Shown: positions 1 through 64,000 of the stretch, piece by piece
Numbering within the stretch: position 1 is the stretch's first letter
How the letters are laid out: each line of letters opens with the position of its first letter
Assembly (NCBI RefSeq): GCF_006345805.1
Contig: NC_043007.1
Coordinates: 72,912,001 to 72,976,000 of the forward strand
Reading direction: 5' to 3'
Source of the DNA: Octopus sinensis
Taxonomy: Eukaryota
DNA: 64,000 nt
Position numbers and translations under genes: made by a program
The notes under the pieces: generated by a model
Told to the model about the DNA's origin: nothing
The model's input: the letters and a program-made list of their open reading frames with translations, nothing else
The model's database searches: none

Positions 1-649
1 AATTGTATGGGGATTGATGTTACTAAAGTGGAAAAATCTATAGGTACCTTTGGAACTGGTAGCAAACTGTGTTTTTTTTTTATTAATAAGTCAGTGTCAC
101 TAAAGTGGAAATATCTATGGTAATTTATCATTAAAGAGAATATCTCTTATACACATGCATGCGCACCTTCATTTTGGGATCACCCCTAGGCTGCAATCCA
201 TTTCAGGAAAAGAAATTAACTAGTTAAATCACACATTACAAATGCAATCTGTTAGTGGCACAGTAAAAATATGCAAGTTTGAAATGTGACTTTATTTTTC
301 TTATCTACATTTTAACAATGGAACATTGTATCTTTGTTAGAAACCAGCTGCTTCCTTACAGGAAGATTTCAAATAGTTAAAAATAAAAAAAACACACACA
401 CATGTGCATACACTCACAAACACACACACATGTGCATACACTCACACATGTGCATACACTCACACATGTGCATACACTCACTCACACACACACGCACAAG
501 TGTATACATACACATACATTTGCATAAAGTGGTTATTTTTTATAAACAATAAAAAAACTAACAGGATATGCTTTGAACTAAAAAAAGCAAGTTGTAGATT
601 TTTATTATATTGGAGAAGCTTTGCGAACAACATTAATTTCCTAAGTTAA

Positions 650-922
650 TCAAGATACTTCGTAGTTCCAGTTTTCGTTTGGATTTCAGTTGTTTCACAG
701 CTGTTGCTTTTTCTTCTTTGTCTTAGTAGTAGTCAGGTTGTTTCTTGTATTCTTCAGTTTTCTAAAAATCAGAAAACAGTTTTTTGTTTTGCTTGTTTTT
801 CATGCCTATTTGTACCAGTTTTCCTTGCTTCTGAATTAGGTATTTTTGTAATCCTATGGTATTTATTTTATAATAATTTTCTAGCTGTATAAGGCCTCTA
901 CATTTTATATATAACTTTCTTC
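650..922 (-). mobile_element. R4/Dong-like non-LTR retrotransposon, post-RT fragment (continuation of 3098-4545)
   Basis: Minus frame reads KLYIKCRGLIQLENYYKINTIGLQKYL. This is the segment expected after RMHHPKSDI, which ends at about 3098 on the far side of the inserted transposon. Confidence 0.7.
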
Positions 923-3097
923 TGGGGTTTTCGGAAATCCACCCATCCATTAGATCACTCATGGGCATTTATTTGGATGGGTGGTTATTTGTGGTTAAAA
1001 GCTGAAACAGAGTTAGTGTTCTTGTTTGCATTGTGTTTAGATGTTCATTTGCTCTGTTCGGCACTAGCCTTATTTCGTCGGAGGAATAATGTAACACCCT
1101 GATAGTTCGTTGGCTACACCATGCCACTTATCTGATCCGATTATATTTGTCATCATTGCTACGTGATCTCATTTACCTTGAATATCTCAATTTGTAACAC
1201 AAGTTCTTATTGAACGCCGATATCCTGGGAATAACCACTGTCTTGCTGTTAATGTTCTTTACGTGTGTCACTAGTAATTATCTCATTGCAAGCTTCACTA
1301 TGTTATTGTACAGTAAATAGTCTGTAGATAAATTTAAAGGATTTTTTATTCCCAATAATGGAGTCAAAACAAAATATATCAAACATGTTTAACGATCATA
1401 TACCATTAGTAAAAAATTGAGAGCTACTAAACGAGTGAAAGAACATTCTGGCAATTTATCTGCTGCGTCAAGAGACTTAGGTATTGATAGGAAACGATTG
1501 AGAGAATGGTGCACAAAAGAAACTGAGTTAATCAATATGTCAGACAAGAGGAGGCGCAGATCAATTGGTGGAGGTAGAGGACCAACACATAGAGATCTAG
1601 AGATTGAACTCTTACAGTGGATTGTTGTTCTGCATACAAACAATATAATAATAAATTATTGCCATTTATGGAAATATGTTTTTGAATTGGTAAAAAGGTT
1701 TGGAATTGAAATGAACAGCTTTAGATGTTCTGATAAATGGATTTTCAATTTCATGAAATGGAATAAACTGACTGTGAGAAAGATTACACATGTTGGTCAA
1801 GCAGACAATAAAACACTTGGAGAACAGGTACAAATCGCCAGTGACTGTCTAGATAGCATTCCAGTATTAACAGCAGATAAGGATGCTGACCAGATTTATA
1901 ATATGAATGAAACCCCTGTATACGTTGACATGCTGAATTCAACAACCATAGACTTTGTTGGCAATAAAAATGTAGGTGCTAGCCACTGTGATGTTACCAA
2001 AGCTTGTTTTACTGCTGTGTTGTGTGTTAATGCTGAAGGAAGGGTGTTGAAAAAAAAATGATTATCCTTAAAGGATTGAAAAACGTGCCTAAAATCAAGG
2101 TCCCAAAGAATGTTTACTTAACTGTCTCCAACAAGGAATCATTCCCATATGAACTCATGCAGCTGTGGACTGACAAAGTGCTTGGGCAGAGAACAGCACA
2201 ACTATTCCATGCTCAAAATTCAGGGCTATTCATGGATGAATGCTCAGTGCACAAGAAAACAAAGCTCCTAGAAGTGTTCAAACGTAGGAATACAATTCTC
2301 AAACTTATATCTCCTAAAACATCTTACTTGTAGCCGTTAGATGTATCAGTTATTGGTCCTTTCAAGAAAGTCCTTCATGCAGAATGAGAGAATTGGTTTT
2401 CAAAGGCAAAAAGGGAGTATACAAATAAAGGATATCGCAAAAAACTTTCTTGTCAGGAGATAGTGAACTTTGTGACCCAAGCTGTTGCCACTTTAAATAG
2501 AGAAACTATAAAGCATGCTTTTGAATGTTGTGGAATTGCTCCTCATGGACAGACTGTAGAACATAGTCTCTTAAGCTCACTCTTACAGGATGTTTTGTCT
2601 GGCCTTGAGGTAAATGCGCCAGATGCACATAATGACAAAATTGAAGAAGATGGGATACAAGTAAGTGAATTAGCTCTGATGTGAATTATGACCAAGCAAC
2701 AAATGAAGAAATTTGTGATATTTAACCATAAATGCCCAAGGACATTATTTGGTCATACGAGGCTTCCATTCATGTTTTCAACAGTTTAATTTTCAGTATT
2801 TCCTAATAGATCCATTGTTAACTTGAGAATATTTTTTAATATGCTACTTCTTTTAAGGCTGTTTCACTTTCTTTATGTCTATATATCTGATAACTGAAAC
2901 GATAGAAGTTCAATGGAATTGTATAAAATAAATATGGTTTTTGAGAATATCTTTGTTTTTCCTAGGTGAAATATTTTACTTCCATATTACCACCCATAAG
3001 CACTTATTATAGGTGGGCAGTTATTTAAACTGAAAACTAGTTTTATAAAATAAAATTTTCGATTTAACAGCTCTGGGTGGATTTTTTGAAAACCCCA
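923..3097 (+). mobile_element. pogo/Tigger-like DNA transposon with decayed transposase
   Basis: ORFs 1417-2684 show an N-terminal HTH (NLSAASRDLGIDRKRLREWC), a CENP-B-type HTH (ELLQWI...CSDKWIFNFMKWNKLTVRK) and DDE_1 pieces (IYNMNETPV, LFMDECSVH, YL*PLDVSVIGPFK). Inverted repeats TGGGGTTTTCGGAAATCCACCCA (923-945) and TGGGTGGATTTTTTGAAAACCCCA (3074-3097). Confidence 0.8.
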
Positions 3098-4545
3098 TTA
3101 TGTCAGATTTTGGGTGGTGCATCCTAAATTCTGTCATCATTATTATTGATTTCTTGTCTAGTTTGGTTTGTTCATTTAGAGTTCAATTAAGAATATTGTA
3201 GCTGTAACTTATAACTGGGATGGCAAGAGTGTTGATACTTATTATCTTGATTTTCACATTGAGTTCTGTTTTAAGTATTATTGTAACTCTTCTATAGTAT
3301 TCCTTTCTTATCTTCTCTTTCATTTGTGTGTTATACCATATTTAGTTCATTGATTCCTAAATATTCGTATTGTCTGGTTTTGGTCTAATTCTCTTATTTC
3401 ATTTGCTTTATCTAGGGTGATATTGTTACTCCTAACTAGTTTTCCACTTTTGATGGTTGCTTTGGTATTTTTTCTAAGCTGAATTTTATGTTTATTTCTT
3501 TCATAAATTCATGCACTGTTTGTAGTAATGTTTCCAGCCGTTTGTCATTTGCAGCATACAGTTTTAGATCATCCATATACAAGAGATGGTCAATTGTTTT
3601 ACTGTAGCAGATGTATCCATATCCAGTTTTCTTCAGCATGTCAGATAAATGCATCAGTGTCAAGCAGAAAAGGAGTGGAGAGAGTATGTTTCCTTGGAAT
3701 ATTCCTCTTCTAATTGGGATGGCTTTAGTTTTTATGAGTCTCTCTTTTGTCTGGAGCTGTGGTACTATTTGCCATTTATTCATGGAATGTTTTATATATT
3801 TTATGATTATTGGTACTACCTTGTTCATAGCTAATGTTTCCAGGATCCATGTGTGGGGGAATACTGTTAAAAGACTTTTGATAATCGATCCAAGCCATGC
3901 TTAGACCCTTATTTTTTCTTTTGGTTGTCTTCAGTTATGGTTTTATTGATCAATAAATGATATTTTCATTCATATGAGCCCTTGCAGCATCCCTTCTGAT
4001 CTTCTGGAAACATGTTGCTTCCTTCCAGATGTTTGTCCATTCTCTGTGATATTATTGCAGTTAAGGTTTTGTACATTGTAAGGAGACAAGTTATCAGTCT
4101 GTAGTTTTGTGGGTTTGCTGGTTCAGTGGATTTGAGAATTAGGATAGTTTTCCCTTCTGTGAGCCATTCAGACATTGTCCTTGGCTCCACTGGTATCTCA
4201 TTAAATTTCTCAGTCAGCATCTTATGTATTCCTATTTTAACCAGAAATTGGTGATCTTGTGTCTAGGTGCCTTCCAGTTGCTTAGTTTTTGCAGTGCCTG
4301 AGTGACATCTTCTTTTGTTAGAGGAGTCCAGAGTTGTTCAGATGTTGTGTTTGTTATTTTGATAGATCATTTCCGAGGCTGTTCCTTTACCAACCATACT
4401 TCTTTCCAAAATTCTTTCACTATTTCTGCTGTTGGTGCTGCATTGATCTCTGTTTTATTTTTGCCAAGTTCTTGGTAGAATCTTTTTGGATTGGTGTTGA
4501 ACTGTTTTTGTTTTGTTCAAAGACCGTTTGGCCATAATGTGAGTA
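3098..4545 (-). mobile_element. R4/Dong-like non-LTR retrotransposon RT region, decayed
   Basis: Motifs QNYRLITCLLTMYKTLT, FPEDQKGCCKGS, IRRGIFQGNILSPLLFCL and HLLYMDDLKLYA, with stops and frameshifts. Confidence 0.85.
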
Positions 4546-4907
4546 CAGACAAACAAATGGACGGACATTACGCCAGTTATAGTATGATTATTATTATTAT
4601 TATTATCAAAGAAATGTCATTTAAAACTTGGTAAACATTTTTGTTTTCAAGTAGCATTTGTTTCCTAGATGTATGATCACAGGATTGTAATATGGTATGA
4701 TTCATGTATACACACACACACACACACACACACATATTGTAATAAGGCATGATTCACGTATATATACATGAATCATGTATACACATATATAATCCTGTAA
4801 TTATAAATCTAGGAAGCAGCTGCTACTTAAAAACTGAATTGTTTACCAAGTTTTAAGACATTTCCTTAATAATAGTAATAATAATAAAAATAATGATGAT
4901 GGTGATG

Positions 4908-4952
<45 letters not shown>

Positions 4953-5496
4953 TAATAATAATAATAATAAAAAGATTATTCACAAAAACTACCAGGCTAA
5001 TATTCTTCAAAATGGTTCTAACCCTAAATGCAGATTCTGTGACACATTTGACGAAACAATAGACCATCTCATCTCCTTATTTGAGTAGGATGGAGTACTT
5101 AACCCGAAGAAAATTTTAACTGGGCCCCACCTGCAGGGTCATGCACTGTTTATCTTGATATAAGATCACCATGTTGTGCACATATAGTTGTGATACATGT
5201 ACCTGGTGTACTCTTATCAGACAGGTAGTCATGATGCATATACTGGGCTTCATATATTTTACCCCAGTGTTACTTTGATGGTATGCACTGCTCTCTCACT
5301 CAATAATAATAATAATAATTAGAGTACTCAGAGAGCGCAAACTTCCGGCAAGGCAACACCAACGTCCTCTCAACGATTAGCCAGAGATGATTTTTAAAAT
5401 GTGAATATCTGAAACTTGACTGCTCCCACAAACGAGAAAAATAATTATAATAATAATAATAAAAAATAAAAAAAAGTTACTGAAACCTATTTGAAA

Positions 5497-5586
5497 ATGA
5501 TTCCAGGCTCACCATCCCTACAGGAAGTGCAAAAAATCGTATTAACTGGAACGGCTCATGTACTGAGAAGAGCACTATCGCTGTGA
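5497..5586 (+). mobile_element. C-terminal fragment of an R4/Dong-like ORF
   Basis: Reads MIPGSPSLQEVQKIVLTGTAHVLRRALSL*, resembling the QKxxxLGTAxxLRxxL terminus of these elements; flanked by (TAA)n tracts. Confidence 0.55.
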
Positions 5587-5758
5587 AAATAACATCCATC
5601 CATGAATTTATTTATTTATTAATTTTTAAATACATATTTTATCTATGAATTTGCATGTGTAATCTGGGAATGCATACAATGCCCTTCTCTGCCCTATGTG
5701 TATGGAAAACACTCGGCGAGAAACAGAAGAAAATTTGAAGAAAGAAGAAAAAAAAAAA

Positions 5759-5799
<41 letters not shown>

Positions 5800-6157
5800 T
5801 AATAATAATGTGGACAACACTTGTAATAAGGTCATTTGAAATATTTCCGTCAAAAGTTGGAATTATTAGGCAACTATTCTCACTGGGCATGATATTAAAC
5901 CACAATCTAGGGTTCCCTTGAGGAAGGATAGCCTTTTATTAGCTCCCCATGCCAGAGTTACAGTGAAGCTATTGACAGGACAATAAATTTCATAAGAGGC
6001 TGGAGAAATGGCACTCACATGTTTTTTTTATCAATGTCTGGCAAAATACAGAGTACCTGTAATTTATACAGCAGACATTAATTGCCTAATTAGTTGGCAC
6101 TGTGAATTAGGAAGGGAACTTCAGAGTGCCACTTCTCTCATGTTGTCCCCTACTCAC

Positions 6158-6320
6158 CTTCTATGGAATTACTGACAACACTGAGATTTCCGACCATATC
6201 GTTGCACGAGTCACCAAGGAGCACATTGGACAATGGATGACAGACGGGTAATGATAAATATGGGAGTGGGAAATACCTTAGACCTAAGTTCAGAATTGGA
6301 ACACGAAACACAGGAAAATA
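6158..6320 (-). other. Candidate orphan exon (163 nt)
   Basis: Acceptor gttctttcag and donor GAAG|gtgagt bracket a stop-free phase-0 frame (YFPVFRVP...SNSIE). No recognisable domain or partner exon. Confidence 0.3.
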
Positions 6321-7933
6321 CTGAAAGAACTTCACATGATAAATATTATAATCACAATATAATCCTCAATGGCACTTCTTTATAAAGCTGCCCTTATCCA
6401 TACCAGAGCAGTCTTCTCTCTTGTACATTACATCTGATGAGCAATTTTTCTCTCAACACATTTGCATTTTCTCTCAACTCATTTGCATATGCTTATTTAA
6501 TTTCTTTCTAACCTTTGCATGTCCCCTGCATTCATGGCTTAGGTTTTACTACCTTGTAGCATTACTCCTCATACATGTACTCACATAAATTCATATATAT
6601 ATATGTGACCACATGTGTACCGTTGGCGATTTTTTTTTTCCTCCGTCTTCCCTTCTCTGGATCTTTCCTTTTCCTATGTTTCTGACGAAGAGCTCCACTC
6701 GAAACGTTAAGAAATAATAATGTACTCTTTATAAGTATTGATTGACAAATATGAATTACTAATTTTTTATTTGTTAACAATAATTTAGAAACTTACATTT
6801 ATTTAATTATTATTATTTTATAATTCTTATATCTGGACGTAAATTGTAAAATATTAGTTTGTCACTTTGTGATTTAGATTGTAAAAATGCTTTAGTATAA
6901 CTAGAGGTTTTTATTATATTTCTAGTATTATTAAATTTAATAATAATAATAATAACAATAATAATAATAATAAGTACTTTTTTTGCAAATAATTTTATAA
7001 ATGATAAGTTATACGTTTTTAGTTTTGGTATTTTTTATTTTTTATTTCATATATATTTTCGGAATGATATCTATAATATTTATTTAAGAAATAATGGAGT
7101 AATTTATTTATTTATTTATGTTTATTGATTGAAAAAATATGGATTTCTAATTGCTATATTTGTTGATTATAATTTAGATACGTACTTTTATAAAATTTTA
7201 TAATTTTTTAAATTTTATAATTATTATATGTGAACTAAAATCTAAAAATATTAAGTGTGATTGTTTTGTAAAATAGTTTGGTAATTAAATATTAGAGTAT
7301 AGCTAGGTTAAAGATATTCTATAGTTTATTAATATTTTTTATTAAAGCTAAATTATATCTTCACAGATAAATACATTTTTCTATCTATTTTCTCTATTTT
7401 TTTACCTTAAATATTTAATATGATAAATGTATTATAGACACCTGGTCCTAATGTTTTAACTTTCAAATTTAGTTAATGGAGTTTCTTCTATAAGAATAAT
7501 CATAATGTTATGAAATATTGTTTAATTCTATTTGCTTATTTATTTAATTATTATTGTTATTATTGTTGACCCGAGGAGTGATTATAATTTTAAATTGAAT
7601 TGTTTTTTGATTAAATTTAAATTTAATTGTAATTCAAATTTTAATTATAGCCATGAAACATATGTAGTCTTTTTACTTATTATATATTGTTTATTCATTT
7701 TTGTACTTTTTGTGATCTAGTTATATGTTTTAAAATATATTTTATCTTTTATTTATGATTTGGTTTATGTCTATCATGTTTTGAATTGCATAATAGTGGT
7801 TTTTCTCTAATTTATATATACATATGAATATATATAAACATACATATATATATATACATATATATATACATACATACATATACATATATAAATATACAAA
7901 CATATATATACATATATATATATATATACAAAC

Positions 7934-7988
<55 letters not shown>

Positions 7989-8009
7989 AACATATATATA
8001 CATATATAT

Positions 8010-10760
8010 GATTGATTGATTCTAGTTTCAGCTCATGAGCTGTGGCCATGCTGGGGCACCGCCATTTGGTGTTGCTACTTGGCTTTACTTCACGAACGCT
8101 TTTTAGCAACTACCATTTGGTGCATGAGAGAGTTCGATGCAGCTGCCCTCATCTGCACCTCCTGCTGTGAAGTTGGTTCATCTTGGACACCTGACAGGAA
8201 GAGATCCAGTTTCATTTTAAAGACATCTGCATCCACCCCATGCAGGTCTCTCAGGTTCTTCGGGAGGATATTGAAGAGCTGTGGGCCTCAGAAGCCCAGG
8301 CTATCACAGTATCTTGTCCTACATCTTGATGGCAAATTTGGAGTCCTAGGCACCACGCAGTGGCGCCCAGTTCTGGCATTTGTGTAACTCTCGATGCCAA
8401 AGTTTGGGACACGTCCCTCCAGGATCTTCCAGATGTATATTATGGCATATCTTTCCCGCCTACGCTCCAAGGAATATAGTTTTAATCTCTTGAGTCTTTC
8501 CCAGTAGCTTACATTCTGCATAGAGGCTATCTTCTTCATGTAGCTACGCTGGATCGCCTCGAGCTCTGTGATCAACTTGACACTGAATGGTGACCATAAC
8601 TGAGAGCAATAGTCAAAGTGGCTTAGGACAAGTGTCCTCCAGAGGACCATCATGGTTTCTTGTTCTCTTGTTCTAAAGGTTCTGAGAATCCATCCGGCCA
8701 GTCGTCTACATTTCATTGCCAATTTAGCAACATGTACATGAAAGGTTGCGTCATCACTCATGTAAATACCCAGGTCACGCACTGATTGTGCCTCTGGGAC
8801 CGCCATTCCTCCAGGTCCAGTGTATTCATTGGGTATTGCATTTAGTTTTGCATGCTGATAGTATAAAGCTTGAAACTTTTCAGCATTGAACTGCATGCTA
8901 TTCTTTTCAGCCCACTTGTATATTTTGTCCAGCTCACATTGCAGGTGTTTAGTGTCCTCAGGGTTCTGTATTGCCTGTGAAACTTTTGTATCATCTGCAT
9001 AACTTGTGATCGTGGCTCTCTGCGTGGCTGATGTCATGTCTGAGAGGGCCATTATGAACAGTAGTGGTCCCAGAACAGTGCCCTGCGGAACACCGCTCAC
9101 TATTTGCGTGTTAATGGAAGTGGCCCCATTGGCTACTACCACCTGACTTCTATCTTTCAGAAAGTCATGAAGCCATTCTCCCAGTTTTCCAACTATGTTG
9201 AGATCACGCAGTTTGTGACATATCATTCCATGATCGACTTTATCAAAGGCCTTTGCAAAGTCGAGATATATCACTTCCACATTTGAGTGGTTGAGCAGCC
9301 GTTTCAGCACCCAGTCATAGTGTTGTAGGAGCTGAGTTAAACAGCTTCTCCCTGGTCGGAAACCATGTTGGGTGTCGGGCAGCAAGTCATTTTCTTCAAG
9401 GAAGGTGATCAGTTTCCTTCTGACTATTCGTTCCATGACCTTGCTGATGTGAGGTCAGAGAGATAGGTCTGTAGTTCTTGGCCTCCGCTCTGCTACCTCC
9501 TTTATGAATGGGGCATATTTTACCTTCCTTCAGTTTTCTTGGAAGTTTGCCAGCTGCAAGGAAGCTCTGAAAGAGGAACTGCAGTGGTCTTGCTAGGACT
9601 CTCTTACATGCTTTTAGGAGGATTGCCGGGAATCCATCGGGGCCAGTAGCTGAGTCTGTTTTCATTTCATCTATAGCCTTTATTACATCGTCTTCCTTTA
9701 TATCGATGTAATCTATCGTCGCCGCCTCTGATTTTATATCTGCAGTGGTAAAGAAGTCAGTTGGATTGGTGATTTGGAGATGCCCATGGGGTGGAGTGAA
9801 AACACTCTTGAATTGCTCATTCAGTATTTCACTTACCCTCATTGGTTTTCCTGTAAGTGTGCCATCCTTTTCAAGGAGTGGCCCTATTCTACAGTGCACC
9901 GTAGCTGTTTCTTTGGCATACCTGTAGAAAGCTCTGGGGTTAGATTTTATGTTGTCTATAGCCCAGGCTTCTTTGTCTGCTCTTTCCTTTTCATGGGAGA
10001 GTTGCAGACATTTTTCAATTTCCAACAGTTTTATTTTCAGGCGGAACTTTTCACTGCTTTCAATCTGTTTGTTTAGGCGATTTGAAATTTTTGTACGCCG
10101 TCTCATTAAAATTTTCCTCTCTCTGGGGATTTTGTTCTTGTGTACAGTGGCCTTTCTCTCTGGGACACATTTGTAGCATATGGCTTGCATTACAGACATG
10201 AATTGTTGAAGTTTCACATCGATGTCTGGCGAGGAGAGACATTTAGGCCAGTTTTGTTTGAGGATCTCTTTCTCAATTTGTTTCCAGTTTGCCTTATGGT
10301 AGTTCAAGCTGGAAAGATTCTGAGGGTTTCTTGTAGGCTGCATGTCTGTGCTCTCTTTTGGTCCGTACATGGTCAGCTCTACCATGTTGTGATCCGAGAG
10401 TAGTGTCGGTGTCACTTTCACATTATGGATGAGATCCATGTCATTTGTGAAGCAGAGATCCAGTGTGTTACCTGCCCTGGTTGGTTGGAGTATTACTTGC
10501 TCCATGTACAGGGTGTTGATGAGGTTCAGGAGGGACCTCGCCTGTCCTCGTTCACATCTTGTCATTCCTGGGAGAGAAAGGCCCTCGGGCCATCTGACAT
10601 TGGGTAGATTGAAGTCTCCCATAAGAAGTACACTTATGTGTTGTTCTAATGTGATTAGAACTTCTTCTATTTTTATAAGGCAGTCTTCAAACTTGCCCAC
10701 ATGGCTTGGGGCATCTGGAGGGCGATATGTAGCACACACAACTACATCAAGTTGCCTTAT
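8010..10760 (-). mobile_element. CR1/L2-like LINE, 5'-truncated ORF2 (partial APE endonuclease + RT) with intact 3' end
   Basis: Motifs [69 protein letters not shown]. One frameshift near 9436 separates the two ORFs. Ends in a hairpin plus (AATC)n tail at about 8010-8045. Confidence 0.93.
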
Positions 10761-10803
10761 ATGTACATATATATACAAACATATATATACATGTATATAT
10801 ATA

Positions 10804-10849
<46 letters not shown>

Positions 10850-11029
10850 ATACAAATATATACATATATATATATATATACATATATATATACACATACA
10901 TATATATATACAAATATATATATACATATATACATATTCTTTTATATGTTTCAGTCCAATGACTGGGACCATGCTGGAGTACTGCCATTGTGATCATCTT
11001 TCCACAATCCACCTTTGTCAGAGCAGCTT

Positions 11030-11720
11030 CTGGTGAAGGATGGAGTTCAATGCTACTGCCCTCTTTTGTGTTTCTTGCTTAGATATTGGCTCATCTGGGA
11101 TCTCGGTGAGCCAGAGGTCAAGTTCACGTTTGAAAACATCAACATCCACTTCATGGAGGCTCCTCAGATGCTTCGGCAGACAGTTAAACAGCTGTGGACA
11201 CTTGAAACCCAAGCTATTGCAGTAAATCGTCGTTGCCTGAGATGAAGCAGTCGGCACAGTGGAGAGAGCACAGTAATGTCCTGTTTGTGGTCTGGTATAG
11301 CTTTTTATTCCAAAGTTTGGTACCAGTCCTTCCAGTATCTTCCATATATATATCACTGCATACCTCTCCTGCCTTCGTTCCGGGGAATAGAGTCATAGCC
11401 CTTTCAATGTGTCCCAGTAGCTCAGTCGTTCCATTGATGCTATTTTCTTTGTGTAATGTTGTTGGACTGCTTCAAGCTCTGCTATCGTCCTTGTATTTTA
11501 AGGTGACCATAGCTGAGAGCAGTAGTCCAGTTGGCTGAGGATAAATGACTTCCATAGTGTCATCATAGTGTTCTGGATACTGCTACCATTTTGTTGATAT
11601 GTGTGTGAAATGAGGCATTGTTGCTTATTTCTACTCCAAGATCACACACCATATTTAATTCTGGGATCGTTACTCCATTTGGTCCAACGTACTGGTGTTG
11701 TGATTCCTGAGCAGTGCTTA
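11030..11720 (-). mobile_element. Second, more decayed CR1/L2-like 3' fragment
   Basis: IYIWKILEGLVPNFGI...CNSLGFKCPQLFNCLPKHLR, related to the C-terminus of the 8010-10760 element. Confidence 0.8.
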
Positions 11721-11814
11721 ACTGGTAGCGGAGGTCTAGAACATTTACATGTTAATGGAAGGATGATATTTTGAAAACAAAAGTGTTTAATATTTGATTT
11801 CATATATATATATA

Positions 11815-12594
11815 CAGACATGCAGGAAGTAAATAGACACCTTTAATTTTCTAAATTTCTGATCTAAGTGTTTTAATATGTTTTCAGCAGTGTAGAATTT
11901 ACAATGTAATTATTTTTTTGCATTCCAGGTGCCATTATATTAAACATTTGCGAAGAGTAACTATGCCATGCACAAAAAATTCAGCAGAACTGTCAGATTT
12001 TCAAAGAGATCATATTGTTGGGCAATCTGAGGTTGGTCTTAGCCAGCAAAAAATTGCCAAAAATCTTCAAATTCCTCTTGCTACTGTTAATAGAATTATA
12101 GTGCAATTCAAAAGCCAAGGAAAAGAATCAACAGATTCTCGTCCTGGCTGACCTAGGCCCTTGGAAAGGAAGCTTCACTGTTTGAAGAGAAAGGTGGGAA
12201 ACGAACCCCTTTCGAAGGCTTCTGACATTGCAAGTTAGTCCAAGAACGTGTGTTACATATCTGCATAAGCTTGGGTATTATTGATGAGCAGCTAGATGAA
12301 AACCTCTCCTTCAACCAATTAATATCATGAAAAGAAAGAAATGGCTTAAGGGGATGTCAGAAAAATCCAGTTCATTTTGGGATAGAGTGATTTTCTCAGA
12401 TGAATCCAGATTTGCATTATTTTCAGACAGTGGACATGTTTGTGTCTAGAGGCTTCCCAATCTGCAAAGGGAATGTCAACTAAATACTAAAGTATTGAGT
12501 CCTACCTATCGATTATATTTCAATTGTTTGCTTTGCCTATGAAATAAAAGATTTTGAAATTTGAAGCTGTCTATTTATTTCCTGCATATCTCTG
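11815..12594 (+). mobile_element. Internally deleted Tc1-like transposon
   Basis: TIRs CAGACATGCAGGAAGTAAATAGACA and TGTCTATTTATTTCCTGCATATCTCTG, with TA on the left. Paired-like HTH ([12 protein letters not shown]...[20 protein letters not shown]) and WDRVIFSDESRF first-D motif; rest of the DDE domain is missing. Confidence 0.85.
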
Positions 12595-13190
12595 TGTGTG
12601 TGTGTGTGTATAAAGATATATTTGTGTGTGTATATGTGAAACTGATAAACTAAATGCAATATCCATTCAAAATTTGCAGTTTTATTTGGATTAAATGACC
12701 TGCATCTTCAGAGCATATCATCTGAATGCAGTTGGCCTGCCGTTCATGTTTGTGAGTATCACTAACTACCAATCTGTTGTTTTACTGTCTTTATCCTAGT
12801 GTGACCAATGAGACACAGTGCATTTTATTGTATGTAAAATTAAGTTATATAATTAGGTGAAATTCAATAAGATGATATTCTAGGCTTGAAAACAGAAAAG
12901 GGAAGAAGAGAAAGAAACTGAGACGTAAGTCATATTTCATTATATAATGAGATAACTTTATTGCTAATGATAATTTCATTTCCAGTGATATGTGAAAATG
13001 AATAACAATGGTAAAAGTATAAAAATGTAAACCTCTTAAAGATTACAAGCTTAAGTGTCTTCTGGAAATGGTTTACAAGTAAAATATATGTATGATGAAA
13101 AGTATGTAATTAACAATGTGTAATGAAAAAATTTTAATTATTCATATATCTGAAAATATAAAATCTAACCAATTCATAAAAATAAATGTT

Positions 13191-14042
13191 GGATCTTTGT
13201 GGTTTTCATCACTGTTTACAATTTTGTTCCAGTTGTTTTCAAATTTGGTATATATATTAAGTTTTGTATACTAATTATGAAAACGAAATTTATTTTCCCA
13301 TTAAATCAATAATTAAAAAGTTATTAGCCTTTAAAATTTGCAAAATTTGGGTATTTTAGCCAATCAGAAGCGAGTATTTACATATCACCGTAGCAAAAAT
13401 CTGTCTCCATAACAACCAAAGATGCTGAGAAAGTGCACAAGGAGTATGACCAACAAATTGAGAGTACCTGGGCATCTTTAAAACATGGGAACAAATGTCA
13501 GTGTGGAACACACTGTTCCATGGTTGACTCTTTGTGAATTTATGTTGAGAAGGAAATATGAGAAAGATAATTTATTTTATAAAATCCTAGAGTGTAATAC
13601 AAACTATCGTAGTTGAGTTTTTAAACTAATAAATGCCTGTTTTAAACAATGTTTTGACTGCTATTCCTAGCAACTCCTGTTGGTTTGCTCATAGCTTCTA
13701 AATATTTAATTTGCTTGCAAATGATTCAATGTTTTGCACTGTTTACTTTGCTTGTGTATATTTTAATGCTTTGACTGTTATTTCTAGCAACTCCTGTTGG
13801 TTTGTTCACAGGTTTTAAATATTTAATTTGCTCACAAATCTTTTAATGTTTTCCACTGTTGTTTTCTGATTGGCTGAAAATTCTGAAAATTATCAAACTT
13901 TGAACACCTGTAACATTTTCGCAAAATTTTTCTGAAATAAATGAACAACAAATTTGGATTCAGTGTCAAAAATTACATCTATATGATGCATTAAAAATAT
14001 TTTTTAAATAATTGTAAACAGTAACGAAAGCCACAAAGATCC
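13191..14042 (+). mobile_element. Merlin/IS1016-like non-autonomous element
   Basis: About 33-bp TIRs starting GGATCTTTGTGG; 8-bp TSD TAAATGTT/TAAATGCT. Internal transposase C-terminal remnant QIESTWASLK...CGTH...DS/CEFMLRRKY at about 13450-13600. Confidence 0.8.
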
Positions 14043-15253
14043 TAAATGCTCAATGAATAACAATGAAATACATTTCCATAGGATGATAGTAAATATAAAT
14101 GTAGCTCTGTTGTTATGCATAATTTTTTCCAAACAATTGAGTTCATACCTGTTCATAGCCAAATCTAACTTCCCTACATATATTGTTTGTGTATGAAGAA
14201 AAATGTGAATCTAATTAGTTTTAGCAATTAATACCACGAATCCATCTTGCTTTCAACATGGAATATTAAAAAACAGAAACATATTTAATGATTTCAAAAC
14301 CTGTATGATGATAATAAATTTTATAAAGATATAAATGTATATTTATTTTATATGAATCAATATCTTAATATTTACAAAAATAAATGCATCAAAAAATGTT
14401 TATAGCACCAATCATCATTATTTAACATCCTTTGCCCATGCTGGCATGGGTTTAACGGTTTGACTGGGCTGGCACCGGTATCTGCTAATGACTGCAATTT
14501 TGCTCGACTTCATGGATCTTTTCAAGCACGGCATAATGCCAAATGGCCATTGCCTCCATGAGGCCAAAGCTCAGCCACTTTGCCTCCATGTAGTCCAGGA
14601 GCTCAGCCACTTTACTTCCATAAGGCCCAATGCTTGAAAGGAAAATTTAGTAAAATAAATTTATTTAAATAACCGTGAATTCTTTAAGGCACGTCCTGTA
14701 TATATGAAATGGACAGAAATAATAGATTTATTTATTTATTATAGGCTTACAGCTGTTTCGGATATGTGTTTGTGTGTATTTATAGTTCAGTAAGTATCAG
14801 GCTTACAAAGAGGATAAGTACTGGAGTCAGATTGGACCTTCATCTTTCATGTATCCTGTACCATAAAAATATCCATAAAGTAACCTGTACCTGCAAATAT
14901 TTTAGGGGCATCACTTAGCCTCTCTTCTAGTTTTTAGTTGAGGACAAAACAACCTCAGTCCCGCTTTCTTTCTCTGTATGGTCTTCTATATCACGTGATG
15001 GTTGTAAACAAGCATCACCATTATACAAAATACATGGTGTCACCAGTAAGTTCTCTTTGCAACCACATTGTTCCAGGTTCAGTTCCAATGCATGACACCT
15101 TGAGCAAGTGTCTTCTGTTATAGCTTCAAGTAACCAAAGTAGACGGAAACTGTGTGGAAGCCTGTCATATATAACATACATATAGATAGATGTGTGGTTA
15201 GTCTCATTGATTCTGTGTTGGAGTATTGGATTGTTGTTGTGTGAATGGTTACA

Positions 15254-15650
15254 GGCACAAGAGTGGCTGTGTGGTAAGTAGCTTGCTTACCAACCACATG
15301 GTTCCAGATTCAGTTCCACTGCGTGAGACCTTGGGCAAGTGCCTTCGCCTATAGCCTCAGGCTGACCAAAGCCTTGTGAGTGGATTTGGTAGACAGAAAC
15401 TGAAAGAAGCCCATCGTATATATGTATGTGTGTGTGTATGTTTGTGTGTCTGTGTTTGTCCTCCCAAACATCGCTTGACAACCGATGCTGGTGTGTTTAC
15501 ATCCCCGTAACTTAGTGGTTCGGCAAAAGAGACCGATAGAATGAGTACTAGGCTGACAAAGAATAAGTCCTGGGGTCGATTTCCTCAACTAAAGGCGGTG
15601 CTCCACCATGGCCACAGTCAAATGACTGAAAAAAGTAAAAGAGTAAAGAG
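15254..15650 (+). mobile_element. tRNA-derived CORE-type SINE
   Basis: A/B-box-like head, CCTTGGGCAAGTG core, internal (TG)n, and 3' GGCGGTGCTCCA..CATGGCC..CAGTCAAATGACTGAAA tail. Confidence 0.85.
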
Positions 15651-16529
15651 AGAAAGGCTTCTTTCAGTTTTCCTCTAGCAAATCCATTCAGAAGGCTGTG
15701 GACAGTCTGGGGCTACAGTAGAAGACACTTGCCCAAGGTGCCATGCTGTGGGACTGAACTCAGAACCATGTGGTTGGGAAGCAAACTTCTTACCTACAGA
15801 GCCATCTCTGCACCTCCAACAAAAATATAATTAACAAAAAAAAGAAAAAGAAAACTAATTAAAACAAAAATATCTACTTAAAAACCAAAGTCTATTTAAA
15901 AACATCAACTAAATAGAAAACAAACAAAAATTTAATGAATGAAAAGAAATTGAAACAATTCCCACCTTAAACATTTTCTAAGGAATTTCTCTTCTTATAA
16001 ATTCAAATATGTTTCTGTCCATAATCTCAAGGAAAATATCAAAATTGAGAATTAATAGACTTCACCATGTGTCACAAGTTCATCTTCAGAAAAATAGAAG
16101 AATATAGATTGCAGTGAAAATGAATGAGTATTTAAAATAAATGCTATCAAAATAGAAAGACAAATATTATTATAAAAGATTTTTTTACAAAACATTAATC
16201 AATCATTCTTAAATTTAAAAGAACTGTTGTATTTAGGTAAATGATTGAAAAAAATCATGTTAATGTAATATTAGTTTTGAATTTTGGCACAAGACCAATG
16301 ATTTGGGTGGAGAGGTGAGTTGTGCTTAACTGGTACTTATTTTATTAACCCCAAAAGGATGACAGACAAAGTTGACCTCAGCAGAATTTGAAGAGAGCAT
16401 GTAAAAATGGATCAAATGTTGCTAAGAATTCTGCTTGGTGTGTGTAGCTTAACTGATATCATCACTGTTTGTGTCCCTGAAACTGGAACATGGATGAGTA
16501 GCTCTGTGGTCAGTGACTAGACCTTAGAA

Positions 16530-19447
16530 CAGGGGTGGGCAAACTACGGCCCGCGGGCCGCATGCGGCCCGCCGATAGCTTTTATGGATCCCAACTTCTA
16601 TGCAGATACTTCGTAACTGTTTCAGTTGTACGGTAATTCACAATAGTTTGCATTTTATTTCAGTTCACTGTTTCGCACCTTCACAAAATTATCCGCTGTT
16701 TGTTTGTTTCAGCTACTGTGAAGCGATGAAAAATTTTGAGAAATATTCCTATGACATCATAATAAAACACATTTCTGGGTGAAGATATCTTTTCTGTGTT
16801 TTCTCGTCAGACCCTACAAACTCAAAAATTAATAGAACAATGAAACAAGTATTGTGGCAATACAACGAGTCAATCGATATGCTTGAAACATTCAAATAAA
16901 TAAATCACGTGATAGATGGTGAAGAGGGCATGATGGACGATGCGTTTCATTCCAATGAAGAAGCCGGCCAGGTTAATAAAAGGGCTTGAACCAGCTTTTT
17001 CTGGACACAGAGCTGTGGTTGGTTATCATTCACTCTATCGATTATTTGAATTTAGTACAGATATGAGTGTTTCAAACTAGCTTTTGTTGTCTGATAACAT
17101 TTACCCAAAATGAGTTGTTCGAAGCTATCTAAAAAGCGAAAAATTGAAGAGGAATATCGTGTTTTTAATGAAAATTGGACTGAAAAGTATTTCTTTACCA
17201 ACGTTGGAGTGAAAGCTGCATGTTTGATTTGTTCTGAAACAGTTGCTGTGTTCAAGGAATATAATTTGAAACGCCACTTTCAAACGAATCACGCCAATTT
17301 TGGACACAATTTATCAAAACAAGAACTGCAAAAGAAAGCAAATGATCTGACAAAACGTTTGAAGCAACAGCAAAATGTGTTTGATAAAACTTCCTCTTTA
17401 CAAAGGAATGCGACAAAGGCAAGTTTTATATTGGCCAACAAAATTGCAAAGCAAAACAAGTCATTCGCAGAAGCAGAATTTATCAAAGATTGTATGGTTG
17501 ATGCTGTCAGCGTTGTGTGTCCTGGAGTTAAGTCAAAAGTAGAAGCCATTTCCCTGTCACGAAGAACTATTGTTCGTCGCATTGATGCAATTGCCGTGAA
17601 TATTCATGAACAGCTGTTAACAGCCAGTGGTCGATTTCAGTGGTTTTCTATTGCTTTAGATGAGAGTACTGATATTCAGGATACTGCTCAGTTACTCATT
17701 TACATCAGAGGAATTGACGAAAACTTTGAAATTACAGAGGAATTGTTATCTATGGAGTCTCTCAAAGACACTACTACTGGAAAAGATTTGTTCAACAGTG
17801 TCATTAACAGTTCAATCAGGTCTGGATTAACTCTAAATAAACTGGCCAGCATTACAACCGATGGAGCTCCTTCACTCACCGGTAAACATTCCGGCCTTGT
17901 GAAGTTGTTGAATGACAAAATCAAAGAAGATTTTCCACTACACAGTGTGTTGTCTTTTCACTGCATCATACATCAAGAAAGCCTTTGTAAGTCATCTTTA
18001 AAACTCAAACATGTCATCGAACCTGTGGTGCGTGCAGTGAATTTAATAAGATCACGGGGATTGAAACACAGGCAATTCCGAAGTTTCTTGGAGGATGTGG
18101 AGGCTGATTTTACTGATGTGCTGTACTACACAAATGTCCGCTGGTTAAGCACTGGAAAAGTTCTTAAGAGAGTATGGGACCTCAAAGCCGAGATTCTTAT
18201 GTTTCTCAAAATGCAAGACATCTCCTGTGACTTTTTAAACGAAATGGAGAGTGACAAATGGGTTTGTGATTTTGCATTTGCTGTGGACATAATGCAGAAG
18301 CTGAATGAACTTAACACAAAACTGCAAGGCAAAGGTATATTTGCTCATGAAATGTACCTGGAAGTGAAAGCTTTTCAATGGAAGCTTGGACTTTTTGCCA
18401 AGCAGCTGAATGAGCAAAAATTTATTCACTTCCCTCTGCTGAAAACACAGTCTGTTACACAAGAATCATCGGACAAGTACAGTTCCCAGTTGATGGCTTT
18501 ACAAAAGGAATTCATTAGAAGATTTGCTGATTTCAAGGCAGTTGAAGGCCTGTTCGATTTGCTTAACTCACCTCTTGCCTGTGACATTGAAACAACTACC
18601 GAGGAACTGCAGATAGAACTGATTCATTTGCAAGCCGACAATTCTTTAAAGATGATGTTTGAAAGTAAACCACTGGTCGAGGGTTTTATGCTTCTCTACA
18701 TTCAAAAAAGTTTCAAAATCTAAAAAAATTTGCAAGAAAGATGTTTGTGTTGTTTGCATCAACTTACATATGTCAGCAGACTTTCTCCATCATGAAAATT
18801 AACAAGGGGAAGAATCGATCACTTCTCACAGACTCAAATCTTCAGTCAGTGTTAAGAATCAGCACAAGCAACTTGACACCTAATTTTGACAAACTGGTAA
18901 ATGACAGTAGTCAGCTGCATCATTCTCATTGACATTGTTATTTACAGAGCCACTCTGTTTTTCAAATAAATGCTTCAGGTGACGTTTCTAATTTCAGATA
19001 TCAATTCATATTAATAAACTGTTATTTCTCTTTAAAATCTTTTATTTTGGGTATCCTAGAATTTAAGTATAATATTCATCATGGTGGTCCATAATATTAA
19101 GAGGTGGTTGACCACAATTAGTGCAGATTTTACTAGGAAAATTCCGTTCCTGGCAATTTGTAAGCAAATAGAACTGTCCAAAATAACCGAGGTTCCTGTA
19201 ATAATTTTAACTATAGGGGCAAATAACCGAAAAACATGAACCCGATACTCTAAAAAATAAATTAAATCACTCAAACCAGGAATATTTCACAAAATTTCCT
19301 TTCAATCAATTGTGTGTTTATAGGTCTATAACCGCTTTTAAAAATATTTTCACTTGATTTTTATAAATGAGGCCCGCCAAGGTTCTAAAGACACACTGTG
19401 CGGCCCGCGATCAAAAATATGTATGTATGTATATATGTATATATATG

Positions 19448-19492
<45 letters not shown>

Positions 19493-19610
19493 GTATATAT
19501 ATATATGTATGTATATATGTGTATATATATATATATATGGATGTATATATGTGTATATATACATCCAAGGTTCCAAAGACGCACTGTGCGGCCCGCGATC
19601 AAAAATATGT
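16530..19610 (+). mobile_element. hAT (SPIN/Charlie-like) DNA transposon
   Basis: Left terminus CAGGGGTGGGCAAACTACGGCCCGCGGGCCG. Right subterminal GCGGCCCGCGATCAAAAA motif present twice with microsatellite; right TIR not resolved. Confidence 0.85.
17110..18932 (+). pseudogene. hAT transposase (SPIN/GTF2IRD2-like), one frameshift near 18680
   Basis: 537-aa ORF with zinc-finger-like N-terminus (CLIC...NLKRHFQTNH), FSIALDESTD, TTDGAPS, HCIIHQESL and VRWLS. The hATC dimerisation end (FASTYICQQTFS) continues in another frame to 18932. Confidence 0.9.
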
Positions 19611-19729
19611 ATGTATATATATATATATATGTATGTATATATGTATATATATGTATGTATATATATATATATATGTATGTATATATGTGTATATATATAT
19701 GTGTGTGTACCCCACAACATAGACTGGTA

Positions 19730-20843
19730 GTTAATGACTTTAGGATCAGGACTAAGTGAACACCCAGAAGATGACCAGCATGGAGAAGAAGTGTTTGGAA
19801 GCTTAAAGATTCTGCAAATGGTCAGAGATTTAGAGACATACTACTTGAAGCCTTTGACAAAATAGAAGGGGATATAGCTTCACATGGTGTAGAAGACAAC
19901 TGAAGGTTTCTACAGGACAACCTGCTGAGAGCAACTGACCAGATCTGTGGATGGTGCAAAGTCCCCTCTCAACCCAAAATAACGTGGTGGTGGAACAATG
20001 TTGTAGACAGGGCTATTAGAGAAAAGAGACAGGTTTGGAAGGACTGGAAGAACGGTGGTAGCAGGGAATTGTATCAGACTGCCAGAAGAGAAGCTAGGAG
20101 ACAGGTTTATTTAGCCAGAGAGAAGCAGATAAGAAAAAATTTGCCAATGTTCTGCGCTGTGGAGATCAAAGTCTTGAGGTATTTCGTGTTGCAAGACAGT
20201 GTGTGAGAGAGAATCGTGATGTTGTAGGAGAGAAATGTGTCAGCATGGATGGTGGTTCTCTTGTGCTAAATGGTGCTGCAAAGAGAGAGGTTTGGAAACG
20301 CCACTATGAAAAGTTGTTGAATAAAGAAAATGAATGGGATGAAGAGAGTCTGCCGAATGTCGACCCAACAAAGGAACCAGCTATCCGAGTTGACAGTACC
20401 TTGGTAGATAAAGCAATTAAAAGTATGAAGACAAGGAAAGCCCCCGGCCCATCAGGAATTACTGCAGAGATGCTCAATATATCTGGCAGTGTTGGCTATA
20501 GCCTGGTCACCCATATAGTTAACCAGGTGATACATGAAGGAGTCATACCCAATGACTGGTGTAGCAGCATAATAGTCAACTGCTACAAAGGTAAAGGTGA
20601 CACTTTAGATACAAACAATTACAGAGGTATCAAGCTGTTGGATCAGGTAATAAAGATTACGGAGAGGGTCATAGCCCAACTAATTAGGGATAGAGTCAGT
20701 TTAGATGAGACACAGTTTGGTTTCGTGCCAGGGAAAAGCATTACTGATGTTGTATTTCTGGTAAGACAGCTACAGGAGAAATACCTAGCCAAAGATAAGC
20801 CCCTGTACCTGGCTTTCGTTGACATGGAGAAGGCCTTTGACAG
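19730..20843 (+). mobile_element. RTE-clade LINE fragment
   Basis: TWWWN, KAPGPSGITAEML, NYRGIKLL, QFGFVPGKS and YLAFVDMEKAFD; homology stops abruptly at about 20843. Confidence 0.88.
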
Positions 20844-20929
20844 AACCCTAAATTTAAAGGTGAATTCTTTCGATTGTTGCATGAAAAGTGTGCAGAAATT
20901 CCACAGAGCTCATCAGTTCAATGCCAAAA

Positions 20930-22460
20930 AGACATGACATGTGAGGGTGATTTGCCAGGGCAGGGCCAATCCATAACATTACATGACATGTTGGGGATTC
21001 GCCAGAGGGGCAGACCCAACCCATAACATTACATGACATGTCGAAAATTCACCAAAGGGGCAGGGCCAACCCATAACATTACATGACATGTCAGAGATTC
21101 GCCAAAGGGGCAGGGTCAACCCATAACATTACATGACATGTTGGAAATTCGCCAGAGGGGTAGACACAACCCAAAGCATTACATAAGATGTCAGGGATTC
21201 ACCAGAGGGCCAGACAAAACCATAACATTACATGACATGTTGAAGATTCTCCAAAGGAGCAGGGCCAACCCATAACAGTACATGACATGTCAGATTCGCC
21301 AGAGGGGCAGACCTAACCCATAACATTACGTGACATTTTGGAGATTCGTCAGAGGAGCAGGGCCAATCCATAACATTACATGACATATTGGAGATTCACC
21401 AGAGGGGTAGAGCCAATCCATAATATTACATGACATGCTGGACATTCGCCAGAGGGGCAGACCCAACCCATAACATTACATGACATGTCAGGGATTCGCC
21501 AGAGGGGCAGACAAAATCATAACATTACATGACATGTTGGAGATTCGCCAGAGGGGCAGGGCCAATCCATAACGCTACATGACATGTCGAAAATTAACCA
21601 GAGGGACAGGGCCAATCCATAACATTACATGACACGTCGGGGATTCGCCAGAGGGGCAGACAAAACCATAACATTACATGACATGTCGGATTCGACAAAG
21701 GGGCAGGGCCAATCCATAACGCTACATGACTTGTCGAAAATTAACTAGAGGGACAGGGCCAATCCATAACATTACATGACATGTCAGGGAATCGCCAGAG
21801 GGGCAGACAACACCATAACATTACATGACATGTCGGAGATTCGCCAAAGGGGCAGGGCTAACCCATAACATTACATGACATGTCAAAAATTCACCAAAGG
21901 GGCAGGGCCAACCCATAACATTACATGACATGTCAAAGATTCGTCAGAGGGGCAGACCCAACCCATAACATTACATGACATGTCGGGGATTTGTCAGAGG
22001 GGCAGTGCCAATCCATAACATTACATGACAAATCAGGGTTTCACCAGAGGGGCAGACAAAACCATAACATTACATGACATGTTGAAGATTCTCCAAAGGG
22101 GCTGGGCCAACCCATAACATTACGTGACATGTCAGATTCGCCAGAGGGGCAGACCAAACCCATAACATTACATGACATGTCAGGGATTCGCCAGAGGGGC
22201 AGACCCAATCCATAACATTACATGACATGCCAGGGATTCGCCAGAGGGGCAGACAAAACCATAACATTACATGACATGTCAGAGATTCGCCAAAGGGGCA
22301 GACCCAACCCATAACATTACATGATATGTCAAAAATCCACCAGAGGGACAGGGCCAATCCATAACATTACATGACACGTCGGGGATTCGCCAGAGGGGCA
22401 GACGCAATCCATAACGTTACATGACACGTCAGCGATTCGCCAGAAGGGCAGACAAACCCA
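20930..22460. repeat. Tandem array of about 50-bp units, block 1 (about 31 units)
   Basis: Consensus CCATAACATTACATGACATGTCGGAGATTCGCCAGAGGGGCAGGGCCAAC; units start at 20971, 21021, 21071, 21121 and onward. Confidence 0.97.
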
Positions 22461-23007
22461 TATATATATGTATATATAGGCTGACCAAAGCCTTGTGAGT
22501 GGATTTGGTAGACGGAAATTTAAAGAAGCCCATCGTATGTGTGTGTGTCTATGTTTGTTCCCTCCCCACCACCACTACCATCACTTGACAACCGATATTG
22601 GTGTGTTTATTTACCGTTCAGCAAGAGAGACCGATGATTATTTTATTTACAGAGAAAACTTGCAGATTGATAGTTTTTCCCACTTTTTTCCTAACTCCTG
22701 ACCATAGCCTGGTAACAATTTGCATAAACCAATTGGTGGTTACTTGAATTTAAATAGTCCATACGAGTGGCACACTACAAACTATAGTAAACTGTGTCAG
22801 CTTATATGCAGTGAACCAGTTCTAGTTGCTGTATTTTATAGAGGCATAGGATCAGCTTCAGGCAAAGTAAGAAATGGTAAGTTTGCAAATGGGAGGCATC
22901 AAATGTGTATGTTTAGGTTATTTGGAATAAGAATAAGTTGTAACAGTTGGTGTCAAAAAAAAGTAAACAAAACACAGACAGAAAATAAGATAATTTTACT
23001 GTTCGAT

Positions 23008-23338
23008 TAACATTACATGACATGTCAGGGATTCGCCAGAGGGGCAGACCCAATCCATAGCATTACATGACATGTCAGGGATTCACCAGAGGGGCAGACA
23101 AAACTATAACATTACATGACATGTCGGAGATTCGACAAAGGGGCAGGGCCAACCCATAACATTACATGACATGTCGAAAATTCACCAGAGGGACAGGGCC
23201 AATCCATAACATTACATGACATGTCAGGGATTCACCAGAGGGGCAGACAAAACCATAACATTACATGACACGTCGGGGATTCGCCAGAGGGGCAGACCCA
23301 ACCCATAACATTACATGACATGTCGGAGATTCGCCAAA
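23008..23338. repeat. Tandem array of about 50-bp units, block 2 (about 6-7 units)
   Basis: Same unit and orientation as block 1. Confidence 0.95.
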
Positions 23339-25327
23339 GTAAAATAAATAAATGAAGACAGACCAATTTTACTTGAAAAATTTTTAATAAAATAAACAGA
23401 GATCTACAAAGATTGTAAATTTACGAACACACACATATATTATTGCTTATATAAAGTAAAACATTTTGCATATGAAATATTTGTAAATATCTGTAAATGG
23501 TTTATCAAAGTAGTTCCCATTTCCTACGTGAACCAAAATTACCTCCCCTATTATCATGGCAACAAATATTTAAAGCATTTAGCATTCAGCTTATTCTGTC
23601 AAATGTAATGCTTATTTATTCAAATTGTTTCGAACTAATCATGCATAACCTCATAACTTTAATGATGTGATTGTTCATTTTTAATATGACTTTATAGGGT
23701 AGGTGCAAGAGGCTGGATCTGGTTGGTTTAATTGCTTATGGGTTAAATAAAACATGGTCAACAAAACACTTTAAAACAGAGAACCATAATTTTACAAAAG
23801 TATAAAATGGAATGAGTTGGCACCATAAAATGTAATAAGAATTTTTGTACAAAAGTAGTAAACATAAACAGAAAATTGTAATTATTGGTATATATCAACA
23901 GACTGATGTCAGTTTTGTTCCTTTTTGTTGTAAAAATAATACTTTGAAGTTATAAATGGTAAAATATTATAATATTGATTGGAATATGAATAATTTATTT
24001 ATCATTGTCAGGTTTACAGGCTTCAGTCTTCTTGGAATAGCTTGCTAGTAAAATATATATATGTATGATGAAAAGTGAGTAATAAAAATATACGTATGAT
24101 GAAAAGTGAGTAATAAAAATATATGTATGATGAAATATACACATGATGAAAAGTGAATAATTAAGAAATTTTAATTAATCGTGAATCTTGAAATATAAAA
24201 TGTCACCATCATTATCATCATCATTGTCATTTAACATGTTTTCCATACTGGCATGGGTTGAACTTTTTGACTTGAGCTGACTAGTTGGAGACCTGCACCA
24301 AGCACCAACTATCTGCTTTGGCATAATTTCTATGGCTGGATGTCCTTAACAATGAAATCCATCTCCATAAGATGACAGTAAACACAAATGTAGCTCTGTT
24401 ATTATGCATAATTTTTTCCAAACAATTATGTTTAAACCTATTCATGGCCAAATCTAACTTCTCTATATGTCAATGTAGAGTATTGTTTTTGCATGAAGAA
24501 AAATGTGAATCCATCTAGTTTTAGTAATTAATACCACAAATTCATTTTGTTTTCAATATGGAATATTAAAAAAATAAAACATAATATTTAATGGTTTCAA
24601 AACCTTTCTGATGATGATCAATCTTATAAACATGAATATTTATTTTATATGAATCAATATCTTTTAATATATACAAAAATAAATGCGTCATAAGAATGTA
24701 TATAACCAACCAACATTGGAATTTCTCTTCTTGTAGATTCAGATATGCTTCTGTCCATAATCTCAAGCATAGTATCAAAATTAAAGAATTAATAGATTTC
24801 GACATATGTCGCAAGTTCATCAAACTAACCTTCAGAAAATTAGAAGAATACAGATTCCAATGAAAATGAATGAGTATTTAAAACAAATGCTATCAAAATA
24901 GAAAGACAAATATTATGATAAAAGATTTCTTACAAAACATTAATTAATCATTCTTAAATTTAAAAGAATTGTTGTATGTGGAGGGTTTGTTTGAAATAAC
25001 TGAAAAGAAATCAATATTGTAATACTAGAATGGCAAACTTCAATAAAACTCATAAAATCATAATTGATTAGTTTATAAAGAATTTGGTATTTTCAAATAA
25101 AAATTTGAATAATTATCATTATCAAGTCTCAGTTTGTAAATAGTATGTATGTATGTGAGTGTGTGTGTATGGCCAGATGGTGTGAATGTGTACACATACA
25201 TATATCATTGTATGTATAACATGATTCAGACACACACATCCATACAACATCCATCACTCAAATTAGAGTGGCTTGATAGCATATTTTACATCCCTGTGAA
25301 GAATGAACATGCAAAGTATAATTTAAC

Positions 25328-26768
25328 AAACTCTTCCCTTATATATGGAAAACTGCTAGTGTCATTCCTCTGTTCAAAAAGGGCGACCGCACATCACCTG
25401 TCAACTATCGCCCAGTCAGTCTCACTAGCTGTATTGCAAAACTGATGGAATCGTGTGTCAGAGAAACACTTTGGAACTTCTGGAGCTCACAGTCTCATCC
25501 GACCCTCACAATATGGATTTGTCCCTAACTCCAGCTGCAGTGATCAGCTTGTCGAGTTCCTTGAGGACATTACTCAGATCACTGACAGTGGCTCACGGGT
25601 GGATGTTGTCTACCTTGACTTTGCTAAGGCTTTCAACTCTGTGCCACACAAAAGGCTTATGGTGAAACTCTCTGCAATGGGTGTGGGGGATGACCTTTTT
25701 AACTGGTTGAAATCCTTCATTCTCAACCGAAAGGAGGTAGTCACAGTTCTAGGACAGCATTCTACACCATATGAGATGTCATCAGGTGTACCACAGGGAT
25801 CTGTCCTTGGTCCCCTCTTGTTTGTGGCATACATTAATGACATAGATACAAATTTAAAGAATGCCACAGTATTGAAATATGCAGATGACATCAAGCTGTA
25901 CCTTGAAATCAAGAGGACAGATCCTGTTGTCTACAGCTCTTTCCTGCAATCAGACCTGGACACAATGCAGCAATGGATCACAGACTGGCAACTGAAACTG
26001 GCTGTGGACAAGTGTACCACCATGCATTTTGGAAGAAAAAACCCTAAGTCCACATACTCCCTCCACAACACTGATATCAAGAAATCCTCTTGCGAGCGTG
26101 ACCTAGGCATTACTGTCAGTAGTGATTTGCGTTGGACAAAGCATATCTCTAAAATTGTCAAGAAGGCCGAGGGTGTCTTGGCATCACTCAGCAAGACTTT
26201 TGTTAGCCGCTCTCCAGCCATCTATTTAAAACTGTATACAGCTATGGTACGACCACACTTGGAATTCGCATCATCAGTTTGGAATCCCTATCTTGCTCAG
26301 AACATTGACCTCCTGGAATCTGTTCAGAGACGTGCAACCAAACGCATACCCTCCATCAGACACCTACCATATTCTGAGCGCCTTGTTTCCCTGGGCATGG
26401 ATTCACTGAAGCTCCGGCGTCTTGCGACGGACTTGGTAAACGCCCACAAAGTTGTCAACCACCTCACCAATAACAACACTGAACACCTTTTTGATCTCCA
26501 TGTGTCTAACACACGTGGACATGCCTACAAAGTCAGAAAACAACACAGCTCCCATGACTTTCAGAAACATTTCTTCATGCTCAGAGTTGCTGAAGTATGG
26601 AATAAACTGCCTGCGTCAGTTGTTGACTGCCATGACACTGCATCCTTTAAGGCCCTCATGCTTTCCGAAATCCGTCGAAACTACACCTGATTATATATGC
26701 ACTTTAGATGAGTTGTAGTGCACCTGAGCACTGTACACAATGTTTATTATTATTATTATTATTATATT
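25328..26768 (+). mobile_element. CR1-like LINE, 5'-truncated RT with (TTA)n tail
   Basis: NYRPVSLTS, QYGFVPNSSC, YLDFAKAFNSV, SGVPQGSVLGP, YADDIKL and RPHLEFASSVWNP. The 3' UTR hairpin GTGCACCTGAGCAC is followed by (TTA)n. Confidence 0.92.
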
Positions 26769-28008
26769 CTAAACTGCATGAAATGTCCAGTTTTTTTGCT
26801 ACATACTTTGGATTTAGAAAGTACTTATTTTCATTTAACTAGTTAATTTAACTAATTAATATTCCATTGCTTGTTAATAGCTAGTGAATATTACTAGTAT
26901 TCATCCTGAGTACTCTATTAGCTAAATATATGTTAGAGTTAATTGCCGGGATGATTGAGATCCTCACAACTTTACACACACACACATGATTACAAGCCAC
27001 TGGGGTAAACAAAACCCTTTTTCCTCAGAGTGAAAGGTAGATTGTATGATGTTTTCATGTTCTATTGTAGTGAAACTAGGGACTTGAATACAGAGGATTT
27101 GAGTAGACGAGAAAGAAATGAAGCAAGCATGCTTTGTTGGATGTACATGAAAGACATAGCACAGATATGCTGAGAGAAAAACTGGGCACAAAATGAATCA
27201 GATGTAGAATGCAAGTAAGATGACTCACTGGCAGAGACAATTGATGTGCATGGATGAGGACAACTTAATAAACAAAGTACCAGTCATTTAATGTAGATAG
27301 AGCTTTTGGAAGAGAGATACTTGGAAAGACATGGGGAAAAATTATGAAAGCTGATCTCAAGACCTTGAAGCTCACAGAGGATGATACTGAATTAAGGTGA
27401 CTGGAAATATGCAGTTCAGATCCACTCATCTCAGTAACACAGATTCTAGAAGCACAATCTGTATGTACATATATATGTGTATAGGCACAATTGGGTCCTC
27501 TCACCCATTTTCCTTTTGAAGACAACCCCATCACCAATCGTCTCTCTAACTGCAGTATTCTGCTGTTGTAATTTAATATTAGCTGAACTGCATATATCAC
27601 CAGCTTTCCTCTAACACCACTTATTTCACATGATTCTTCATACTGCCCCCTCCATCAATATTTTACATTGATCACCATTCTGAGCTACCATGTTATCTCT
27701 CCTTCACCATCATACATCTACTCTTTCTATTTACTATCCCCTAAACTCTTTGAACATATCTATGGAACAAATAATTGCAAGGCAGCTTTTTCTGATGCTC
27801 TAATGATGCTGTCAGATACGGCATAATTCAATATAATTAACAAGTTTTATTTGCTTGAACTGATGAATACAAATTTTCCTCTAAGCCTGCAGGAGCCAAC
27901 AGAAAATGGCATTATGATAAGAAAATCTTGGAGATGCTTCCTATTCAGGGTCATTAAAAGTTCAATAAATTTACAATTTAATAAACTGTCTGAATTTTGG
28001 AAACTTTA

Positions 28009-28390
28009 CTCTTTTATTTGTTTCAGTTATTTTGACTACAGCCATGCTGGAGCACCGCCTTTAGTCGAGCAAATCAACCCCAGAACTTATTCTTTGTAAG
28101 CCCAGTACTTATATCGGTCTCTTTTGCCAAACTGTTAACTTACGGGGACATAAACACACCAGCATCGATTGTTAAGCAATGTTGGACACACACACACACA
28201 TACACACATACATACATATATATATATATATGACAGGCAACTTTCAGTTTCCATCTACCAAATCCACTCACAAGGCTTTGGTCAGCCCAAGGCTATAGTA
28301 GAAAACACTTGCCCAAGGTGTGACGCAGTGGGACTGAACCTGGAACCATGTGGTTGGTAAACAAGCTACTTACCACACAGCCACTCCTGT
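28009..28390 (-). mobile_element. tRNA-derived SINE (reverse copy, rearranged)
   Basis: Reverse complement of head, core and tail segments of the SINE at 46698-47112. Confidence 0.8.
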
Positions 28391-28603
28391 CCTATCCTCA
28401 TAAAAATATAATTATTTCTCACAGTAGCATGTCAATAAGGTAGGCAAGTGTAAAAAATAAGTTGTTTTGTTTTTTAATGTTAAATGTGGATTTTGCTGTT
28501 TTTGTCTCTATGAGAGAAAGACGAATACAGAACGTCAGGTAAGGGAAGAAAAAAGGCAGAGTGAAAAGGTAAAAGAAAAGCAGGAAGGATCCAGGATGAG
28601 ATA

Positions 28604-28908
28604 TCTTTATATATAAAACTGAAGTTGTGTGTGTGTCTGTCTACTCCGATTTTGATTCCTAACTACTCCCACATTTTGCGGTGCAGTTTAACCAAAATCG
28701 GGTATCTTATAGTCGTGATTCATATCAAGCCCTTCTGGGTATTAGCGCGCATCTACAATGAGTCTACGATTTAAAAAAAAATTTACCATCACTTTTCCGC
28801 ATTTTTAATGCATTTTTTGCTCGGTTTATATAAGGGAAGTAACTCTCTAAAAATGCTTATATAGTTATTTCCCTTACAAACCCGAGCAACGCCGGGCGAT
28901 ACTGCTAA
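28604..28908 (+). mobile_element. Non-autonomous Helitron-like element
   Basis: 5' TC start after A, subterminal hairpin CCCGAGCAACGCCGGG, CTAA end before T, no TSD. Closely similar to 49865-50171. Confidence 0.8.
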
Positions 28909-28971
28909 TAAAAATTTAAAAAATGGAACCAAATCTTTGTTAAAATAAATGAATCCAGCCTATGAATCCTT

Positions 28972-29690
28972 TTATACTGATGAGTCATTGTACTCATTGA
29001 TCTGTTCCAACATATAACTTACAGGGACTGAAAAAATACTACGTTCACATCCATCTGAAAAGTTTGCACTGTAATCAGGCATTTCATTTAAAGATTCCAT
29101 TTTCTTAGGGCAAATATATTTGTCTTCAAACCAATTGGAATTATTTTCTTCAAATGTGGCAGCATTCTTAATTGTGTTTGTCAAAGAGTTAAATTTATGA
29201 TTGAGCTTGTTACTCTTGACACGAATAGCGAGCTCTTGATGCACTCTTGATCGATGGATTTTTTTAATAAGCGAGTTCAACTCTTTTGTAAGAGTGTAAC
29301 ACTTGATTGAAGGTAATTCACTGCTGATACTGGAGTTTGGTACCTGAGGAAACTTACAAATGATAAGTTTGTTGCTTGCATTAAGTTCTCTAAGAAGGGA
29401 AACTGTCAACAGTGCTGAGTTATCCTCTTTTAAAAAATTTATGTAATCTTGGTTGCTTTTCCATGCCTGAATTCTTTTGTGAAGAGCTTTGGAGTAAACA
29501 AGAATTATAAAATCAGACTTTTGAATTTCTAAACTCAGTCTTAATGGATCACCACCTTTCACTAGCCGAGCAGCAACTTCTAGTTTACATTTACTCTTAT
29601 TCATGAAAGATATAAACTTATCAATGGCTTCACAGTGGTAAGTATGGTCCTCTGTATAAAATAACAGCCCTCTTTTCTCTTGGAGTGTTC
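28972..29690 (-). CDS. IL-17 receptor-like protein, terminal exon with SEFIR domain
   Basis: Acceptor tattttcag at 29691. LLFYTEDHTYHCEAIDKFISF...EIQKSDFIILVYSKAL...LIICKF...CYTLTKELNSLIKKIH matches the SEFIR pattern (box 1 hydrophobic-Y-S/T-x-D-H; AD/SD-x-VIIVCS). Stop at 28972. Confidence 0.85.
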
Positions 29691-31229
29691 CTGAAAATAT
29701 AAATTCACACAATCAATAATAAAATATCAACAATATATGAGAATTAAAGGATTGAAATTCTTTAACTACATACAAGATCAACAGAATTAATCATACCATT
29801 TTACATGGCCCAGAAAAATAAAATTCTAAAACCAGCCACAATCAAACTTGAATTCAGAAAAGTGAGATTTCAAAATAGATATAATCATCTACAGAGGAAG
29901 TAAAGAAGTTATGTGGTCACTTGACATGCAAGAACTTTTAAATGTGACCTTAAAAAATGTGGCTGTCTAATCTTAATCTGATATCAGTTATTTAAACAAG
30001 GGTTATTGAGTTTCTAGAGAAATAGATCATTCCTAATAATAATAACTCTAAGCCATGTTCAAAGACACTTCACTTTACTAACTTAGTCACCAACTTCTTA
30101 AATTGATCTTTTTATGTGTTTCAGTTATTGGATTGTGGCCATGCTGGGGCAGTGCCCAATAGTTATTTTTTAAGTCTGGTACTTATTCTATCAGTCTCTC
30201 TTGCCACACAGCTATATTATAAGGATGGAGACAAACCAACACCAGTTCTCAAGAGATGGAGGGGAACAAACAAAAATACACACACACTGTCGATTTCTTA
30301 TAGTTTCAATCTTCCAAATGTACTCAGAAGGCCTTGGTTGGCCAAAGGCTACAGTAGAAGACATTTGAACAACAAGTCACACAGTAGGACTGAACCTAAG
30401 ATCACATTGTTTGGAAGCAAGCTTATATATCAATAAAAATATTCTCACATTCACACACACATATAAATAATGATAAGACAGGCTGTAAACTTTCATTCAT
30501 CGGAGAATCAAGGCTGTTTTATTTCACTGAACATTTCTGTGAATCTGTTGTAGTCCACCTAGCTGTAATAAGTATCTAATAAACCAATATCACAATTAGT
30601 TATAGTAGTATTACCATTACTGTCATGATTATTACAATCTCTGTTGATATATAATTATTACTTTGTCACCCATTATTGCTAATATAATCCTACTGCTGTT
30701 ATAACTAGTACCACCAGCACTTATTTTGATATTAGCAACCACAAGCTCTATCAATCATTCATTCTTCACATATATTCTAACAACCTTTACCTATCTTTCT
30801 TCATCCTTCTGTCTCTATGCTTTCTTCTATATTACCTTCTGGAACATGTTACCTTGAAGGTACACTCAAGTACCTCATCACCACAATCTCTCTTTTGGCA
30901 CCATTCCCTGTAACCCACCTACCCTTATATGAAATTGGGAAGCCTTGAATCTCCCCAACAGCAATAAACTTTTCTGGTTTTTCCCATCATATTTGAACCT
31001 CACATAAAACCAACTCATACTCTGATACTCTCTCTCTCAGTCTTGCAGATTACAAGGCAACATCACTAATGCTGGTGCCACCAGTACATATTTTCAAGTA
31101 GATGGCATAAAGAAGGCAATCCAGCCACAAGAACAATTGGAGAGAGATGTGATCCTCCAGTCTGTTGGATCTTGCTGAAATGATCAATTCATGCCAGCAT
31201 GGCAAGCGGACATGTTATGACCATAATAT

Positions 31230-34070
31230 TAAAGACTGCTTTAAAGATCGATGAGTTACCTCTTCTAGGTTCAGTAAAAAAGTCAGAGATAACAATGTTC
31301 TAGGATGCCCAGGAGGCTCCCTAGAAGTAGCAGATAGTTTCTGTTATCTAGGTAACCTAATTAGCAGCGGAAGCAGTGGAAGTATAGGATAAGGAGCAGT
31401 TAGAGAACTTTTAACTCTTTTAGTAACAAAAGTCCTCTCTCCCAGAGTGAAAGGCAGATTGTATGATGCCTGTGTATGAAACAGCAATGCTTTATGGTTG
31501 TGAAACTTGTTCTAAGAATTCAGAAGATATGTAAAGACTAGAGAGAAATAAAACTAACATGCTATGATGGACGGGTAATGTTAGTGTGCGTGTGCAACAA
31601 AGTACGTATGTACTGAAAGAAAAAATGGGCATTAGAATCATCAGATATTCTTGAACATATGCTGGGCAAGCCCCAGTTGTCTTTCATGGAGAGCATGGGG
31701 GCCATGGAATTGGTTCCTGAAATGAGGAGGGAACAAGGCTACTGGAGATCAGTGATGCAAATGACTTAATGATCTGCAACACCAACTTCAGAAAGCCAGC
31801 CAGTCACCTGATAACCTACAAATCTGGTGACCATGCTACACAGATTGATTACATTCTCACCAGAAAGTGGGATTCATGGCTGCTCATAAATGCAAAGACC
31901 TTCCCTGGAGAAGAATGTACCACACAGCATAGGTTACTCATTAGTTACTTCAAACTACTGGCACAAAGGATCCCAAGAAGCAACCAAGTTTCGAAAAAGA
32001 AGATATGGAAGCTTAAGGATCCTTTGAACAGTCAGAGATTTAAAGATGTCCTAAATGAAGCATTTAATGAGAAGGAGGAGGACTTGTAACATAGAGGATA
32101 ACTGGAAGCTCCTACAAGACAACTTACTGAGAGCTACAAACAAAATTTGTGGCTAGTGCAAAGTGCCAAACAGGCCTAAGGTGATGTATGGTGGAACAGT
32201 GTAGCTGACAGGGCCATCAGAGCAAAGAAACAGGCTTGGAAGGATTGGAAGGGTGTTGGTAGCAAGGAGCTAGATCAGGCAGCTAGAACGGAAGCTAGGA
32301 AGCAGGTATATTTAGCCAGAGGTAGAGCAAAAAGGAAGAAGTTGACCAATGTTCTGCAGCATGAGGACCATCAGCTTCAAGTGTTTTGGTTTGCAAGACA
32401 GTGTGCCAGGGAAAATTATGATGTGGGAGAGAAGTGTGCTCACATGGATAATGGTTCACTTGCATTTAGTGACTCAGCAAAAAGAGGCTTGAAAGTGCCT
32501 CTATGAAAGGCTGCTAAGTGTAGAGAACTCATGGGAGGAGGAGAGTCTGCTTATGGATCCAACAGAGGGACTATCAATCCAAATAGACAGAAGCATTTTA
32601 GGCAAAAATATGAAAGATATGAAGATGGGGAAAGCCTTCGGCCCATCAGGAATCACCACTGAGATGCTTAAAATATCTGGTGGTGTGGGCTATGGTTTAG
32701 TTGCCCATATATTTAAGCAGGTAGTACACAAAAAAGACATACCCAATGGCTGGTGTAGCAGCACCATAGTCAACTGCTACAAGGTGACACCTTAGATAGA
32801 AATAATTACAAAGGCATCAAATCGTTGGAACAAGTGATGTAAGTCACGGAGAGGATCATAGCCCAACTAATTAGGGAGAGAATTGGTTTAGATGAGATGC
32901 AGCTTGGTTTTGTGCCAGGGAAAAGGCACCTCTGATGCTACATTTCCAGAGTGGCAGTTGCAGGTGAAGTACCTAGCCAAAGATAAACTTCTGTACTTGA
33001 CTTTTGTTGACATGGAGAAAGCCTTTGACAGGATCTCCTGTTCCCTTATCTGGTGGTCAATGCAGAAACTAGGGATAGATGAGTGGTTGGTGAGAGTAGT
33101 ACAAGCTATGTACAAGGATGCAGTCAGTAAGGTGAGGGTTGGCAACAAGTATAGCGATGAATTCAAGGTAGAAGTAAGAGTTCACCAAAGATCAGTCCTC
33201 CACCCACCTCTTGTTCATCATAGTCCTCCAGGCAATAACAGAGGAATTTAAGATGGACTGCCCCTAGGAGCTCCTCTGTGCTGAGGATCTTGTTCTTAAA
33301 GCTGAATCACTACCAGAACTAGAGAAGAAATTTCAGGCATGGAGGCAATGCCTAGAAGCAAAGGGCCTCAAATGTGTATAGATGAGGAGAGCTGTGTAAA
33401 GAAGTGCTGATCTCTAACTGTAGAGGGAACCTGTGGAAGAGGTAGACCCAGGAAGACATGGGACAAGGTGGTGAAGTATGATCTTCAAATGTTGGGCCAC
33501 ACAGAGGCAATGACTAGTGACCGAGACATTTGACAATATGCTATGCTTGAGAGGAACCATCAAGTCAAATGAAATCACAGTTATGGCCAATGCCGGAATC
33601 ACATAACTGGTACCCATGTTGGTGACATGTAAAAAGCACCTTTCGAGTGTTGGGCCTCATGGAGGTAATGTGCAATGCTGGTGTCACATATCTAACACCT
33701 GTGCTGGTGTTGTATAACTAGCACCTGTGCCTTTCAAGAATCAGTCCTCACGGAGCAATGACAAATGACCAAGACCTTCAGCAATATGCCATGCTTGAGA
33801 AGAAGACCCATCAAGTTACATGAAATCCTAGTTGTGACAGCTACCAGTGTCATGCAACTGGCATCTATGCTAGTGGCACATAAAAGCACCCATTATACTC
33901 TCAGAGTGGTAGGCATTAGGAAGGGCATATAGCTGTAGAAACCATGCCAAATCAAACTGGAGTCTGGTGGAGACTCCAGCCTGCCAGCCCTGGTAAAACT
34001 GTCCAACCCATGCCAGCATGGACAATGGATGTTAAATGATGATGATGATGTTAATGATGATGATGATATT
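31230..34070 (+). mobile_element. Decayed RTE-clade LINE with 3' (GAT)n tail
   Basis: MICNTNFRKPASHLITY, QIDYIL, FVDMEKAFDRI and LIWWSMQKLGIDEWLVR; ends ...GGATGTTAAATGATGATGATG. Confidence 0.8.
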
Positions 34071-34332
34071 TACATTTCATTTGATTGCATTCACTTAACC
34101 TTTGCTAGTTCCAAATAGTTTTTTATGAAGAAACAGAAGATGAATATAATAATTTACTATACACAACTGTTATAAGATCACTATGGAATGATAAAAATTA
34201 ATCACCGAATTTTGAACTTCAGCTCAGTATAGTTTTTTGATAGAGAATGTCTCTGCTCTGCTGTTATTTGCAAACACTGGAGGTTGTGGCGACTGGGGTT
34301 CTCTGCTATTTAAATAACACAAATGAATCTAA

Positions 34333-34521
34333 CTAAATTTCAAACATTATCCACACAATGTGCCGAAAGAAACTACGATGGGGGCCCTCCAGGAGGTCCA
34401 GCATGAAGACCGTTTTCCCACACCCGGTCATTCCACAAATAATTGCAGAGTGGGGGCCCGGTGGAAAGAGTTGATGATACGAAGTATCAGTATAAGTTGA
34501 GCACTGAGACGAATCGGCCAT
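34333..34521 (-). pseudogene. Truncated A32/FtsK-like packaging ATPase (Polinton-type)
   Basis: PHSAIICGMTGCGKTVFMLDLLE Walker A motif, immediately downstream of the capsid frame. Confidence 0.75.
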
Positions 34522-35360
34522 CTTCGATGTTGAGCTGTGTGCCCATAATGATGTACAGGTAGACGTTCAATACACCCACGGCCTCTACCGCTTTCAGGAT
34601 CTGGATGGTCACACCCTCGCTGGCATTCTCAATGCGCCGGCCACTGCCATGGAGCTGGTCATTGTCCGTGGTGTGGAGGTCATGCCAGAGGGTGAACTTG
34701 GAGGTCAAGAACTACCCCAAAGACATGTCTTTAAGAGCAAGGTCTTTCACGACCATGGCCACCTCGAGATGTCACTTGCAGCCGGCGGCAAAGAACATCT
34801 TTGCTTCGACCCACTGCTGGTATGCATGCAGGCCTTGGCTGTACAGCTTGTTGGGGACCCCCTCAATGGTAACTTCTACGTTGGTTATCTTGGGGTTGTA
34901 GAAGGCCTTGGTGCCCCGCTGAAAGGCTTGATGCACAGCAACATCCTCAAACAACAACAGAATGCCCTTCATCGAGCGAGCAGGCATGTTCAGGTTAACG
35001 TTCCACAAAGTGTTGCTCTTGTTGGTTGCAATTTTGCGGTACCGCAGTACACGGTCGTACAGGATGGCCAGGCAGCCACTGTACTGGTTGCGGATCATCC
35101 TTGCCAGTTCAGGGAGTGTGACCATGTCATACTCCAGGCAGATGTTTTCAATGGAGTAACTGGGGTTAGCATCTCCAGTGGCCTGGACCATGAGGGAGTA
35201 GTCGTTAAATGTCAACTCCTACTCGAGCCTATCACCAAGTGCTGACTGGTAGAAGGGCATATGGCTCTCTAGAAGCTTGAAGTCGAGGGGAATGTAGAAG
35301 TGGTTGCCATAGGCTTCTACAATGGCACCGTCAGCTCCACCTGAGACACCGTCCCCAGCA
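34487..35360 (-). pseudogene. Polinton/Maverick-type major capsid protein, C-terminal part
   Basis: One continuous frame with three in-frame stops: FYIPLDFKLLESHMPFYQSALGDRLE*ELTFNDY...YNPKITNVEVTIEGVPNKLYSQG...LHGSGRRIENASEGVTIQI...YLYIIMGTQLNIEDGRF. Recognised as similar to invertebrate Polinton capsid proteins from memory. Confidence 0.75.
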
Positions 35361-35365
35361 CTCAC

Positions 35366-35800
35366 TTGAAGTTTGGTGACGTTCCAGTTGATGAACACGA
35401 TGTAGCCACAAAAAGGTATGTCGATAGCCGGAAGCCTCTCATAACCATGTGGGCTGAACGAAGTGGCACTCTTGGAACGGGCCAATATGAATGGTCATTC
35501 GGTGCTGGTGCTAATCTACCAATGCATGGCTACAACATGATGGCTGCAGGCAGGGTTCACCGAATGCGACTAACTGTAACCAGAGTTACCACTTCCCCGG
35601 GCACCATAGCAACGGTCAATATTGTGGTTAACGGGATAACATACATCATATGGGGTAACCTCAGACCAATACTCTGGTACTAATACATTTGGGACCCCAC
35701 TATAGCTTGCCCAATGCGACCGAGTAAGCTTCAGGTCAGCTACGACCAACGCTGATGTCCTCACTGCGTTTTAATTGAACTCGACCTGTAGCTTTGCCAT
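35366..35800 (+). pseudogene. Polinton-associated fibre/minor-virion-like protein fragment
   Basis: DEHDVATKRYVDS resembles the DAATKxYVD motif of viral fibre proteins, followed by beta-rich sequence; frameshifted. Confidence 0.45.
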
Positions 35801-35817
35801 AGTTACTCCATAACATC

Positions 35818-36510
35818 ATGAAGCAAGCAACTGCTCCACCAGCTGATAGCACATCAGTTAACAGCGAATCTGCTGGCAAGGCATACATCACACTAAGTTG
35901 TACGCCAACACTTTATCCACATCTGCCTTATCTCATTGATACTGCACAATCCCACTCGCTTCAAGAGGTCTCACAACTGGAAAAAGAACGACTTGAAGAC
36001 GAGAGGGACAAACAGGGTCAACTGTACAAAAAATACTGCCATGGGGTCAATGTTGTCGATGGCGTTGACACAGTGTTGGGGATGGGCATCGGTGGTGTGG
36101 GCCTTCTGTCTACCATTATTGTGGCCCCAGTAGTCTTGGGCCTTGAAATTGCGGCCCTGGCATGTGGCAGCCTTGGAGTAATAGGCAAGTTTGTTGGCCA
36201 CCGTCTCACAGTCAAAGCCAAAAAGCATAACGAGGTCAGACTCCTGGCAGAGAGCAAGCTGAATACCATCGCAGACCATGTCTCGAGTGCATTCATGGAT
36301 GGTTGAATCTCAGATGAAGAGTTTCGCCTCATTCTTGGTGAGCTCAACAAGTATGATCAGATTAAGGCAGAGATCCAGGCTGGAGCTAAAAAAGCACATG
36401 CTTCAGTGAAACCTCCGGTGTTGGATGAAGAGATAAAAAACTCGCTTATTCAGAGAGGCTGGGATGAGGTCAGGGCCAGTTTCATAAAGAAGTTGGTTGC
36501 ACCATAATCT
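35818..36510 (+). pseudogene. Polinton-associated hydrophobic helical protein
   Basis: ERDKQGQLYKKY...GVDT...LLSTIIVAPVVLGLE...KAKKHNEVRLLAESKLNTIADHVSSAFMDG*ISDEEFRLIL: one stop, frame continues to about 36510. Confidence 0.55.
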
Positions 36511-37331
36511 GCTTTATGAGGCCAAAAAGAGCACCACACAGCCTGCTTCCATACACCGTTACTCTGTAACTATCACAGCTTTCAGCCACTTTTTTATTTA
36601 TGTTCCCTTTGGGCCACCATACTGCTGTTATGACATCGTCATGTTTACTTCCTGGTTCAGCCATGTGCTATGACTACGTCATGTTTACATTCTGCCTTGT
36701 GCTATTATTTACTTCCTGTCCCACTTTGAAAAACCACAAGCATTTCACATAGCTGCATCAGCCTTCTAGAATGTATCGGAATATACATAGCTATGGATAG
36801 CAAAAAGGGCTGTTAAGTGGTGCTAAGTGCTGTTAAGGGCTGTTAAGTCTGTCGGTTTATATAAGCTGTAAATTAGTTGTCACACCTCCTAGACCGTGAC
36901 AAGTTTCTATCAGCGTGACAGGAATATCATAGCATGACAAAAATGGATGTAGACAGACCAAAAAAGAGAGTTTTCTCGTTTTTGGAGCAAATAGTCAAAG
37001 AAACAAACGTGTCTAAAGGCAAAGCACGTCCGGAATTGGCCAGAAAACTGAATGAACGAACAAGACATCTACAGTAAAGGAGAAAACAGAGAGAGAGGCT
37101 GAAAAAATAGCAATGGACTTAGAAACCACGGAAGCTCAAATACAGCTGGTCAAGGAGGACATTCAAAGGCTAGAGTCTGTGGTAGAGGAAGGGACAGATG
37201 GTGAGGATGAGTAAATGCCTCAGTCTTTCGGCTGTTAGTCTCAACAGTCCTATATGTGGAACTCTGATTGCTCCCACTTGATGGCCTATTCATGTAATGG
37301 AATGGGTTCAGGCACACTGACACTACCAGGA

Positions 37332-37382
37332 GCCATTAATACCTGCCAGGTGTTCTGATGAGGCCTTACAGGCCGAAATGGC
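37332..37382 (+). ncRNA. Type III hammerhead ribozyme fold
   Basis: GCCAU-U / AAUACCU-GCC-AGGUGUU / CUGAUGA / GGCC-UUACA-GGCC / GAAAUGGC: complete core with three helices; predicted cleavage after 37337 (AUU). Confidence 0.75.
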
Positions 37383-39819
37383 ACAGAGGTGAGTCATTTA
37401 TAGCTATTCTAGGGTTTGGGGTAAACCCTGGTTGTCGAGCTCCCCTGCTGTAAATATAAGCCCTTAGGCTGGCAAGGGGTCGTCCACCCTATGGCGAAGC
37501 TATAAGGCTCCTATTGGTACTCAGTATAGTATAGGGTTGGGATTACAAACGTGTATCATTGGGCTGGGGCCTGCCAGGGGTGTGGGGCGGGCCCTATCAT
37601 GTGATCTGTCCCAGAACCCCCACTAGATGTATATCTGGCTCCAATCCCAGCTTCCTACGTAACTGAGCCTGGTGGACCCCACACAATTTATTGATGCACT
37701 GTTTCCCGCAGCGCTTGGTCCACCCAACGACCAACCACTCGCATCAATTGTACTCAATCATACTGTTGTTTATACATAAGGCAAGCATTTGTCTAAATAA
37801 AAAATCGAACAGAGTATAAGCAGCCTGAGGTTAGCTGGGGCTATGTGGAAAATGGGCTGGACCCTATCATGTGATCTGTCCCAGAACCCCCATTAGATAT
37901 ACTACTCTTGACTGGCTTTTATTAATGCCTCCAACATGAACGATATATTTAAAAATCATTTGCTAGCAATGGGTTTCTGTATTTGGCATAAACTATTTAT
38001 GTGAAAAAAAAAGAAAATTTCAAAGATGAAATATATGAAATCTATATATAGGTCGATTTTAACAATGTTAATAAATGCAATCAGTTTCCATTTCAGGAAT
38101 TACAAAATTTGAACCACAAATTAGCAATATTTTGCCTACTCACACCTAAAAAAATTCCCGTTCTCATTGACTGATTATACATGGATATGTATGTAAAGAT
38201 ATATAATTGTAGGATATCACTTTTTCTCTTATTCTTTCTTTTTCATTATCTCTCATAATACAGAATATAACTGAAACTATCATCCTTTTTTTCAGTGTTG
38301 CACAGTGAGATCTTTATGAATATTAATTGCGACTGTGTTTTTTCTTTGAAGCTAAAAATTGTCTTTTCTTGGGTGGATTTTCCACCTAGCTCCTAAACTA
38401 TCAAAATGTTATATGAACAATTCAAATGCTAATAATACTTAACAGGTACAGCATTTTCCTTGTGAACTGTTAACAAGTCTTAAGTGCAGCCTGGCAATAA
38501 CACTATTTAAATGTTACACCATATAAAACGAAAACAAGCTCACGATGTGATTTTACAAAACTATCATTTCTCATAACCCGTTAGCGCCCATGGTCCTTTT
38601 TTTTTTTTGGCCCAGAAGGATCACGCATCTGTAGTAAGAAACTTTGTAGCAGATATATTTTGAACAGAAATCAACTAGATTTGTTCTGTGGAAATTTTCT
38701 TCTGACGCTAAAATACAAGTTTAGACAAAGATTTTTTTCATTGACTAAGAAAATATTAACCGAAGCCATCCTAGTTTTCAACCAAAAATTGTTCTGAAAT
38801 TTTAGTTCCTGGACACTCCAAAGTAGCTTATAAAAACCCAGGATTTCCAATATATTTTTAGTGACATCTAAGCTGCTACAGGAGAATTTGTCCTCACATC
38901 TGCATGTCTTGAAGTGGTGAATTATTTTTCAAACTCATGAAGTCGCCCTTGCATTATCTGTATTCTCCATCATGACCTTAAGTAATTTACCTAAATTCTT
39001 CGTGGAGCAGTTTGAAGAATTAGTTAAGAAATTTAATACTCGTCATTCTTCTAGACAAGTAAATTCTTAGAAGAAATTAGGAAAAGCCTTTTATCACCTG
39101 CCTTCTCGTAAATCTTAAAGTAAACTAAGGGAGAGCACCTGTTATATTTATAATACAGTTAAAACTATTGAATTTGAATTAAATAAAAATAACATTGAAT
39201 AAAATCTTGCGAGTCAGATTTCTATAATTTCTTGAGTATTGGTTTGAAAACAACCTGCAGGTTACTCACAAATAATTTTAACCACAAAAAGAAAAAAAAA
39301 ATAATCAGCAAAGAAGACAGGTTAAACATCATATTTCTGCAACACCTGTATTTTTCTGCGATATCTTTAGTCATCAAGACTGGAGTGTTTTTCAAATATT
39401 ACACCTAGTGTCTGATGTATATTGTCAACACTGATGTCTCAATTTTCAGTACGGTGTGAAAATCTTGAGGGAAAGGATACACTCAGTTTCAATCAAAAAC
39501 TTTTTGATAAGTAGTACTTATATCCAACCCATATTTGTATATAGTATAAACAATTGTTCTAACTGTCCAATAAAGTTAAGAAAATCTTTGAAAGTAATTT
39601 TGCTCAAATATAGCATGCTCTAAATGTTTGGTCCTAATATAAGGAGCATGGTCACTAGAACTCCATTTTTTCAATTTTCTATGGAAGTTGCATAAAAGAG
39701 AAAACAATCTGCAGAGATAAACTTTTTTATGCTGAAAACATTTTCTATGTATAGACAGCTGTGAAAAAAAAATTGTTCTTTTCTTTCTTTATTATTCTAA
39801 TTTTAGTTTTATTTTCAGA

Positions 39820-41047
39820 TGTTCTCCCATGGTTTTCTACCATTCAGTCAAGTCATTCTATTCAGTTCATGGTACAGTAAATTATGCAGAAGAAAATGAG
39901 TCTCCTAGTGATGAAAACTTTATTGATATTGTTGAACTTCCTCCACCAGTAAATGAACTGACTGATGAAGAAGACTTTGATGATGAGATTTTAGATGATG
40001 AGAACAGAAATCTAACCATTATCTTGTAGGATGTGCCAGAAAGTGTTGAGCTTCATCGGTATGATAATGAAGAAGTAACATAACCAAAAGGAAAAAAAAA
40101 AAGAAAAGCTCAGATTTCTCTTGGAAAAAGACTGATTTTTCCAAATTTGCATCACCAACTACTGATGGAGCAGATGATAGAATGAAATCAATGAAAGATA
40201 AAGTACTTGGCAAGAGCCAAGTTGAGATTTTTTAATCTCTGAATCAGAAGTTCAAGCAGTTTGGAATATTCTTTAAGAGGCTGTCAGTAGATGAAAACAT
40301 AGTAAGATACTATGGAAGAAGCTATCTAAAACAATTTATAAGAGTAAGCCAATAAGATTTGGTTTCAAGAAGTGGGTGCTTTGTTGTGCCACTAGTGGCT
40401 ATTATTTTAGAATGGATTTATATCAAGGAAAGCAAAAAAAAATCCTACTTCCAATACCAGGAATGATGACAGTCTAGGTTCAAGAGTCGTTTTATCAATG
40501 ACCAATCACTTAGAGAACCCCAATGATCATGAAATTTATGTTAACTTTTTCTCAAGTTATAACTTTAGGAATCAGAATCATGGGTACAGTATATTCAAAC
40601 AGAACATCCAGATGTCCCATGAAGGATAACAAATCCAGGAAAAAGGAAAATCATGGATCCTATGACCACAAATTTGAAGAAAAGGAAGAATTCTTTGTTT
40701 TGAAGTGGCATGACAACAGAATTTTCACAATTGCAAGCAATCATCAGTCTGCCACCCCTGTTGGAAATACTAAAAGATGGTCAACCAGCCATAGAAAAGA
40801 AATATTTGTTCCTCAGCCATTTCTCATAGCCAAGTATGACAAATATATGGGAGGTGTGGACCACTTAGACTGGCTTATCCAAAAGTATCACATCTCTGTT
40901 ACATGTAAGAAGTGGTACTTTAGTCTATTCACAAATTTCCTCGACACTATAATAGTTAATTCTTGGATTGTACACTGTTTTGCAAATGGAAATACTTTGA
41001 CATTACTAGACATTACTAGATTTCAAGAGGTCAGTTACACAAGCTAA
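39820..41047 (+). pseudogene. Decayed piggyBac-type transposase
   Basis: Acidic N-terminus (LPPPVNELTDEEDFDD), LSVDE, KPIRFGFK, LKWHDN, YDKYMGGVDHLDWLI..Y and KKWY...NSWI. Confidence 0.8.
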
Positions 41048-41435
41048 ATAATCCAACACAAACATCAGATATTTAATGGATTACTATTTACAAACAGTAA
41101 TAATAATTTCCTTCATCAAACATACATCAAAACATATACATATAAATAATGTCTCATATAAATATCCACAATTCATCATATTACAAAGGTGAAAGAACTA
41201 AATAGGAAATACATTTGTAAGTCTTGAATCCACATCAACATGGTCTTAGGTATTTAATTTGTGACAAAATAGGAACCACATCTACAAGAAATATTTCCTG
41301 AAATAGACTGGTGTCCTATATATGAGATTTAACTCATCTGCTTAAGACCATGTAATCAGGGCTAAGCTATCAGATATACAGATAATCTTGGTGATACTAC
41401 TTGAGCATATGTCTGAACAAAGATTGCATACTCAC

Positions 41436-41591
41436 GCTTGAAACAGTAAAAACTGAGAGCAAGAAGCAGAAGAATGATCATAGCACCAATAATAGCAAGG
41501 GATATGGTTAATTTAGAAGAGTTCTCTTTGTGTTTTGTTGATGTTTCATTGTTGTGCTTTGGTGATGGGGTTGTACATGGTGTACCAATCA
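41436..41591 (-). CDS. IL-17 receptor-like protein, stalk + transmembrane exon (156 nt, phase 1-1)
   Basis: Acceptor ttttattttatag, donor gtgagt; IGTPCTTPSPK...LTISLAIIGAMIILLLLALSFYCFK. Joins in frame to both neighbouring exons. Confidence 0.85.
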
Positions 41592-41869
41592 CTATAAAAT
41601 AAAATAGAAATCAAAATTTTGTTATTTTGTCAAAGACAAATTTGGAAATACTTTTTAAAAATATCAATTTAACTTCAATAAACAAAAGTATTGTTAAATT
41701 GGTCCAATAGCTGTTAGTTTCAATTCATCATATATAGAGAGAGACGATTTGTCTGATAACTGACAAGTGGTTGTAACACAGCTAAAATCAACTTGCTGCA
41801 GGAATTCATGCTATGAAATTCAATGACTTCAATAATCCACTATCATTACTGACACACACATCTCTCTCT

Positions 41870-44330
41870 CATATAATTCATTTGAACTAAACGTTTCACC
41901 TGAAAGGTTTTCATCCTGAGGGTGTTCTTCAGTACTTCATCCTTCATCTTTCTGGGTCTCCCACTTCTATGTGTTCCATCCACTTTGAGAGATCAGCACT
42001 TCTTTATGGAGCTGTCGACATCCACCCACATCACATAATTGAACCAGTACAGTCTTCTCTCTTGCACACAGCAACTAATTCCTCTTATGCCTAACTTCTG
42101 TCTCAGAACACTAGCACTCCGTTAAACATGTACACTAACACTACACATCCAGCGGAGCATACTTGCCTCGTTCCTTTCTAACCTTTGCATGTCCTCTGCA
42201 TTTAGGGCCTATGTCTCACTACCATGTAGAAATGCTGTCTGAAACCAAAGAACAAAAGGCCAAAGGAAAACGAAAAAAAAAAAATGTAGTCAACACCAGA
42301 GCTGAAGACACCTCCAAAATGGGGAGGGGCCCCACATGTTGACAACGGTAGAGGAGTAAGGGCCGAAACCAGATGTGGTTCCTCTTGATGATGTCCTTAG
42401 CCATTGGATCCTATAAAGAATCTGTTGAGATAACGAACCATGAAACATGGTTGGAATTCCTCCATGGTTTTCCTTTCACTTGGAGTCAGTAACGTTTCAT
42501 GGCCAACAGAGGTAGCAGCTCTCTGAATTTCTTCAATTCTATTCTTATTCTAGCTATCACTCACTCCATGCATCCTCCCCCACCATTAATTTGATCCCCT
42601 AGGTAGCAGAAATGATTTCCTACCACTAATGAACCACCAGAGCATTTGAGAGAATCAACTTCCTGAGTCTCTATAGTTTTTATAGATCCTGTGCATCTTC
42701 CACATATGAAAGCTATCTTCTCTGATAACCTTCTTATTAATCCACTGCACTGATTGTGTGTCCATAGCTTATACTGGGTACACCATATGGAATTCTTGCC
42801 TATGCCTTTCCTACGAATCAAACAGGGTCACCCACCTGACTTGGGCAGGATCCTGTCAGTATTCTTGCTTACTAGGACCTTAGATTTTGCTATGTTAACT
42901 TTAAGGCCACACCTGGAATTTCTCATCTAGCTTTGATATGAAATCCACTACAAGAGCAAGACCATCAGCATATAGTAGTTCCCAGGGTCTGCTTGGCTTG
43001 AATTCCTCTGTTATGGCCTGAAGGACAATGATGAAAAGGAGGAGACTAAGGATTGAGCCTTGATGAGCCCCTACCTTTGAACTAAATTCTTTACTGTACT
43101 CTTGGTTAATTCTCACCTTACTAACAGCCCCTTTGTACATGGCCTGTACAGCTTTCATCAGCCTCATCAGAGTCCACCACATCACACAGTGGGGCACTTG
43201 ATCAAAGGCTTTCTCTAGATCAACAAATTCCAAGTATAATGGTTTATTCTTAGCTAAGTACTTCTCTTGAAGTTGCCAGACTGAAAATAGCATCAGTAGT
43301 GCTTCTTTCCCAGACAAAGCTGAACTGCATTTCGTCTAGCCTATGTCTGCTCCTAATTGATTGGGCTATAACTCTCTCTGTAATTTTCATCACCAGATCT
43401 AGGAGTTTGATGCCTCTGTAATTGCTTCTATTTAGTGCATTGACCTTACTCTTGTAGCAGTTAACAATTATGCAGCTATGCCAGTCACTGGGTATTACAA
43501 CTTCCTGAATGACCGGATCAATTATGTGGGTGACCAGCCCATATCCTACCTGACTGGATATTTTAAGCATCTCAGCTGTGAATCTGGATGAACCAAGGGC
43601 TTTCCAGATTTTCAAGTTTTCAATTGCAATATGTACCATACAGCCGTCCACTAGATCTCTCTATTGGGTTTAAATGAGGAAGACTCCCTTTATCCCATTC
43701 ATTCTCTACATTCAACAGTCTTGCATAGTAACTTTTCCATGCTTCTTTCTTGTCCACATCATTAAGTGCAAGCATACCATTATCCATCTGCACACACTCC
43801 TCTCCTACAATATCTCAATTCTCACTGACACACTGTCTGGAAATCTGGAAAACTGATCTTCATGCTGTAGGACTTTGGCAAACCTCTTCCTTTATGCTGA
43901 ATAGACCTGGCATCTAGCCTCCTTTTTAGCTTTCTGATAAGATTTTTTCATACCCTATTTTCCACTCTTTCCAGGCTTGTCTTTTCTCTTTTATGGCTCT
44001 GTTAATGTCACTAGCCCTTAGTAGATTGTCCCCTAAGAACTTCCAGTTGTCCTCTACATCATATGTCTCTATCTCTCCTTCCTTCTCATCATAGGCGTCA
44101 TTGAGGACATCTCTAAATCTCTACCTACTTGAGGGATCCTTGAGCTTCCACAGCCACCTTTTCCATGCTGGATTGCATCTCAGAATCTTTCTGGCCCAAA
44201 ACCTGAGGTCACTCATCACTAGCTTATTTTGAGTTGTACATTTTGCATTTATGGGCATATATCTATCCATGTGTTTGGTGGGGATGTAGTCAATCTGGCT
44301 ACTGTATCCTCCTTATAAAGCAACCCTTTA
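41870..44330 (-). mobile_element. Decayed RTE-clade LINE
   Basis: NYRGIKLLD, YLEFVDLEKAFDQVP, HQGSILS and WELLYADGL, with many disruptions. Confidence 0.8.
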
Positions 44331-44663
44331 TTTGAAAATAATATTCAATCACTATTTTCAAATTGTGACCTCACTGTCTGTTTTATCTACCACTACTATC
44401 TGCTGCTCATCAGAACTGGCTGGCTACCCATCATCCTAATTCCTCCCATTATATATACTGTCTTATTTCCCATACATCCATTAAGCACCTTACTCATTAC
44501 TTCAACCATCATGCAACTATATTACTCTGAAGCTCCCACAGATCTTATATCCATTCCCCATCAACCTTTGATGCTGATTCCCAAACATTTTATGCAAAAT
44601 ACACAACATATAATCTGCATTTTAATAATGATTTTTCTTGGGCATTATTTTAGTTTTGCTTAC

Positions 44664-44766
44664 CTGTAAAATTATTGGTCTTTGACCGATTACATGTGTT
44701 ACAATATTCATATAATTTACATATACATTTCTTACTATCATTCCAAAATTCATCAAATATTTCAAC
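44664..44766 (-). CDS. IL-17 receptor-like protein, Cys-rich membrane-proximal ectodomain exon (103 nt, phase 0-1)
   Basis: Acceptor tttttttctttttaaag, donor gtaagc; VEIFDEFWNDSKKCICKLYEYCNTCNRSKTNNFT. Confidence 0.82.
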
Positions 44767-45648
44767 CTTTAAAAAGAAAAAAAAACACATCTACTGAATA
44801 AATATTTAAATAAACAAACAAATGAGAAAGAAGCTTCAATACTTTCATCATAACATATCCTTGTACTTTAACCTCACATCTTTCTTTCTTTCCAGTTGGG
44901 GAAGCCACATGTATTCACCTCTTCAGCAAGACACCTACCCCTGTCCCTCTGACACACTTTCACCTCCCTCAATACTATACTTCACTTGTGATTTCACAAG
45001 TGCTGGTGCCACAGAAAAAGCACCCAATACACTTTGTAAAGTGGTTGGTATAAGGAAGGATATCCAGCTGTTGAAACCATACCAAAGCAGATGTAGTTTG
45101 GCACAACCCTCTGGCTCATTGGTTCCTGTCAAAATGTCCAGCCTATTCCAGCATGGAGAAAAAGACATTATATGATAATGAGGGAGATGATCATCCTAGC
45201 AAGGAAATAACGAATGCAAGTAGTCTTAAAGTTCTACTTCTTCAGACAACAGAAGCAAGACAATGTATTGTTAGAGCCCAAACAACATTAATCAAATCCA
45301 AAATTAATTTTAAATGATTTCTCAAAATTCTGTAAAAAATAATTTTTTTAATGGAGTTCTGAGGGGATCATTTCTAACATGTGCAATAAAAGAAATCTTA
45401 CATGGAAATTAATCTGTAGAGGCCAAAGCCAGTTGAAGGGAAGAGCACCACATTTAATAACATACACTTTACCCATAAACACTTCAAGATAACTCTTACC
45501 GGCCTTACAGCGAACCCAACCAACGGACATAACTCCAAGCCTAATCCCCTGACCCTTTTTCACAGCAGCCACAAACTAGATGTGTTAATTCACCTCTGAC
45601 AATAGAGAGCAGTTGTCATATTCCCTTCCATATCAGCTAACTCTGATG

Positions 45649-46163
45649 AACATAAATCCTCGAGTATAGTCCACCCTTGAGTATAATACGCAGGGGATTT
45701 TTAGGGGGCTGTACCTCTGAAAAACCTAAACCTTGAGTAAAATACGCACCCTTTCTCTAACTTGAGTCAAGGAGGTCTATATAACTTCCTTGGTTTGTAA
45801 AAATGTATACGGTAACATCCTTTATTATTATTGTATATATAACATAATGCAAACATGTAGCTTTTGTGTGCATTTTGTTTGCAGAAAATAAAGAAATAAC
45901 AGTAATAACGTTGAATAAATGTTGCTTACTGCAAGTTATGGATGATTCTTCTATGACTTTATTGCTTTCAGGCTTAGCTTAAGGTATTTTCATGCACAAC
46001 ATCACAAAATGCGTCTGAATAAACATTGCCAGACAGCAAATAGAGACGCGGACATTGCTTAGAAAATAAGTTTCATTTTTAACCTCATATATAGTACGCA
46101 CTAGGGATTTTGACCTTTAAAGTTTTGGGAAAAAATGCGGATTATACTCGAGGATTTACGGTA
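45649..46163. mobile_element. Tigger/pogo-type MITE
   Basis: Termini ..CATAAATCCTCGAGTATAGTCC and GCGGATTATACTCGAGGATTTACGGTA are inverted; no ORF. Confidence 0.75.
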
Positions 46164-46346
46164 ATCAGATTGTTACCAAACATTCCATTGTATTCCTTGT
46201 GTGAAACCAATTGGTAAGCTCAGCCATGATGGATATATAATACTGTGCATTTTAGATAATATACCCACTCTATTAACAGATATGCAAATGCATTCTTTCC
46301 CTGACTTATAGACTCTTAGATGACTTATGTATGTACACACACATAT

Positions 46347-46577
46347 ACAATTGCAGCATGGAAGATGTTTGTAAGCCATTTAAGAACACACAAAAACCAT
46401 TAGCTTCACTTCAACATTTAAATTTAATTTGTGTCAAAATATTTTTGTCACTTTGAAATCGTAACCTGTTCACAGAAAAAACTTTGTGGACACAAATTAA
46501 ATTCAATTGTTGAAGTGAAACTAATGGTTTTTGTGTGTTCTTAAATGGCTTTCAAACATCTTCCACACTGCAATTGT
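46347..46577. repeat. Foldback/hairpin MITE-like element
   Basis: About 95-bp imperfect inverted arms (ACAATTGCAG..GGAAGATG..AAGCCATTTAAGAACACACAAAAACCATTAG..) around a short spacer. Confidence 0.85.
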
Positions 46578-46697
46578 TTTTGTTTCAGCACACGATATCA
46601 GATCAAGTCACTTAATATGCAAGTACATCTCCATAACATGCATGCATTCATGTATGCATGCATGCATACATGCATACATACATACATACATACATAT

Positions 46698-47112
46698 GCG
46701 CAGGAGTGGTTGTGTGGTAAGTAGCTTGTTTACCAACCACATGGTTCCGGGTTCAGTCCCACTGCGTGGCACCTTGGGCAAGTGTCTTCTATTATAGCCT
46801 CGGGCTGACCAAAGCCTTGTGAGTGGATTTGGTAGACGGAAAATTAAAGAAGCCCGTCGTACATATGTATATATATGTATATGTATGTGTGTGTGTGTGT
46901 GTGTGTTTGTGTGTCTGTGTTTGTCCCACTAGCATTGCTTGACAACCGATGCTGGTGTGTTTATGTCCCCGTTACTTAGCGGTTCGGCAAAAGAGACCGA
47001 TAGAATAAGCACTGGGCTTACAAAAGAAAAAGTCCCGGGGTCGAGTTGCTCGATTAAAGGTGGTGCTCCAGCATGGCCGCAGTCAAATGACTGAAACAAG
47101 TAAAAGAGTAAA
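46698..47112 (+). mobile_element. Full-length tRNA-derived CORE-type SINE
   Basis: A-box-like TGGTTGTGTGGTAAG, B-box-like GGTTCAGTCCC, CCTTGGGCAAGTG core, and LINE-like 3' tail ending in AAGAG repeats. Confidence 0.9.
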
Positions 47113-48342
47113 GAGTACATACATACATGTATTCATTCATGTCCTCCTTCCATACTGGAATGGGTTGGATAGTTTGACAGGAGCTGGCGAGGCAGCAGCC
47201 TGTACCATGCTTGTGTCTGTTTTGGTATGGTTTTTACAGCTGGATGCCCTTCCTAACACCAACCACTTTACTGTGTGTACTTGGTGCTTTTTTTGTAGCA
47301 CCTGCACTGGCAAGGTCACTAAGTAACTTTGCAAGATGAGGAATCTTTGAAAGAGGAGGGGGCATTGGAGGTGATCTTGTGTTAGATGATGAAAAGTTAG
47401 AGTGTGACAGAGAGACAGAAACAGATGTCTTGCTACAGAGAAGGTACATGGTTACCCAGCCAGAGAGAGGGAGAGAAAGAGGGCAGAAACAGGTGTGCTG
47501 CTGAAGAGGAGGGACATGGTTACATAAGAGAGAGGGTGAGTTAACAAGAAAGAGGTATGCTGCTGTAAAGGGGATACATGGTTACCTAGCCAGAGGTAAG
47601 AGCAAGAGAAAGAGGGAGAGAGAGTGATCAAGAATGAGGGCAAAAACAGGTTTGTTGCTGTAGAGTAGATATATGATTACTCAGCCAGAGGGAAAAGCAA
47701 GGAAAAGAGAGAGAGAGAGAGAGAGAGAGTAGGAAACAGCAAGAACTGGGGATGGATGGCAATATGTGTCAAGGTTTATCACATCCAGCAGAGCATACTG
47801 CCTTCATTCCTCTCTAGCCTACACATGTCCTCTGTATTCAGAGCCCATGTCTCACTACCATGGAATATAGCCATTTGTACACTAGCTTCAAGCAAGCTAC
47901 CTTTTACTCTGAGAGAGTCCTTTAGTTGCTAACAGAGGTAGTAGCTCTGAACTTTCCCCATCTTATTCACATTCTAAAAACAATACACTCAGAGCATGCT
48001 AAAGATGAGATTCAGCAATAAAGATATTGAAGCTTGTTGGTGGGAATGTCTCTGGTAATGTTGTGGGAACTAAGATTATTCAAATATTGACATGAAAATT
48101 GTAATCTTAGATATTTTCTTTTTTGCTTAAATTTAATCAACCTTGGTCTACAGTTCTATATTTAACAGATGAGGAATTATGTACATTATTTACATTATTT
48201 GCACTTGATGGATATTTGTCTTCATCTTCTTTGTTATTAACACGTCTCAGCTGATATACTCTCCATCCTTTATCAAGTGTCTTGGGGAAATTTCAAACCT
48301 GGATTCTCATTCCTAAGGTATTTTTCGATGTTGTTGTTGTTA

Positions 48343-48383
<41 letters not shown>

Positions 48384-48989
48384 ATTATTCAGGTCATTGC
48401 TTGGAATCGAACTTGAAATCTTGGGGTTAGAAGCCTGTGCTCTTAACCACTATGCTATTTTATAATTTTTCATTAAAATGTTCTCAGCAGAACATTTTAT
48501 CGCAGTTTTGTCTGGGATTAACATCATTGAAAAACTGCAGGTAAAATATATACAAGCTTATTGCTCTCTTCTCTAAACTATTTTCTTAAAGATCTCATTT
48601 TAAACATGCTGTCATCAACTATTACCATATTCTACATGAAAAAAAGAAATATAAATTTCATATCATTCAAATATTATTTTGATATGAACAAATTAAAAAT
48701 AAGTTTTGAAGAGGCTCTGCTCAATTATTTTATATCTTTATTCCTTCGTGTCTTTTACAACAACAACAACAACAACAACAGCAGCAGCTACACCTGCAAG
48801 AACAACAACTGCACAACTGCAAGAATAGCAGCAGAAACAAAACCAGCAACAACAACTGAAAAAAACAACAGCAGCAGCTACAACTGCAAGAACAACAGTA
48901 GAAGCAACAACAACAACAACAAGAATAACAGAAGAAGCAACAACAATAACAATTACTATTACAGCAACAGATGCTGCAATCTAAGAAGA

Positions 48990-50560
48990 GTAAGTTGTCA
49001 GGAAATGCTGAAAAAATGTTCTTGCTGGATAACGTTGCGAACTTGATAACAGAGTTTTTTTAAGTATAAACCGGAGAAAGGAGTTACCTATAGAAGATAC
49101 AAACAAATCTTCAATAAAGAGTGCAAAGATTGGGACGGTGGTATGAAAACATGTTTAATCTATCTTACGAAAACTGGCAGCAGGAGAACATGAGCGTTAT
49201 AGCAATTACATATTCCTGAAAAAAAACCTTCTGACATAAACTTTAAAGATACAATAAAGATATAGTGTAAAATTTTGAGTGAGAAAAGCTTGTTATTCAA
49301 TACACATTGGAAATGTTTGAACCTAGAAAAGAACGAGGAGGACTACATCACATATGCTGGTAGAGTTAACAGGGAATGTGAAAAGTTCAAGCTGGATAAA
49401 TTAATGCCAGATATGTCCAAATGCCTGATATTTACTCAGGGATCAACTGCAAAGAAAGATGCTGAAGTAAGAACAAGAATTCTTGCTAAGCTGGAACAAA
49501 ACCAAGTGTCAGAAGAATGTGAAAGAATAGTAAATTTAAGACACAACACAGAGAAAATTGGTCATAAAGATTGCTCCCAAATGAAACAAGTGTGAAATAG
49601 GCAGAATAGAAATCAAGTGTGTACTAAAATATAGTACAAACAGGACAAGAATCAGGGAAAAAAAACCCCATGTTTTGCATGTGGAGGTCTACACCTGAGG
49701 AAAAACTATCCATTTAAGAAAACAGGATGCTTCCACTGTGAAAAAATTGGACACGTAAAAGCGCACTGTAAAACCAACATCACAAAACATTGGAACAAAG
49801 AAAAATGAATAAACAGTATGTCATTGAAAGAAAATGGTAAAAAGAAAATTCGTAAATGTGAAAATCTTTATATATAAAATTGAAGTTGTGTGTGTGAGAC
49901 CCTGTCTCCTCCGATTTATATTCCTAACTACTCCCACATTTTGCGGTACAGTTTAACCAAAAGCGGGTATCTTATAGTCGTGATTCATATCGAGCACTTC
50001 TGGGCATTAGCACGTGTCTACGATGAATCTACAATTTAAAAAAAAATTTACCATCATTTTTCCGCATTTTTAATGATATTTGCTTGGGTTATATAAGGGA
50101 AGGATCTCTCTAAAAATGCTTATATGGTTATTTCCCTTACAAACCCGAGCAACGCCGGGCGATACTGCTAGTTACAAATATAAGAGTAAAAATGCAGTTA
50201 GACACTGGAAGTGATATTACCATTGTAAGCGAAAAAACATTACAAAAGTAGCATATGGTGTTACAGGTAAAAGACTGTATTTTGTCGGTGAATTTCATTT
50301 AATGTAACAGTTTGTGACCAAATTAAAATGGCAAAAATTTATGAGCTAAAAAATTCAGTTAATCTATTCGACACAGAGTGGATGGAACAATTCAAATTGT
50401 GGAATATGCCCAAAAATGTTTTGTGTGGGAATATAGTCAGTTCAGTTGAAGGTTCAAATATGGCTGAGGGATTGAAACAAAAAATAAAACATTTCCAGAT
50501 ATTTTCTCGGAGTAACTGGGCTGTTGCATGAAAAGTAGAAAAGCCTGTAATAATGGGTGA
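48990..50560 (+). mobile_element. Decayed Ty3/Gypsy gag-protease fragment
   Basis: Gag-like ORF 49275-49595, zinc knuckles CFACGGLH...CFHCEKIGHVKAHC, and protease LDTGSDITI. Confidence 0.8.
49865..50171 (+). mobile_element. Non-autonomous Helitron-like element
   Basis: A|TC...CCCGAGCAACGCCGGG-CGATACTG-CTAG|T; no TSD. Confidence 0.85.
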
Positions 50561-50931
50561 GGTGTTAGAAGCCTGTAAAATTTAGAAATTTAGAAACAAG
50601 ACTATAAAACAGTAATGAAAAGTCGAGTCAACTTATACAACTAATGCAAAGTTTGGAAAAGAAAAAAAGTCCCTAGTTTGGTAAAGAACTGATAGCAGTA
50701 AATCTATGAGTATGTGTATAAGTGTTTGTCATGGAAGAGACAAGTTTTTTTTAATTACATAGCGAGTGGAAAGTCCTGAGAACTTGAAAATGTGGAAAAT
50801 TCCACGAGAAGGAAAGTCAGGGAACATATACAACAACGATTTATGCAATTATCCTATTTAACAGAATTCCTTTTAAATGTAATAATGTAACAAAATGTAG
50901 TAAACAAAGACCAATATGGAGAATAACTTAC

Positions 50932-50991
50932 AGTTATGTAGTAGTTTCCATCACATATTCCAAGAAATTCCTGGGTTAGATTTGGGGTTAT
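50932..50991 (-). CDS. IL-17 receptor-like protein, ectodomain exon (60 nt, phase 0-0)
   Basis: Acceptor (t)n-cag, donor gtaagt; ITPNLTQEFLGICDGNYYIT. Confidence 0.8.
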
Positions 50992-51729
50992 CTGAAAAAA
51001 AAAAAATAATAAAGTTGGCCTATAAATAGATTCTCTGAACATTTTTCATAATAAATCTATAATTTTCAAAGATTTGAAACCTGGTGTAACTATAAAATAG
51101 AATTTTAAAATATGCCAATTATTCTGGTCTCATTAAATTTGGTGAAATGATTTATATTTTACTGAATTCAATGGTTAAAATTAGTTTTAGTCAAGATAAA
51201 AATCAGTAATTTAATAGTTGAAATAACAAAAAAATAAAAATAAAACAAAATGGATTTTTCTAGTAATAGTATTGATATGCCCAAAACAATCATTCTTTAC
51301 ATAATTACATCATGTAAAGCAAAATAGCCACAAACTAATTTTCTTTGTTTTGTTTTAAAGCCAGAACTAGATCCGTTAGAGAAATGGGAAAAAAATTTGA
51401 ATACTAAGTTTTATGGCTAAAATTCACTGAAAATAATAAGAATGTGTAGAGTGACAAGACAAGGGAGTGTATTGAAGCAAAGTTACATTTATTACAGATA
51501 TTACAAAATAGTTAACATCAATATAGTCAAAAATAATTTACCAGGACAAATCAGTTAAACAATGCAATGGAATAAGTTTTATATCATTGAGTTTGACTAA
51601 AAACTAATTAATGGGTAATATGAATGAAGATAATGAAATAAAGATTAGAAAAAGAAGAAATATTTTCTCTAATTATTATTGAAGATTAGAGGAATTTTAA
51701 AAACACTGAAATTGTGAAATTTGACAAAC

Positions 51730-51884
51730 CTCGGAAGCCACCGCTTTTAAATGGGGTAAATTCATATGAAAAATTGATACTTTATATCTTTTTATATCAC
51801 ACTTTGAAGGTCCTTCTTTAAAATTCACAATAATGTTGTTCCCTTTTTTTTGATAACGAATAGGAGTTGTCCATTCACGACATG
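51730..51884 (-). CDS. IL-17 receptor-like protein, FnIII-like ectodomain exon (155 nt, phase 1-0)
   Basis: Acceptor ccctttacttttgcag, donor gtttgt; CREWTTPIRYQKKGNNIIVNFKEGPSKCDIKRYKVSIFHMNLPHLKAVASE. Confidence 0.8.
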
Positions 51885-53371
51885 CTGCAAAAGTAAAGGG
51901 AAACCATTTATGTGAACATAAACATTACACTGATAGTAAATGTTAAAGTAGGCCAAGGTTGACAAAATTTAAGCAGGAAAGAAAATATTTAAGGTTACAA
52001 TTTTCATGTCAACATTTGAATGATTGTTGTTCCCACAATGTTACAAGAGAGATTCCCACCAACAAGCTTCAATACTTTTATTGCTGAATTTCATCTTTAA
52101 CATTAAAGATGACCATGTCCCCTTAAATGTCAGAAACTTGCAGTAGAAATGTTTGTGAATGTCTAGACTCAATAACAGCAGAAAGATGTCCTTCTTCCTA
52201 TTAATATAATTCTGTGCAATTAAATAGGAGTTAAGAATCAGCTTCAATGCACTTCCATAGAATATACATCAATATTAGTAAATACATGTGAATACCAAAA
52301 TTACTTACTGCATAAGGTGGTGAGCTGGAAGAATTCTGATAAAAAAAAGTACCAGTTAAGGATTGAGATCAATGTAATCGACTTACTCTTTCAACCAAAC
52401 TTGCAGACTTTGTGGCAATATTTGAAACCAATAATACTGGCTACATATGTAGTCCAGTTACAAATCAATATTAAAATATAGAAATAAAAAATGTTAACCT
52501 TCCATTTTCACATTATCATCAATGCCGTTTACCACCTCATTCATCCTACAGCTTCTATGCTTTTGGAACACTCACTTACACAGTAAATTAGATCAACTAG
52601 GTTTTTTGAGCATTTAAAAGACTTACATAAGCTCTATCTGCAAACTCTTCCTGTGCATACAAAGTCTACCTTCTCTGTAAGCCAGTGACCTCACTTACAC
52701 TTGTTTTATGTCCATAATTTACATTGGGTGTGCTATATGAAATTTCTACCTATTCAGTTTTTTGCAAAACTATCATTTTCCTGATGGTATCAGAGTCTGT
52801 TTTCCCTTCTTACTAAAATCTTAGTCTGCTGCTGGCTTTTGCAGTATCATCATCATTATCTTCTTGCACATCTCGTCTTTATTGACATTTATCATTATCA
52901 ACAACATTCATAATTTTACCTGTGTATATTAGAATCTTGTTGATCCTCCTCACTTCTATGTCAATTACTTTTCTCATCAAAAATATTAAATTTACTAACA
53001 CTTTTTGTCAATATTTCTGATTCTACCATTTATTCTACCACTGAATGGCTACTCTTTAAGATACAAGGAAATGTGATAATTCTTCTTTACACATACTTAC
53101 TTTAAATCTGTTGTTGATGTTAGTCTTCTCTAACATCTGATATAAAATATTAAAATACTTGTAAAATATGCGTAGTCAAAATGTTGTGCAGTATATTAGC
53201 TCATTCCCTCCATCACATATACAATGCATATACCGGTGCCACACATCAGATGTCAAAGTAATTGCAGAGTAACATGAGATGAAGTATTTTTTCTCAAGAT
53301 CACAATGTGCAACCTGGCAATTCGGAAATATCCAATGTCAAGAATATGAAATTCTTTTTTTTATCTTTTCA

Positions 53372-53800
53372 TCTAGTTTCAGCTCAGGAGCTGTGGACAT
53401 GCTGGGGCACCACCATTTGGTGTTGCTACATGATTTTACTTCATGAATGCTTTTTAGCAATTGACATTTGGTGCATGAGAGAGTTTGATGCAGCTGCACT
53501 CATTTGCACCTCCTCTCACGAAGTTGGTTCATCTGGGACACCTGACAGGAAGAGGTCCTAATTTATTTTGAAGACACCTACATCCACCCCATCCAGGTCT
53601 CTCAGGTCCTTTGGGAGAATATTGAAGAGCTGTGGACCTCTGAAGCCCAGGCTATTGCAGTATCTTGTCCTACATCTTGATAGAAAATTTGGAGTCCTTA
53701 GCACTAAGCAGTGGAGCCCAGTTCTTGTATTTATATAACCCTCGATGTCAAAGTTTGGGACAAGTCCTTCCAGGATCTTCCAGATGTATATTATGTAAAA
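53372..53800 (-). mobile_element. 3' fragment of the same CR1/L2-like family as 8010-10760
   Basis: IIYIWKILEGLVPNF...RCRTRYCNSLGFRGPQLFNILP and the same 3' tail. Confidence 0.9.
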
Positions 53801-53824
53801 TTTATTTAAATGCATTCATCTGAA

Positions 53825-53827
53825 TAT

Positions 53828-53876
<49 letters not shown>

Positions 53877-54003
53877 AAAACATATATATATATACATACA
53901 TAAAAACATATATATATACATACATAAAAACATATATATATATACATACATAAAAACATATATATATACATACATAAAAACATATATATATATATATATT
54001 ATA

Positions 54004-54050
<47 letters not shown>

Positions 54051-54127
54051 ATATATATATATATACATATATTATATATATATATATCTATATATATATA
54101 CATATATATACATATATATATATATAC

Positions 54128-54158
<31 letters not shown>

Positions 54159-54161
54159 CAC

Positions 54162-54208
<47 letters not shown>

Positions 54209-54212
54209 ATAC

Positions 54213-54261
<49 letters not shown>

Positions 54262-54266
54262 CATAT

Positions 54267-54300
<34 letters not shown>

Positions 54301-54311
54301 CATATATATAC

Positions 54312-54342
<31 letters not shown>

Positions 54343-54651
54343 ATACATATATATACATATATATATATATATCTATATATATATATATACAATATATACA
54401 TATATATAATACATATACATATATATACATATATACATATATACACATATATATATATATACATATACTATATATATATATACACATATTATATATACAC
54501 ATATATATATATACATATATATATATACAAAGATATATATATATATATATATATAGATATACACATATATATATATATATACATATATTATATATATATA
54601 TATATATATACACATATATATATATACACATATATATACATATATATATAT

Positions 54652-54724
<73 letters not shown>

Positions 54725-54928
54725 CACATATATATATACATATATATATATATACACATATATATATACATATATATATATACACATATATACACATATA
54801 TATACATATATATATATATACACATATATATATACATATATATATATATACATATGTATATATACATATGTATATATACATATATATATATACATACATA
54901 TATATATACATATATATACATATATACA
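53825..54928. repeat. Long compound (TA)n/(TACA)n microsatellite
   Basis: Directly visible. Similar tracts at 7815-8010, 10760-10935, 19420-19710, 55325-55745 and 56150-56485 produce the YI-rich ORFs. Confidence 0.98.
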
Positions 54929-55323
54929 GGCGCAGGAGTGGCTGTGTGGGAAGTAGCTTGCTAACCAACCACATGGTTCTGGGTTCAGTCCCACTGCGTG
55001 GCACCTTCGGCAAGTGTCTTCAGCTATAGCCCCAGCTGACCAATGCCTTGTGAGTGGATTTGGTAGACGGAAACTGAAAGAAGCCTGTCGTATATATGTA
55101 TATATATGTGTGTGTGTCTGTGTGTTTCTATGTCTGTGTTTGTCCACCTAGTATTGCTTGACAACCGATGCTGGTGTGTTTACGTCCCCGTCACCTAGCG
55201 GTTCGGCAAAAGAGACCGATAGAATAAGTACTGGGCTTACAAAGAATAAATCCCAGGGTCGATTTGCTCGACTAAAGGCGGTGCTCCAGCATGGCTGCAG
55301 TCAAATGACTGAAACAAGTAAAA
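54929..55323 (+). mobile_element. Full-length tRNA-derived CORE-type SINE
   Basis: Same family as 46698-47112. Confidence 0.9.
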
Positions 55324-55467
55324 GATATATACATATATACATAATATATATACATATATATATATACATATATACATATATACATATATATATATACATA
55401 TATATAGATACATATATATATATATACATATATATATATACATATATATATATACATATATATATAT

Positions 55468-55514
<47 letters not shown>

Positions 55515-55564
55515 TATATATACATTATATATATATACATATATATATACATATATATATATAC

Positions 55565-55633
<69 letters not shown>

Positions 55634-55658
55634 CATATATTATATATATATATATATT

Positions 55659-55692
<34 letters not shown>

Positions 55693-55955
55693 AATTATAT
55701 ATATATATATAATACATATACATATATTATATATACATATATATAAATAATTGAGTAGTTGAATGAATTATCTTATTATGGATAATTCGGTTAACCGATA
55801 CCTGGGTAGCAAATTCACGTCAGAGAAACACGGTTGAAGCTACATGCCTAGGGCAGAAATCACGTGCTATCGTGTGGAAATTTGTGTGTTTTTTTAAATA
55901 CAAATAAATGAAAGAATGGAGTTGAACGATGAATTAACAAAATTACTTTATTTTA

Positions 55956-56039
55956 TTTTCGACATATGTTTCGAAGGCTGCATATTCCTAATTTCGAAGG
56001 AAAAAGGGGTGCATTATGCCGCCTTCTCATCAGGAAAAA
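55956..56039 (-). ncRNA. Type I hammerhead ribozyme fold (Penelope-associated minimal type)
   Basis: UUUUC / CUGAUGA / GAAGGCGGCAUA...UAUGCAGCCUUC / GAAAC-AUAU-GUC / GAAAA; GUC site between 55961 and 55960. Confidence 0.8.
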
Positions 56040-56179
56040 CAAGGAACTTATTCCTTCGAAATTAGGAATATGCAGCCTTCGAAATATATGTCGAAAATAA
56101 AATAAAAGAATTTTGTTAATTCGTCGTTCAACTCCATTCTTTCATTTATTTGTATATATATATATACATATACATATAC

Positions 56180-56229
<50 letters not shown>

Positions 56230-56356
56230 ATACATATACATATATATATATATTACATATACATATACATATATATATACATATATATATATATATACAT
56301 ATATAATATACATATACATATATAATATACATATACATATACATACATATGCATAC

Positions 56357-56400
<44 letters not shown>

Positions 56401-56420
56401 CATATATATATATATACATA

Positions 56421-56484
<64 letters not shown>

Positions 56485-57278
56485 TGTTATATTTCGGAAT
56501 GGTCATTTTGCCAGTTTAGCCAATAAAAACACACGCACTATATATTTGGTGTTATTTTGCTTCAGTGTTATTTATTTTTTACACTAATCTTAATCTTATT
56601 TCGGCCAGAGTTCTTTCATCACACTCCTGTGACTGCATCAGTGGTCCATTGATTTCTTCTTTCTTATTTGTGTCTCTCCTTACTAACCCTCAGCCATTTT
56701 GTATTTCTATTGTATGTCTTCATTTGCGCATGCTTATATCTCTATGTGCGTCTATGTTTATTTAGTGTGTAGGTGGGATGCCTGTAATATTTGTATCTTC
56801 TGTTTATATACGTTCATGTAATTTGTTTTTGTTGTTGTTGTTTTTGTTTATTCTTATTTTGTTCATGTGTTTACATCCACTTATTATTATCATTACATAT
56901 GCTTGTATGTATGTATAACAACAATACTAGTAATAATAATAATAAATTTTTAAAAACTTATATAAATAACTATATAAGTTTTTTTTATTATTATTATTAT
57001 TACTAGTATTGTTGTTATACATACATACACTAGTATTGTTGTTATACATACATGGCATGGCTCGTGAAGGAACATTTTTTTTTTTTTTAAAGGTTCTCTG
57101 TCCCAATGAGTTTCGAAGATAATAGTTTATGACTAGATTGCTGATGTAAAATAATTTAAAAAATGATAAATTCTATGTTTCTTTCAAGATTGTAAAAGAA
57201 ATAAGGTGCATTAATAAAGATAAATATGATTCTAATATAGCTTTGCAATCTGAAAGGTAATTTAATAAAAATACTTAC

Positions 57279-57294
57279 ATACTTCCGCCTGTGT
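57279..57294 (-). CDS. Candidate micro-exon of the IL-17 receptor-like gene (16 nt)
   Basis: Acceptor ccctctctttttccttttcag, donor gtaagt; TQAEV+t joins in frame to exon 51884. Confidence 0.45.
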
Positions 57295-57789
57295 CTGAAA
57301 AGGAAAAAGAGAGGGATTTAAAAAAAATATTTCATTCTTAGGGAATTTAATTTCAATGTTGTCGTTTTAAACTAGTTTTGAGTAATCCATATTGAAGTTA
57401 ACTTATAATAAGAGATCAAGCTCATGTCAATCCCATCTTTTATTTAGACATATCTAGAACAAAATTACTCATTGTGATCTTCCACTTTAAAGACACTACA
57501 GTATGATTTCAGCAAGATTTTGATGCTAATTTTAACTGTTTCAGCAATCATATAATTTTGTGTTAGTTTCATGAAAGTAAAATATATGGGCGCAAGAAAA
57601 TCTCATACCACTAAGTTTTGCATATTCTTTTATTCTTTTACTTGTTTCAGTCATTCAACTGCAGCCATGCTGGAGCACCACCTTTAAGTCAAACAAATTG
57701 ACTCCAGGGCTTATTCTTTGGAAGCCTAGTACTTATTCAATCGGTTCCTTTTGCTGAAATGCTAAGTTACGGGTACATAAATGCACCAG

Positions 57790-60140
57790 CAAAGGAGTGA
57801 AGTGAGAAGAATAATCCCTCCTTAAGGTGAAGACGGGAGTCCTGATGGCCCCTGTACAAGGACAATCCAAACACAGACTGGTGTTGTAAAGAGTGACCAC
57901 TAGAGCAGACATGATGCAAGACCGGGGTGTTGTTGCCAAGTTGGATGTCTCGGAGATGTTCTGCAAACCGGTCAGCCAAGCAGTGTCTTCTTTGACCGAT
58001 GTATAGAGAAGGTCAGAGTGAGCAGGAGATACAGTTGCTAGAAGTGCAGGGGAAGGAGTTAGTGCTATGATAGAGTCAATGATGGGTGCCTGTGAGGAGG
58101 GTGGTGTTGGAGAGGTGAGGGCAAGTGTGGCAGTGTGGGTGGGAGCAGGGGAACGACCTGGGTTGGGAGGTTGGGCTAGGGAAGAAGCTGCGAACCAAGA
58201 GGTCTCGTAGGTTGTGGGCTCATTTGAAGGAGGGGAGGGTTGGTGAGGGAAGATGTGCAAAGTGGAGGGGTCGGACTGGAGTTGCCGGAAGGCTTGGAGA
58301 ATGGTGCATTGGAGAGGTTGGATGGTGGGGTGGTAGGTGAAGGGAAATGGGAGACAGGTGATGGCAGAGTGGGTGCAGTGGAGAGAACAGATGCATGGTC
58401 CACAGAACGTGCTCTGGCAAAGGCAGTGTGGATAGTAGTGAAGGTATATCCACGTAGAATGAAGTGGCGAGCCATGAGTTGAGACTAAGTCTCAAAGTCA
58501 TGGTTGTCACTGCAGAGCTTGTGTAGATGGAGGAATTGGGAATAGGGGATGGAGAGCTTGGTGTGTTTAGGGTAGGAGGAGAAGTTGAGGTATGAGTCTG
58601 AGTCTGTGTGTTTATAGTGAATAGGGTTGGTGAGAGTGGAGTGATGAATGCTGACTGAAATGTTGAGAAAGGTAACTGAGGTGTCAGAAATTGTGCAGGA
58701 GAAGCGGAGGGCAGGCTGGAAAGATTTGACAAAAGAGAAGAAAGAGTCTAGATGTTCGCAGGAGAGTAAGGTCGTACTGATACAGTTGTCAATATAACGA
58801 CTGTATAGTTCAGGAGTGGAACCAGTAAAACTTGAGAATATTTGGGCTTCAACATAGCCAGCGAACAGGTTCACATAGTTGGGGCCCATTCTCATTCCCA
58901 TGGCCACTCCCAAGACCTACTGGTAAAAATTACCCACGAACCTGAAGCAGTTAGGTGAGAGGACAAGTTTGGTCAGAGGAAGGAGTGTGGATGTGTCAGG
59001 TTGGGGGTTCAGTCGAAGGTCAAGGAAATGTTGGAGTGCACGCAGCCCCTCGTGGTGAGGGACCACCATGTAGAGAGTCTTGATATCAAGAGTGAAGAGA
59101 AGTTTAGAGGGGCTAGGAGGGAAGGGGAAAGAGTTGAACAAACGAAGATCATGGCTGGTGTCATGGAGGGAAGCTTCTAGGAAGGCAAGGACACAGTCAA
59201 GATATCTGGAGATGAGTTTGGCAGGGCAGTTGCAGGTGGAGATGATGGAGCGGCCAGGGTTGTTAGGTTTGTGGATTTGGAGGAGGAAGTAAATTGTTGG
59301 AGCACAAGGGATGTGGACAATGAGGTTAGAGGCAGTGGGGGGGGAGATGTTGGGGATGCTTGGAAAAGTCAAACTGGTCCACAGCATACTGGCAGGGGCT
59401 CGCAAAAAGATTGACTGCTTGGAACTGGCCAGGAGCTGGCGTCCACTCGAATGGTTGGCGGTCCAGGCTGGTGAAGCAGCCCTCCTCATTAGATGCAGGT
59501 GGTGTGTCGTGGAAAAGTGCACAAAGCTGTGGATATCAGCATGAGTCCAAAATTCGTTGCTGGATGGAGTGAGGGGGATGAAGCGAAGACCCCTACTGAG
59601 GAGGGAGTGCTCCACCTCAGAGAGGGGAAGATCTGAAAGAATGGTAACAACAGACTGAAGTGGAGAAGGGGTGGATGGGACAGAAGCAGGAGGGGTGGGT
59701 GGGGTGGAAGGTTGGGAAGGAGGGTATGTGAGTAGGGGTTGGAAGGGACGGGAAGTTTGGTGAGGATGAGGGATTGTAACAGGGAGGGAGAGGGGTAAAG
59801 GAGGAGTTGGGGTAGTGGCATCAGGTGTGATGGAATGGAGGAGTGGAGCTTGCATTGTTTAGTGTGAGTGAGAAATTGATGAAAGAGATGATTTAAATGA
59901 ATTATGCAAAGTAGTGTTAGCACAGGAGGTTGACTGAGAGGAGAAGAAGATGGTTAAAGACAGAGGGAGAAGGCGGTCGATGGTGTGTATTTTGGAGAGA
60001 TTAGAACGAATGGAGGTGCACATAAGGTGGTAGGATGTAGTACAAAGTAAGGGTAGGATGGTTGAAGCAGAGTAGAGAGTATGGTGGAAATGAAGGCGGA
60101 AACCTTTAGGGATGAGGCAGTGACTGAGAAAGGAAAGGTG
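57790..60140 (-). mobile_element. Decayed Penelope-like element (RT + GIY-YIG endonuclease)
   Basis: FTLDIKTLY, GVAMGMRMGPNYVNLF, YSRYIDNC, and C-terminal LYIGQ...ADRFAEHLRDI...PVLHH. Confidence 0.85.
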
Positions 60141-61512
60141 GCTACAGAAGCATGTTTTTTTTTTTAAATTAGTAGGGAAAGGTTAATAGAAGGTTGAAAG
60201 CAGTGGAAAGGAAGTGCAGAAAGGTGTTTCTTTAGGCAGTGGTGGAAATGGAGGAAGAAAGGTTTGTAATCGGGCATGTTTGAAAAACGAGAAGAGGAAA
60301 GGAGAAAAAGGGGGGAAAGGGGGGAGAGAGAAAGGCAAATAAAGACGTGAGGAAGAAAAATTCAAAAGGTGTGGGGAGAAAAAAATATAGGAGGTGGGAG
60401 GAGAAAAAATAAAAACAAGCAAAGAAAGGAGGAAGAAGGAAGAAACAAAGAGAAAGGGGAAGAAAGGGAGAAGAGAAGACAAAAGGGACAAGGAAAGGGA
60501 GGGAGAGAGAGGCAAGGTAACAAGTGCAGATTGAGAGAAATGACAATAGGAAAAATCAGAAAGTACAAAAATGTTTAGAAAAGTTCAAAAGGTTCAAATG
60601 CCTTGGTGTATTGGAGCGATTTCTCATCAAAGTAAGAGTCCAGTGTAATCCATGGGTAGAAGAGGTGCAGCCAAAGTATAGGAGTCTGAGTGTAGGAGAA
60701 AGTCCAGGTGGAGAATCCAGGCAGAATAGTCCAAGAAAAGTTCGAAGGAGGTGGAGACAGGATAAAACTCGTGCAACCATGTGAGCGTGTAATATATAGT
60801 GAGAATTTACAAAAAAACAACAACAAAAGACAAAGACAGGTGTGTAAACAACAAACAGTATATATATGCATATATACATTTATCTCTTATGATAAAAGGC
60901 AGATTTTCTGTGCCTCCCACATAGTTTGTTTTTAATACAATTCTACAATGTAGAATTTCTTCAATTGGAATTTACCTATGATTTTTCGAAGTAGATTCGA
61001 TTGGGTCATAGCATGTAAATTTTTTTTCAATTTCACCCCCAATTCAGCAAAAATTTGAGAAAACTCAATATTTTACGATTTGCCTCTCTCATTCTAAATG
61101 CTTTACTCCTGCTATTACCACACTTTCTCCTACTTTCTGTTTGCAAGTGTATACCACTATCAAATCCTCTTTCTGCAACTCTAATTCAACATCACACATT
61201 CTGCTACTTTCTCTTATTAATGCTTAAACCAATCCTCAAAAAAAGATAAAAGGAAACACAGATCTGTCGCTAACTTTTGGTAGTATTCATTGGTGAGCGT
61301 ACTTCAGTTGTAAATTGTTGAAAGAAAGAAATTGTAAGCTAAGAAGGTGTGTGTGTGTATGTGTGCGTGCGTGTGTGCGTGCGTGTGTGTGTGTGTGTGT
61401 GTGAGAGAGTGTGTGTGTGTAGGAAGTGAAGGATAAAAATATGGCAAGAAGTGGACAGATGTACATATATACATACATACATACATGCGTGTGTGTGTAT
61501 GTATGTGTGTTA

Positions 61513-61903
61513 TCTCTCTCTATATAAAGCTGAAGTTGTCTGTGTGCGGCAGGTTTGGTAGCCTTCAACGAACACTATCTCTCCGAGACCCTGCGGCGCA
61601 AGTTGACCAAAATTGAGAGTATGATAGAAGAAGAGTTACTCTTCCTTCCGTAGTAGATAAAATTCAACTCGGACCATGTTAACACCAAAAATTATTTACA
61701 TCAAAAAGGTGCTTTTTTTCTATGAAAATCCCTATTTTTTACGATTTTTTCACTGCTGTGTCGCCACTTTGCGGTGTATTTCAACCAGAAAAATGTTCAC
61801 TTAAAGAGAATAACAAGCTACATAATGCAAAATTTTTACTTTCCAAAAATTCCAATTCCAGCGGGTCGAAACAAACCCGAGCAACGCCGGGCAATACTGC
61901 TAG
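61513..61903 (+). mobile_element. Non-autonomous Helitron-like element, second subfamily
   Basis: A|TC start, same CCCGAGCAACGCCGGG hairpin and CTAG|T end as the other two copies, but a different internal body. Confidence 0.78.
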
Positions 61904-61989
61904 TATATATATATATATATACATATATATGTACATATATACATTATACATATATATGTACATATATACATTATACATATATATGTACT

Positions 61990-62700
61990 ATATCTTCTAG
62001 GAACATTTCCAGTGACTTCATAGTTGTCCTTAAGCTGTCCTTAAACAATTTTTTAGGTTTATGCCGTTAGCATTTCCCCTCTGCAAGCTCACCATAAAAC
62101 AGCTGTTTCAGCATGCGTTCATCTGCCATTCAAACAATATGGCCACACCATCTCAACTGGTTCCTCAAAATCATAGCTTTAATAGAGGTGATGCTTACAG
62201 ATGCAAGGACATCTGTCTTTGGAGTAAAAGAACTCCATTTAATTTTTTAAATGTGATGAAGGCATTTTTGGTGAAATTGTTCTAGCAATTTAAAATGCCT
62301 TTCATAACAAGTCCAAGTTTCACAGGATTACAACAGGGATGGTAAGACAAATGATTTGTAAAGAGCCAGCTTTATATTCTAATTTATGTCACTGGCACCA
62401 AACACATGACTCCAAGCCACCAAATGTTTTTGCTGCCCTTTGAATTTGCAGCTGTATTTCTGTATCAAGATTTCCATTATTTTGAACAGAGCTTCCAAGG
62501 CAGATGAACGGATCGACAACCTCAAATAACATTCCTGGGGGGTTACAAACAGCACTACATGCAGGTTAATGTATTACAACTGGTTTTTTTTCAAGTTGAT
62601 GGTCAAGCCAAAATCTTCACAAGCCGAGTCAAATGCAGATACAAGAGATTGCAGAATGACTGACAAGATCGCAATCATGAGCGCACAAAAGTTCCCTGAG
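61990..62700 (-). mobile_element. RTE-BovB-like LINE 3' RT fragment
   Basis: ELLCAHDC, FDSACEDFGLTINLKK, QLRWCGHIV and DERMLKQLFYGEL. Confidence 0.8.
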
Positions 62701-62730
62701 TGTACATATACATATATATATATATACACA

Positions 62731-62830
62731 NNNNNNNNNNNNNNNNNNNNNNNNNNNNNNNNNNNNNNNNNNNNNNNNNNNNNNNNNNNNNNNNNNNNNN
62801 NNNNNNNNNNNNNNNNNNNNNNNNNNNNNN
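62731..62830. other. Assembly gap (100 N)
   Basis: Run of N. Confidence 1.
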
Positions 62831-64000
62831 AAACCAATAATACTGGCTACATATGTAGTCCAGTTACAAATCAATATTAAAATATAGAAATAAAAAATGT
62901 TAACCTTCCATTTTCACATTATCATCAATGCCGTTTACCACCTCATTCATCCTACAGCTTCTATGCTTTTGGAACACTCACTTACACAGTAAATTAGATC
63001 AACTAGGTTTTTTGAGCATTTAAAAGACTTACATAAGCTCTATCTGCAAACTCTTCCTGTGCATACAAAGTCTACCTTCTCTGTAAGCCAGTGACCTCAC
63101 TTACACTTGTTTTATGTCCATAATTTACATTGGGTGTGCTATATGAAATTTCTACCTATTCAGTTTTTTGCAAAACTATCATTTTCCTGATGGTATCAGA
63201 GTCTGTTTTCCCTTCTTACTAAAATCTTAGTCTGCTGCTGGCTTTTGCAGTATCATCATCATTATCTTCTTGCACATCTCGTCTTTATTGACATTTATCA
63301 TTATCAACAACATTCATAATTTTACCTGTGTATATTAGAATCTTGTTGATCCTCCTCACTTCTATGTCAATTACTTTTCTCATCAAAAATATTAAATTTA
63401 CTAACACTTTTTGTCAATATTTCTGATTCTACCATTTATTCTACCACTGAATGGCTACTCTTTAAGATACAAGGAAATGTGATAATTCTTCTTTACACAT
63501 ACTTACTTTAAATCTGTTGTTGATGTTAGTCTTCTCTAACATCTGATATAAAATATTAAAATACTCGTAAAATATGCGTAGTCAAAATGTTGTGCAGTAT
63601 ATTAGCTCATTCCCTCCATAACATATACAATGCATATACCGGTGCCACACATCAGATGTCAAAGTAATTGCAGAGTAACATGAGATGAAGTGTTTTTCTC
63701 AAGATCACAATGTGCAACCTGGCAATTCGGAAATATCCAATGTCAAGAATATGAAATTCTTTTTTTTATCTTTTCATCTAGTTTCAGCTCAGGAGCTGTG
63801 GACATGCTGGGGCACCACCATTTGGTGTTGCTACATGATTTTACTTCATGAATGCTTTTTAGCAATTGACATTTGGTGCATGAGAGAGTTTGATGCAGCT
63901 GCACTCATTTGCACCTCCTCTCACGAAGTTGGTTCATCTGGGACACCTGACAGGAAGAGGTCCTAATTTATTTTGAAGACACCTACATCCACCCCATCCA
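62831..64000 (+). repeat. Near-identical direct copy of 52425-53595
   Basis: Matches from the first base after the gap; I found three substitutions and one 1-nt indel. Confidence 0.95.

What the first reader, a model, noticed from the sequence alone, without database searches (positions are those of the whole stretch)
28972..51884. Cryptic IL-17-receptor-like gene assembled from five exons scattered through transposon debris
Seen: exons 51884-51730, 50991-50932, 44766-44664, 41591-41436 and 29690-28972 all have AG/GT borders and compatible phases (1-0, 0-0, 0-1, 1-1, 1-stop). They give a FnIII-like Cys-rich ectodomain, an S/T-rich stalk, a TM helix, then SEFIR only about 8 residues after the membrane. 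Known: FnIII-like ectodomain + TM + SEFIR defines IL-17 receptors, and octopus has an expanded IL-17 ligand family. Inference: a divergent receptor paralogue with a compact juxtamembrane region; the 5' exons are not identified.
Basis: partly seen in the sequence, partly recalled or inferred. Interest (0 to 1): 0.75.

Follow-up and report, generated by a model that had tools for sequence, protein, structure and literature searches.

The report
Octopus IL-17-receptor-like gene lacking D1

Summary
All five minus-strand exons have AG/GT borders and compatible phases. They splice to one open 396-codon frame ending in TAA.

Pfam finds Ig_ILCR1, the membrane-proximal IL-17R domain D2 (54 bits), and SEFIR (24.9 bits, cut-off 23). 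A confident model of the cytoplasmic domain (pLDDT 84.6) best matches human IL-17RA SEFIR structures.

The window is collinear with Octopus vulgaris chromosome OX597824.1 at 97-99% identity. There the same exons form the annotated gene CAI9729974-6 ("hypothetical protein").

Additions and corrections:
- O. sinensis RefSeq holds only a 204-aa partial model, so the gene is under-annotated rather than cryptic.
- A 16-nt micro-exon (57294-57279) belongs to the gene. The signal-peptide exon lies beyond the window.
- The ligand-binding D1 domain is absent, and no D1 exon remnants remain. This short form is conserved in three Octopus species.
- The roughly 6-8-residue juxtamembrane linker is a family trait.
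- Between tandem duplicates in O. vulgaris, D2 exons diverge by 9-15% while their introns diverge by 1-2% (dN/dS 3.65). The SEFIR exon has no amino-acid change.

Verdict: a D1-less variant of the IL-17 receptor kind. Its function is untested.

The parts
57279..57294 (-). 16-nt coding micro-exon ACACAGGCGGAAGTAT (T-Q-A-E-V plus the first base of Ser). It joins the signal-peptide exon, which lies outside the window, to the first D2 exon.
   Evidence: It has a ttttcag acceptor and a gtaagt donor. It is identical to O. vulgaris L001 32820-32835 and encodes residues TQAEV(S) of CAI9729975.1. O. bimaculoides LOC106875972 has the equivalent TQEVK.
51730..51884 (-). D2 exon a (aa 1-51 of the 396-aa fragment), the first half of the Ig_ILCR1 / FnIII-like domain.
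50932..50991 (-). D2 exon b (aa 52-71).
44664..44766 (-). D2 exon c (aa 72-105), the Cys-rich C-terminal part of D2. It contains a 42-bp hypervariable tract.
41436..41591 (-). Exon for the S/T/P-rich stalk and the transmembrane helix (aa 106-157).
   Evidence: (helix 131-158).
28972..29690 (-). Last coding exon (aa 158-396). It encodes the 6-8-residue juxtamembrane linker, the SEFIR domain with an IL-17RA-like helical extension ending in NWFE, a C-terminal tail, and the TAA stop.
40523..41044 (+). piggyBac-type transposase remnant (DDE_Tnp_1_7) inside the 11.7-kb intron before the SEFIR exon.
   Evidence: E = 3e-18. The antisense piece at 40069-40022 equals the alternative last exon of an O. 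vulgaris paralogue model. In the window it has GG instead of an AG acceptor.
42904..43317 (-). Reverse-transcriptase fragment in the intron between D2 exon c and the TM exon.
   Evidence: RVT_1 E = 1.8e-8.
32892..33248 (+). Weak reverse-transcriptase fragment in the intron before the SEFIR exon.
   Evidence: RVT_1 E = 2e-4, below the gathering score.

Best explanation
The window carries most of an intact Octopus gene. The source is O. sinensis or a very near relative. The gene encodes a type I membrane protein of the IL-17 receptor family, in a 'short form'.

Domain order: signal peptide (exon outside the window), then a 5-residue micro-exon, then a single membrane-proximal FnIII/Ig_ILCR1 domain (D2). 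A glycosylated stalk, a transmembrane helix and a very short linker follow. The protein ends in a SEFIR domain with an IL-17RA-like helical extension.

Shown here:
- The exon structure.
- The domain identities.
- Orthology to O. vulgaris CAI9729974-6 and O. bimaculoides LOC106875972.
- True loss of the three D1 exons.
- Membership of a tandem cluster with three long-form (D1+D2) paralogue lineages.
- Strong conservation of the cytoplasmic domain, against fast diversification of D2.

Inferred mechanism: the conserved SEFIR domain recruits an Act1/CIKS-type adaptor by SEFIR-SEFIR contact and so signals. The protein has no D1. It therefore lacks IL-17 binding sites 1 and 2 and the D1-D1 'tip-to-tip' contact seen in vertebrate complexes. 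The ectodomain can offer only a D2 'site 3'-type surface. It most likely works as an accessory or modulating chain. It would either pair with long-form paralogues or bind one of the expanded octopus IL-17 ligands (or another fast-evolving partner) through its diversifying D2 loops.
For: Gene structure and open frame:
- Direct reading and splicing of the exons.
- Identical exon lengths and splice sites in the collinear O. vulgaris locus, which is 97-99% identical in nucleotides.

Family assignment:
- Pfam Ig_ILCR1 at 2e-14 and SEFIR at 2.7e-5, both above their gathering scores.
- SEFIR in 11/12 and Ig_ILCR1 in 10/12 family members.
- hhalign to canonical mollusc/annelid IL-17R-like proteins: probability 100%, E = 1e-55 over 494 columns.
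- A family profile hits the IL-17RA and IL-17RB SEFIR domains and ectodomains in the PDB.
- The ectodomain model matches FnIII folds, including IL-17RA 4hsa and 3jvf.
- The cytoplasmic model (pLDDT 84.6) has as its best matches 9ot1 (IL-17RA/RB/ACT1 assembly) and 4nux (IL-17RA SEFIR, TM 0.72).

D1 loss:
- The long-form gene L003 has three D1 exons. None is detectable in the orthologous short-form loci L001 and L002, or in the 12 kb upstream in the window.
- Short forms from three species form one clade in both the D2 and the cytoplasmic trees.

Selection:
- Window versus O. vulgaris orthologue: cytoplasmic dN/dS 0.12, ectodomain 1.72.
- O. vulgaris tandem copies A versus B/C: D2 dN/dS 3.65 (29.8 nonsynonymous to 2.2 synonymous changes, Fisher p = 0.026).
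- Exons 1 and 3 together show 30/258 differences against 17/1200 in the flanking intron (p = 1e-12).
- The SEFIR exon shows 2/719 differences, both synonymous.

Structural logic for D1: PMC9477748 places ligand sites 1 and 2 and the tip-to-tip contact in D1, and site 3 in the linker and D2.
Against: - No transcript data could be examined. Exon joining rests on annotation models in other species.
- The signal-peptide exon is not in the window, so intactness of the 5' end in this genome is unverified.
- The SEFIR Pfam score is only just above threshold.
- The first whole-protein model was poor (pLDDT 52.6).
- Substitution counts for the dN/dS values are small.
- At least part of the D2 divergence looks like short-tract gene conversion from a long-form paralogue rather than point-mutation selection.
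- Ligand, partner chains and adaptor are all untested. A D1-less chain could equally be inhibitory.
Confidence: 0.82

Rival explanations
1. Decaying duplicate. The short form would be a non-functional remnant of a long-form IL-17R-like gene that lost its D1 exons, is drifting, and is annotated only because its frame is still open.
For: - D1 is lost.
- The locus is riddled with transposon fragments.
- The O. vulgaris sister copy B/C is annotated as two broken models, one fused to a retrotransposon gag-like domain.
- The O. sinensis RefSeq model is truncated to 204 aa.
- Ectodomain dN/dS at or above 1 is also what relaxed constraint gives.
Against: - All six exons and all splice sites are intact in the window, in O. 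vulgaris A, and also in B/C when its exons are joined.
- The short-form lineage is retained in O. bimaculoides, O. vulgaris and the window species.
- The cytoplasmic exon has 0-1 amino-acid changes against 2 synonymous changes.
- The cytoplasmic exon is less diverged than its own flanking intron (p = 0.03). Drift would not produce that.
- D2 exons diverge five to nine times faster than adjacent introns. This exceeds neutrality rather than matching it.
Confidence: 0.08
2. Dominant-negative or decoy chain. The D1-less protein would carry a SEFIR that sequesters the adaptor, or would pair unproductively with long-form chains, and so dampen IL-17 signalling rather than transmit it.
For: - D1 is absent, and with it sites 1 and 2 and the tip-to-tip interface.
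- The very short linker holds the SEFIR against the membrane.
- From general knowledge, not tested here: vertebrate IL-17RD (SEF) acts mainly as a negative regulator.
Against: - A pure decoy would not be expected to diversify its ectodomain so strongly.
- The short linker is shared by the long-form paralogues, so it is not specific to the D1-less form.
- Nothing here distinguishes activation from inhibition.
Confidence: 0.25
3. The exons do not form one transcript. The D2/TM exons and the SEFIR exon, 11.7 kb apart, would belong to separate transcription units, as the split O. vulgaris models P0115 and P0111 might suggest.
For: - The B/C copy in O. vulgaris is annotated as two genes.
- Intron-retention and transposon-derived terminal exons are modelled after the TM exon (P0115 and P0012).
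Against: - Phases match across the junction.
- The same junction is used in the models of O. vulgaris gene A, of O. bimaculoides LOC106875972, and of all long-form paralogues.
- The partial O. sinensis model LOC115216983 itself spans the TM/SEFIR junction.
- In the window the transposon-derived alternative exon lacks an AG acceptor.
Confidence: 0.04

Closest known systems
Lophotrochozoan and nematode ILCR-1-type IL-17 receptors (C. elegans ILCR-1; RefSeq 'interleukin cytokine receptor-related protein 1' of Magallana gigas and Mytilus edulis; mussel IL17R-A to F)
   Same: They share the Ig_ILCR1 (PF23608) membrane-proximal domain with its C-x-C...C..C tail, a single transmembrane helix, and a SEFIR followed by a helical extension ending in a P/N-x-W-F motif. 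Profile-profile alignment gives probability 100%, E = 1e-55.
   Different: Those proteins are 650-860 aa. They have an N-terminal D1 (IL17R_fnIII_D1 / ILCR1_N) and a 20-58-residue juxtamembrane segment (mussel values 29-58 in PMC8353272). The window gene has no D1 and a linker of about 6-8 residues. Its SEFIR scores only 25 bits, against 50-93 bits for theirs.
Vertebrate IL-17RA
   Same: The SEFIR fold plus C-terminal extension: the model's top PDB matches are 9ot1 and 4nux. The sequence profile aligns through IL-17RA '...CPDWFE' to the octopus 'NSNWFE'. The ectodomain has an FnIII-like D2.
   Different: There is no D1, so none of the ligand contacts or tip-to-tip contacts that D1 makes. There is no long C-terminal regulatory tail. 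Sequence identity is about 12-13% in the structural alignments.
Long-form octopod paralogues in the same tandem cluster (O. vulgaris CAI9729972 + P0008, P0007; O. bimaculoides LOC106873178 and LOC106875974; O. sinensis LOC115232311; Argonauta hians LOC115217573 and LOC115217394)
   Same: The same exon plan from D2 onward, the same short linker, and 78-86% identity in the cytoplasmic domain.
   Different: They carry three extra exons encoding a D1 domain of about 140 aa. The D2 of the short form is only 49-59% identical to theirs.
Vertebrate IL-17RD (SEF)
   Same: A single-pass SEFIR receptor with orphan or modulatory behaviour. It is a possible functional analogy for a chain that may not bind IL-17 canonically. 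This rests on general knowledge and was not tested.
   Different: IL-17RD keeps a full ectodomain. No specific sequence or structural match to it was obtained here.

Membership tests
IL-17 receptor family (SEFIR receptors) | Cytoplasmic SEFIR domain | tested here: met
   PF08357 scores 24.9 bits against a gathering score of 23 and hits 11/12 family members. hhalign to canonical members gives probability 100%. The profile hits 4nux at 8e-16 and 3vbc at 8e-8. The model (pLDDT 84.6) has best Foldseek hits 9ot1 and 4nux.
IL-17 receptor family (SEFIR receptors) | Membrane-proximal FnIII-like domain (D2 / Ig_ILCR1) | tested here: met
   PF23608 scores 54.1 bits against a gathering score of 27 and covers profile positions 2-114 of 114. 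Foldseek returns FnIII folds, including IL-17RA 4hsa and 3jvf.
IL-17 receptor family (SEFIR receptors) | Membrane-distal FnIII-like domain D1 (ligand sites 1 and 2, tip-to-tip contact) | tested here: not met
   No D1 sequence lies between the signal peptide and D2 in the orthologue models. tblastn finds no D1 exon remnants in window 51885-64000, or in O. vulgaris L001 and L002, whereas L003 has three such exons.
IL-17 receptor family (SEFIR receptors) | Type I single-pass topology (signal peptide plus one transmembrane helix) | tested here: met
   The transmembrane segment TISLAIIGAMIILLLLALSFYCF is followed by KR and modelled as helix 131-158. The signal peptide MERFSTVVILALLFICNLA is seen only in the O. 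vulgaris orthologue. Its exon lies outside the window.
IL-17 receptor family (SEFIR receptors) | Binds an IL-17-family cystine-knot cytokine | not testable with these tools
   No binding data exist. The octopod IL-17 ligand expansion is known only from the literature (PMC8353272, PMC8257504).
IL-17 receptor family (SEFIR receptors) | Signals through an Act1/CIKS SEFIR adaptor | not testable with these tools
   No octopus genome-wide search was possible, so this remains an inference from SEFIR conservation.
Octopod short-form (D1-less) IL-17R-like lineage | Signal exon, then a 16-nt micro-exon, then D2, with orthologues in other Octopus species | tested here: met
   The micro-exon is identical in the window and in L001. 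The window, O. vulgaris P0001 and O. bimaculoides P0002 form a clade in both the D2 and the cytoplasmic trees.

The most novel reading that the evidence does not exclude
The D1-less receptors would be a lineage-specific, rapidly diversifying sensor family. In this reading octopods converted an IL-17 receptor into a tandemly duplicating chain whose single ectodomain is diversified, by positive selection and by exon-limited gene conversion between paralogues. That diversification would track either the roughly 31 expanded octopus IL-17 ligands or non-self molecules, while an invariant membrane-hugging SEFIR signals. This would also explain why a published survey listed IL17R as found only in nautilus among cephalopods (PMC8257504).
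Probability: 0.25. Interest if true: 0.75.

Novelty: new variant of a known kind. Interest (0 to 1): 0.55.

Why it matters
Octopods have one of the largest IL-17 ligand families known: 31 genes in O. bimaculoides, as cited in PMC8353272. The receptors for these ligands are unstudied. One genome paper reported IL17R as found only in nautilus among cephalopods (PMC8257504).

This locus shows that octopuses have a tandem cluster of divergent IL-17R-like genes. The databases still call them 'uncharacterized' or 'hypothetical'.

The short form is unusual for the family. It keeps a highly conserved SEFIR domain but has lost the domain that makes most ligand contacts and all known receptor-receptor contacts in vertebrates. 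Its remaining ectodomain diverges many times faster than the neighbouring introns.

That gives concrete, testable candidates for how IL-17 signalling is organised in a large-brained invertebrate, where IL-17 may act in both immunity and neural signalling, as it does in C. elegans. It also gives a natural experiment on what a D2-only IL-17 receptor can do.

Tried and rejected
- Signal-peptide exon in the window. A sensitive tblastn search (word size 2, E up to 50) and a scan for ATG plus hydrophobic stretch plus phase-1 donor found nothing credible. One candidate, 62678-62621 (MIAILSVILQSLVSAFDSA), is unrelated to the orthologue's signal peptide and was rejected. Collinearity with O. vulgaris places the real exon at least about 10 kb beyond position 64000.
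- D1 exons in the window. None was found.
- Direct sequence search against the PDB, with the single protein and with the 12-sequence octopod profile. This gave nothing useful. Only the broader 36-sequence profile reached IL-17RA and IL-17RB.
- First AlphaFold model of the whole fragment on 12 sequences. It was poor (pLDDT 52.6) and informative only for the FnIII part.
- Profile search with the search for homologous proteins. It added only one octopod sequence.
- Exact look-ups of P0001 and P0002. Neither was on record. The longest isoform, P0113, worked.
- The micro-exon as a relic of the 3' end of the last D1 exon. The support is shared phase 1 and 'AQEV' against 'TQ(A)EV'. DNA alignment gave no convincing match, so this stays speculative.
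- The exon-3 hypervariable patch read as pure positive selection between O. sinensis and O. vulgaris. This was rejected in part. The O. vulgaris allele matches a long-form paralogue at 5 of 10 sites and the window matches copy B at 7 of 10, so a short gene-conversion tract is the better reading.
- The transposon-derived alternative last exon of paralogue model P0012, as a possible SEFIR-less isoform here. The window has GG where an AG acceptor is needed.

Full report
**1. The observation**

I read the five proposed minus-strand exons directly and spliced them in a script. Each is preceded by a pyrimidine tract and AG. The first four are followed by GT (gtttgt, gtaagt, gtaagc, gtgagt). The joined sequence is open for 396 codons in one frame and ends at TAA (28974-28972). 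The other two frames are full of stops.

**2. Is it a gene, and which one?**

Pfam gives two hits above their curated cut-offs:
- Ig_ILCR1 (PF23608): 54.1 bits against a cut-off of 27, aa 3-104, covering the whole model.
- SEFIR (PF08357): 24.9 bits against a cut-off of 23, aa 166-300.

A search of 5.8 billion proteins found only octopod relatives. The best is O. vulgaris 'hypothetical predicted protein' CAI9729975.1 (423 aa, 97% identical, E = 1e-256).

Cluster look-up shows three things:
- The O. vulgaris gene has three modelled isoforms (431, 423 and 357 aa).
- O. bimaculoides has LOC106875972 (424 and 412 aa).
- O. sinensis RefSeq has only a 204-aa partial model, LOC115216983. It is 203/204 identical to the window product.

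That O. sinensis model stops at '...DYINF'. At that point the window has a run of six T (AAT TTT TTA). A run of five T would read AAT TTT TAA. I therefore infer, but cannot check, that a homopolymer-length difference truncated the model.

The window thus comes from O. sinensis or a very close relative. The gene is under-annotated there rather than unknown.

**3. The orthologous locus and the missing 5' exons**

The O. vulgaris locus is L001 (OX597824.1:34,592,415-34,663,933). It is collinear with window 19-62.7 kb in reverse orientation at 95-99% nucleotide identity, 97-99% over the long blocks that carry the exons. All five exons are present there with identical lengths and AG/GT borders.

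The O. vulgaris protein starts MERFSTVVILALLFICNLADN | TQAEV | S-CREW. The pieces map as follows:
- The signal-peptide exon lies at about L001 17.9 kb and ends ...GATAAT|gtaagt.
- The five residues TQAEV plus one base come from a 16-nt micro-exon, ACACAGGCGGAAGTAT, at L001 32820-32835.
- An identical copy, with a ttttcag acceptor and a gtaagt donor, lies in the window at 57294-57279 on the minus strand. Its phases (0 in, 1 out) fit the next exon.

By collinearity, the signal exon should lie at least about 10 kb beyond the end of the window. Sensitive searches of 51885-64000 found neither it nor any D1 exon.

**4. Family relationships**

An exhaustive profile search of 1.84 billion representatives gave 101 relatives. 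Those outside octopods are 650-860-aa proteins of bivalves, gastropods and annelids. Their architecture is IL17R_fnIII_D1/ILCR1_N + Ig_ILCR1 + TM + SEFIR. Some are named 'interleukin cytokine receptor-related protein 1' in RefSeq.

Homology evidence:
- Profile-profile comparison of the octopod family with 16 of these proteins gives probability 100%, E = 1e-55 over 494 columns. The alignment runs from D1 through D2, the TM and SEFIR to a shared '...NPxWF' motif.
- A 36-sequence profile hits human IL-17RA SEFIR (4nux, 8e-16), the IL-17RB/RA construct of 9ot1 (2e-28), IL-17RA ectodomains (about 4e-11) and IL-17RB SEFIR (3vbc, 8e-8).
- The octopod-only profile and the single sequence did not reach the PDB. 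This shows how divergent the family is.

Structure evidence:
- The first whole-fragment model was poor (pLDDT 52.6). Its ectodomain part (about 75) matched FnIII domains, including IL-17RA 4hsa and 3jvf.
- A second model of the last exon's product on a 45-sequence alignment was confident (pLDDT 84.6, pTM 0.79).
- Its three best PDB matches are two chains of the IL-17RA/RB/ACT1 assembly 9ot1 (TM 0.62-0.65 over 223-230 columns) and the IL-17RA SEFIR crystal structure 4nux (TM 0.72). IL-17RB SEFIR and TIR domains follow.

The IL-17-receptor assignment is therefore secure.

**5. What is unusual**

(a) *No D1.* The long-form paralogues (549-570 aa) have an extra N-terminal domain of about 140 aa. 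One member hits IL17R_fnIII_D1. In the O. vulgaris long-form gene L003, three exons encode this domain. No trace of these exons is detectable in the short-form loci L001 and L002 or in the window.

Neighbour-joining trees for D2 and for the cytoplasmic domain both group the window with the O. vulgaris and O. bimaculoides short forms. They also resolve three long-form orthogroups. D1 loss therefore predates the split of these Octopus species, and the short form has been kept since.

(b) *Compact juxtamembrane region.* The TM ends at F156-K-R and the first SEFIR strand starts at about residue 163. Canonical relatives have 11-58 residues here, and mussel receptors have 29-58 (PMC8353272). The hhalign alignment shows an insert of about 55 residues that the whole octopod family lacks. 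A more distant O. vulgaris IL-17R-like protein (CAI9729820.1) has a spacing of 9 residues. The trait is real but not unique to this gene.

(c) *Diversifying ectodomain, frozen signalling domain.* Against the O. vulgaris orthologue, 12 of the 13 amino-acid differences lie before the cytoplasmic domain. dN/dS is 1.72 for the ectodomain and 0.12 for the cytoplasmic part.

O. vulgaris also has a tandem duplicate about 85 kb downstream (L002 + L004). It is annotated as two broken models, P0115/P0012 and P0111. Its joined exons still give an intact frame with canonical splice sites. Divergence between the two O. vulgaris copies is shown below.

| Region | Differences | Divergence |
|---|---|---|
| Introns (flanks of each exon) | – | 1-2% |
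| D2 exon a | 14/155 | 9.0% |
| D2 exon c | 16/103 | 15.5% |
| SEFIR exon | 2/719, both synonymous | 0.3% |

D2 dN/dS is 3.65 (29.8 nonsynonymous to 2.2 synonymous changes, Fisher p = 0.026). The excess in the two D2 exons over their flanks has p = 1e-12.

The variable positions cluster at aa 39-50, a loop and strand in the model, and at aa 89-105, the Cys-rich end of D2.

Part of this divergence is gene conversion rather than point-mutation selection. In a 42-bp tract of exon c the window and O. vulgaris differ at 10 sites, with perfectly conserved flanks. The window agrees with O. vulgaris copy B at 7 of the 10 sites. The O. vulgaris allele agrees with a long-form paralogue at 5 of the 10. 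Either way, variation is being concentrated in D2.

**6. How it probably works**

In vertebrate complexes, ligand-binding sites 1 and 2 and the receptor-receptor 'tip-to-tip' contact are all in D1. Site 3 involves the inter-domain linker and the D2 loops (PMC9477748).

A D1-less chain cannot assemble in the canonical way. It retains a potential site-3-type surface and a fully conserved SEFIR. I infer the following:
- It is a signalling-competent accessory or modulating chain that recruits an Act1/CIKS-type adaptor.
- Its diversifying D2 engages either members of the expanded octopus IL-17 family, long-form partner chains, or another fast-evolving partner.

Whether it activates or damps signalling cannot be decided here.

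The pseudogene reading is unlikely, for three reasons. Frames and splice sites are intact in all copies. The lineage is retained across species. The SEFIR exon is more conserved than its own introns.

**7. Novelty**

The gene models exist in public annotation, and UniProt labels them by domain. I found no paper on cephalopod IL-17 receptors. [quoted passage not shown]

This cluster, together with further coleoid relatives in Argonauta, O. bimaculoides and Sepia, shows that coleoids do have IL-17R-like genes. They are divergent enough to sit near detection thresholds. I rate the finding as a new variant of a known kind.

**8. Limits**

- No transcript evidence was available.
- The 5' end of the gene is outside the window.
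- Substitution counts are small.
- Ligand, partners and adaptor are untested.

Noticed in passing
window 62731-62830 (N gap) with 62831-64000 and 52425-53595: The 1170 bases after the 100-N assembly gap are a 99.66% direct repeat of window 52425-53595, which lies just upstream of D2 exon a, 10.4 kb away. O. vulgaris has a single copy. This is most likely a false duplication at a scaffold join (haplotype overlap). A very recent tandem duplication cannot be excluded.
   Followed up: partly
window 44673-44714 (exon c, aa 91-105) versus L001 45836-45938 and L003 47816-47916: There are ten substitutions in 42 bp between the window and the O. vulgaris orthologue, with identical flanks. The O. vulgaris allele resembles a long-form paralogue and the window resembles O. 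vulgaris copy B. This looks like short-tract ectopic gene conversion within the receptor cluster.
   Followed up: partly
L002 (OX597824.1:34686909-34738870) + L004 (34739017-34749933): O. vulgaris has a second, apparently intact short-form copy. The annotation splits it into a gag-like (DUF7041) + Ig_ILCR1 model and a separate SEFIR model. Joining the homologous exons gives one open frame. Window 10.8-16.5 kb resembles the region upstream of O. vulgaris gene A, so the tandem repeat unit probably exists in the window's genome too.
   Followed up: partly
window 40022-40069 (-), inside the piggyBac remnant region: This stretch is 100% identical in protein to the last 16 residues of O. vulgaris model P0012, an alternative terminal exon made from the antisense strand of a piggyBac-type element. 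In the window the would-be acceptor is GG rather than AG.
   Followed up: partly
window 17110-18723 (+): An intact 537-codon ATG-initiated ORF lies 10 kb downstream of the receptor gene. Its only Pfam match is the Spin-doc zinc finger (zf-C2H2_12, E = 1e-7). It could be a transposase-derived or host zinc-finger gene.
   Followed up: no
window 20958-22462 and 23008-23339: Two arrays of a 50-bp satellite (about 30 and about 6.6 copies, 81-85% matches) lie downstream of the gene. They are also present in the O. vulgaris locus.
   Followed up: no
window 53824-54926, 55325-55749, 56153-56484: Three very long (AT)n/(TA)n microsatellites (about 170-560 repeat units) lie in the intron between the micro-exon and D2 exon a. 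They generate spurious 'ORFs' of Y/I/C/V repeats.
   Followed up: no
window 8288-11012 (-), 20203-20937 (+), 25455-26690 (+), 3436-3828 (-): LINE-type retrotransposon ORFs (endonuclease and reverse transcriptase) flank the gene. The annotated first exon of the O. vulgaris gene (L001 10001 onward, 'MVVVVKDT' start) lies in a copy of one of these elements, so that upstream start is probably spurious.
   Followed up: partly
window 29433-29441 (T run in the SEFIR exon): The O. sinensis RefSeq partial protein ends exactly where a one-base shorter T run would create TAA. The truncated public model may reflect a homopolymer error or polymorphism.
   Followed up: no

Follow-up and report, generated by a model that had tools for sequence, protein, structure and literature searches.

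Is the GC-richer island in an intron of an octopus receptor gene the trace of an integrated virus, and how much of that virus is left? We addressed this question for a window of 64,000 nucleotides from Octopus sinensis (contig NC_043007.1, positions 72,912,001 to 72,976,000 of the forward strand); coordinates refer to this window unless a contig or locus is named. Positions 34354-37906 are very probably the remnant of a capsid-encoding element of the Polinton/Maverick type. It likely goes back to one integration, lost about three quarters of its length through two deletions, probably decays neutrally and is spliced out with the intron. An initial annotation had placed the relic at 34333-36510. 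The relic was confirmed there, but its right end appears to lie at ∼37906, 1.4 kb farther on. The remnant of ∼3.5 kb, probably an inactive fossil and an ordinary sort of relic, consists of the following parts:

34354-34518, minus strand: 5' stub of an A32/FtsK-like packaging ATPase, ∼55 codons, with Walker A (by sequence similarity)
34487-35391, minus strand: double-jelly-roll (DJR) major capsid protein, C-terminal ∼300 codons (by similarity and fold)
35366-35392: internal deletion junction, ∼4.1-4.3 kb gone (by synteny)
35366-35791, plus strand: fibre-like accessory ORF, C-terminal part, 2 internal stops (relatives match PHROG tail-fibre families)
35818-36507, plus strand: helical accessory ORF of 229 codons, hydrophobic in its middle part, family-conserved, one stop at 36304
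36508-37906: subterminal region that contains a direct repeat of 49 bp (37583-37631 and 37853-37901), likely terminus at 37906

Genes and limits of the remnant

The GC content is 0.48 across 34354-37906 compared to 0.315 in the right host flank, and the GC-richer island that had been described is thus borne out. Its left neighbour, an RTE LINE, is also GC-rich (0.43-0.45) and makes the island less sharp on that side. For this reason we set the left edge of the relic by its CpG content and not by GC.

Most of the identification is carried by the capsid. Six-frame translation revealed a minus-strand frame that spans 35391-34487. Three stops interrupt it (codons at 35221, 34774 and 34714), the assembly shows no frameshift, and in comparison with 120 relatives no capsid residues are missing at conserved positions. 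The frame is therefore colinear and interrupted by stops only, as had been claimed, and it is truncated at the N-terminus: the relic aligns to residues 134-432 of a relative of 434 aa, so the N-terminal ∼134 aa are lost. With X placed at the stops, the capsid query had matches at E ≤ 0.001 in 1266 of 1813 candidates, with 74-75% identity for the best, which are ∼430 aa long. A profile search found 2765 representatives. One match, from Elysia marginata (A0AAV4F0V7), bears the UniRef name 'Major capsid protein'. The Pfam scan of the relic capsid returned no family; in intact relatives PF16903 (Capsid_N) gave weak matches under the cut-off (E 8e-5 and 5e-3). A PDB sequence search with the capsid profile gave nothing significant and hence no solved relative, and the IMG/VR scan gave no relative. 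Atlas neighbours of the capsid include Preplasmiviricota clusters. In a quick tree the relic was nested in its family on a branch of 0.29 (median 0.1) with no close sister. At position 34858, within the capsid frame, one base is missing from part of the depth in contigs of the sequencing runs X3 and X8, which indicates a frameshifted allele or copy elsewhere.

The AlphaFold model of the relic capsid is mediocre (mean pLDDT 59, pTM 0.52) and covers mainly one jelly roll. Foldseek nevertheless returned 32 matches for it at E ≤ 0.001, and the top rows (E 1e-5 to 5e-3) are capsids of PBCV-1, an iridovirus, mavirus, EhV, faustovirus and Sputnik. VIA-align ranked EhV-201 first (Z 9.1) followed by PBCV-1 (Z 8.6), with an rmsd of 3.3 and 3.5 over 134 aligned positions that fall on the C-terminal jelly roll of both chains. 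The best matches of both methods are DJR capsids, as in a Polinton/Maverick source. The stop-repaired protein thus models as a jelly roll, and the opposite outcome, named beforehand as evidence against a polintovirus, did not arise.

The frame of the ATPase begins at 34518, where it overlaps the capsid end, and carries the Walker A motif GMTGCGKT, in agreement with the adjoining Walker-A ATPase start noted initially. Its best Pfam match is Pox_A32 (E 0.0014, below the curated cut-off), and the stub shares 67% identity with the intact A32 ATPase encoded by the metagenomic relative L028, an ATPase that itself passes Pox_A32. An A32/FtsK-like ATPase thus lies beside the capsid, as it does in Polintons/Mavericks. 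Similarity is lost at ∼34356, where the breakpoint of the second deletion lies. Beyond it follow 38 AT-rich bases, and the host sequence common to the receptor paralog C ends at 34315. The second deletion therefore removed the remainder of the ATPase, the integrase, the polymerase and the left end. The polymerase and integrase had been reported as absent, and this stands: the similarity gives way to host sequence, and searches of the octopus genome with pPolB and integrase of the relative L032 as queries found no match at the relic locus. Because both genes are absent at the locus, we filed it as a remnant of the Polinton family and not as a complete member.

The two opposite-strand ORFs are present as plus-strand remnants at ∼35366-35791 and 35818-36507. 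The gap between the anchors in the fibre-like ORF and the capsid measures 4171-4335 bp in three relatives compared to ∼60 bp in the relic, so these ORFs lie ∼4.2 kb farther from the capsid in the relatives and the internal deletion is real. The proposal of an internally deleted element is correct to that extent, but there were two deletions rather than one. Capsid identity (to L029) extends to 35391 and weak identity to the fibre-like ORF starts at ∼35366, which places the abrupt junction near 35390, within ∼25 bp of the 35365 given initially. The overlap at 35366-35391 could possibly represent microhomology at the junction.

On the right side, the terminal 9-mer of the family, AGTAGTATA in minus-strand reading, occurs at 37898-37906 in the expected orientation, and at 37906 the GC content falls from 0.47 to 0.31 and 0.23. 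The 9-mer was contained in 20 of 2000 resamples (p about 0.01). A 52-bp stretch at 36721-36772 matches the subterminal region of the relative L034 (E 3e-4). The 9-bp motif at the GC step and this one match make 37906 the likely right terminus. The small ORFs at 36930-37214 were considered as a counterpart of the subterminal ORF of L066, but were not counted, as the similarity reached only E 0.4-1. A left TIR arm of the relic was looked for and not found.

The parent family and its known relatives

A metagenome scan returned 87 relatives; 80 loci were kept and 15 long loci were examined for gene order. The ATPase directly follows the capsid in all 15, and the opposite-strand 229-codon ORF lies upstream in 10 of them, while the rest mostly end too early. 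Nine loci were mapped as far as each contig reaches and showed a single gene order: 229-codon ORF, fibre-like ORF (which in the intact relatives matches PHROG tail-fibre families), three ORFs, capsid, ATPase, small ORFs, integrase and a long replication ORF. The search for full-length relatives with pPolB and integrase, which had been suggested as a check, was successful. Metagenomic L032 carries both (PF03175, E 7e-14; rve, E 4e-10) together with Pox_A32, and L028 carries Pox_A32 and rve (E 1e-8); rve was thus found in both relatives tested and PF03175 in one of the two. The long ORF in the polymerase position of L028 (L028:9967-13596) matched AAA helicase-like families and not PF03175, which suggests variation of the replication module inside the family. 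TIRs were observed in two of nine relatives (L032 and L066), both beginning with AGTAGTATA, and L066 is flanked by a 5-bp TSD. With a capsid that models as a jelly roll and full-length relatives that have an A32 ATPase, rve integrase, pPolB and TIRs, the reading as an endogenous polintovirus is upheld.

Polintons are defined in 10.1101/2023.08.22.554363 by a length of 13-25 kb, TIRs of 100-1500 bp and a TSD of 5-8 bp. Its rve integrase, pPolB, TIRs and 5-bp TSD match the parent family to the definition given there. Polintons/Mavericks, the animal polintoviruses, share with the relic a DJR major capsid adjoining an A32-like ATPase, whereas the relic copy has no pPolB, no integrase, no minor-capsid candidate and no left end. 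Among the 12 ORFs of L032 Pfam found no maturation protease, and neither a maturation protease nor a minor capsid (penton) was matched by Pfam or PHROG among the scanned L032 ORFs. The relic also resembles a capsid family of marine invertebrates (E. marginata A0AAV4F0V7; L028, L030, L032, L035, L045 and L066), with which it shares gene order, orientation and a capsid identity of 67-75%. The members of this family are intact, whereas the relic stands without a close sister in the quick tree. At the DNA level its identity to the nearest known relatives is just ∼70%. Close capsid relatives were also encountered as 'hypothetical proteins' on short contigs of Candidatus Thiodiazotropha symbiont MAGs (the cluster of P0010, P0025, P0043 and P0098). 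These are probably Polinton DNA of the host clams that was binned into bacterial genomes.

According to PMC8502044, adintoviruses resemble the parent family in being animal-associated and in combining integrase, PolB, hexon and FtsK-like ATPase with helical accessory ORFs. The same paper describes degraded endogenous relics of adintoviruses, including one on human chromosome 7; compared to such relics the present one is far less decayed. Polinton-like elements are widespread in invertebrates and SEFIR receptors are multi-copy in molluscs, according to the respective reports (10.1101/2024.03.25.586562, 10.1101/2025.04.19.649669, 10.1101/2023.10.06.561300, PMC8353272). By title and abstract, in a coverage without most subscription papers and Repbase, no report of the relic locus was found. 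What the relic records is a past germline integration of a widespread and largely unnamed Polinton lineage of marine invertebrates.

The model of the 229-codon ORF shows four long helices (pLDDT 67, pTM 0.33). This ORF may be the 'GasderminX' of adintoviruses, a gene of their Beta virion module with a gasdermin C-terminal-like fold. Foldseek gave no match to the model at E ≤ 0.001, so that a gasdermin fold is without support, and a PDB sequence search with the profile of the ORF gave no match.

Host gene, copies and distribution

The relic had been assigned to the intron between the transmembrane (TM) and SEFIR exons of an immune receptor, with capsid and ATPase in the same sense as the host pre-mRNA. 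The exon frame and a junction contig confirm the position, and since capsid, ATPase and the host features below are all on the minus strand, the orientation is confirmed as well:

41436-41591, minus strand: host transmembrane exon of an IL-17-receptor-like gene, phase-1 donor
28972-29690, minus strand: host SEFIR exon (PF08357, 26.6 bits, above the cut-off), in frame with the TM exon
29691-41435, minus strand: host intron, 11.7 kb long, that contains the relic together with remnants of an RTE LINE and a piggyBac-like element

In contig 11 of run X17, position 41435 is followed directly by 29689, at a depth of 53. The TM segment is thus spliced in frame to a SEFIR domain, with an open joined frame, as in IL-17 receptor-like genes; the label rests on these two exons. 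With a probable RNA contig that joins TM to SEFIR exon, the relic is intronic and spliced out. Relic pieces in runs X16 and X17 have a depth of 2.4-3.5, similar to the 2.5-4 of other intron pieces, though both runs are RNA only by assumption and contig depth reflects expression poorly. As the relic is spliced out and decays like neutral DNA, nothing links it to the function of the receptor. We also considered a truncated decoy receptor produced by intronic polyadenylation. There are two AATAAA on the host strand, but no supporting joint or contig among the matches listed, and the candidate was rejected. Of the other mobile-element remnants in the intron, the piggyBac-like transposase extends over 38577-41050 (PF13843, E 3e-18) and the RTE LINE over 31600-34050 (RVT_1).

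In the 2.7-Gb assembly, DNA, capsid and ATPase queries each recovered two copies of the relic and no more, both on C11; counts from such own-genome searches are lower bounds. The second, near-identical copy lies 94.5 kb away in a tandem duplicate of the receptor gene that is ∼98% identical and includes the relic (C11:72845324-72873235 against window 27844-55749); between the duplicates A and B there are only 11 mismatches over 32000-46000. Two sites tell the copies apart; at these, X3 has the letters of one copy only and X8 those of the other only, in contigs that drop variants. This hints that A and B may be alleles assembled in tandem, i.e. an artefact of the assembly rather than a host duplication. 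The whole cluster of SEFIR receptors (C11:72825000-73033100) comprises four copies: A and B are near-identical, C has 86% SEFIR identity, and D lies in inverted orientation and has a disrupted SEFIR exon. The relic occurs in A as well as B but in neither of the paralogs C and D. As a presence/absence marker it can serve to order the duplications of the tandem cluster. We searched C and D for a clean empty site and a TSD and obtained neither. In paralog C a 1.4-kb RTE fragment takes the place of 6.75 kb; the site is thus not cleanly empty and yields neither a TSD nor a firm date. Farther along the window there is an assembly gap of 100 Ns (62731-62830), and from 62831-64000 onward the sequence is a ∼97%-identical repeat of 52425-58590, possibly an artefact of the join.

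At least half of the sampled words of the relic are held by 10 runs with 4 organism labels from 6 studies, and the best holder may be the source of the assembly itself. None of the holders was recorded as RNA, which says nothing about expression. Contigs of X8 span both deletion junctions and those of X3 the internal one; as both junctions occur in contigs of another organism label, the deletions are old. In X3 (76% of the run covered) the depth of the relic contig was halved, although depth is no copy number. An X8 contig also crosses the left junction between host and relic.

These observations bear on two other explanations. Contamination or mis-assembly might be suspected from the near-identical copy 94.5 kb away and from capsid relatives that stray into bacterial MAGs. 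It is effectively refuted by the spread of relic words across runs, labels and studies, by the X8 contig across the host-relic junction and by a host-like CpG decay. A non-autonomous Polinton derivative, which was deleted before moving and then mobilised in trans, would be compact, as the relic is, and could have kept one terminus and old junctions of the kind that the X8 and X3 contigs span. Such a derivative is extremely unlikely, however, as there is one terminus only, no sibling copies were found and the breakpoints lie inside genes.

Decay and possible roles

We compared the relic with its intact relatives to characterise its decay. The CpG observed/expected ratio is 0.50 in the capsid and 0.41 in the 229-codon ORF compared to 0.73-1.17 in intact relatives. 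The relic capsid departs from its family at 18 of 151 conserved columns, a number that just 1 of 120 relatives equals or exceeds. For the 229-codon ORF the departures amount to 10 of 107 columns, with 7 of 120 relatives as high, and in a test with six relatives the ORF fell inside the range of the intact ones. Six of its eight conserved arginines are lost (Fisher p 3e-6) and five residues at conserved positions are missing. The arginine excess of the capsid is not significant (3 of 12, p 0.16). CpG depletion, the loss of conserved residues and the intron-level RNA cover point to neutral decay.

The most likely history would begin with a virus particle that entered the germline and integrated by means of its own rve integrase. 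The searches recovered no close sibling copies, which fits infection better than a burst of transposition. The two deletions shown by synteny left about a quarter of the element, and the CpG loss suggests that decay was driven by methylation. The site, deep in an 11.7-kb intron that is spliced out and holds other mobile-element remnants, may have made the insertion tolerable, and one later copy could have arisen through host duplication.

There is no evidence of co-option. That the 229-codon viral accessory ORF, or small RNAs from the relic, were recruited to the IL-17-receptor-like locus as a virus-derived part of innate immunity is very improbable. We regard it as very unlikely that the host kept or co-opted the 229-codon ORF, e.g. 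for a membrane-active or immune role, while the rest was trimmed around it. The ORF is the sole full-length ORF of the relic with both start and stop present. It has one stop, and contigs of X3 and X8 carry a different letter at that site, so this stop is not fixed. Moreover, a low-depth contig of probable RNA covers 36092-36324, and an unrelated copy of the ORF family on C2 has an open frame of 215 codons. On the other hand, the ORF is without the six arginines and five residues described above, its CpG ratio is the lower of the two, and the RNA depth across it equals intron background. At the stop rate of the capsid we would expect at most one stop with P 0.32 and none with P 0.09, and the small number of stops is therefore compatible with chance.

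An antiviral memory, in which viral sequence in the receptor pre-mRNA feeds piRNAs or siRNAs against related viruses, also seems highly improbable. The relic does lie in a transcribed intron of an immune receptor with its fibre-like and 229-codon ORFs antisense to the host transcript, and one study reportedly found somatic piRNAs in molluscs. Against this, capsid and ATPase are sense to the transcript, ∼70% DNA identity to the nearest known relatives is low for targeting by small RNAs, and the decay looks unconstrained. Unless co-option is shown, the decaying Polinton remnant leaves both Polinton biology and receptor function unchanged.

The host genome otherwise seems to hold only few such elements. 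The integrase query of the octopus genome gave 69 weak matches with 28-42% identity over the core only, none of them at the relic locus. On C5 (103279001-103290292, L128-L129) we encountered one full copy of an 11.3-kb element with 26% GC, long open frames and 321-bp TIRs that are 99% identical. It was found by protein query and encodes a PolB-like protein of 1166 aa (34% identity to L032 PolB) that carries PF02945, along with a Pox_A32 ATPase and a DJR capsid; the capsid (PF21738, E 9e-30) belongs to another lineage than that of the relic. No integrase match and no TSD were seen for this element, and its short ORFs may be protease-like and PLA2-like. By these features it is an intact-looking, integrase-less endogenous Polinton-like element, unrelated to the relic and of a more unusual kind. 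Further degraded Polinton-like relics were located at C2:74565474-74573781, C8978:28148-29682 and C4:1294722-1294997. The one on C2 carries the open 215-codon relative of the accessory ORF beside a fibre-like ORF; its capsid is broken and of the C5 type, and it also gave a weak integrase match.

What the first reader, a model, noticed from the sequence alone, without database searches (positions are those of the whole stretch)
37332..37382. Type III hammerhead ribozyme fold adjacent to the Polinton relic
Seen: a perfect core (CUGAUGA, GAAA), 7-bp stem I hairpin, 4-bp GGCC/GGCC stem II, and 5-bp stem III, with possible distal pairing (TGACACTACC/GGTGAGTCA). Known: most reported metazoan genomic hammerheads are type I, linked to Penelope elements or retrozymes, and AUU is a permitted but weaker cleavage triplet. 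Inference: either an unrecognised ribozyme-bearing retro-element or a self-cleaving RNA belonging to the DNA virus. If it belongs to the virus, that would be a novel pairing.
Basis: partly seen in the sequence, partly recalled or inferred. Interest (0 to 1): 0.8.

Follow-up and report, generated by a model that had tools for sequence, protein, structure and literature searches.

The report
Hammerhead ribozyme inside Polinton terminal repeat
The 51-base motif is a real, evolutionarily conserved self-cleaving-RNA (hammerhead) fold that belongs to the end-repeat of a Polinton/Maverick-like DNA virus element, sitting just behind a small gene, a pairing of ribozyme and DNA element that I could not find described.

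Summary
Window 37332-37382(+) has a complete type III hammerhead: stem III, AUU site, 7-bp stem I, CUGAUGA, 4-bp stem II and GAAA. Rfam Hammerhead_3 scores it 33.4 bits, below the 48.5 cutoff.

It is not a chance motif. I found six more intact copies in five other public sources. They are 89-95% identical, against 73-84% for the neighbouring gene and 11-42% downstream. The core never varies. All five stem substitutions keep pairing. The cleavage base is C or U.

In six copies the hammerhead lies about 115 nt behind the stop codon of a ~90-aa coiled-coil gene, on the same strand. It is 360-380 nt from the element end (about 520 nt in the window). Related loci carry protein-primed polymerase, a double-jelly-roll capsid domain and a 1.8-kb terminal inverted repeat containing this gene. 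The ribozyme is therefore inside the relic's terminal repeat, not merely beside it.

It belongs to a ~155-nt cassette (hairpin, spacer, hammerhead). The cassette also follows a different gene in one relative and is exactly absent in a sister lineage.

The most likely role is cis-cleavage of outward-running transcripts, defining the mRNA 3' end; this is inferred. The window copy sits in a decayed relic. This is a new context for a known ribozyme class.

The parts
37330..37384 (+). Type III hammerhead ribozyme. The strict motif is 37332-37382. The predicted cut is 3' of 37337. Stem I is 37338-37344/37348-37354. CUGAUGA is 37355-37361. Stem II is 37362-37365/37371-37374. GAAA is 37375-37378. Stem III is 37332-37336/37378-37382.
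   Evidence: Sequence. Rfam RF00008 33.4 bits. Own model R1 87.5 bits. Six intact homologues elsewhere. Pair counts.
37230..37384 (+). A ~155-nt 3'-UTR cassette: a conserved hairpin (GGCTGT..ACAGTC, 37230-37249), a spacer, and the hammerhead.
   Evidence: Aligns over its whole length with L069, L087 and with the 3' flank of a different ORF in L004. It is exactly absent in the L071 group.
37389..37394 (+). GTGAGT of an AG|GTRAGT motif that looks like a 5' splice site, 5 nt after the hammerhead. It is also the 3' arm of the proposed distal helix.
   Evidence: Present at the same offset in L069, L070, L082 and L085, and 27 nt after the hammerhead in L087. In the hammerhead-less L071 group it lies 17 nt after the stop codon.
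36934..37215 (+). Small coiled-coil gene of the terminal repeat (about 90-93 aa when intact). It is broken here by one in-frame stop and one frameshift.
   Evidence: 76% nt identity to L031, which has an intact 93-aa ORF. 27 protein homologues.
36764..37907 (+). Terminal-repeat module of the Polinton-like relic: promoter-side repeats, small gene, cassette, and a GC-rich subterminal region ending in ..ATACTACTC.
   Evidence: Homology to L069, L082 and L087 starts at 36764-36849. The terminal motif is shared with the L069 and L087 ends. The L069/L070 and L076/L077 comparisons define the termini.
37583..37631 (+). Internal second copy (90% identical) of the last 49 nt of the element (37853-37901).
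   Evidence: the repeat finder family D1.
35818..36507 (+). Conserved transmembrane/coiled-coil gene of the element. It is broken here by one in-frame stop.
   Evidence: 285 homologues at 55-72% identity. tblastn to L001-L003.
35384..35771 (+). C-terminal fragment of the gene that precedes the transmembrane gene in relatives. It is 5'-truncated and has at least one frameshift.
   Evidence: tblastn to the 315-aa gene of L002, two pieces in different frames.
34333..35485 (-). Neighbouring minus-strand ORF fragments: a P-loop piece with a weak Pox_A32 match, and pieces of a ~250-aa family of unknown function. Whether they belong to the same relic is not established.
   Evidence: Pfam PF04665, E 0.0015, below cutoff. 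295 homologues without Pfam domains. AF2 model pLDDT 44.6, unusable.

Best explanation
The motif is a genuine type III hammerhead ribozyme. It is part of a ~155-nt 3'-UTR cassette in the terminal inverted repeat of one lineage of Polinton/Maverick-like DNA elements.

Proposed mechanism: the repeat carries a small coiled-coil gene transcribed outward, toward the element's end. The hammerhead is co-transcribed about 115 nt behind the stop codon. It most likely cuts the nascent RNA in cis. This defines the 3' end of that mRNA, or limits its amount, and uncouples it from whatever lies downstream: a 5' splice-site-like motif, the terminus and the flanking DNA.

Shown:
- the fold
- its conservation
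- its fixed position and strand
- its membership of the element

Inferred:
- that it cleaves
- that cleavage serves 3'-end formation or insulation

The window copy sits in a decayed relic with broken genes. It keeps every catalytic nucleotide but has the weaker AUU site.

My confidence is about 0.85 that this is a conserved hammerhead belonging to the element. It is about 0.4 for the 3'-end-processing role.
For: Seven intact copies come from six sources: the window; L004 (JAAUYG010174679.1); L069 and L070 (ENA ERZ26052378); L082 (ERZ21849168); L085 (GCA_022702835.1); and L087 (Tara Oceans ERZ907766).

Conservation:
- The hammerhead is 89-95% identical between lineages. The adjacent ORF is 73-84% identical, the rest of the 3' UTR 38-87%, and the sequence beyond about 20 nt downstream 11-42%.
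- The CUGAUGA and GAAA boxes are invariant.
- The 16 inner base pairs are 100% paired in all seven copies.
- The five stem substitutions are all wobble-compatible; none is disruptive.
- The cleavage base is C in four copies and U in three, never G.

Position:
- The hammerhead starts 104-116 nt after the stop codon, on the same strand.
- The same cassette follows a different 262-aa ORF at 106 nt in L004.
- No AATAAA or ATTAAA lies between the stop codon and the terminus in L069, L070 and L087.

Element identity:
- PF03175 pPolB lies next to the module in L069 and L070.
- An AAA_30 helicase lies next to it in L082 and L076.
- A DJR-like capsid domain occurs in L003.
- L076 and L077 are two outward-facing copies of the small gene 16.4 kb apart on one contig. 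Both lie within 98%-identical 1.8-kb repeats, giving an element span of 17.5 kb.
- Independent insertions lose homology at the same terminal motif.
Against: - Self-cleavage has not been demonstrated.
- All copies score below Rfam's gathering cutoff, at 30-44 bits.
- There are no double compensatory changes in the inner helices, so covariation is not statistically significant; the shuffle control is not exceeded.
- A rod-like alternative fold is predicted to be more stable than the hammerhead fold in every copy.
- Stem I with a 3-nt loop and stem II with a 5-nt loop differ from the usual type III loop-loop design (PMC7936874), so activity at physiological Mg2+ is uncertain.
- The hammerhead is dispensable. 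It is absent in the amplified L071 group, deleted in L081, and absent in 19 of 20 transmembrane-gene loci with at least 900 nt of downstream sequence.
- I could not show both ends of one hammerhead-bearing element.
- No transcript data were available.
Confidence: 0.6

Rival explanations
1. The hammerhead belongs to an independent small mobile or retro-element (retrozyme-like, Penelope-like or SINE-like) that merely inserted into, or next to, the Polinton-like sequence.
For: The ~155-nt cassette behaves as a discrete unit. It follows two unrelated ORFs, in opposite orientation relative to the transmembrane gene. It is exactly absent in the L071 group. Known metazoan genomic hammerheads mostly ride on retroelements (PMC6155905).
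Against: There is only one hammerhead per locus, with no tandem or LTR-like duplication and no target-site duplication at the cassette borders. No reverse transcriptase is linked to it. In six loci from five sources it has the same position within the same terminal-repeat module. None of the other 57 metagenome loci and no other place in the 64-kb window carries a free-standing copy.
Confidence: 0.12
2. The ribozyme does not make the mRNA 3' end. Instead it releases or tunes a downstream RNA, or it acts as an expression damper like the Clec2 3'-UTR hammerhead. In that case cleavage competes with recognition of the adjacent 5' splice-site-like motif.
For: An AG|GTRAGT motif is conserved 5 nt after the hammerhead, and also in hammerhead-less relatives. 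The conserved alternative rod-like fold could act as an on/off conformer. The cassette is dispensable in a lineage that amplified to at least 12 copies.
Against: No conserved splice acceptor was found between the motif and the terminus. No transcript evidence is available. The splice-site-like motif can equally be read as the 3' arm of an extended stem III.
Confidence: 0.2
3. The block is conserved for a DNA-level role in the terminal repeat, such as protein binding or replication, and its resemblance to a hammerhead is incidental. Alternatively the fold is catalytically dead.
For: It lies in a terminal inverted repeat whose subterminal part is full of short repeats. All copies are sub-threshold in Rfam. 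Covariation is not significant.
Against: A DNA-binding site would not be expected to keep all 11 core nucleotides, three helices, a non-G cleavage base and only pairing-compatible substitutions. 0 of 300 simulated windows gave a motif this good. The cassette also occurs away from a terminus in L004.
Confidence: 0.08

Closest known systems
Type III hammerhead ribozymes (Rfam RF00008) of plant viroids, satellites, plant retrozymes and bacteria
   Same: Same core boxes and same topology: stem III open, stems I and II capped. It aligns end to end with the Rfam model.
   Different: It scores below the Rfam gathering cutoff. Stem I has 7 bp with a 3-nt loop, against the usual 6 bp with a 6-8-nt loop. 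It occurs as a single copy in a DNA element and is not part of a circular RNA replicon or an LTR (PMC7936874, PMC6155905).
Atypical type III hammerheads in invertebrate genomes and HDV-like circRNAs (termites, dipterans, D. pseudoobscura; PMC7936874)
   Same: These are type III hammerheads encoded in metazoan DNA. Loop 1 here contains GCC(A), which resembles the GCCR motif reported there.
   Different: Those have long helices I and II with a loop-loop pseudoknot (GCCR/YGGC). For the termite genomic copies, no recognizable ORFs were found within 2 kb. Here the helices are short, no YGGC loop is present, and the motif is tied to a gene in a virus-like element.
Clec2 3'-UTR discontinuous hammerhead of mammals (PMC6155905)
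   Same: A type III hammerhead lying in the 3' UTR of a protein-coding gene, with a suggested role in 3'-end or polyadenylation control.
   Different: The Clec2 motif is discontinuous, with a very large helix I, and is a host gene feature. Here the motif is compact and rides on a mobile virus-like element.
Hammerheads of Penelope-like elements and metazoan retrozymes
   Same: Self-cleaving motifs embedded in the terminal repeats of mobile elements.
   Different: From established knowledge of those families, they are type I, often minimal and dimer-acting, and belong to retroelements. Here the motif is type III with a long stem III, in the terminal inverted repeat of a pPolB/capsid DNA element.

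Membership tests
Hammerhead ribozyme, type III | Conserved core: CUGANGA between stems I and II, and GAAA between stems II and III | tested here: met
   Perfect in the window and invariant in all 7 copies.
Hammerhead ribozyme, type III | Three helices around the core, with stems I and II capped and stem III open | tested here: met
   7-bp, 4-bp and 5-bp helices. 100% of cells are paired in the 16 inner pairs of 7 sequences.
Hammerhead ribozyme, type III | Cleavage triplet NUH, where H is not G | tested here: met
   AUU in the window, L085 and L087. AUC in L004, L069, L070 and L082.
Hammerhead ribozyme, type III | Score at or above the Rfam RF00008 gathering threshold of 48.5 bits | tested here: not met
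   33.4 bits in the window and 30.0-44.1 bits in the relatives. This fails the curated cutoff but not the structural definition.
Hammerhead ribozyme, type III | Covariation supporting the helices | tested here: inconclusive
   Five one-sided pairing-compatible changes and no double changes in the inner helices. The shuffle control is not exceeded.
Hammerhead ribozyme, type III | Site-specific self-cleavage giving 2',3'-cyclic phosphate and 5'-OH ends | not testable with these tools
   No biochemical or transcript data were available.
Hammerhead ribozyme, type III | Loop 1-loop 2 tertiary contacts typical of fast natural hammerheads | not testable with these tools
   The loops (GCC; UUACA) are nearly invariant, but their sizes are atypical (PMC7936874).
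Polinton/Maverick-like element (the carrier) | Protein-primed family B DNA polymerase | tested here: met
   PF03175 lies on the gene next to the module in L069 and L070, and faintly in L091. It is not present in the window relic itself.
Polinton/Maverick-like element (the carrier) | Double jelly-roll major capsid protein and A32-like packaging ATPase | tested here: inconclusive
   PF21738 DJR-like domain in L003, upstream of the transmembrane gene. The window has only a weak, sub-cutoff Pox_A32 P-loop fragment.
Polinton/Maverick-like element (the carrier) | Long terminal inverted repeats and a size of 15-20 kb | tested here: met
   L076 and L077 on one contig have 98%-identical 1.8-kb inverted copies, and the element spans 17.5 kb. 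This was shown for the hammerhead-less sister lineage and is inferred for the hammerhead-bearing one.
Polinton/Maverick-like element (the carrier) | Retroviral-type integrase and adenoviral-type protease | not tested
   Only pieces of at most 6.7 kb were fetched, and no integrase or protease gene lay in them.
Retrozyme / circular RNA with hammerheads | Two or more hammerheads in direct repeats flanking a unit that can be excised and circularised | tested here: not met
   There is one hammerhead per locus. No second copy lies in the window or within 2 kb in any locus.

The most novel reading that the evidence does not exclude
One lineage of animal-associated Polinton/Maverick-like DNA elements uses a built-in hammerhead ribozyme, instead of a polyadenylation signal, to end the outward-directed transcript of its terminal-repeat gene. 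The ribozyme would also insulate that transcript from the element terminus and the flanking host DNA. The ~155-nt hairpin-plus-hammerhead cassette would be a portable 3'-UTR module that has moved between genes of these elements.
Probability: 0.3. Interest if true: 0.75.

Novelty: new variant of a known kind. Interest (0 to 1): 0.62.

Why it matters
Hammerheads in animal genomes have so far been tied mainly to retroelements, satellites and circular RNAs. A conserved hammerhead in the terminal inverted repeat of a pPolB/capsid DNA element extends self-cleaving RNAs to a eukaryotic DNA virus-like lineage.

It also offers a natural example of a ribozyme placed at a fixed distance behind a stop codon where no poly(A) signal is seen. 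This makes one question testable with existing transcriptome data: do such elements use ribozymes for mRNA 3'-end formation or for insulation from read-through?

There is a practical consequence too. All seven copies fall below the Rfam cutoff, so standard annotation misses this family.

Tried and rejected
- Rfam at gathering thresholds found nothing in the window.
- The second CTGATGA..CGAAA match, at 55992-56033(-), lies in a MITE-like palindrome and is not a hammerhead.
- My descriptor also gave a type I reading of the same core (37350-37457). I rejected it because the downstream arm is not conserved in relatives.
- The first three relatives of the transmembrane gene (L001-L003) have no hammerhead and no alignable downstream DNA.
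- IMG/VR holds neither the motif nor relatives of the transmembrane gene.
- A pattern scan of bacterial and archaeal genomes gave five unrelated hits.
- RNAalifold and MFE folding do not recover the three-way junction.
- No other Rfam ribozyme replaces the hammerhead in hammerhead-less lineages.
- No conserved splice acceptor lies between the GTRAGT motif and the terminus.
- The host species could not be identified. Accession searches in papers and the cluster look-up gave nothing.
- The minus-strand ORF 34772-35215 could not be assigned. It has no Pfam or PDB match and no similarity to the L003 capsid, and its AF2 model has pLDDT 44.6, so no fold search was run.
- The L004 262-aa ORF has no Pfam match.

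Full report
**1. The observation**

Window 37332-37382(+) reads GCCAUU AAUACCU GCC AGGUGUU CUGAUGA GGCC UUACA GGCC GAAA UGGC. This is a complete type III hammerhead:
- a 5-bp stem III, including the A15.1-U16.1 pair
- an AUU triplet, with the cut predicted 3' of 37337
- a 7-bp stem I with a 3-nt loop
- the CUGAUGA box
- a 4-bp stem II
- the GAAA box

Rfam's Hammerhead_3 model aligns end to end at 37330-37384 with 33.4 bits. E is 1.3e-5 on the 321 nt searched and 0.0026 on the window. This is below the gathering score of 48.5, so the default scan is empty.

A descriptor scan of 300 simulated windows gave no motif this good and 4 loose ones.

A second CTGATGA..CGAAA match at 55992-56033(-) sits in a palindromic MITE-like repeat and is not a hammerhead.

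Thermodynamic folding prefers a rod-like alternative, in which strands of stems I and II cross-pair, by 1-7 kcal/mol. This is common for hammerheads but worth noting.

**2. Context in the window**

The motif lies in a GC-richer block that ends at about 37907. Upstream on the same strand are three genes:
- a 5'-truncated gene fragment (35384-35771)
- a transmembrane/coiled-coil gene (35818-36507), with one in-frame stop
- a small coiled-coil gene (36934-37215), with one stop and one frameshift

The hammerhead starts 115 nt after the small gene's stop codon.

Further left are minus-strand ORF fragments (34333-35485). One gives a weak Pox_A32 match. Beyond them is a LINE reverse-transcriptase fragment.

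**3. Relatives**

The transmembrane protein has 285 homologues at 55-72% identity.

Three contigs (L001-L003) and 60 metagenome loci (L004-L063) were fetched, with flanks of 3 kb or less. L003 has a DJR-like capsid domain upstream.

A descriptor scan found a second hammerhead in L004, and a covariance model built from the two copies (R1) found no others among these loci. Of the 20 transmembrane-gene loci with at least 900 nt of downstream sequence, only L004 has one.

L031 is 76% identical to the window from the end of the transmembrane gene through an intact 93-aa small gene. Its contig stops about 15 nt before the hammerhead.

Searching with that 93-aa protein gave 27 homologues. Their contigs, fetched with flanks of 2 kb or less, gave four more intact hammerheads:
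- L069 and L070 at 2387-2441
- L082 at 2387-2441
- L085 at 2377-2431
- L087 at 1540-1594

Each lies 104-116 nt after the small gene's stop codon, on the same strand.

L081 keeps the 5' third of the motif and has lost the rest by a deletion of about 217 nt.

The L071-L080, L083, L084, L088 and L089-L092 loci have no hammerhead and no other Rfam ribozyme.

**4. Conservation**

Identity between lineages, by segment:

| Segment | Identity |
|---|---|
| 55-nt hammerhead | 89-95% |
| Small ORF | 73-84% |
| Rest of the 3' UTR | 38-87% |
| Beyond about 20 nt downstream | 11-42% |

Within the motif:
- The core boxes are invariant.
- The cleavage base is C (4 copies) or U (3 copies).
- The 16 inner pairs are paired in 100% of cells.
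- The five stem substitutions are U.G/U-A, A-U/G.U, G-C/G.U (twice) and C-G/U.G. All preserve pairing.

There are no double compensatory changes in the inner helices, so the formal covariation test is not significant. The argument therefore rests on selective conservation and on the absence of any disruptive change.

All copies score 30-44 bits on RF00008.

**5. The carrier**

- L069 and L070 have a pPolB gene (PF03175) next to the module.
- L082 and L076 have a large AAA_30 helicase next to it.
- The window and L085 have the transmembrane gene next to it.

L069 and L082 share the module at 96% identity but differ completely inside it.

On one contig, L076 and L077 are two copies of the small gene 16.4 kb apart, both pointing outward. 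They lie within 98%-identical 1.8-kb repeats, giving a 17.5-kb element with terminal inverted repeats.

Independent insertions (L069/L070, and L071/L076) lose homology at the same point. A terminal motif ending ..ATACTACT(C/G) is shared by L069, L087 and the window at about 37907.

The hammerhead is therefore subterminal. It lies 360-380 nt from the end in L069 and L087. In the window it lies about 520 nt from the end, because the last 49 nt are duplicated internally there.

That both ends of a hammerhead-bearing element carry a copy is inferred, not shown.

**6. A cassette**

The homology between L004 and the others covers a conserved hairpin (GGCTGT..ACAGYC, with a variable loop), a spacer and the hammerhead. 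It ends at the 3' strand of stem III.

In L004 this ~155-nt unit follows a different, 262-aa ORF at 106 nt. It is oriented toward the transmembrane gene.

In the L071 group the same unit is exactly missing, between GTCTTTC and AGGTGAGT.

A neighbour-joining tree of the small gene nests the L071 group and L081 among hammerhead-bearing lineages, which suggests loss. The tree rests on only 273 nt.

**7. Neighbouring signals**

An AG|GTRAGT motif follows the hammerhead by 5 nt, or 27 nt in L087. It is kept in hammerhead-less lineages.

No AATAAA or ATTAAA lies between the stop codon and the terminus in L069, L070 and L087. No conserved acceptor was found.

I cannot decide between these two readings.

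**8. Interpretation**

The fixed distance behind a stop codon holds in two gene contexts. The motif is on the same strand as the gene, no poly(A) signal is present, and the position is subterminal and outward-facing.

The best reading is a cis-cleaving 3'-UTR ribozyme. It would end or limit the small gene's transcript and uncouple it from downstream sequence. Confidence in this mechanism is about 0.4.

The rivals are an independent mobile cassette, a regulatory or competing-splicing role, and DNA-level conservation. They are listed with their tests in the rival explanations.

The window copy is in a decayed relic, so it is probably no longer under selection, though its catalytic nucleotides are intact.

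**9. Comparison with what is known**

- Type III hammerheads are typical of plant subviral RNAs, plant retrozymes and bacteria.
- Atypical type III motifs exist in some insect genomes and in HDV-like circRNAs (PMC7936874).
- A discontinuous type III motif sits in the mammalian Clec2 3' UTR (PMC6155905).
- Full-text searches found no paper linking hammerheads to Polintons/Mavericks or to terminal inverted repeats of DNA elements. The library is not exhaustive.

I rate this a new variant of a known kind.

**10. Limits**

- There was no transcript or biochemical evidence.
- The host species are unknown.
- Only pieces of elements were examined, by design.

Noticed in passing
L089 449-610, L090 424-585, L091 423-584, L092 437-598: A tRNA-Lys(CTT) plus tRNA-His(GTG) gene pair lies about 1.4 kb upstream of the small gene in the hammerhead-less outgroup lineage of these elements. 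L091 has a faint pPolB hit nearby.
   Followed up: partly
window 37389-37394; L069/L070/L082 2446; L085 2436; L087 1621; L071 group at +17 after the stop codon: A conserved AG|GTRAGT motif that looks like a 5' splice site lies downstream of the small gene in lineages both with and without the hammerhead. No conserved acceptor lies before the element terminus.
   Followed up: partly
window 37583-37631 and 37853-37901: The last 49 nt of the element, including the terminal motif, occur twice 270 nt apart. The only AATAAA of the region (37796) lies between the two copies.
   Followed up: partly
window 36626-36694: Two copies of a 29-nt motif (TGYTATGAC..CGTCATGTTTAC), 40 nt apart, lie in the region upstream of the small gene. 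Parts of it recur in L004, L007 and L031. It may be a promoter element.
   Followed up: no
L004 975-1140; L007 1041-1087: A tandem repeat of about 49 nt (3-4 copies) lies between the transmembrane gene and the inverted hammerhead in L004. A single unit is present in L007.
   Followed up: no
window 55940-56090: A MITE-like perfect palindrome contains a chance CTGATGA..CGAAA match. It is surrounded by long (TA/TG)n microsatellites, which produce many sub-threshold mir-297-type Rfam hits.
   Followed up: yes
window 34772-35215(-): This ORF belongs to a ~250-aa protein family with hundreds of copies in large assemblies (60-70% identity). It has no Pfam or PDB match. Its function is unknown and the AF2 model was unusable.
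   Followed up: partly
window 28972-29712(-): An ORF with a SEFIR domain (PF08357, 26.4 bits against a cutoff of 23). It may be a host immune-signalling gene fragment.
   Followed up: no
window 8288-11012(-), 20203-20937(+), 25455-26690(+), 31769-33251(+), 40523-41047(+), 17110-18723(+): The window is dense in transposable elements. It holds several LINE-type reverse-transcriptase ORFs, a piggyBac-type transposase fragment (PF13843) and a 537-aa ORF with a Spin-doc zinc finger.
   Followed up: partly
L068 3515-3572(+): A bacterial MAG contig (Gammaproteobacteria) picked up by the pattern scan folds as a plausible, unrelated type III hammerhead (35 bits on my model).
   Followed up: no
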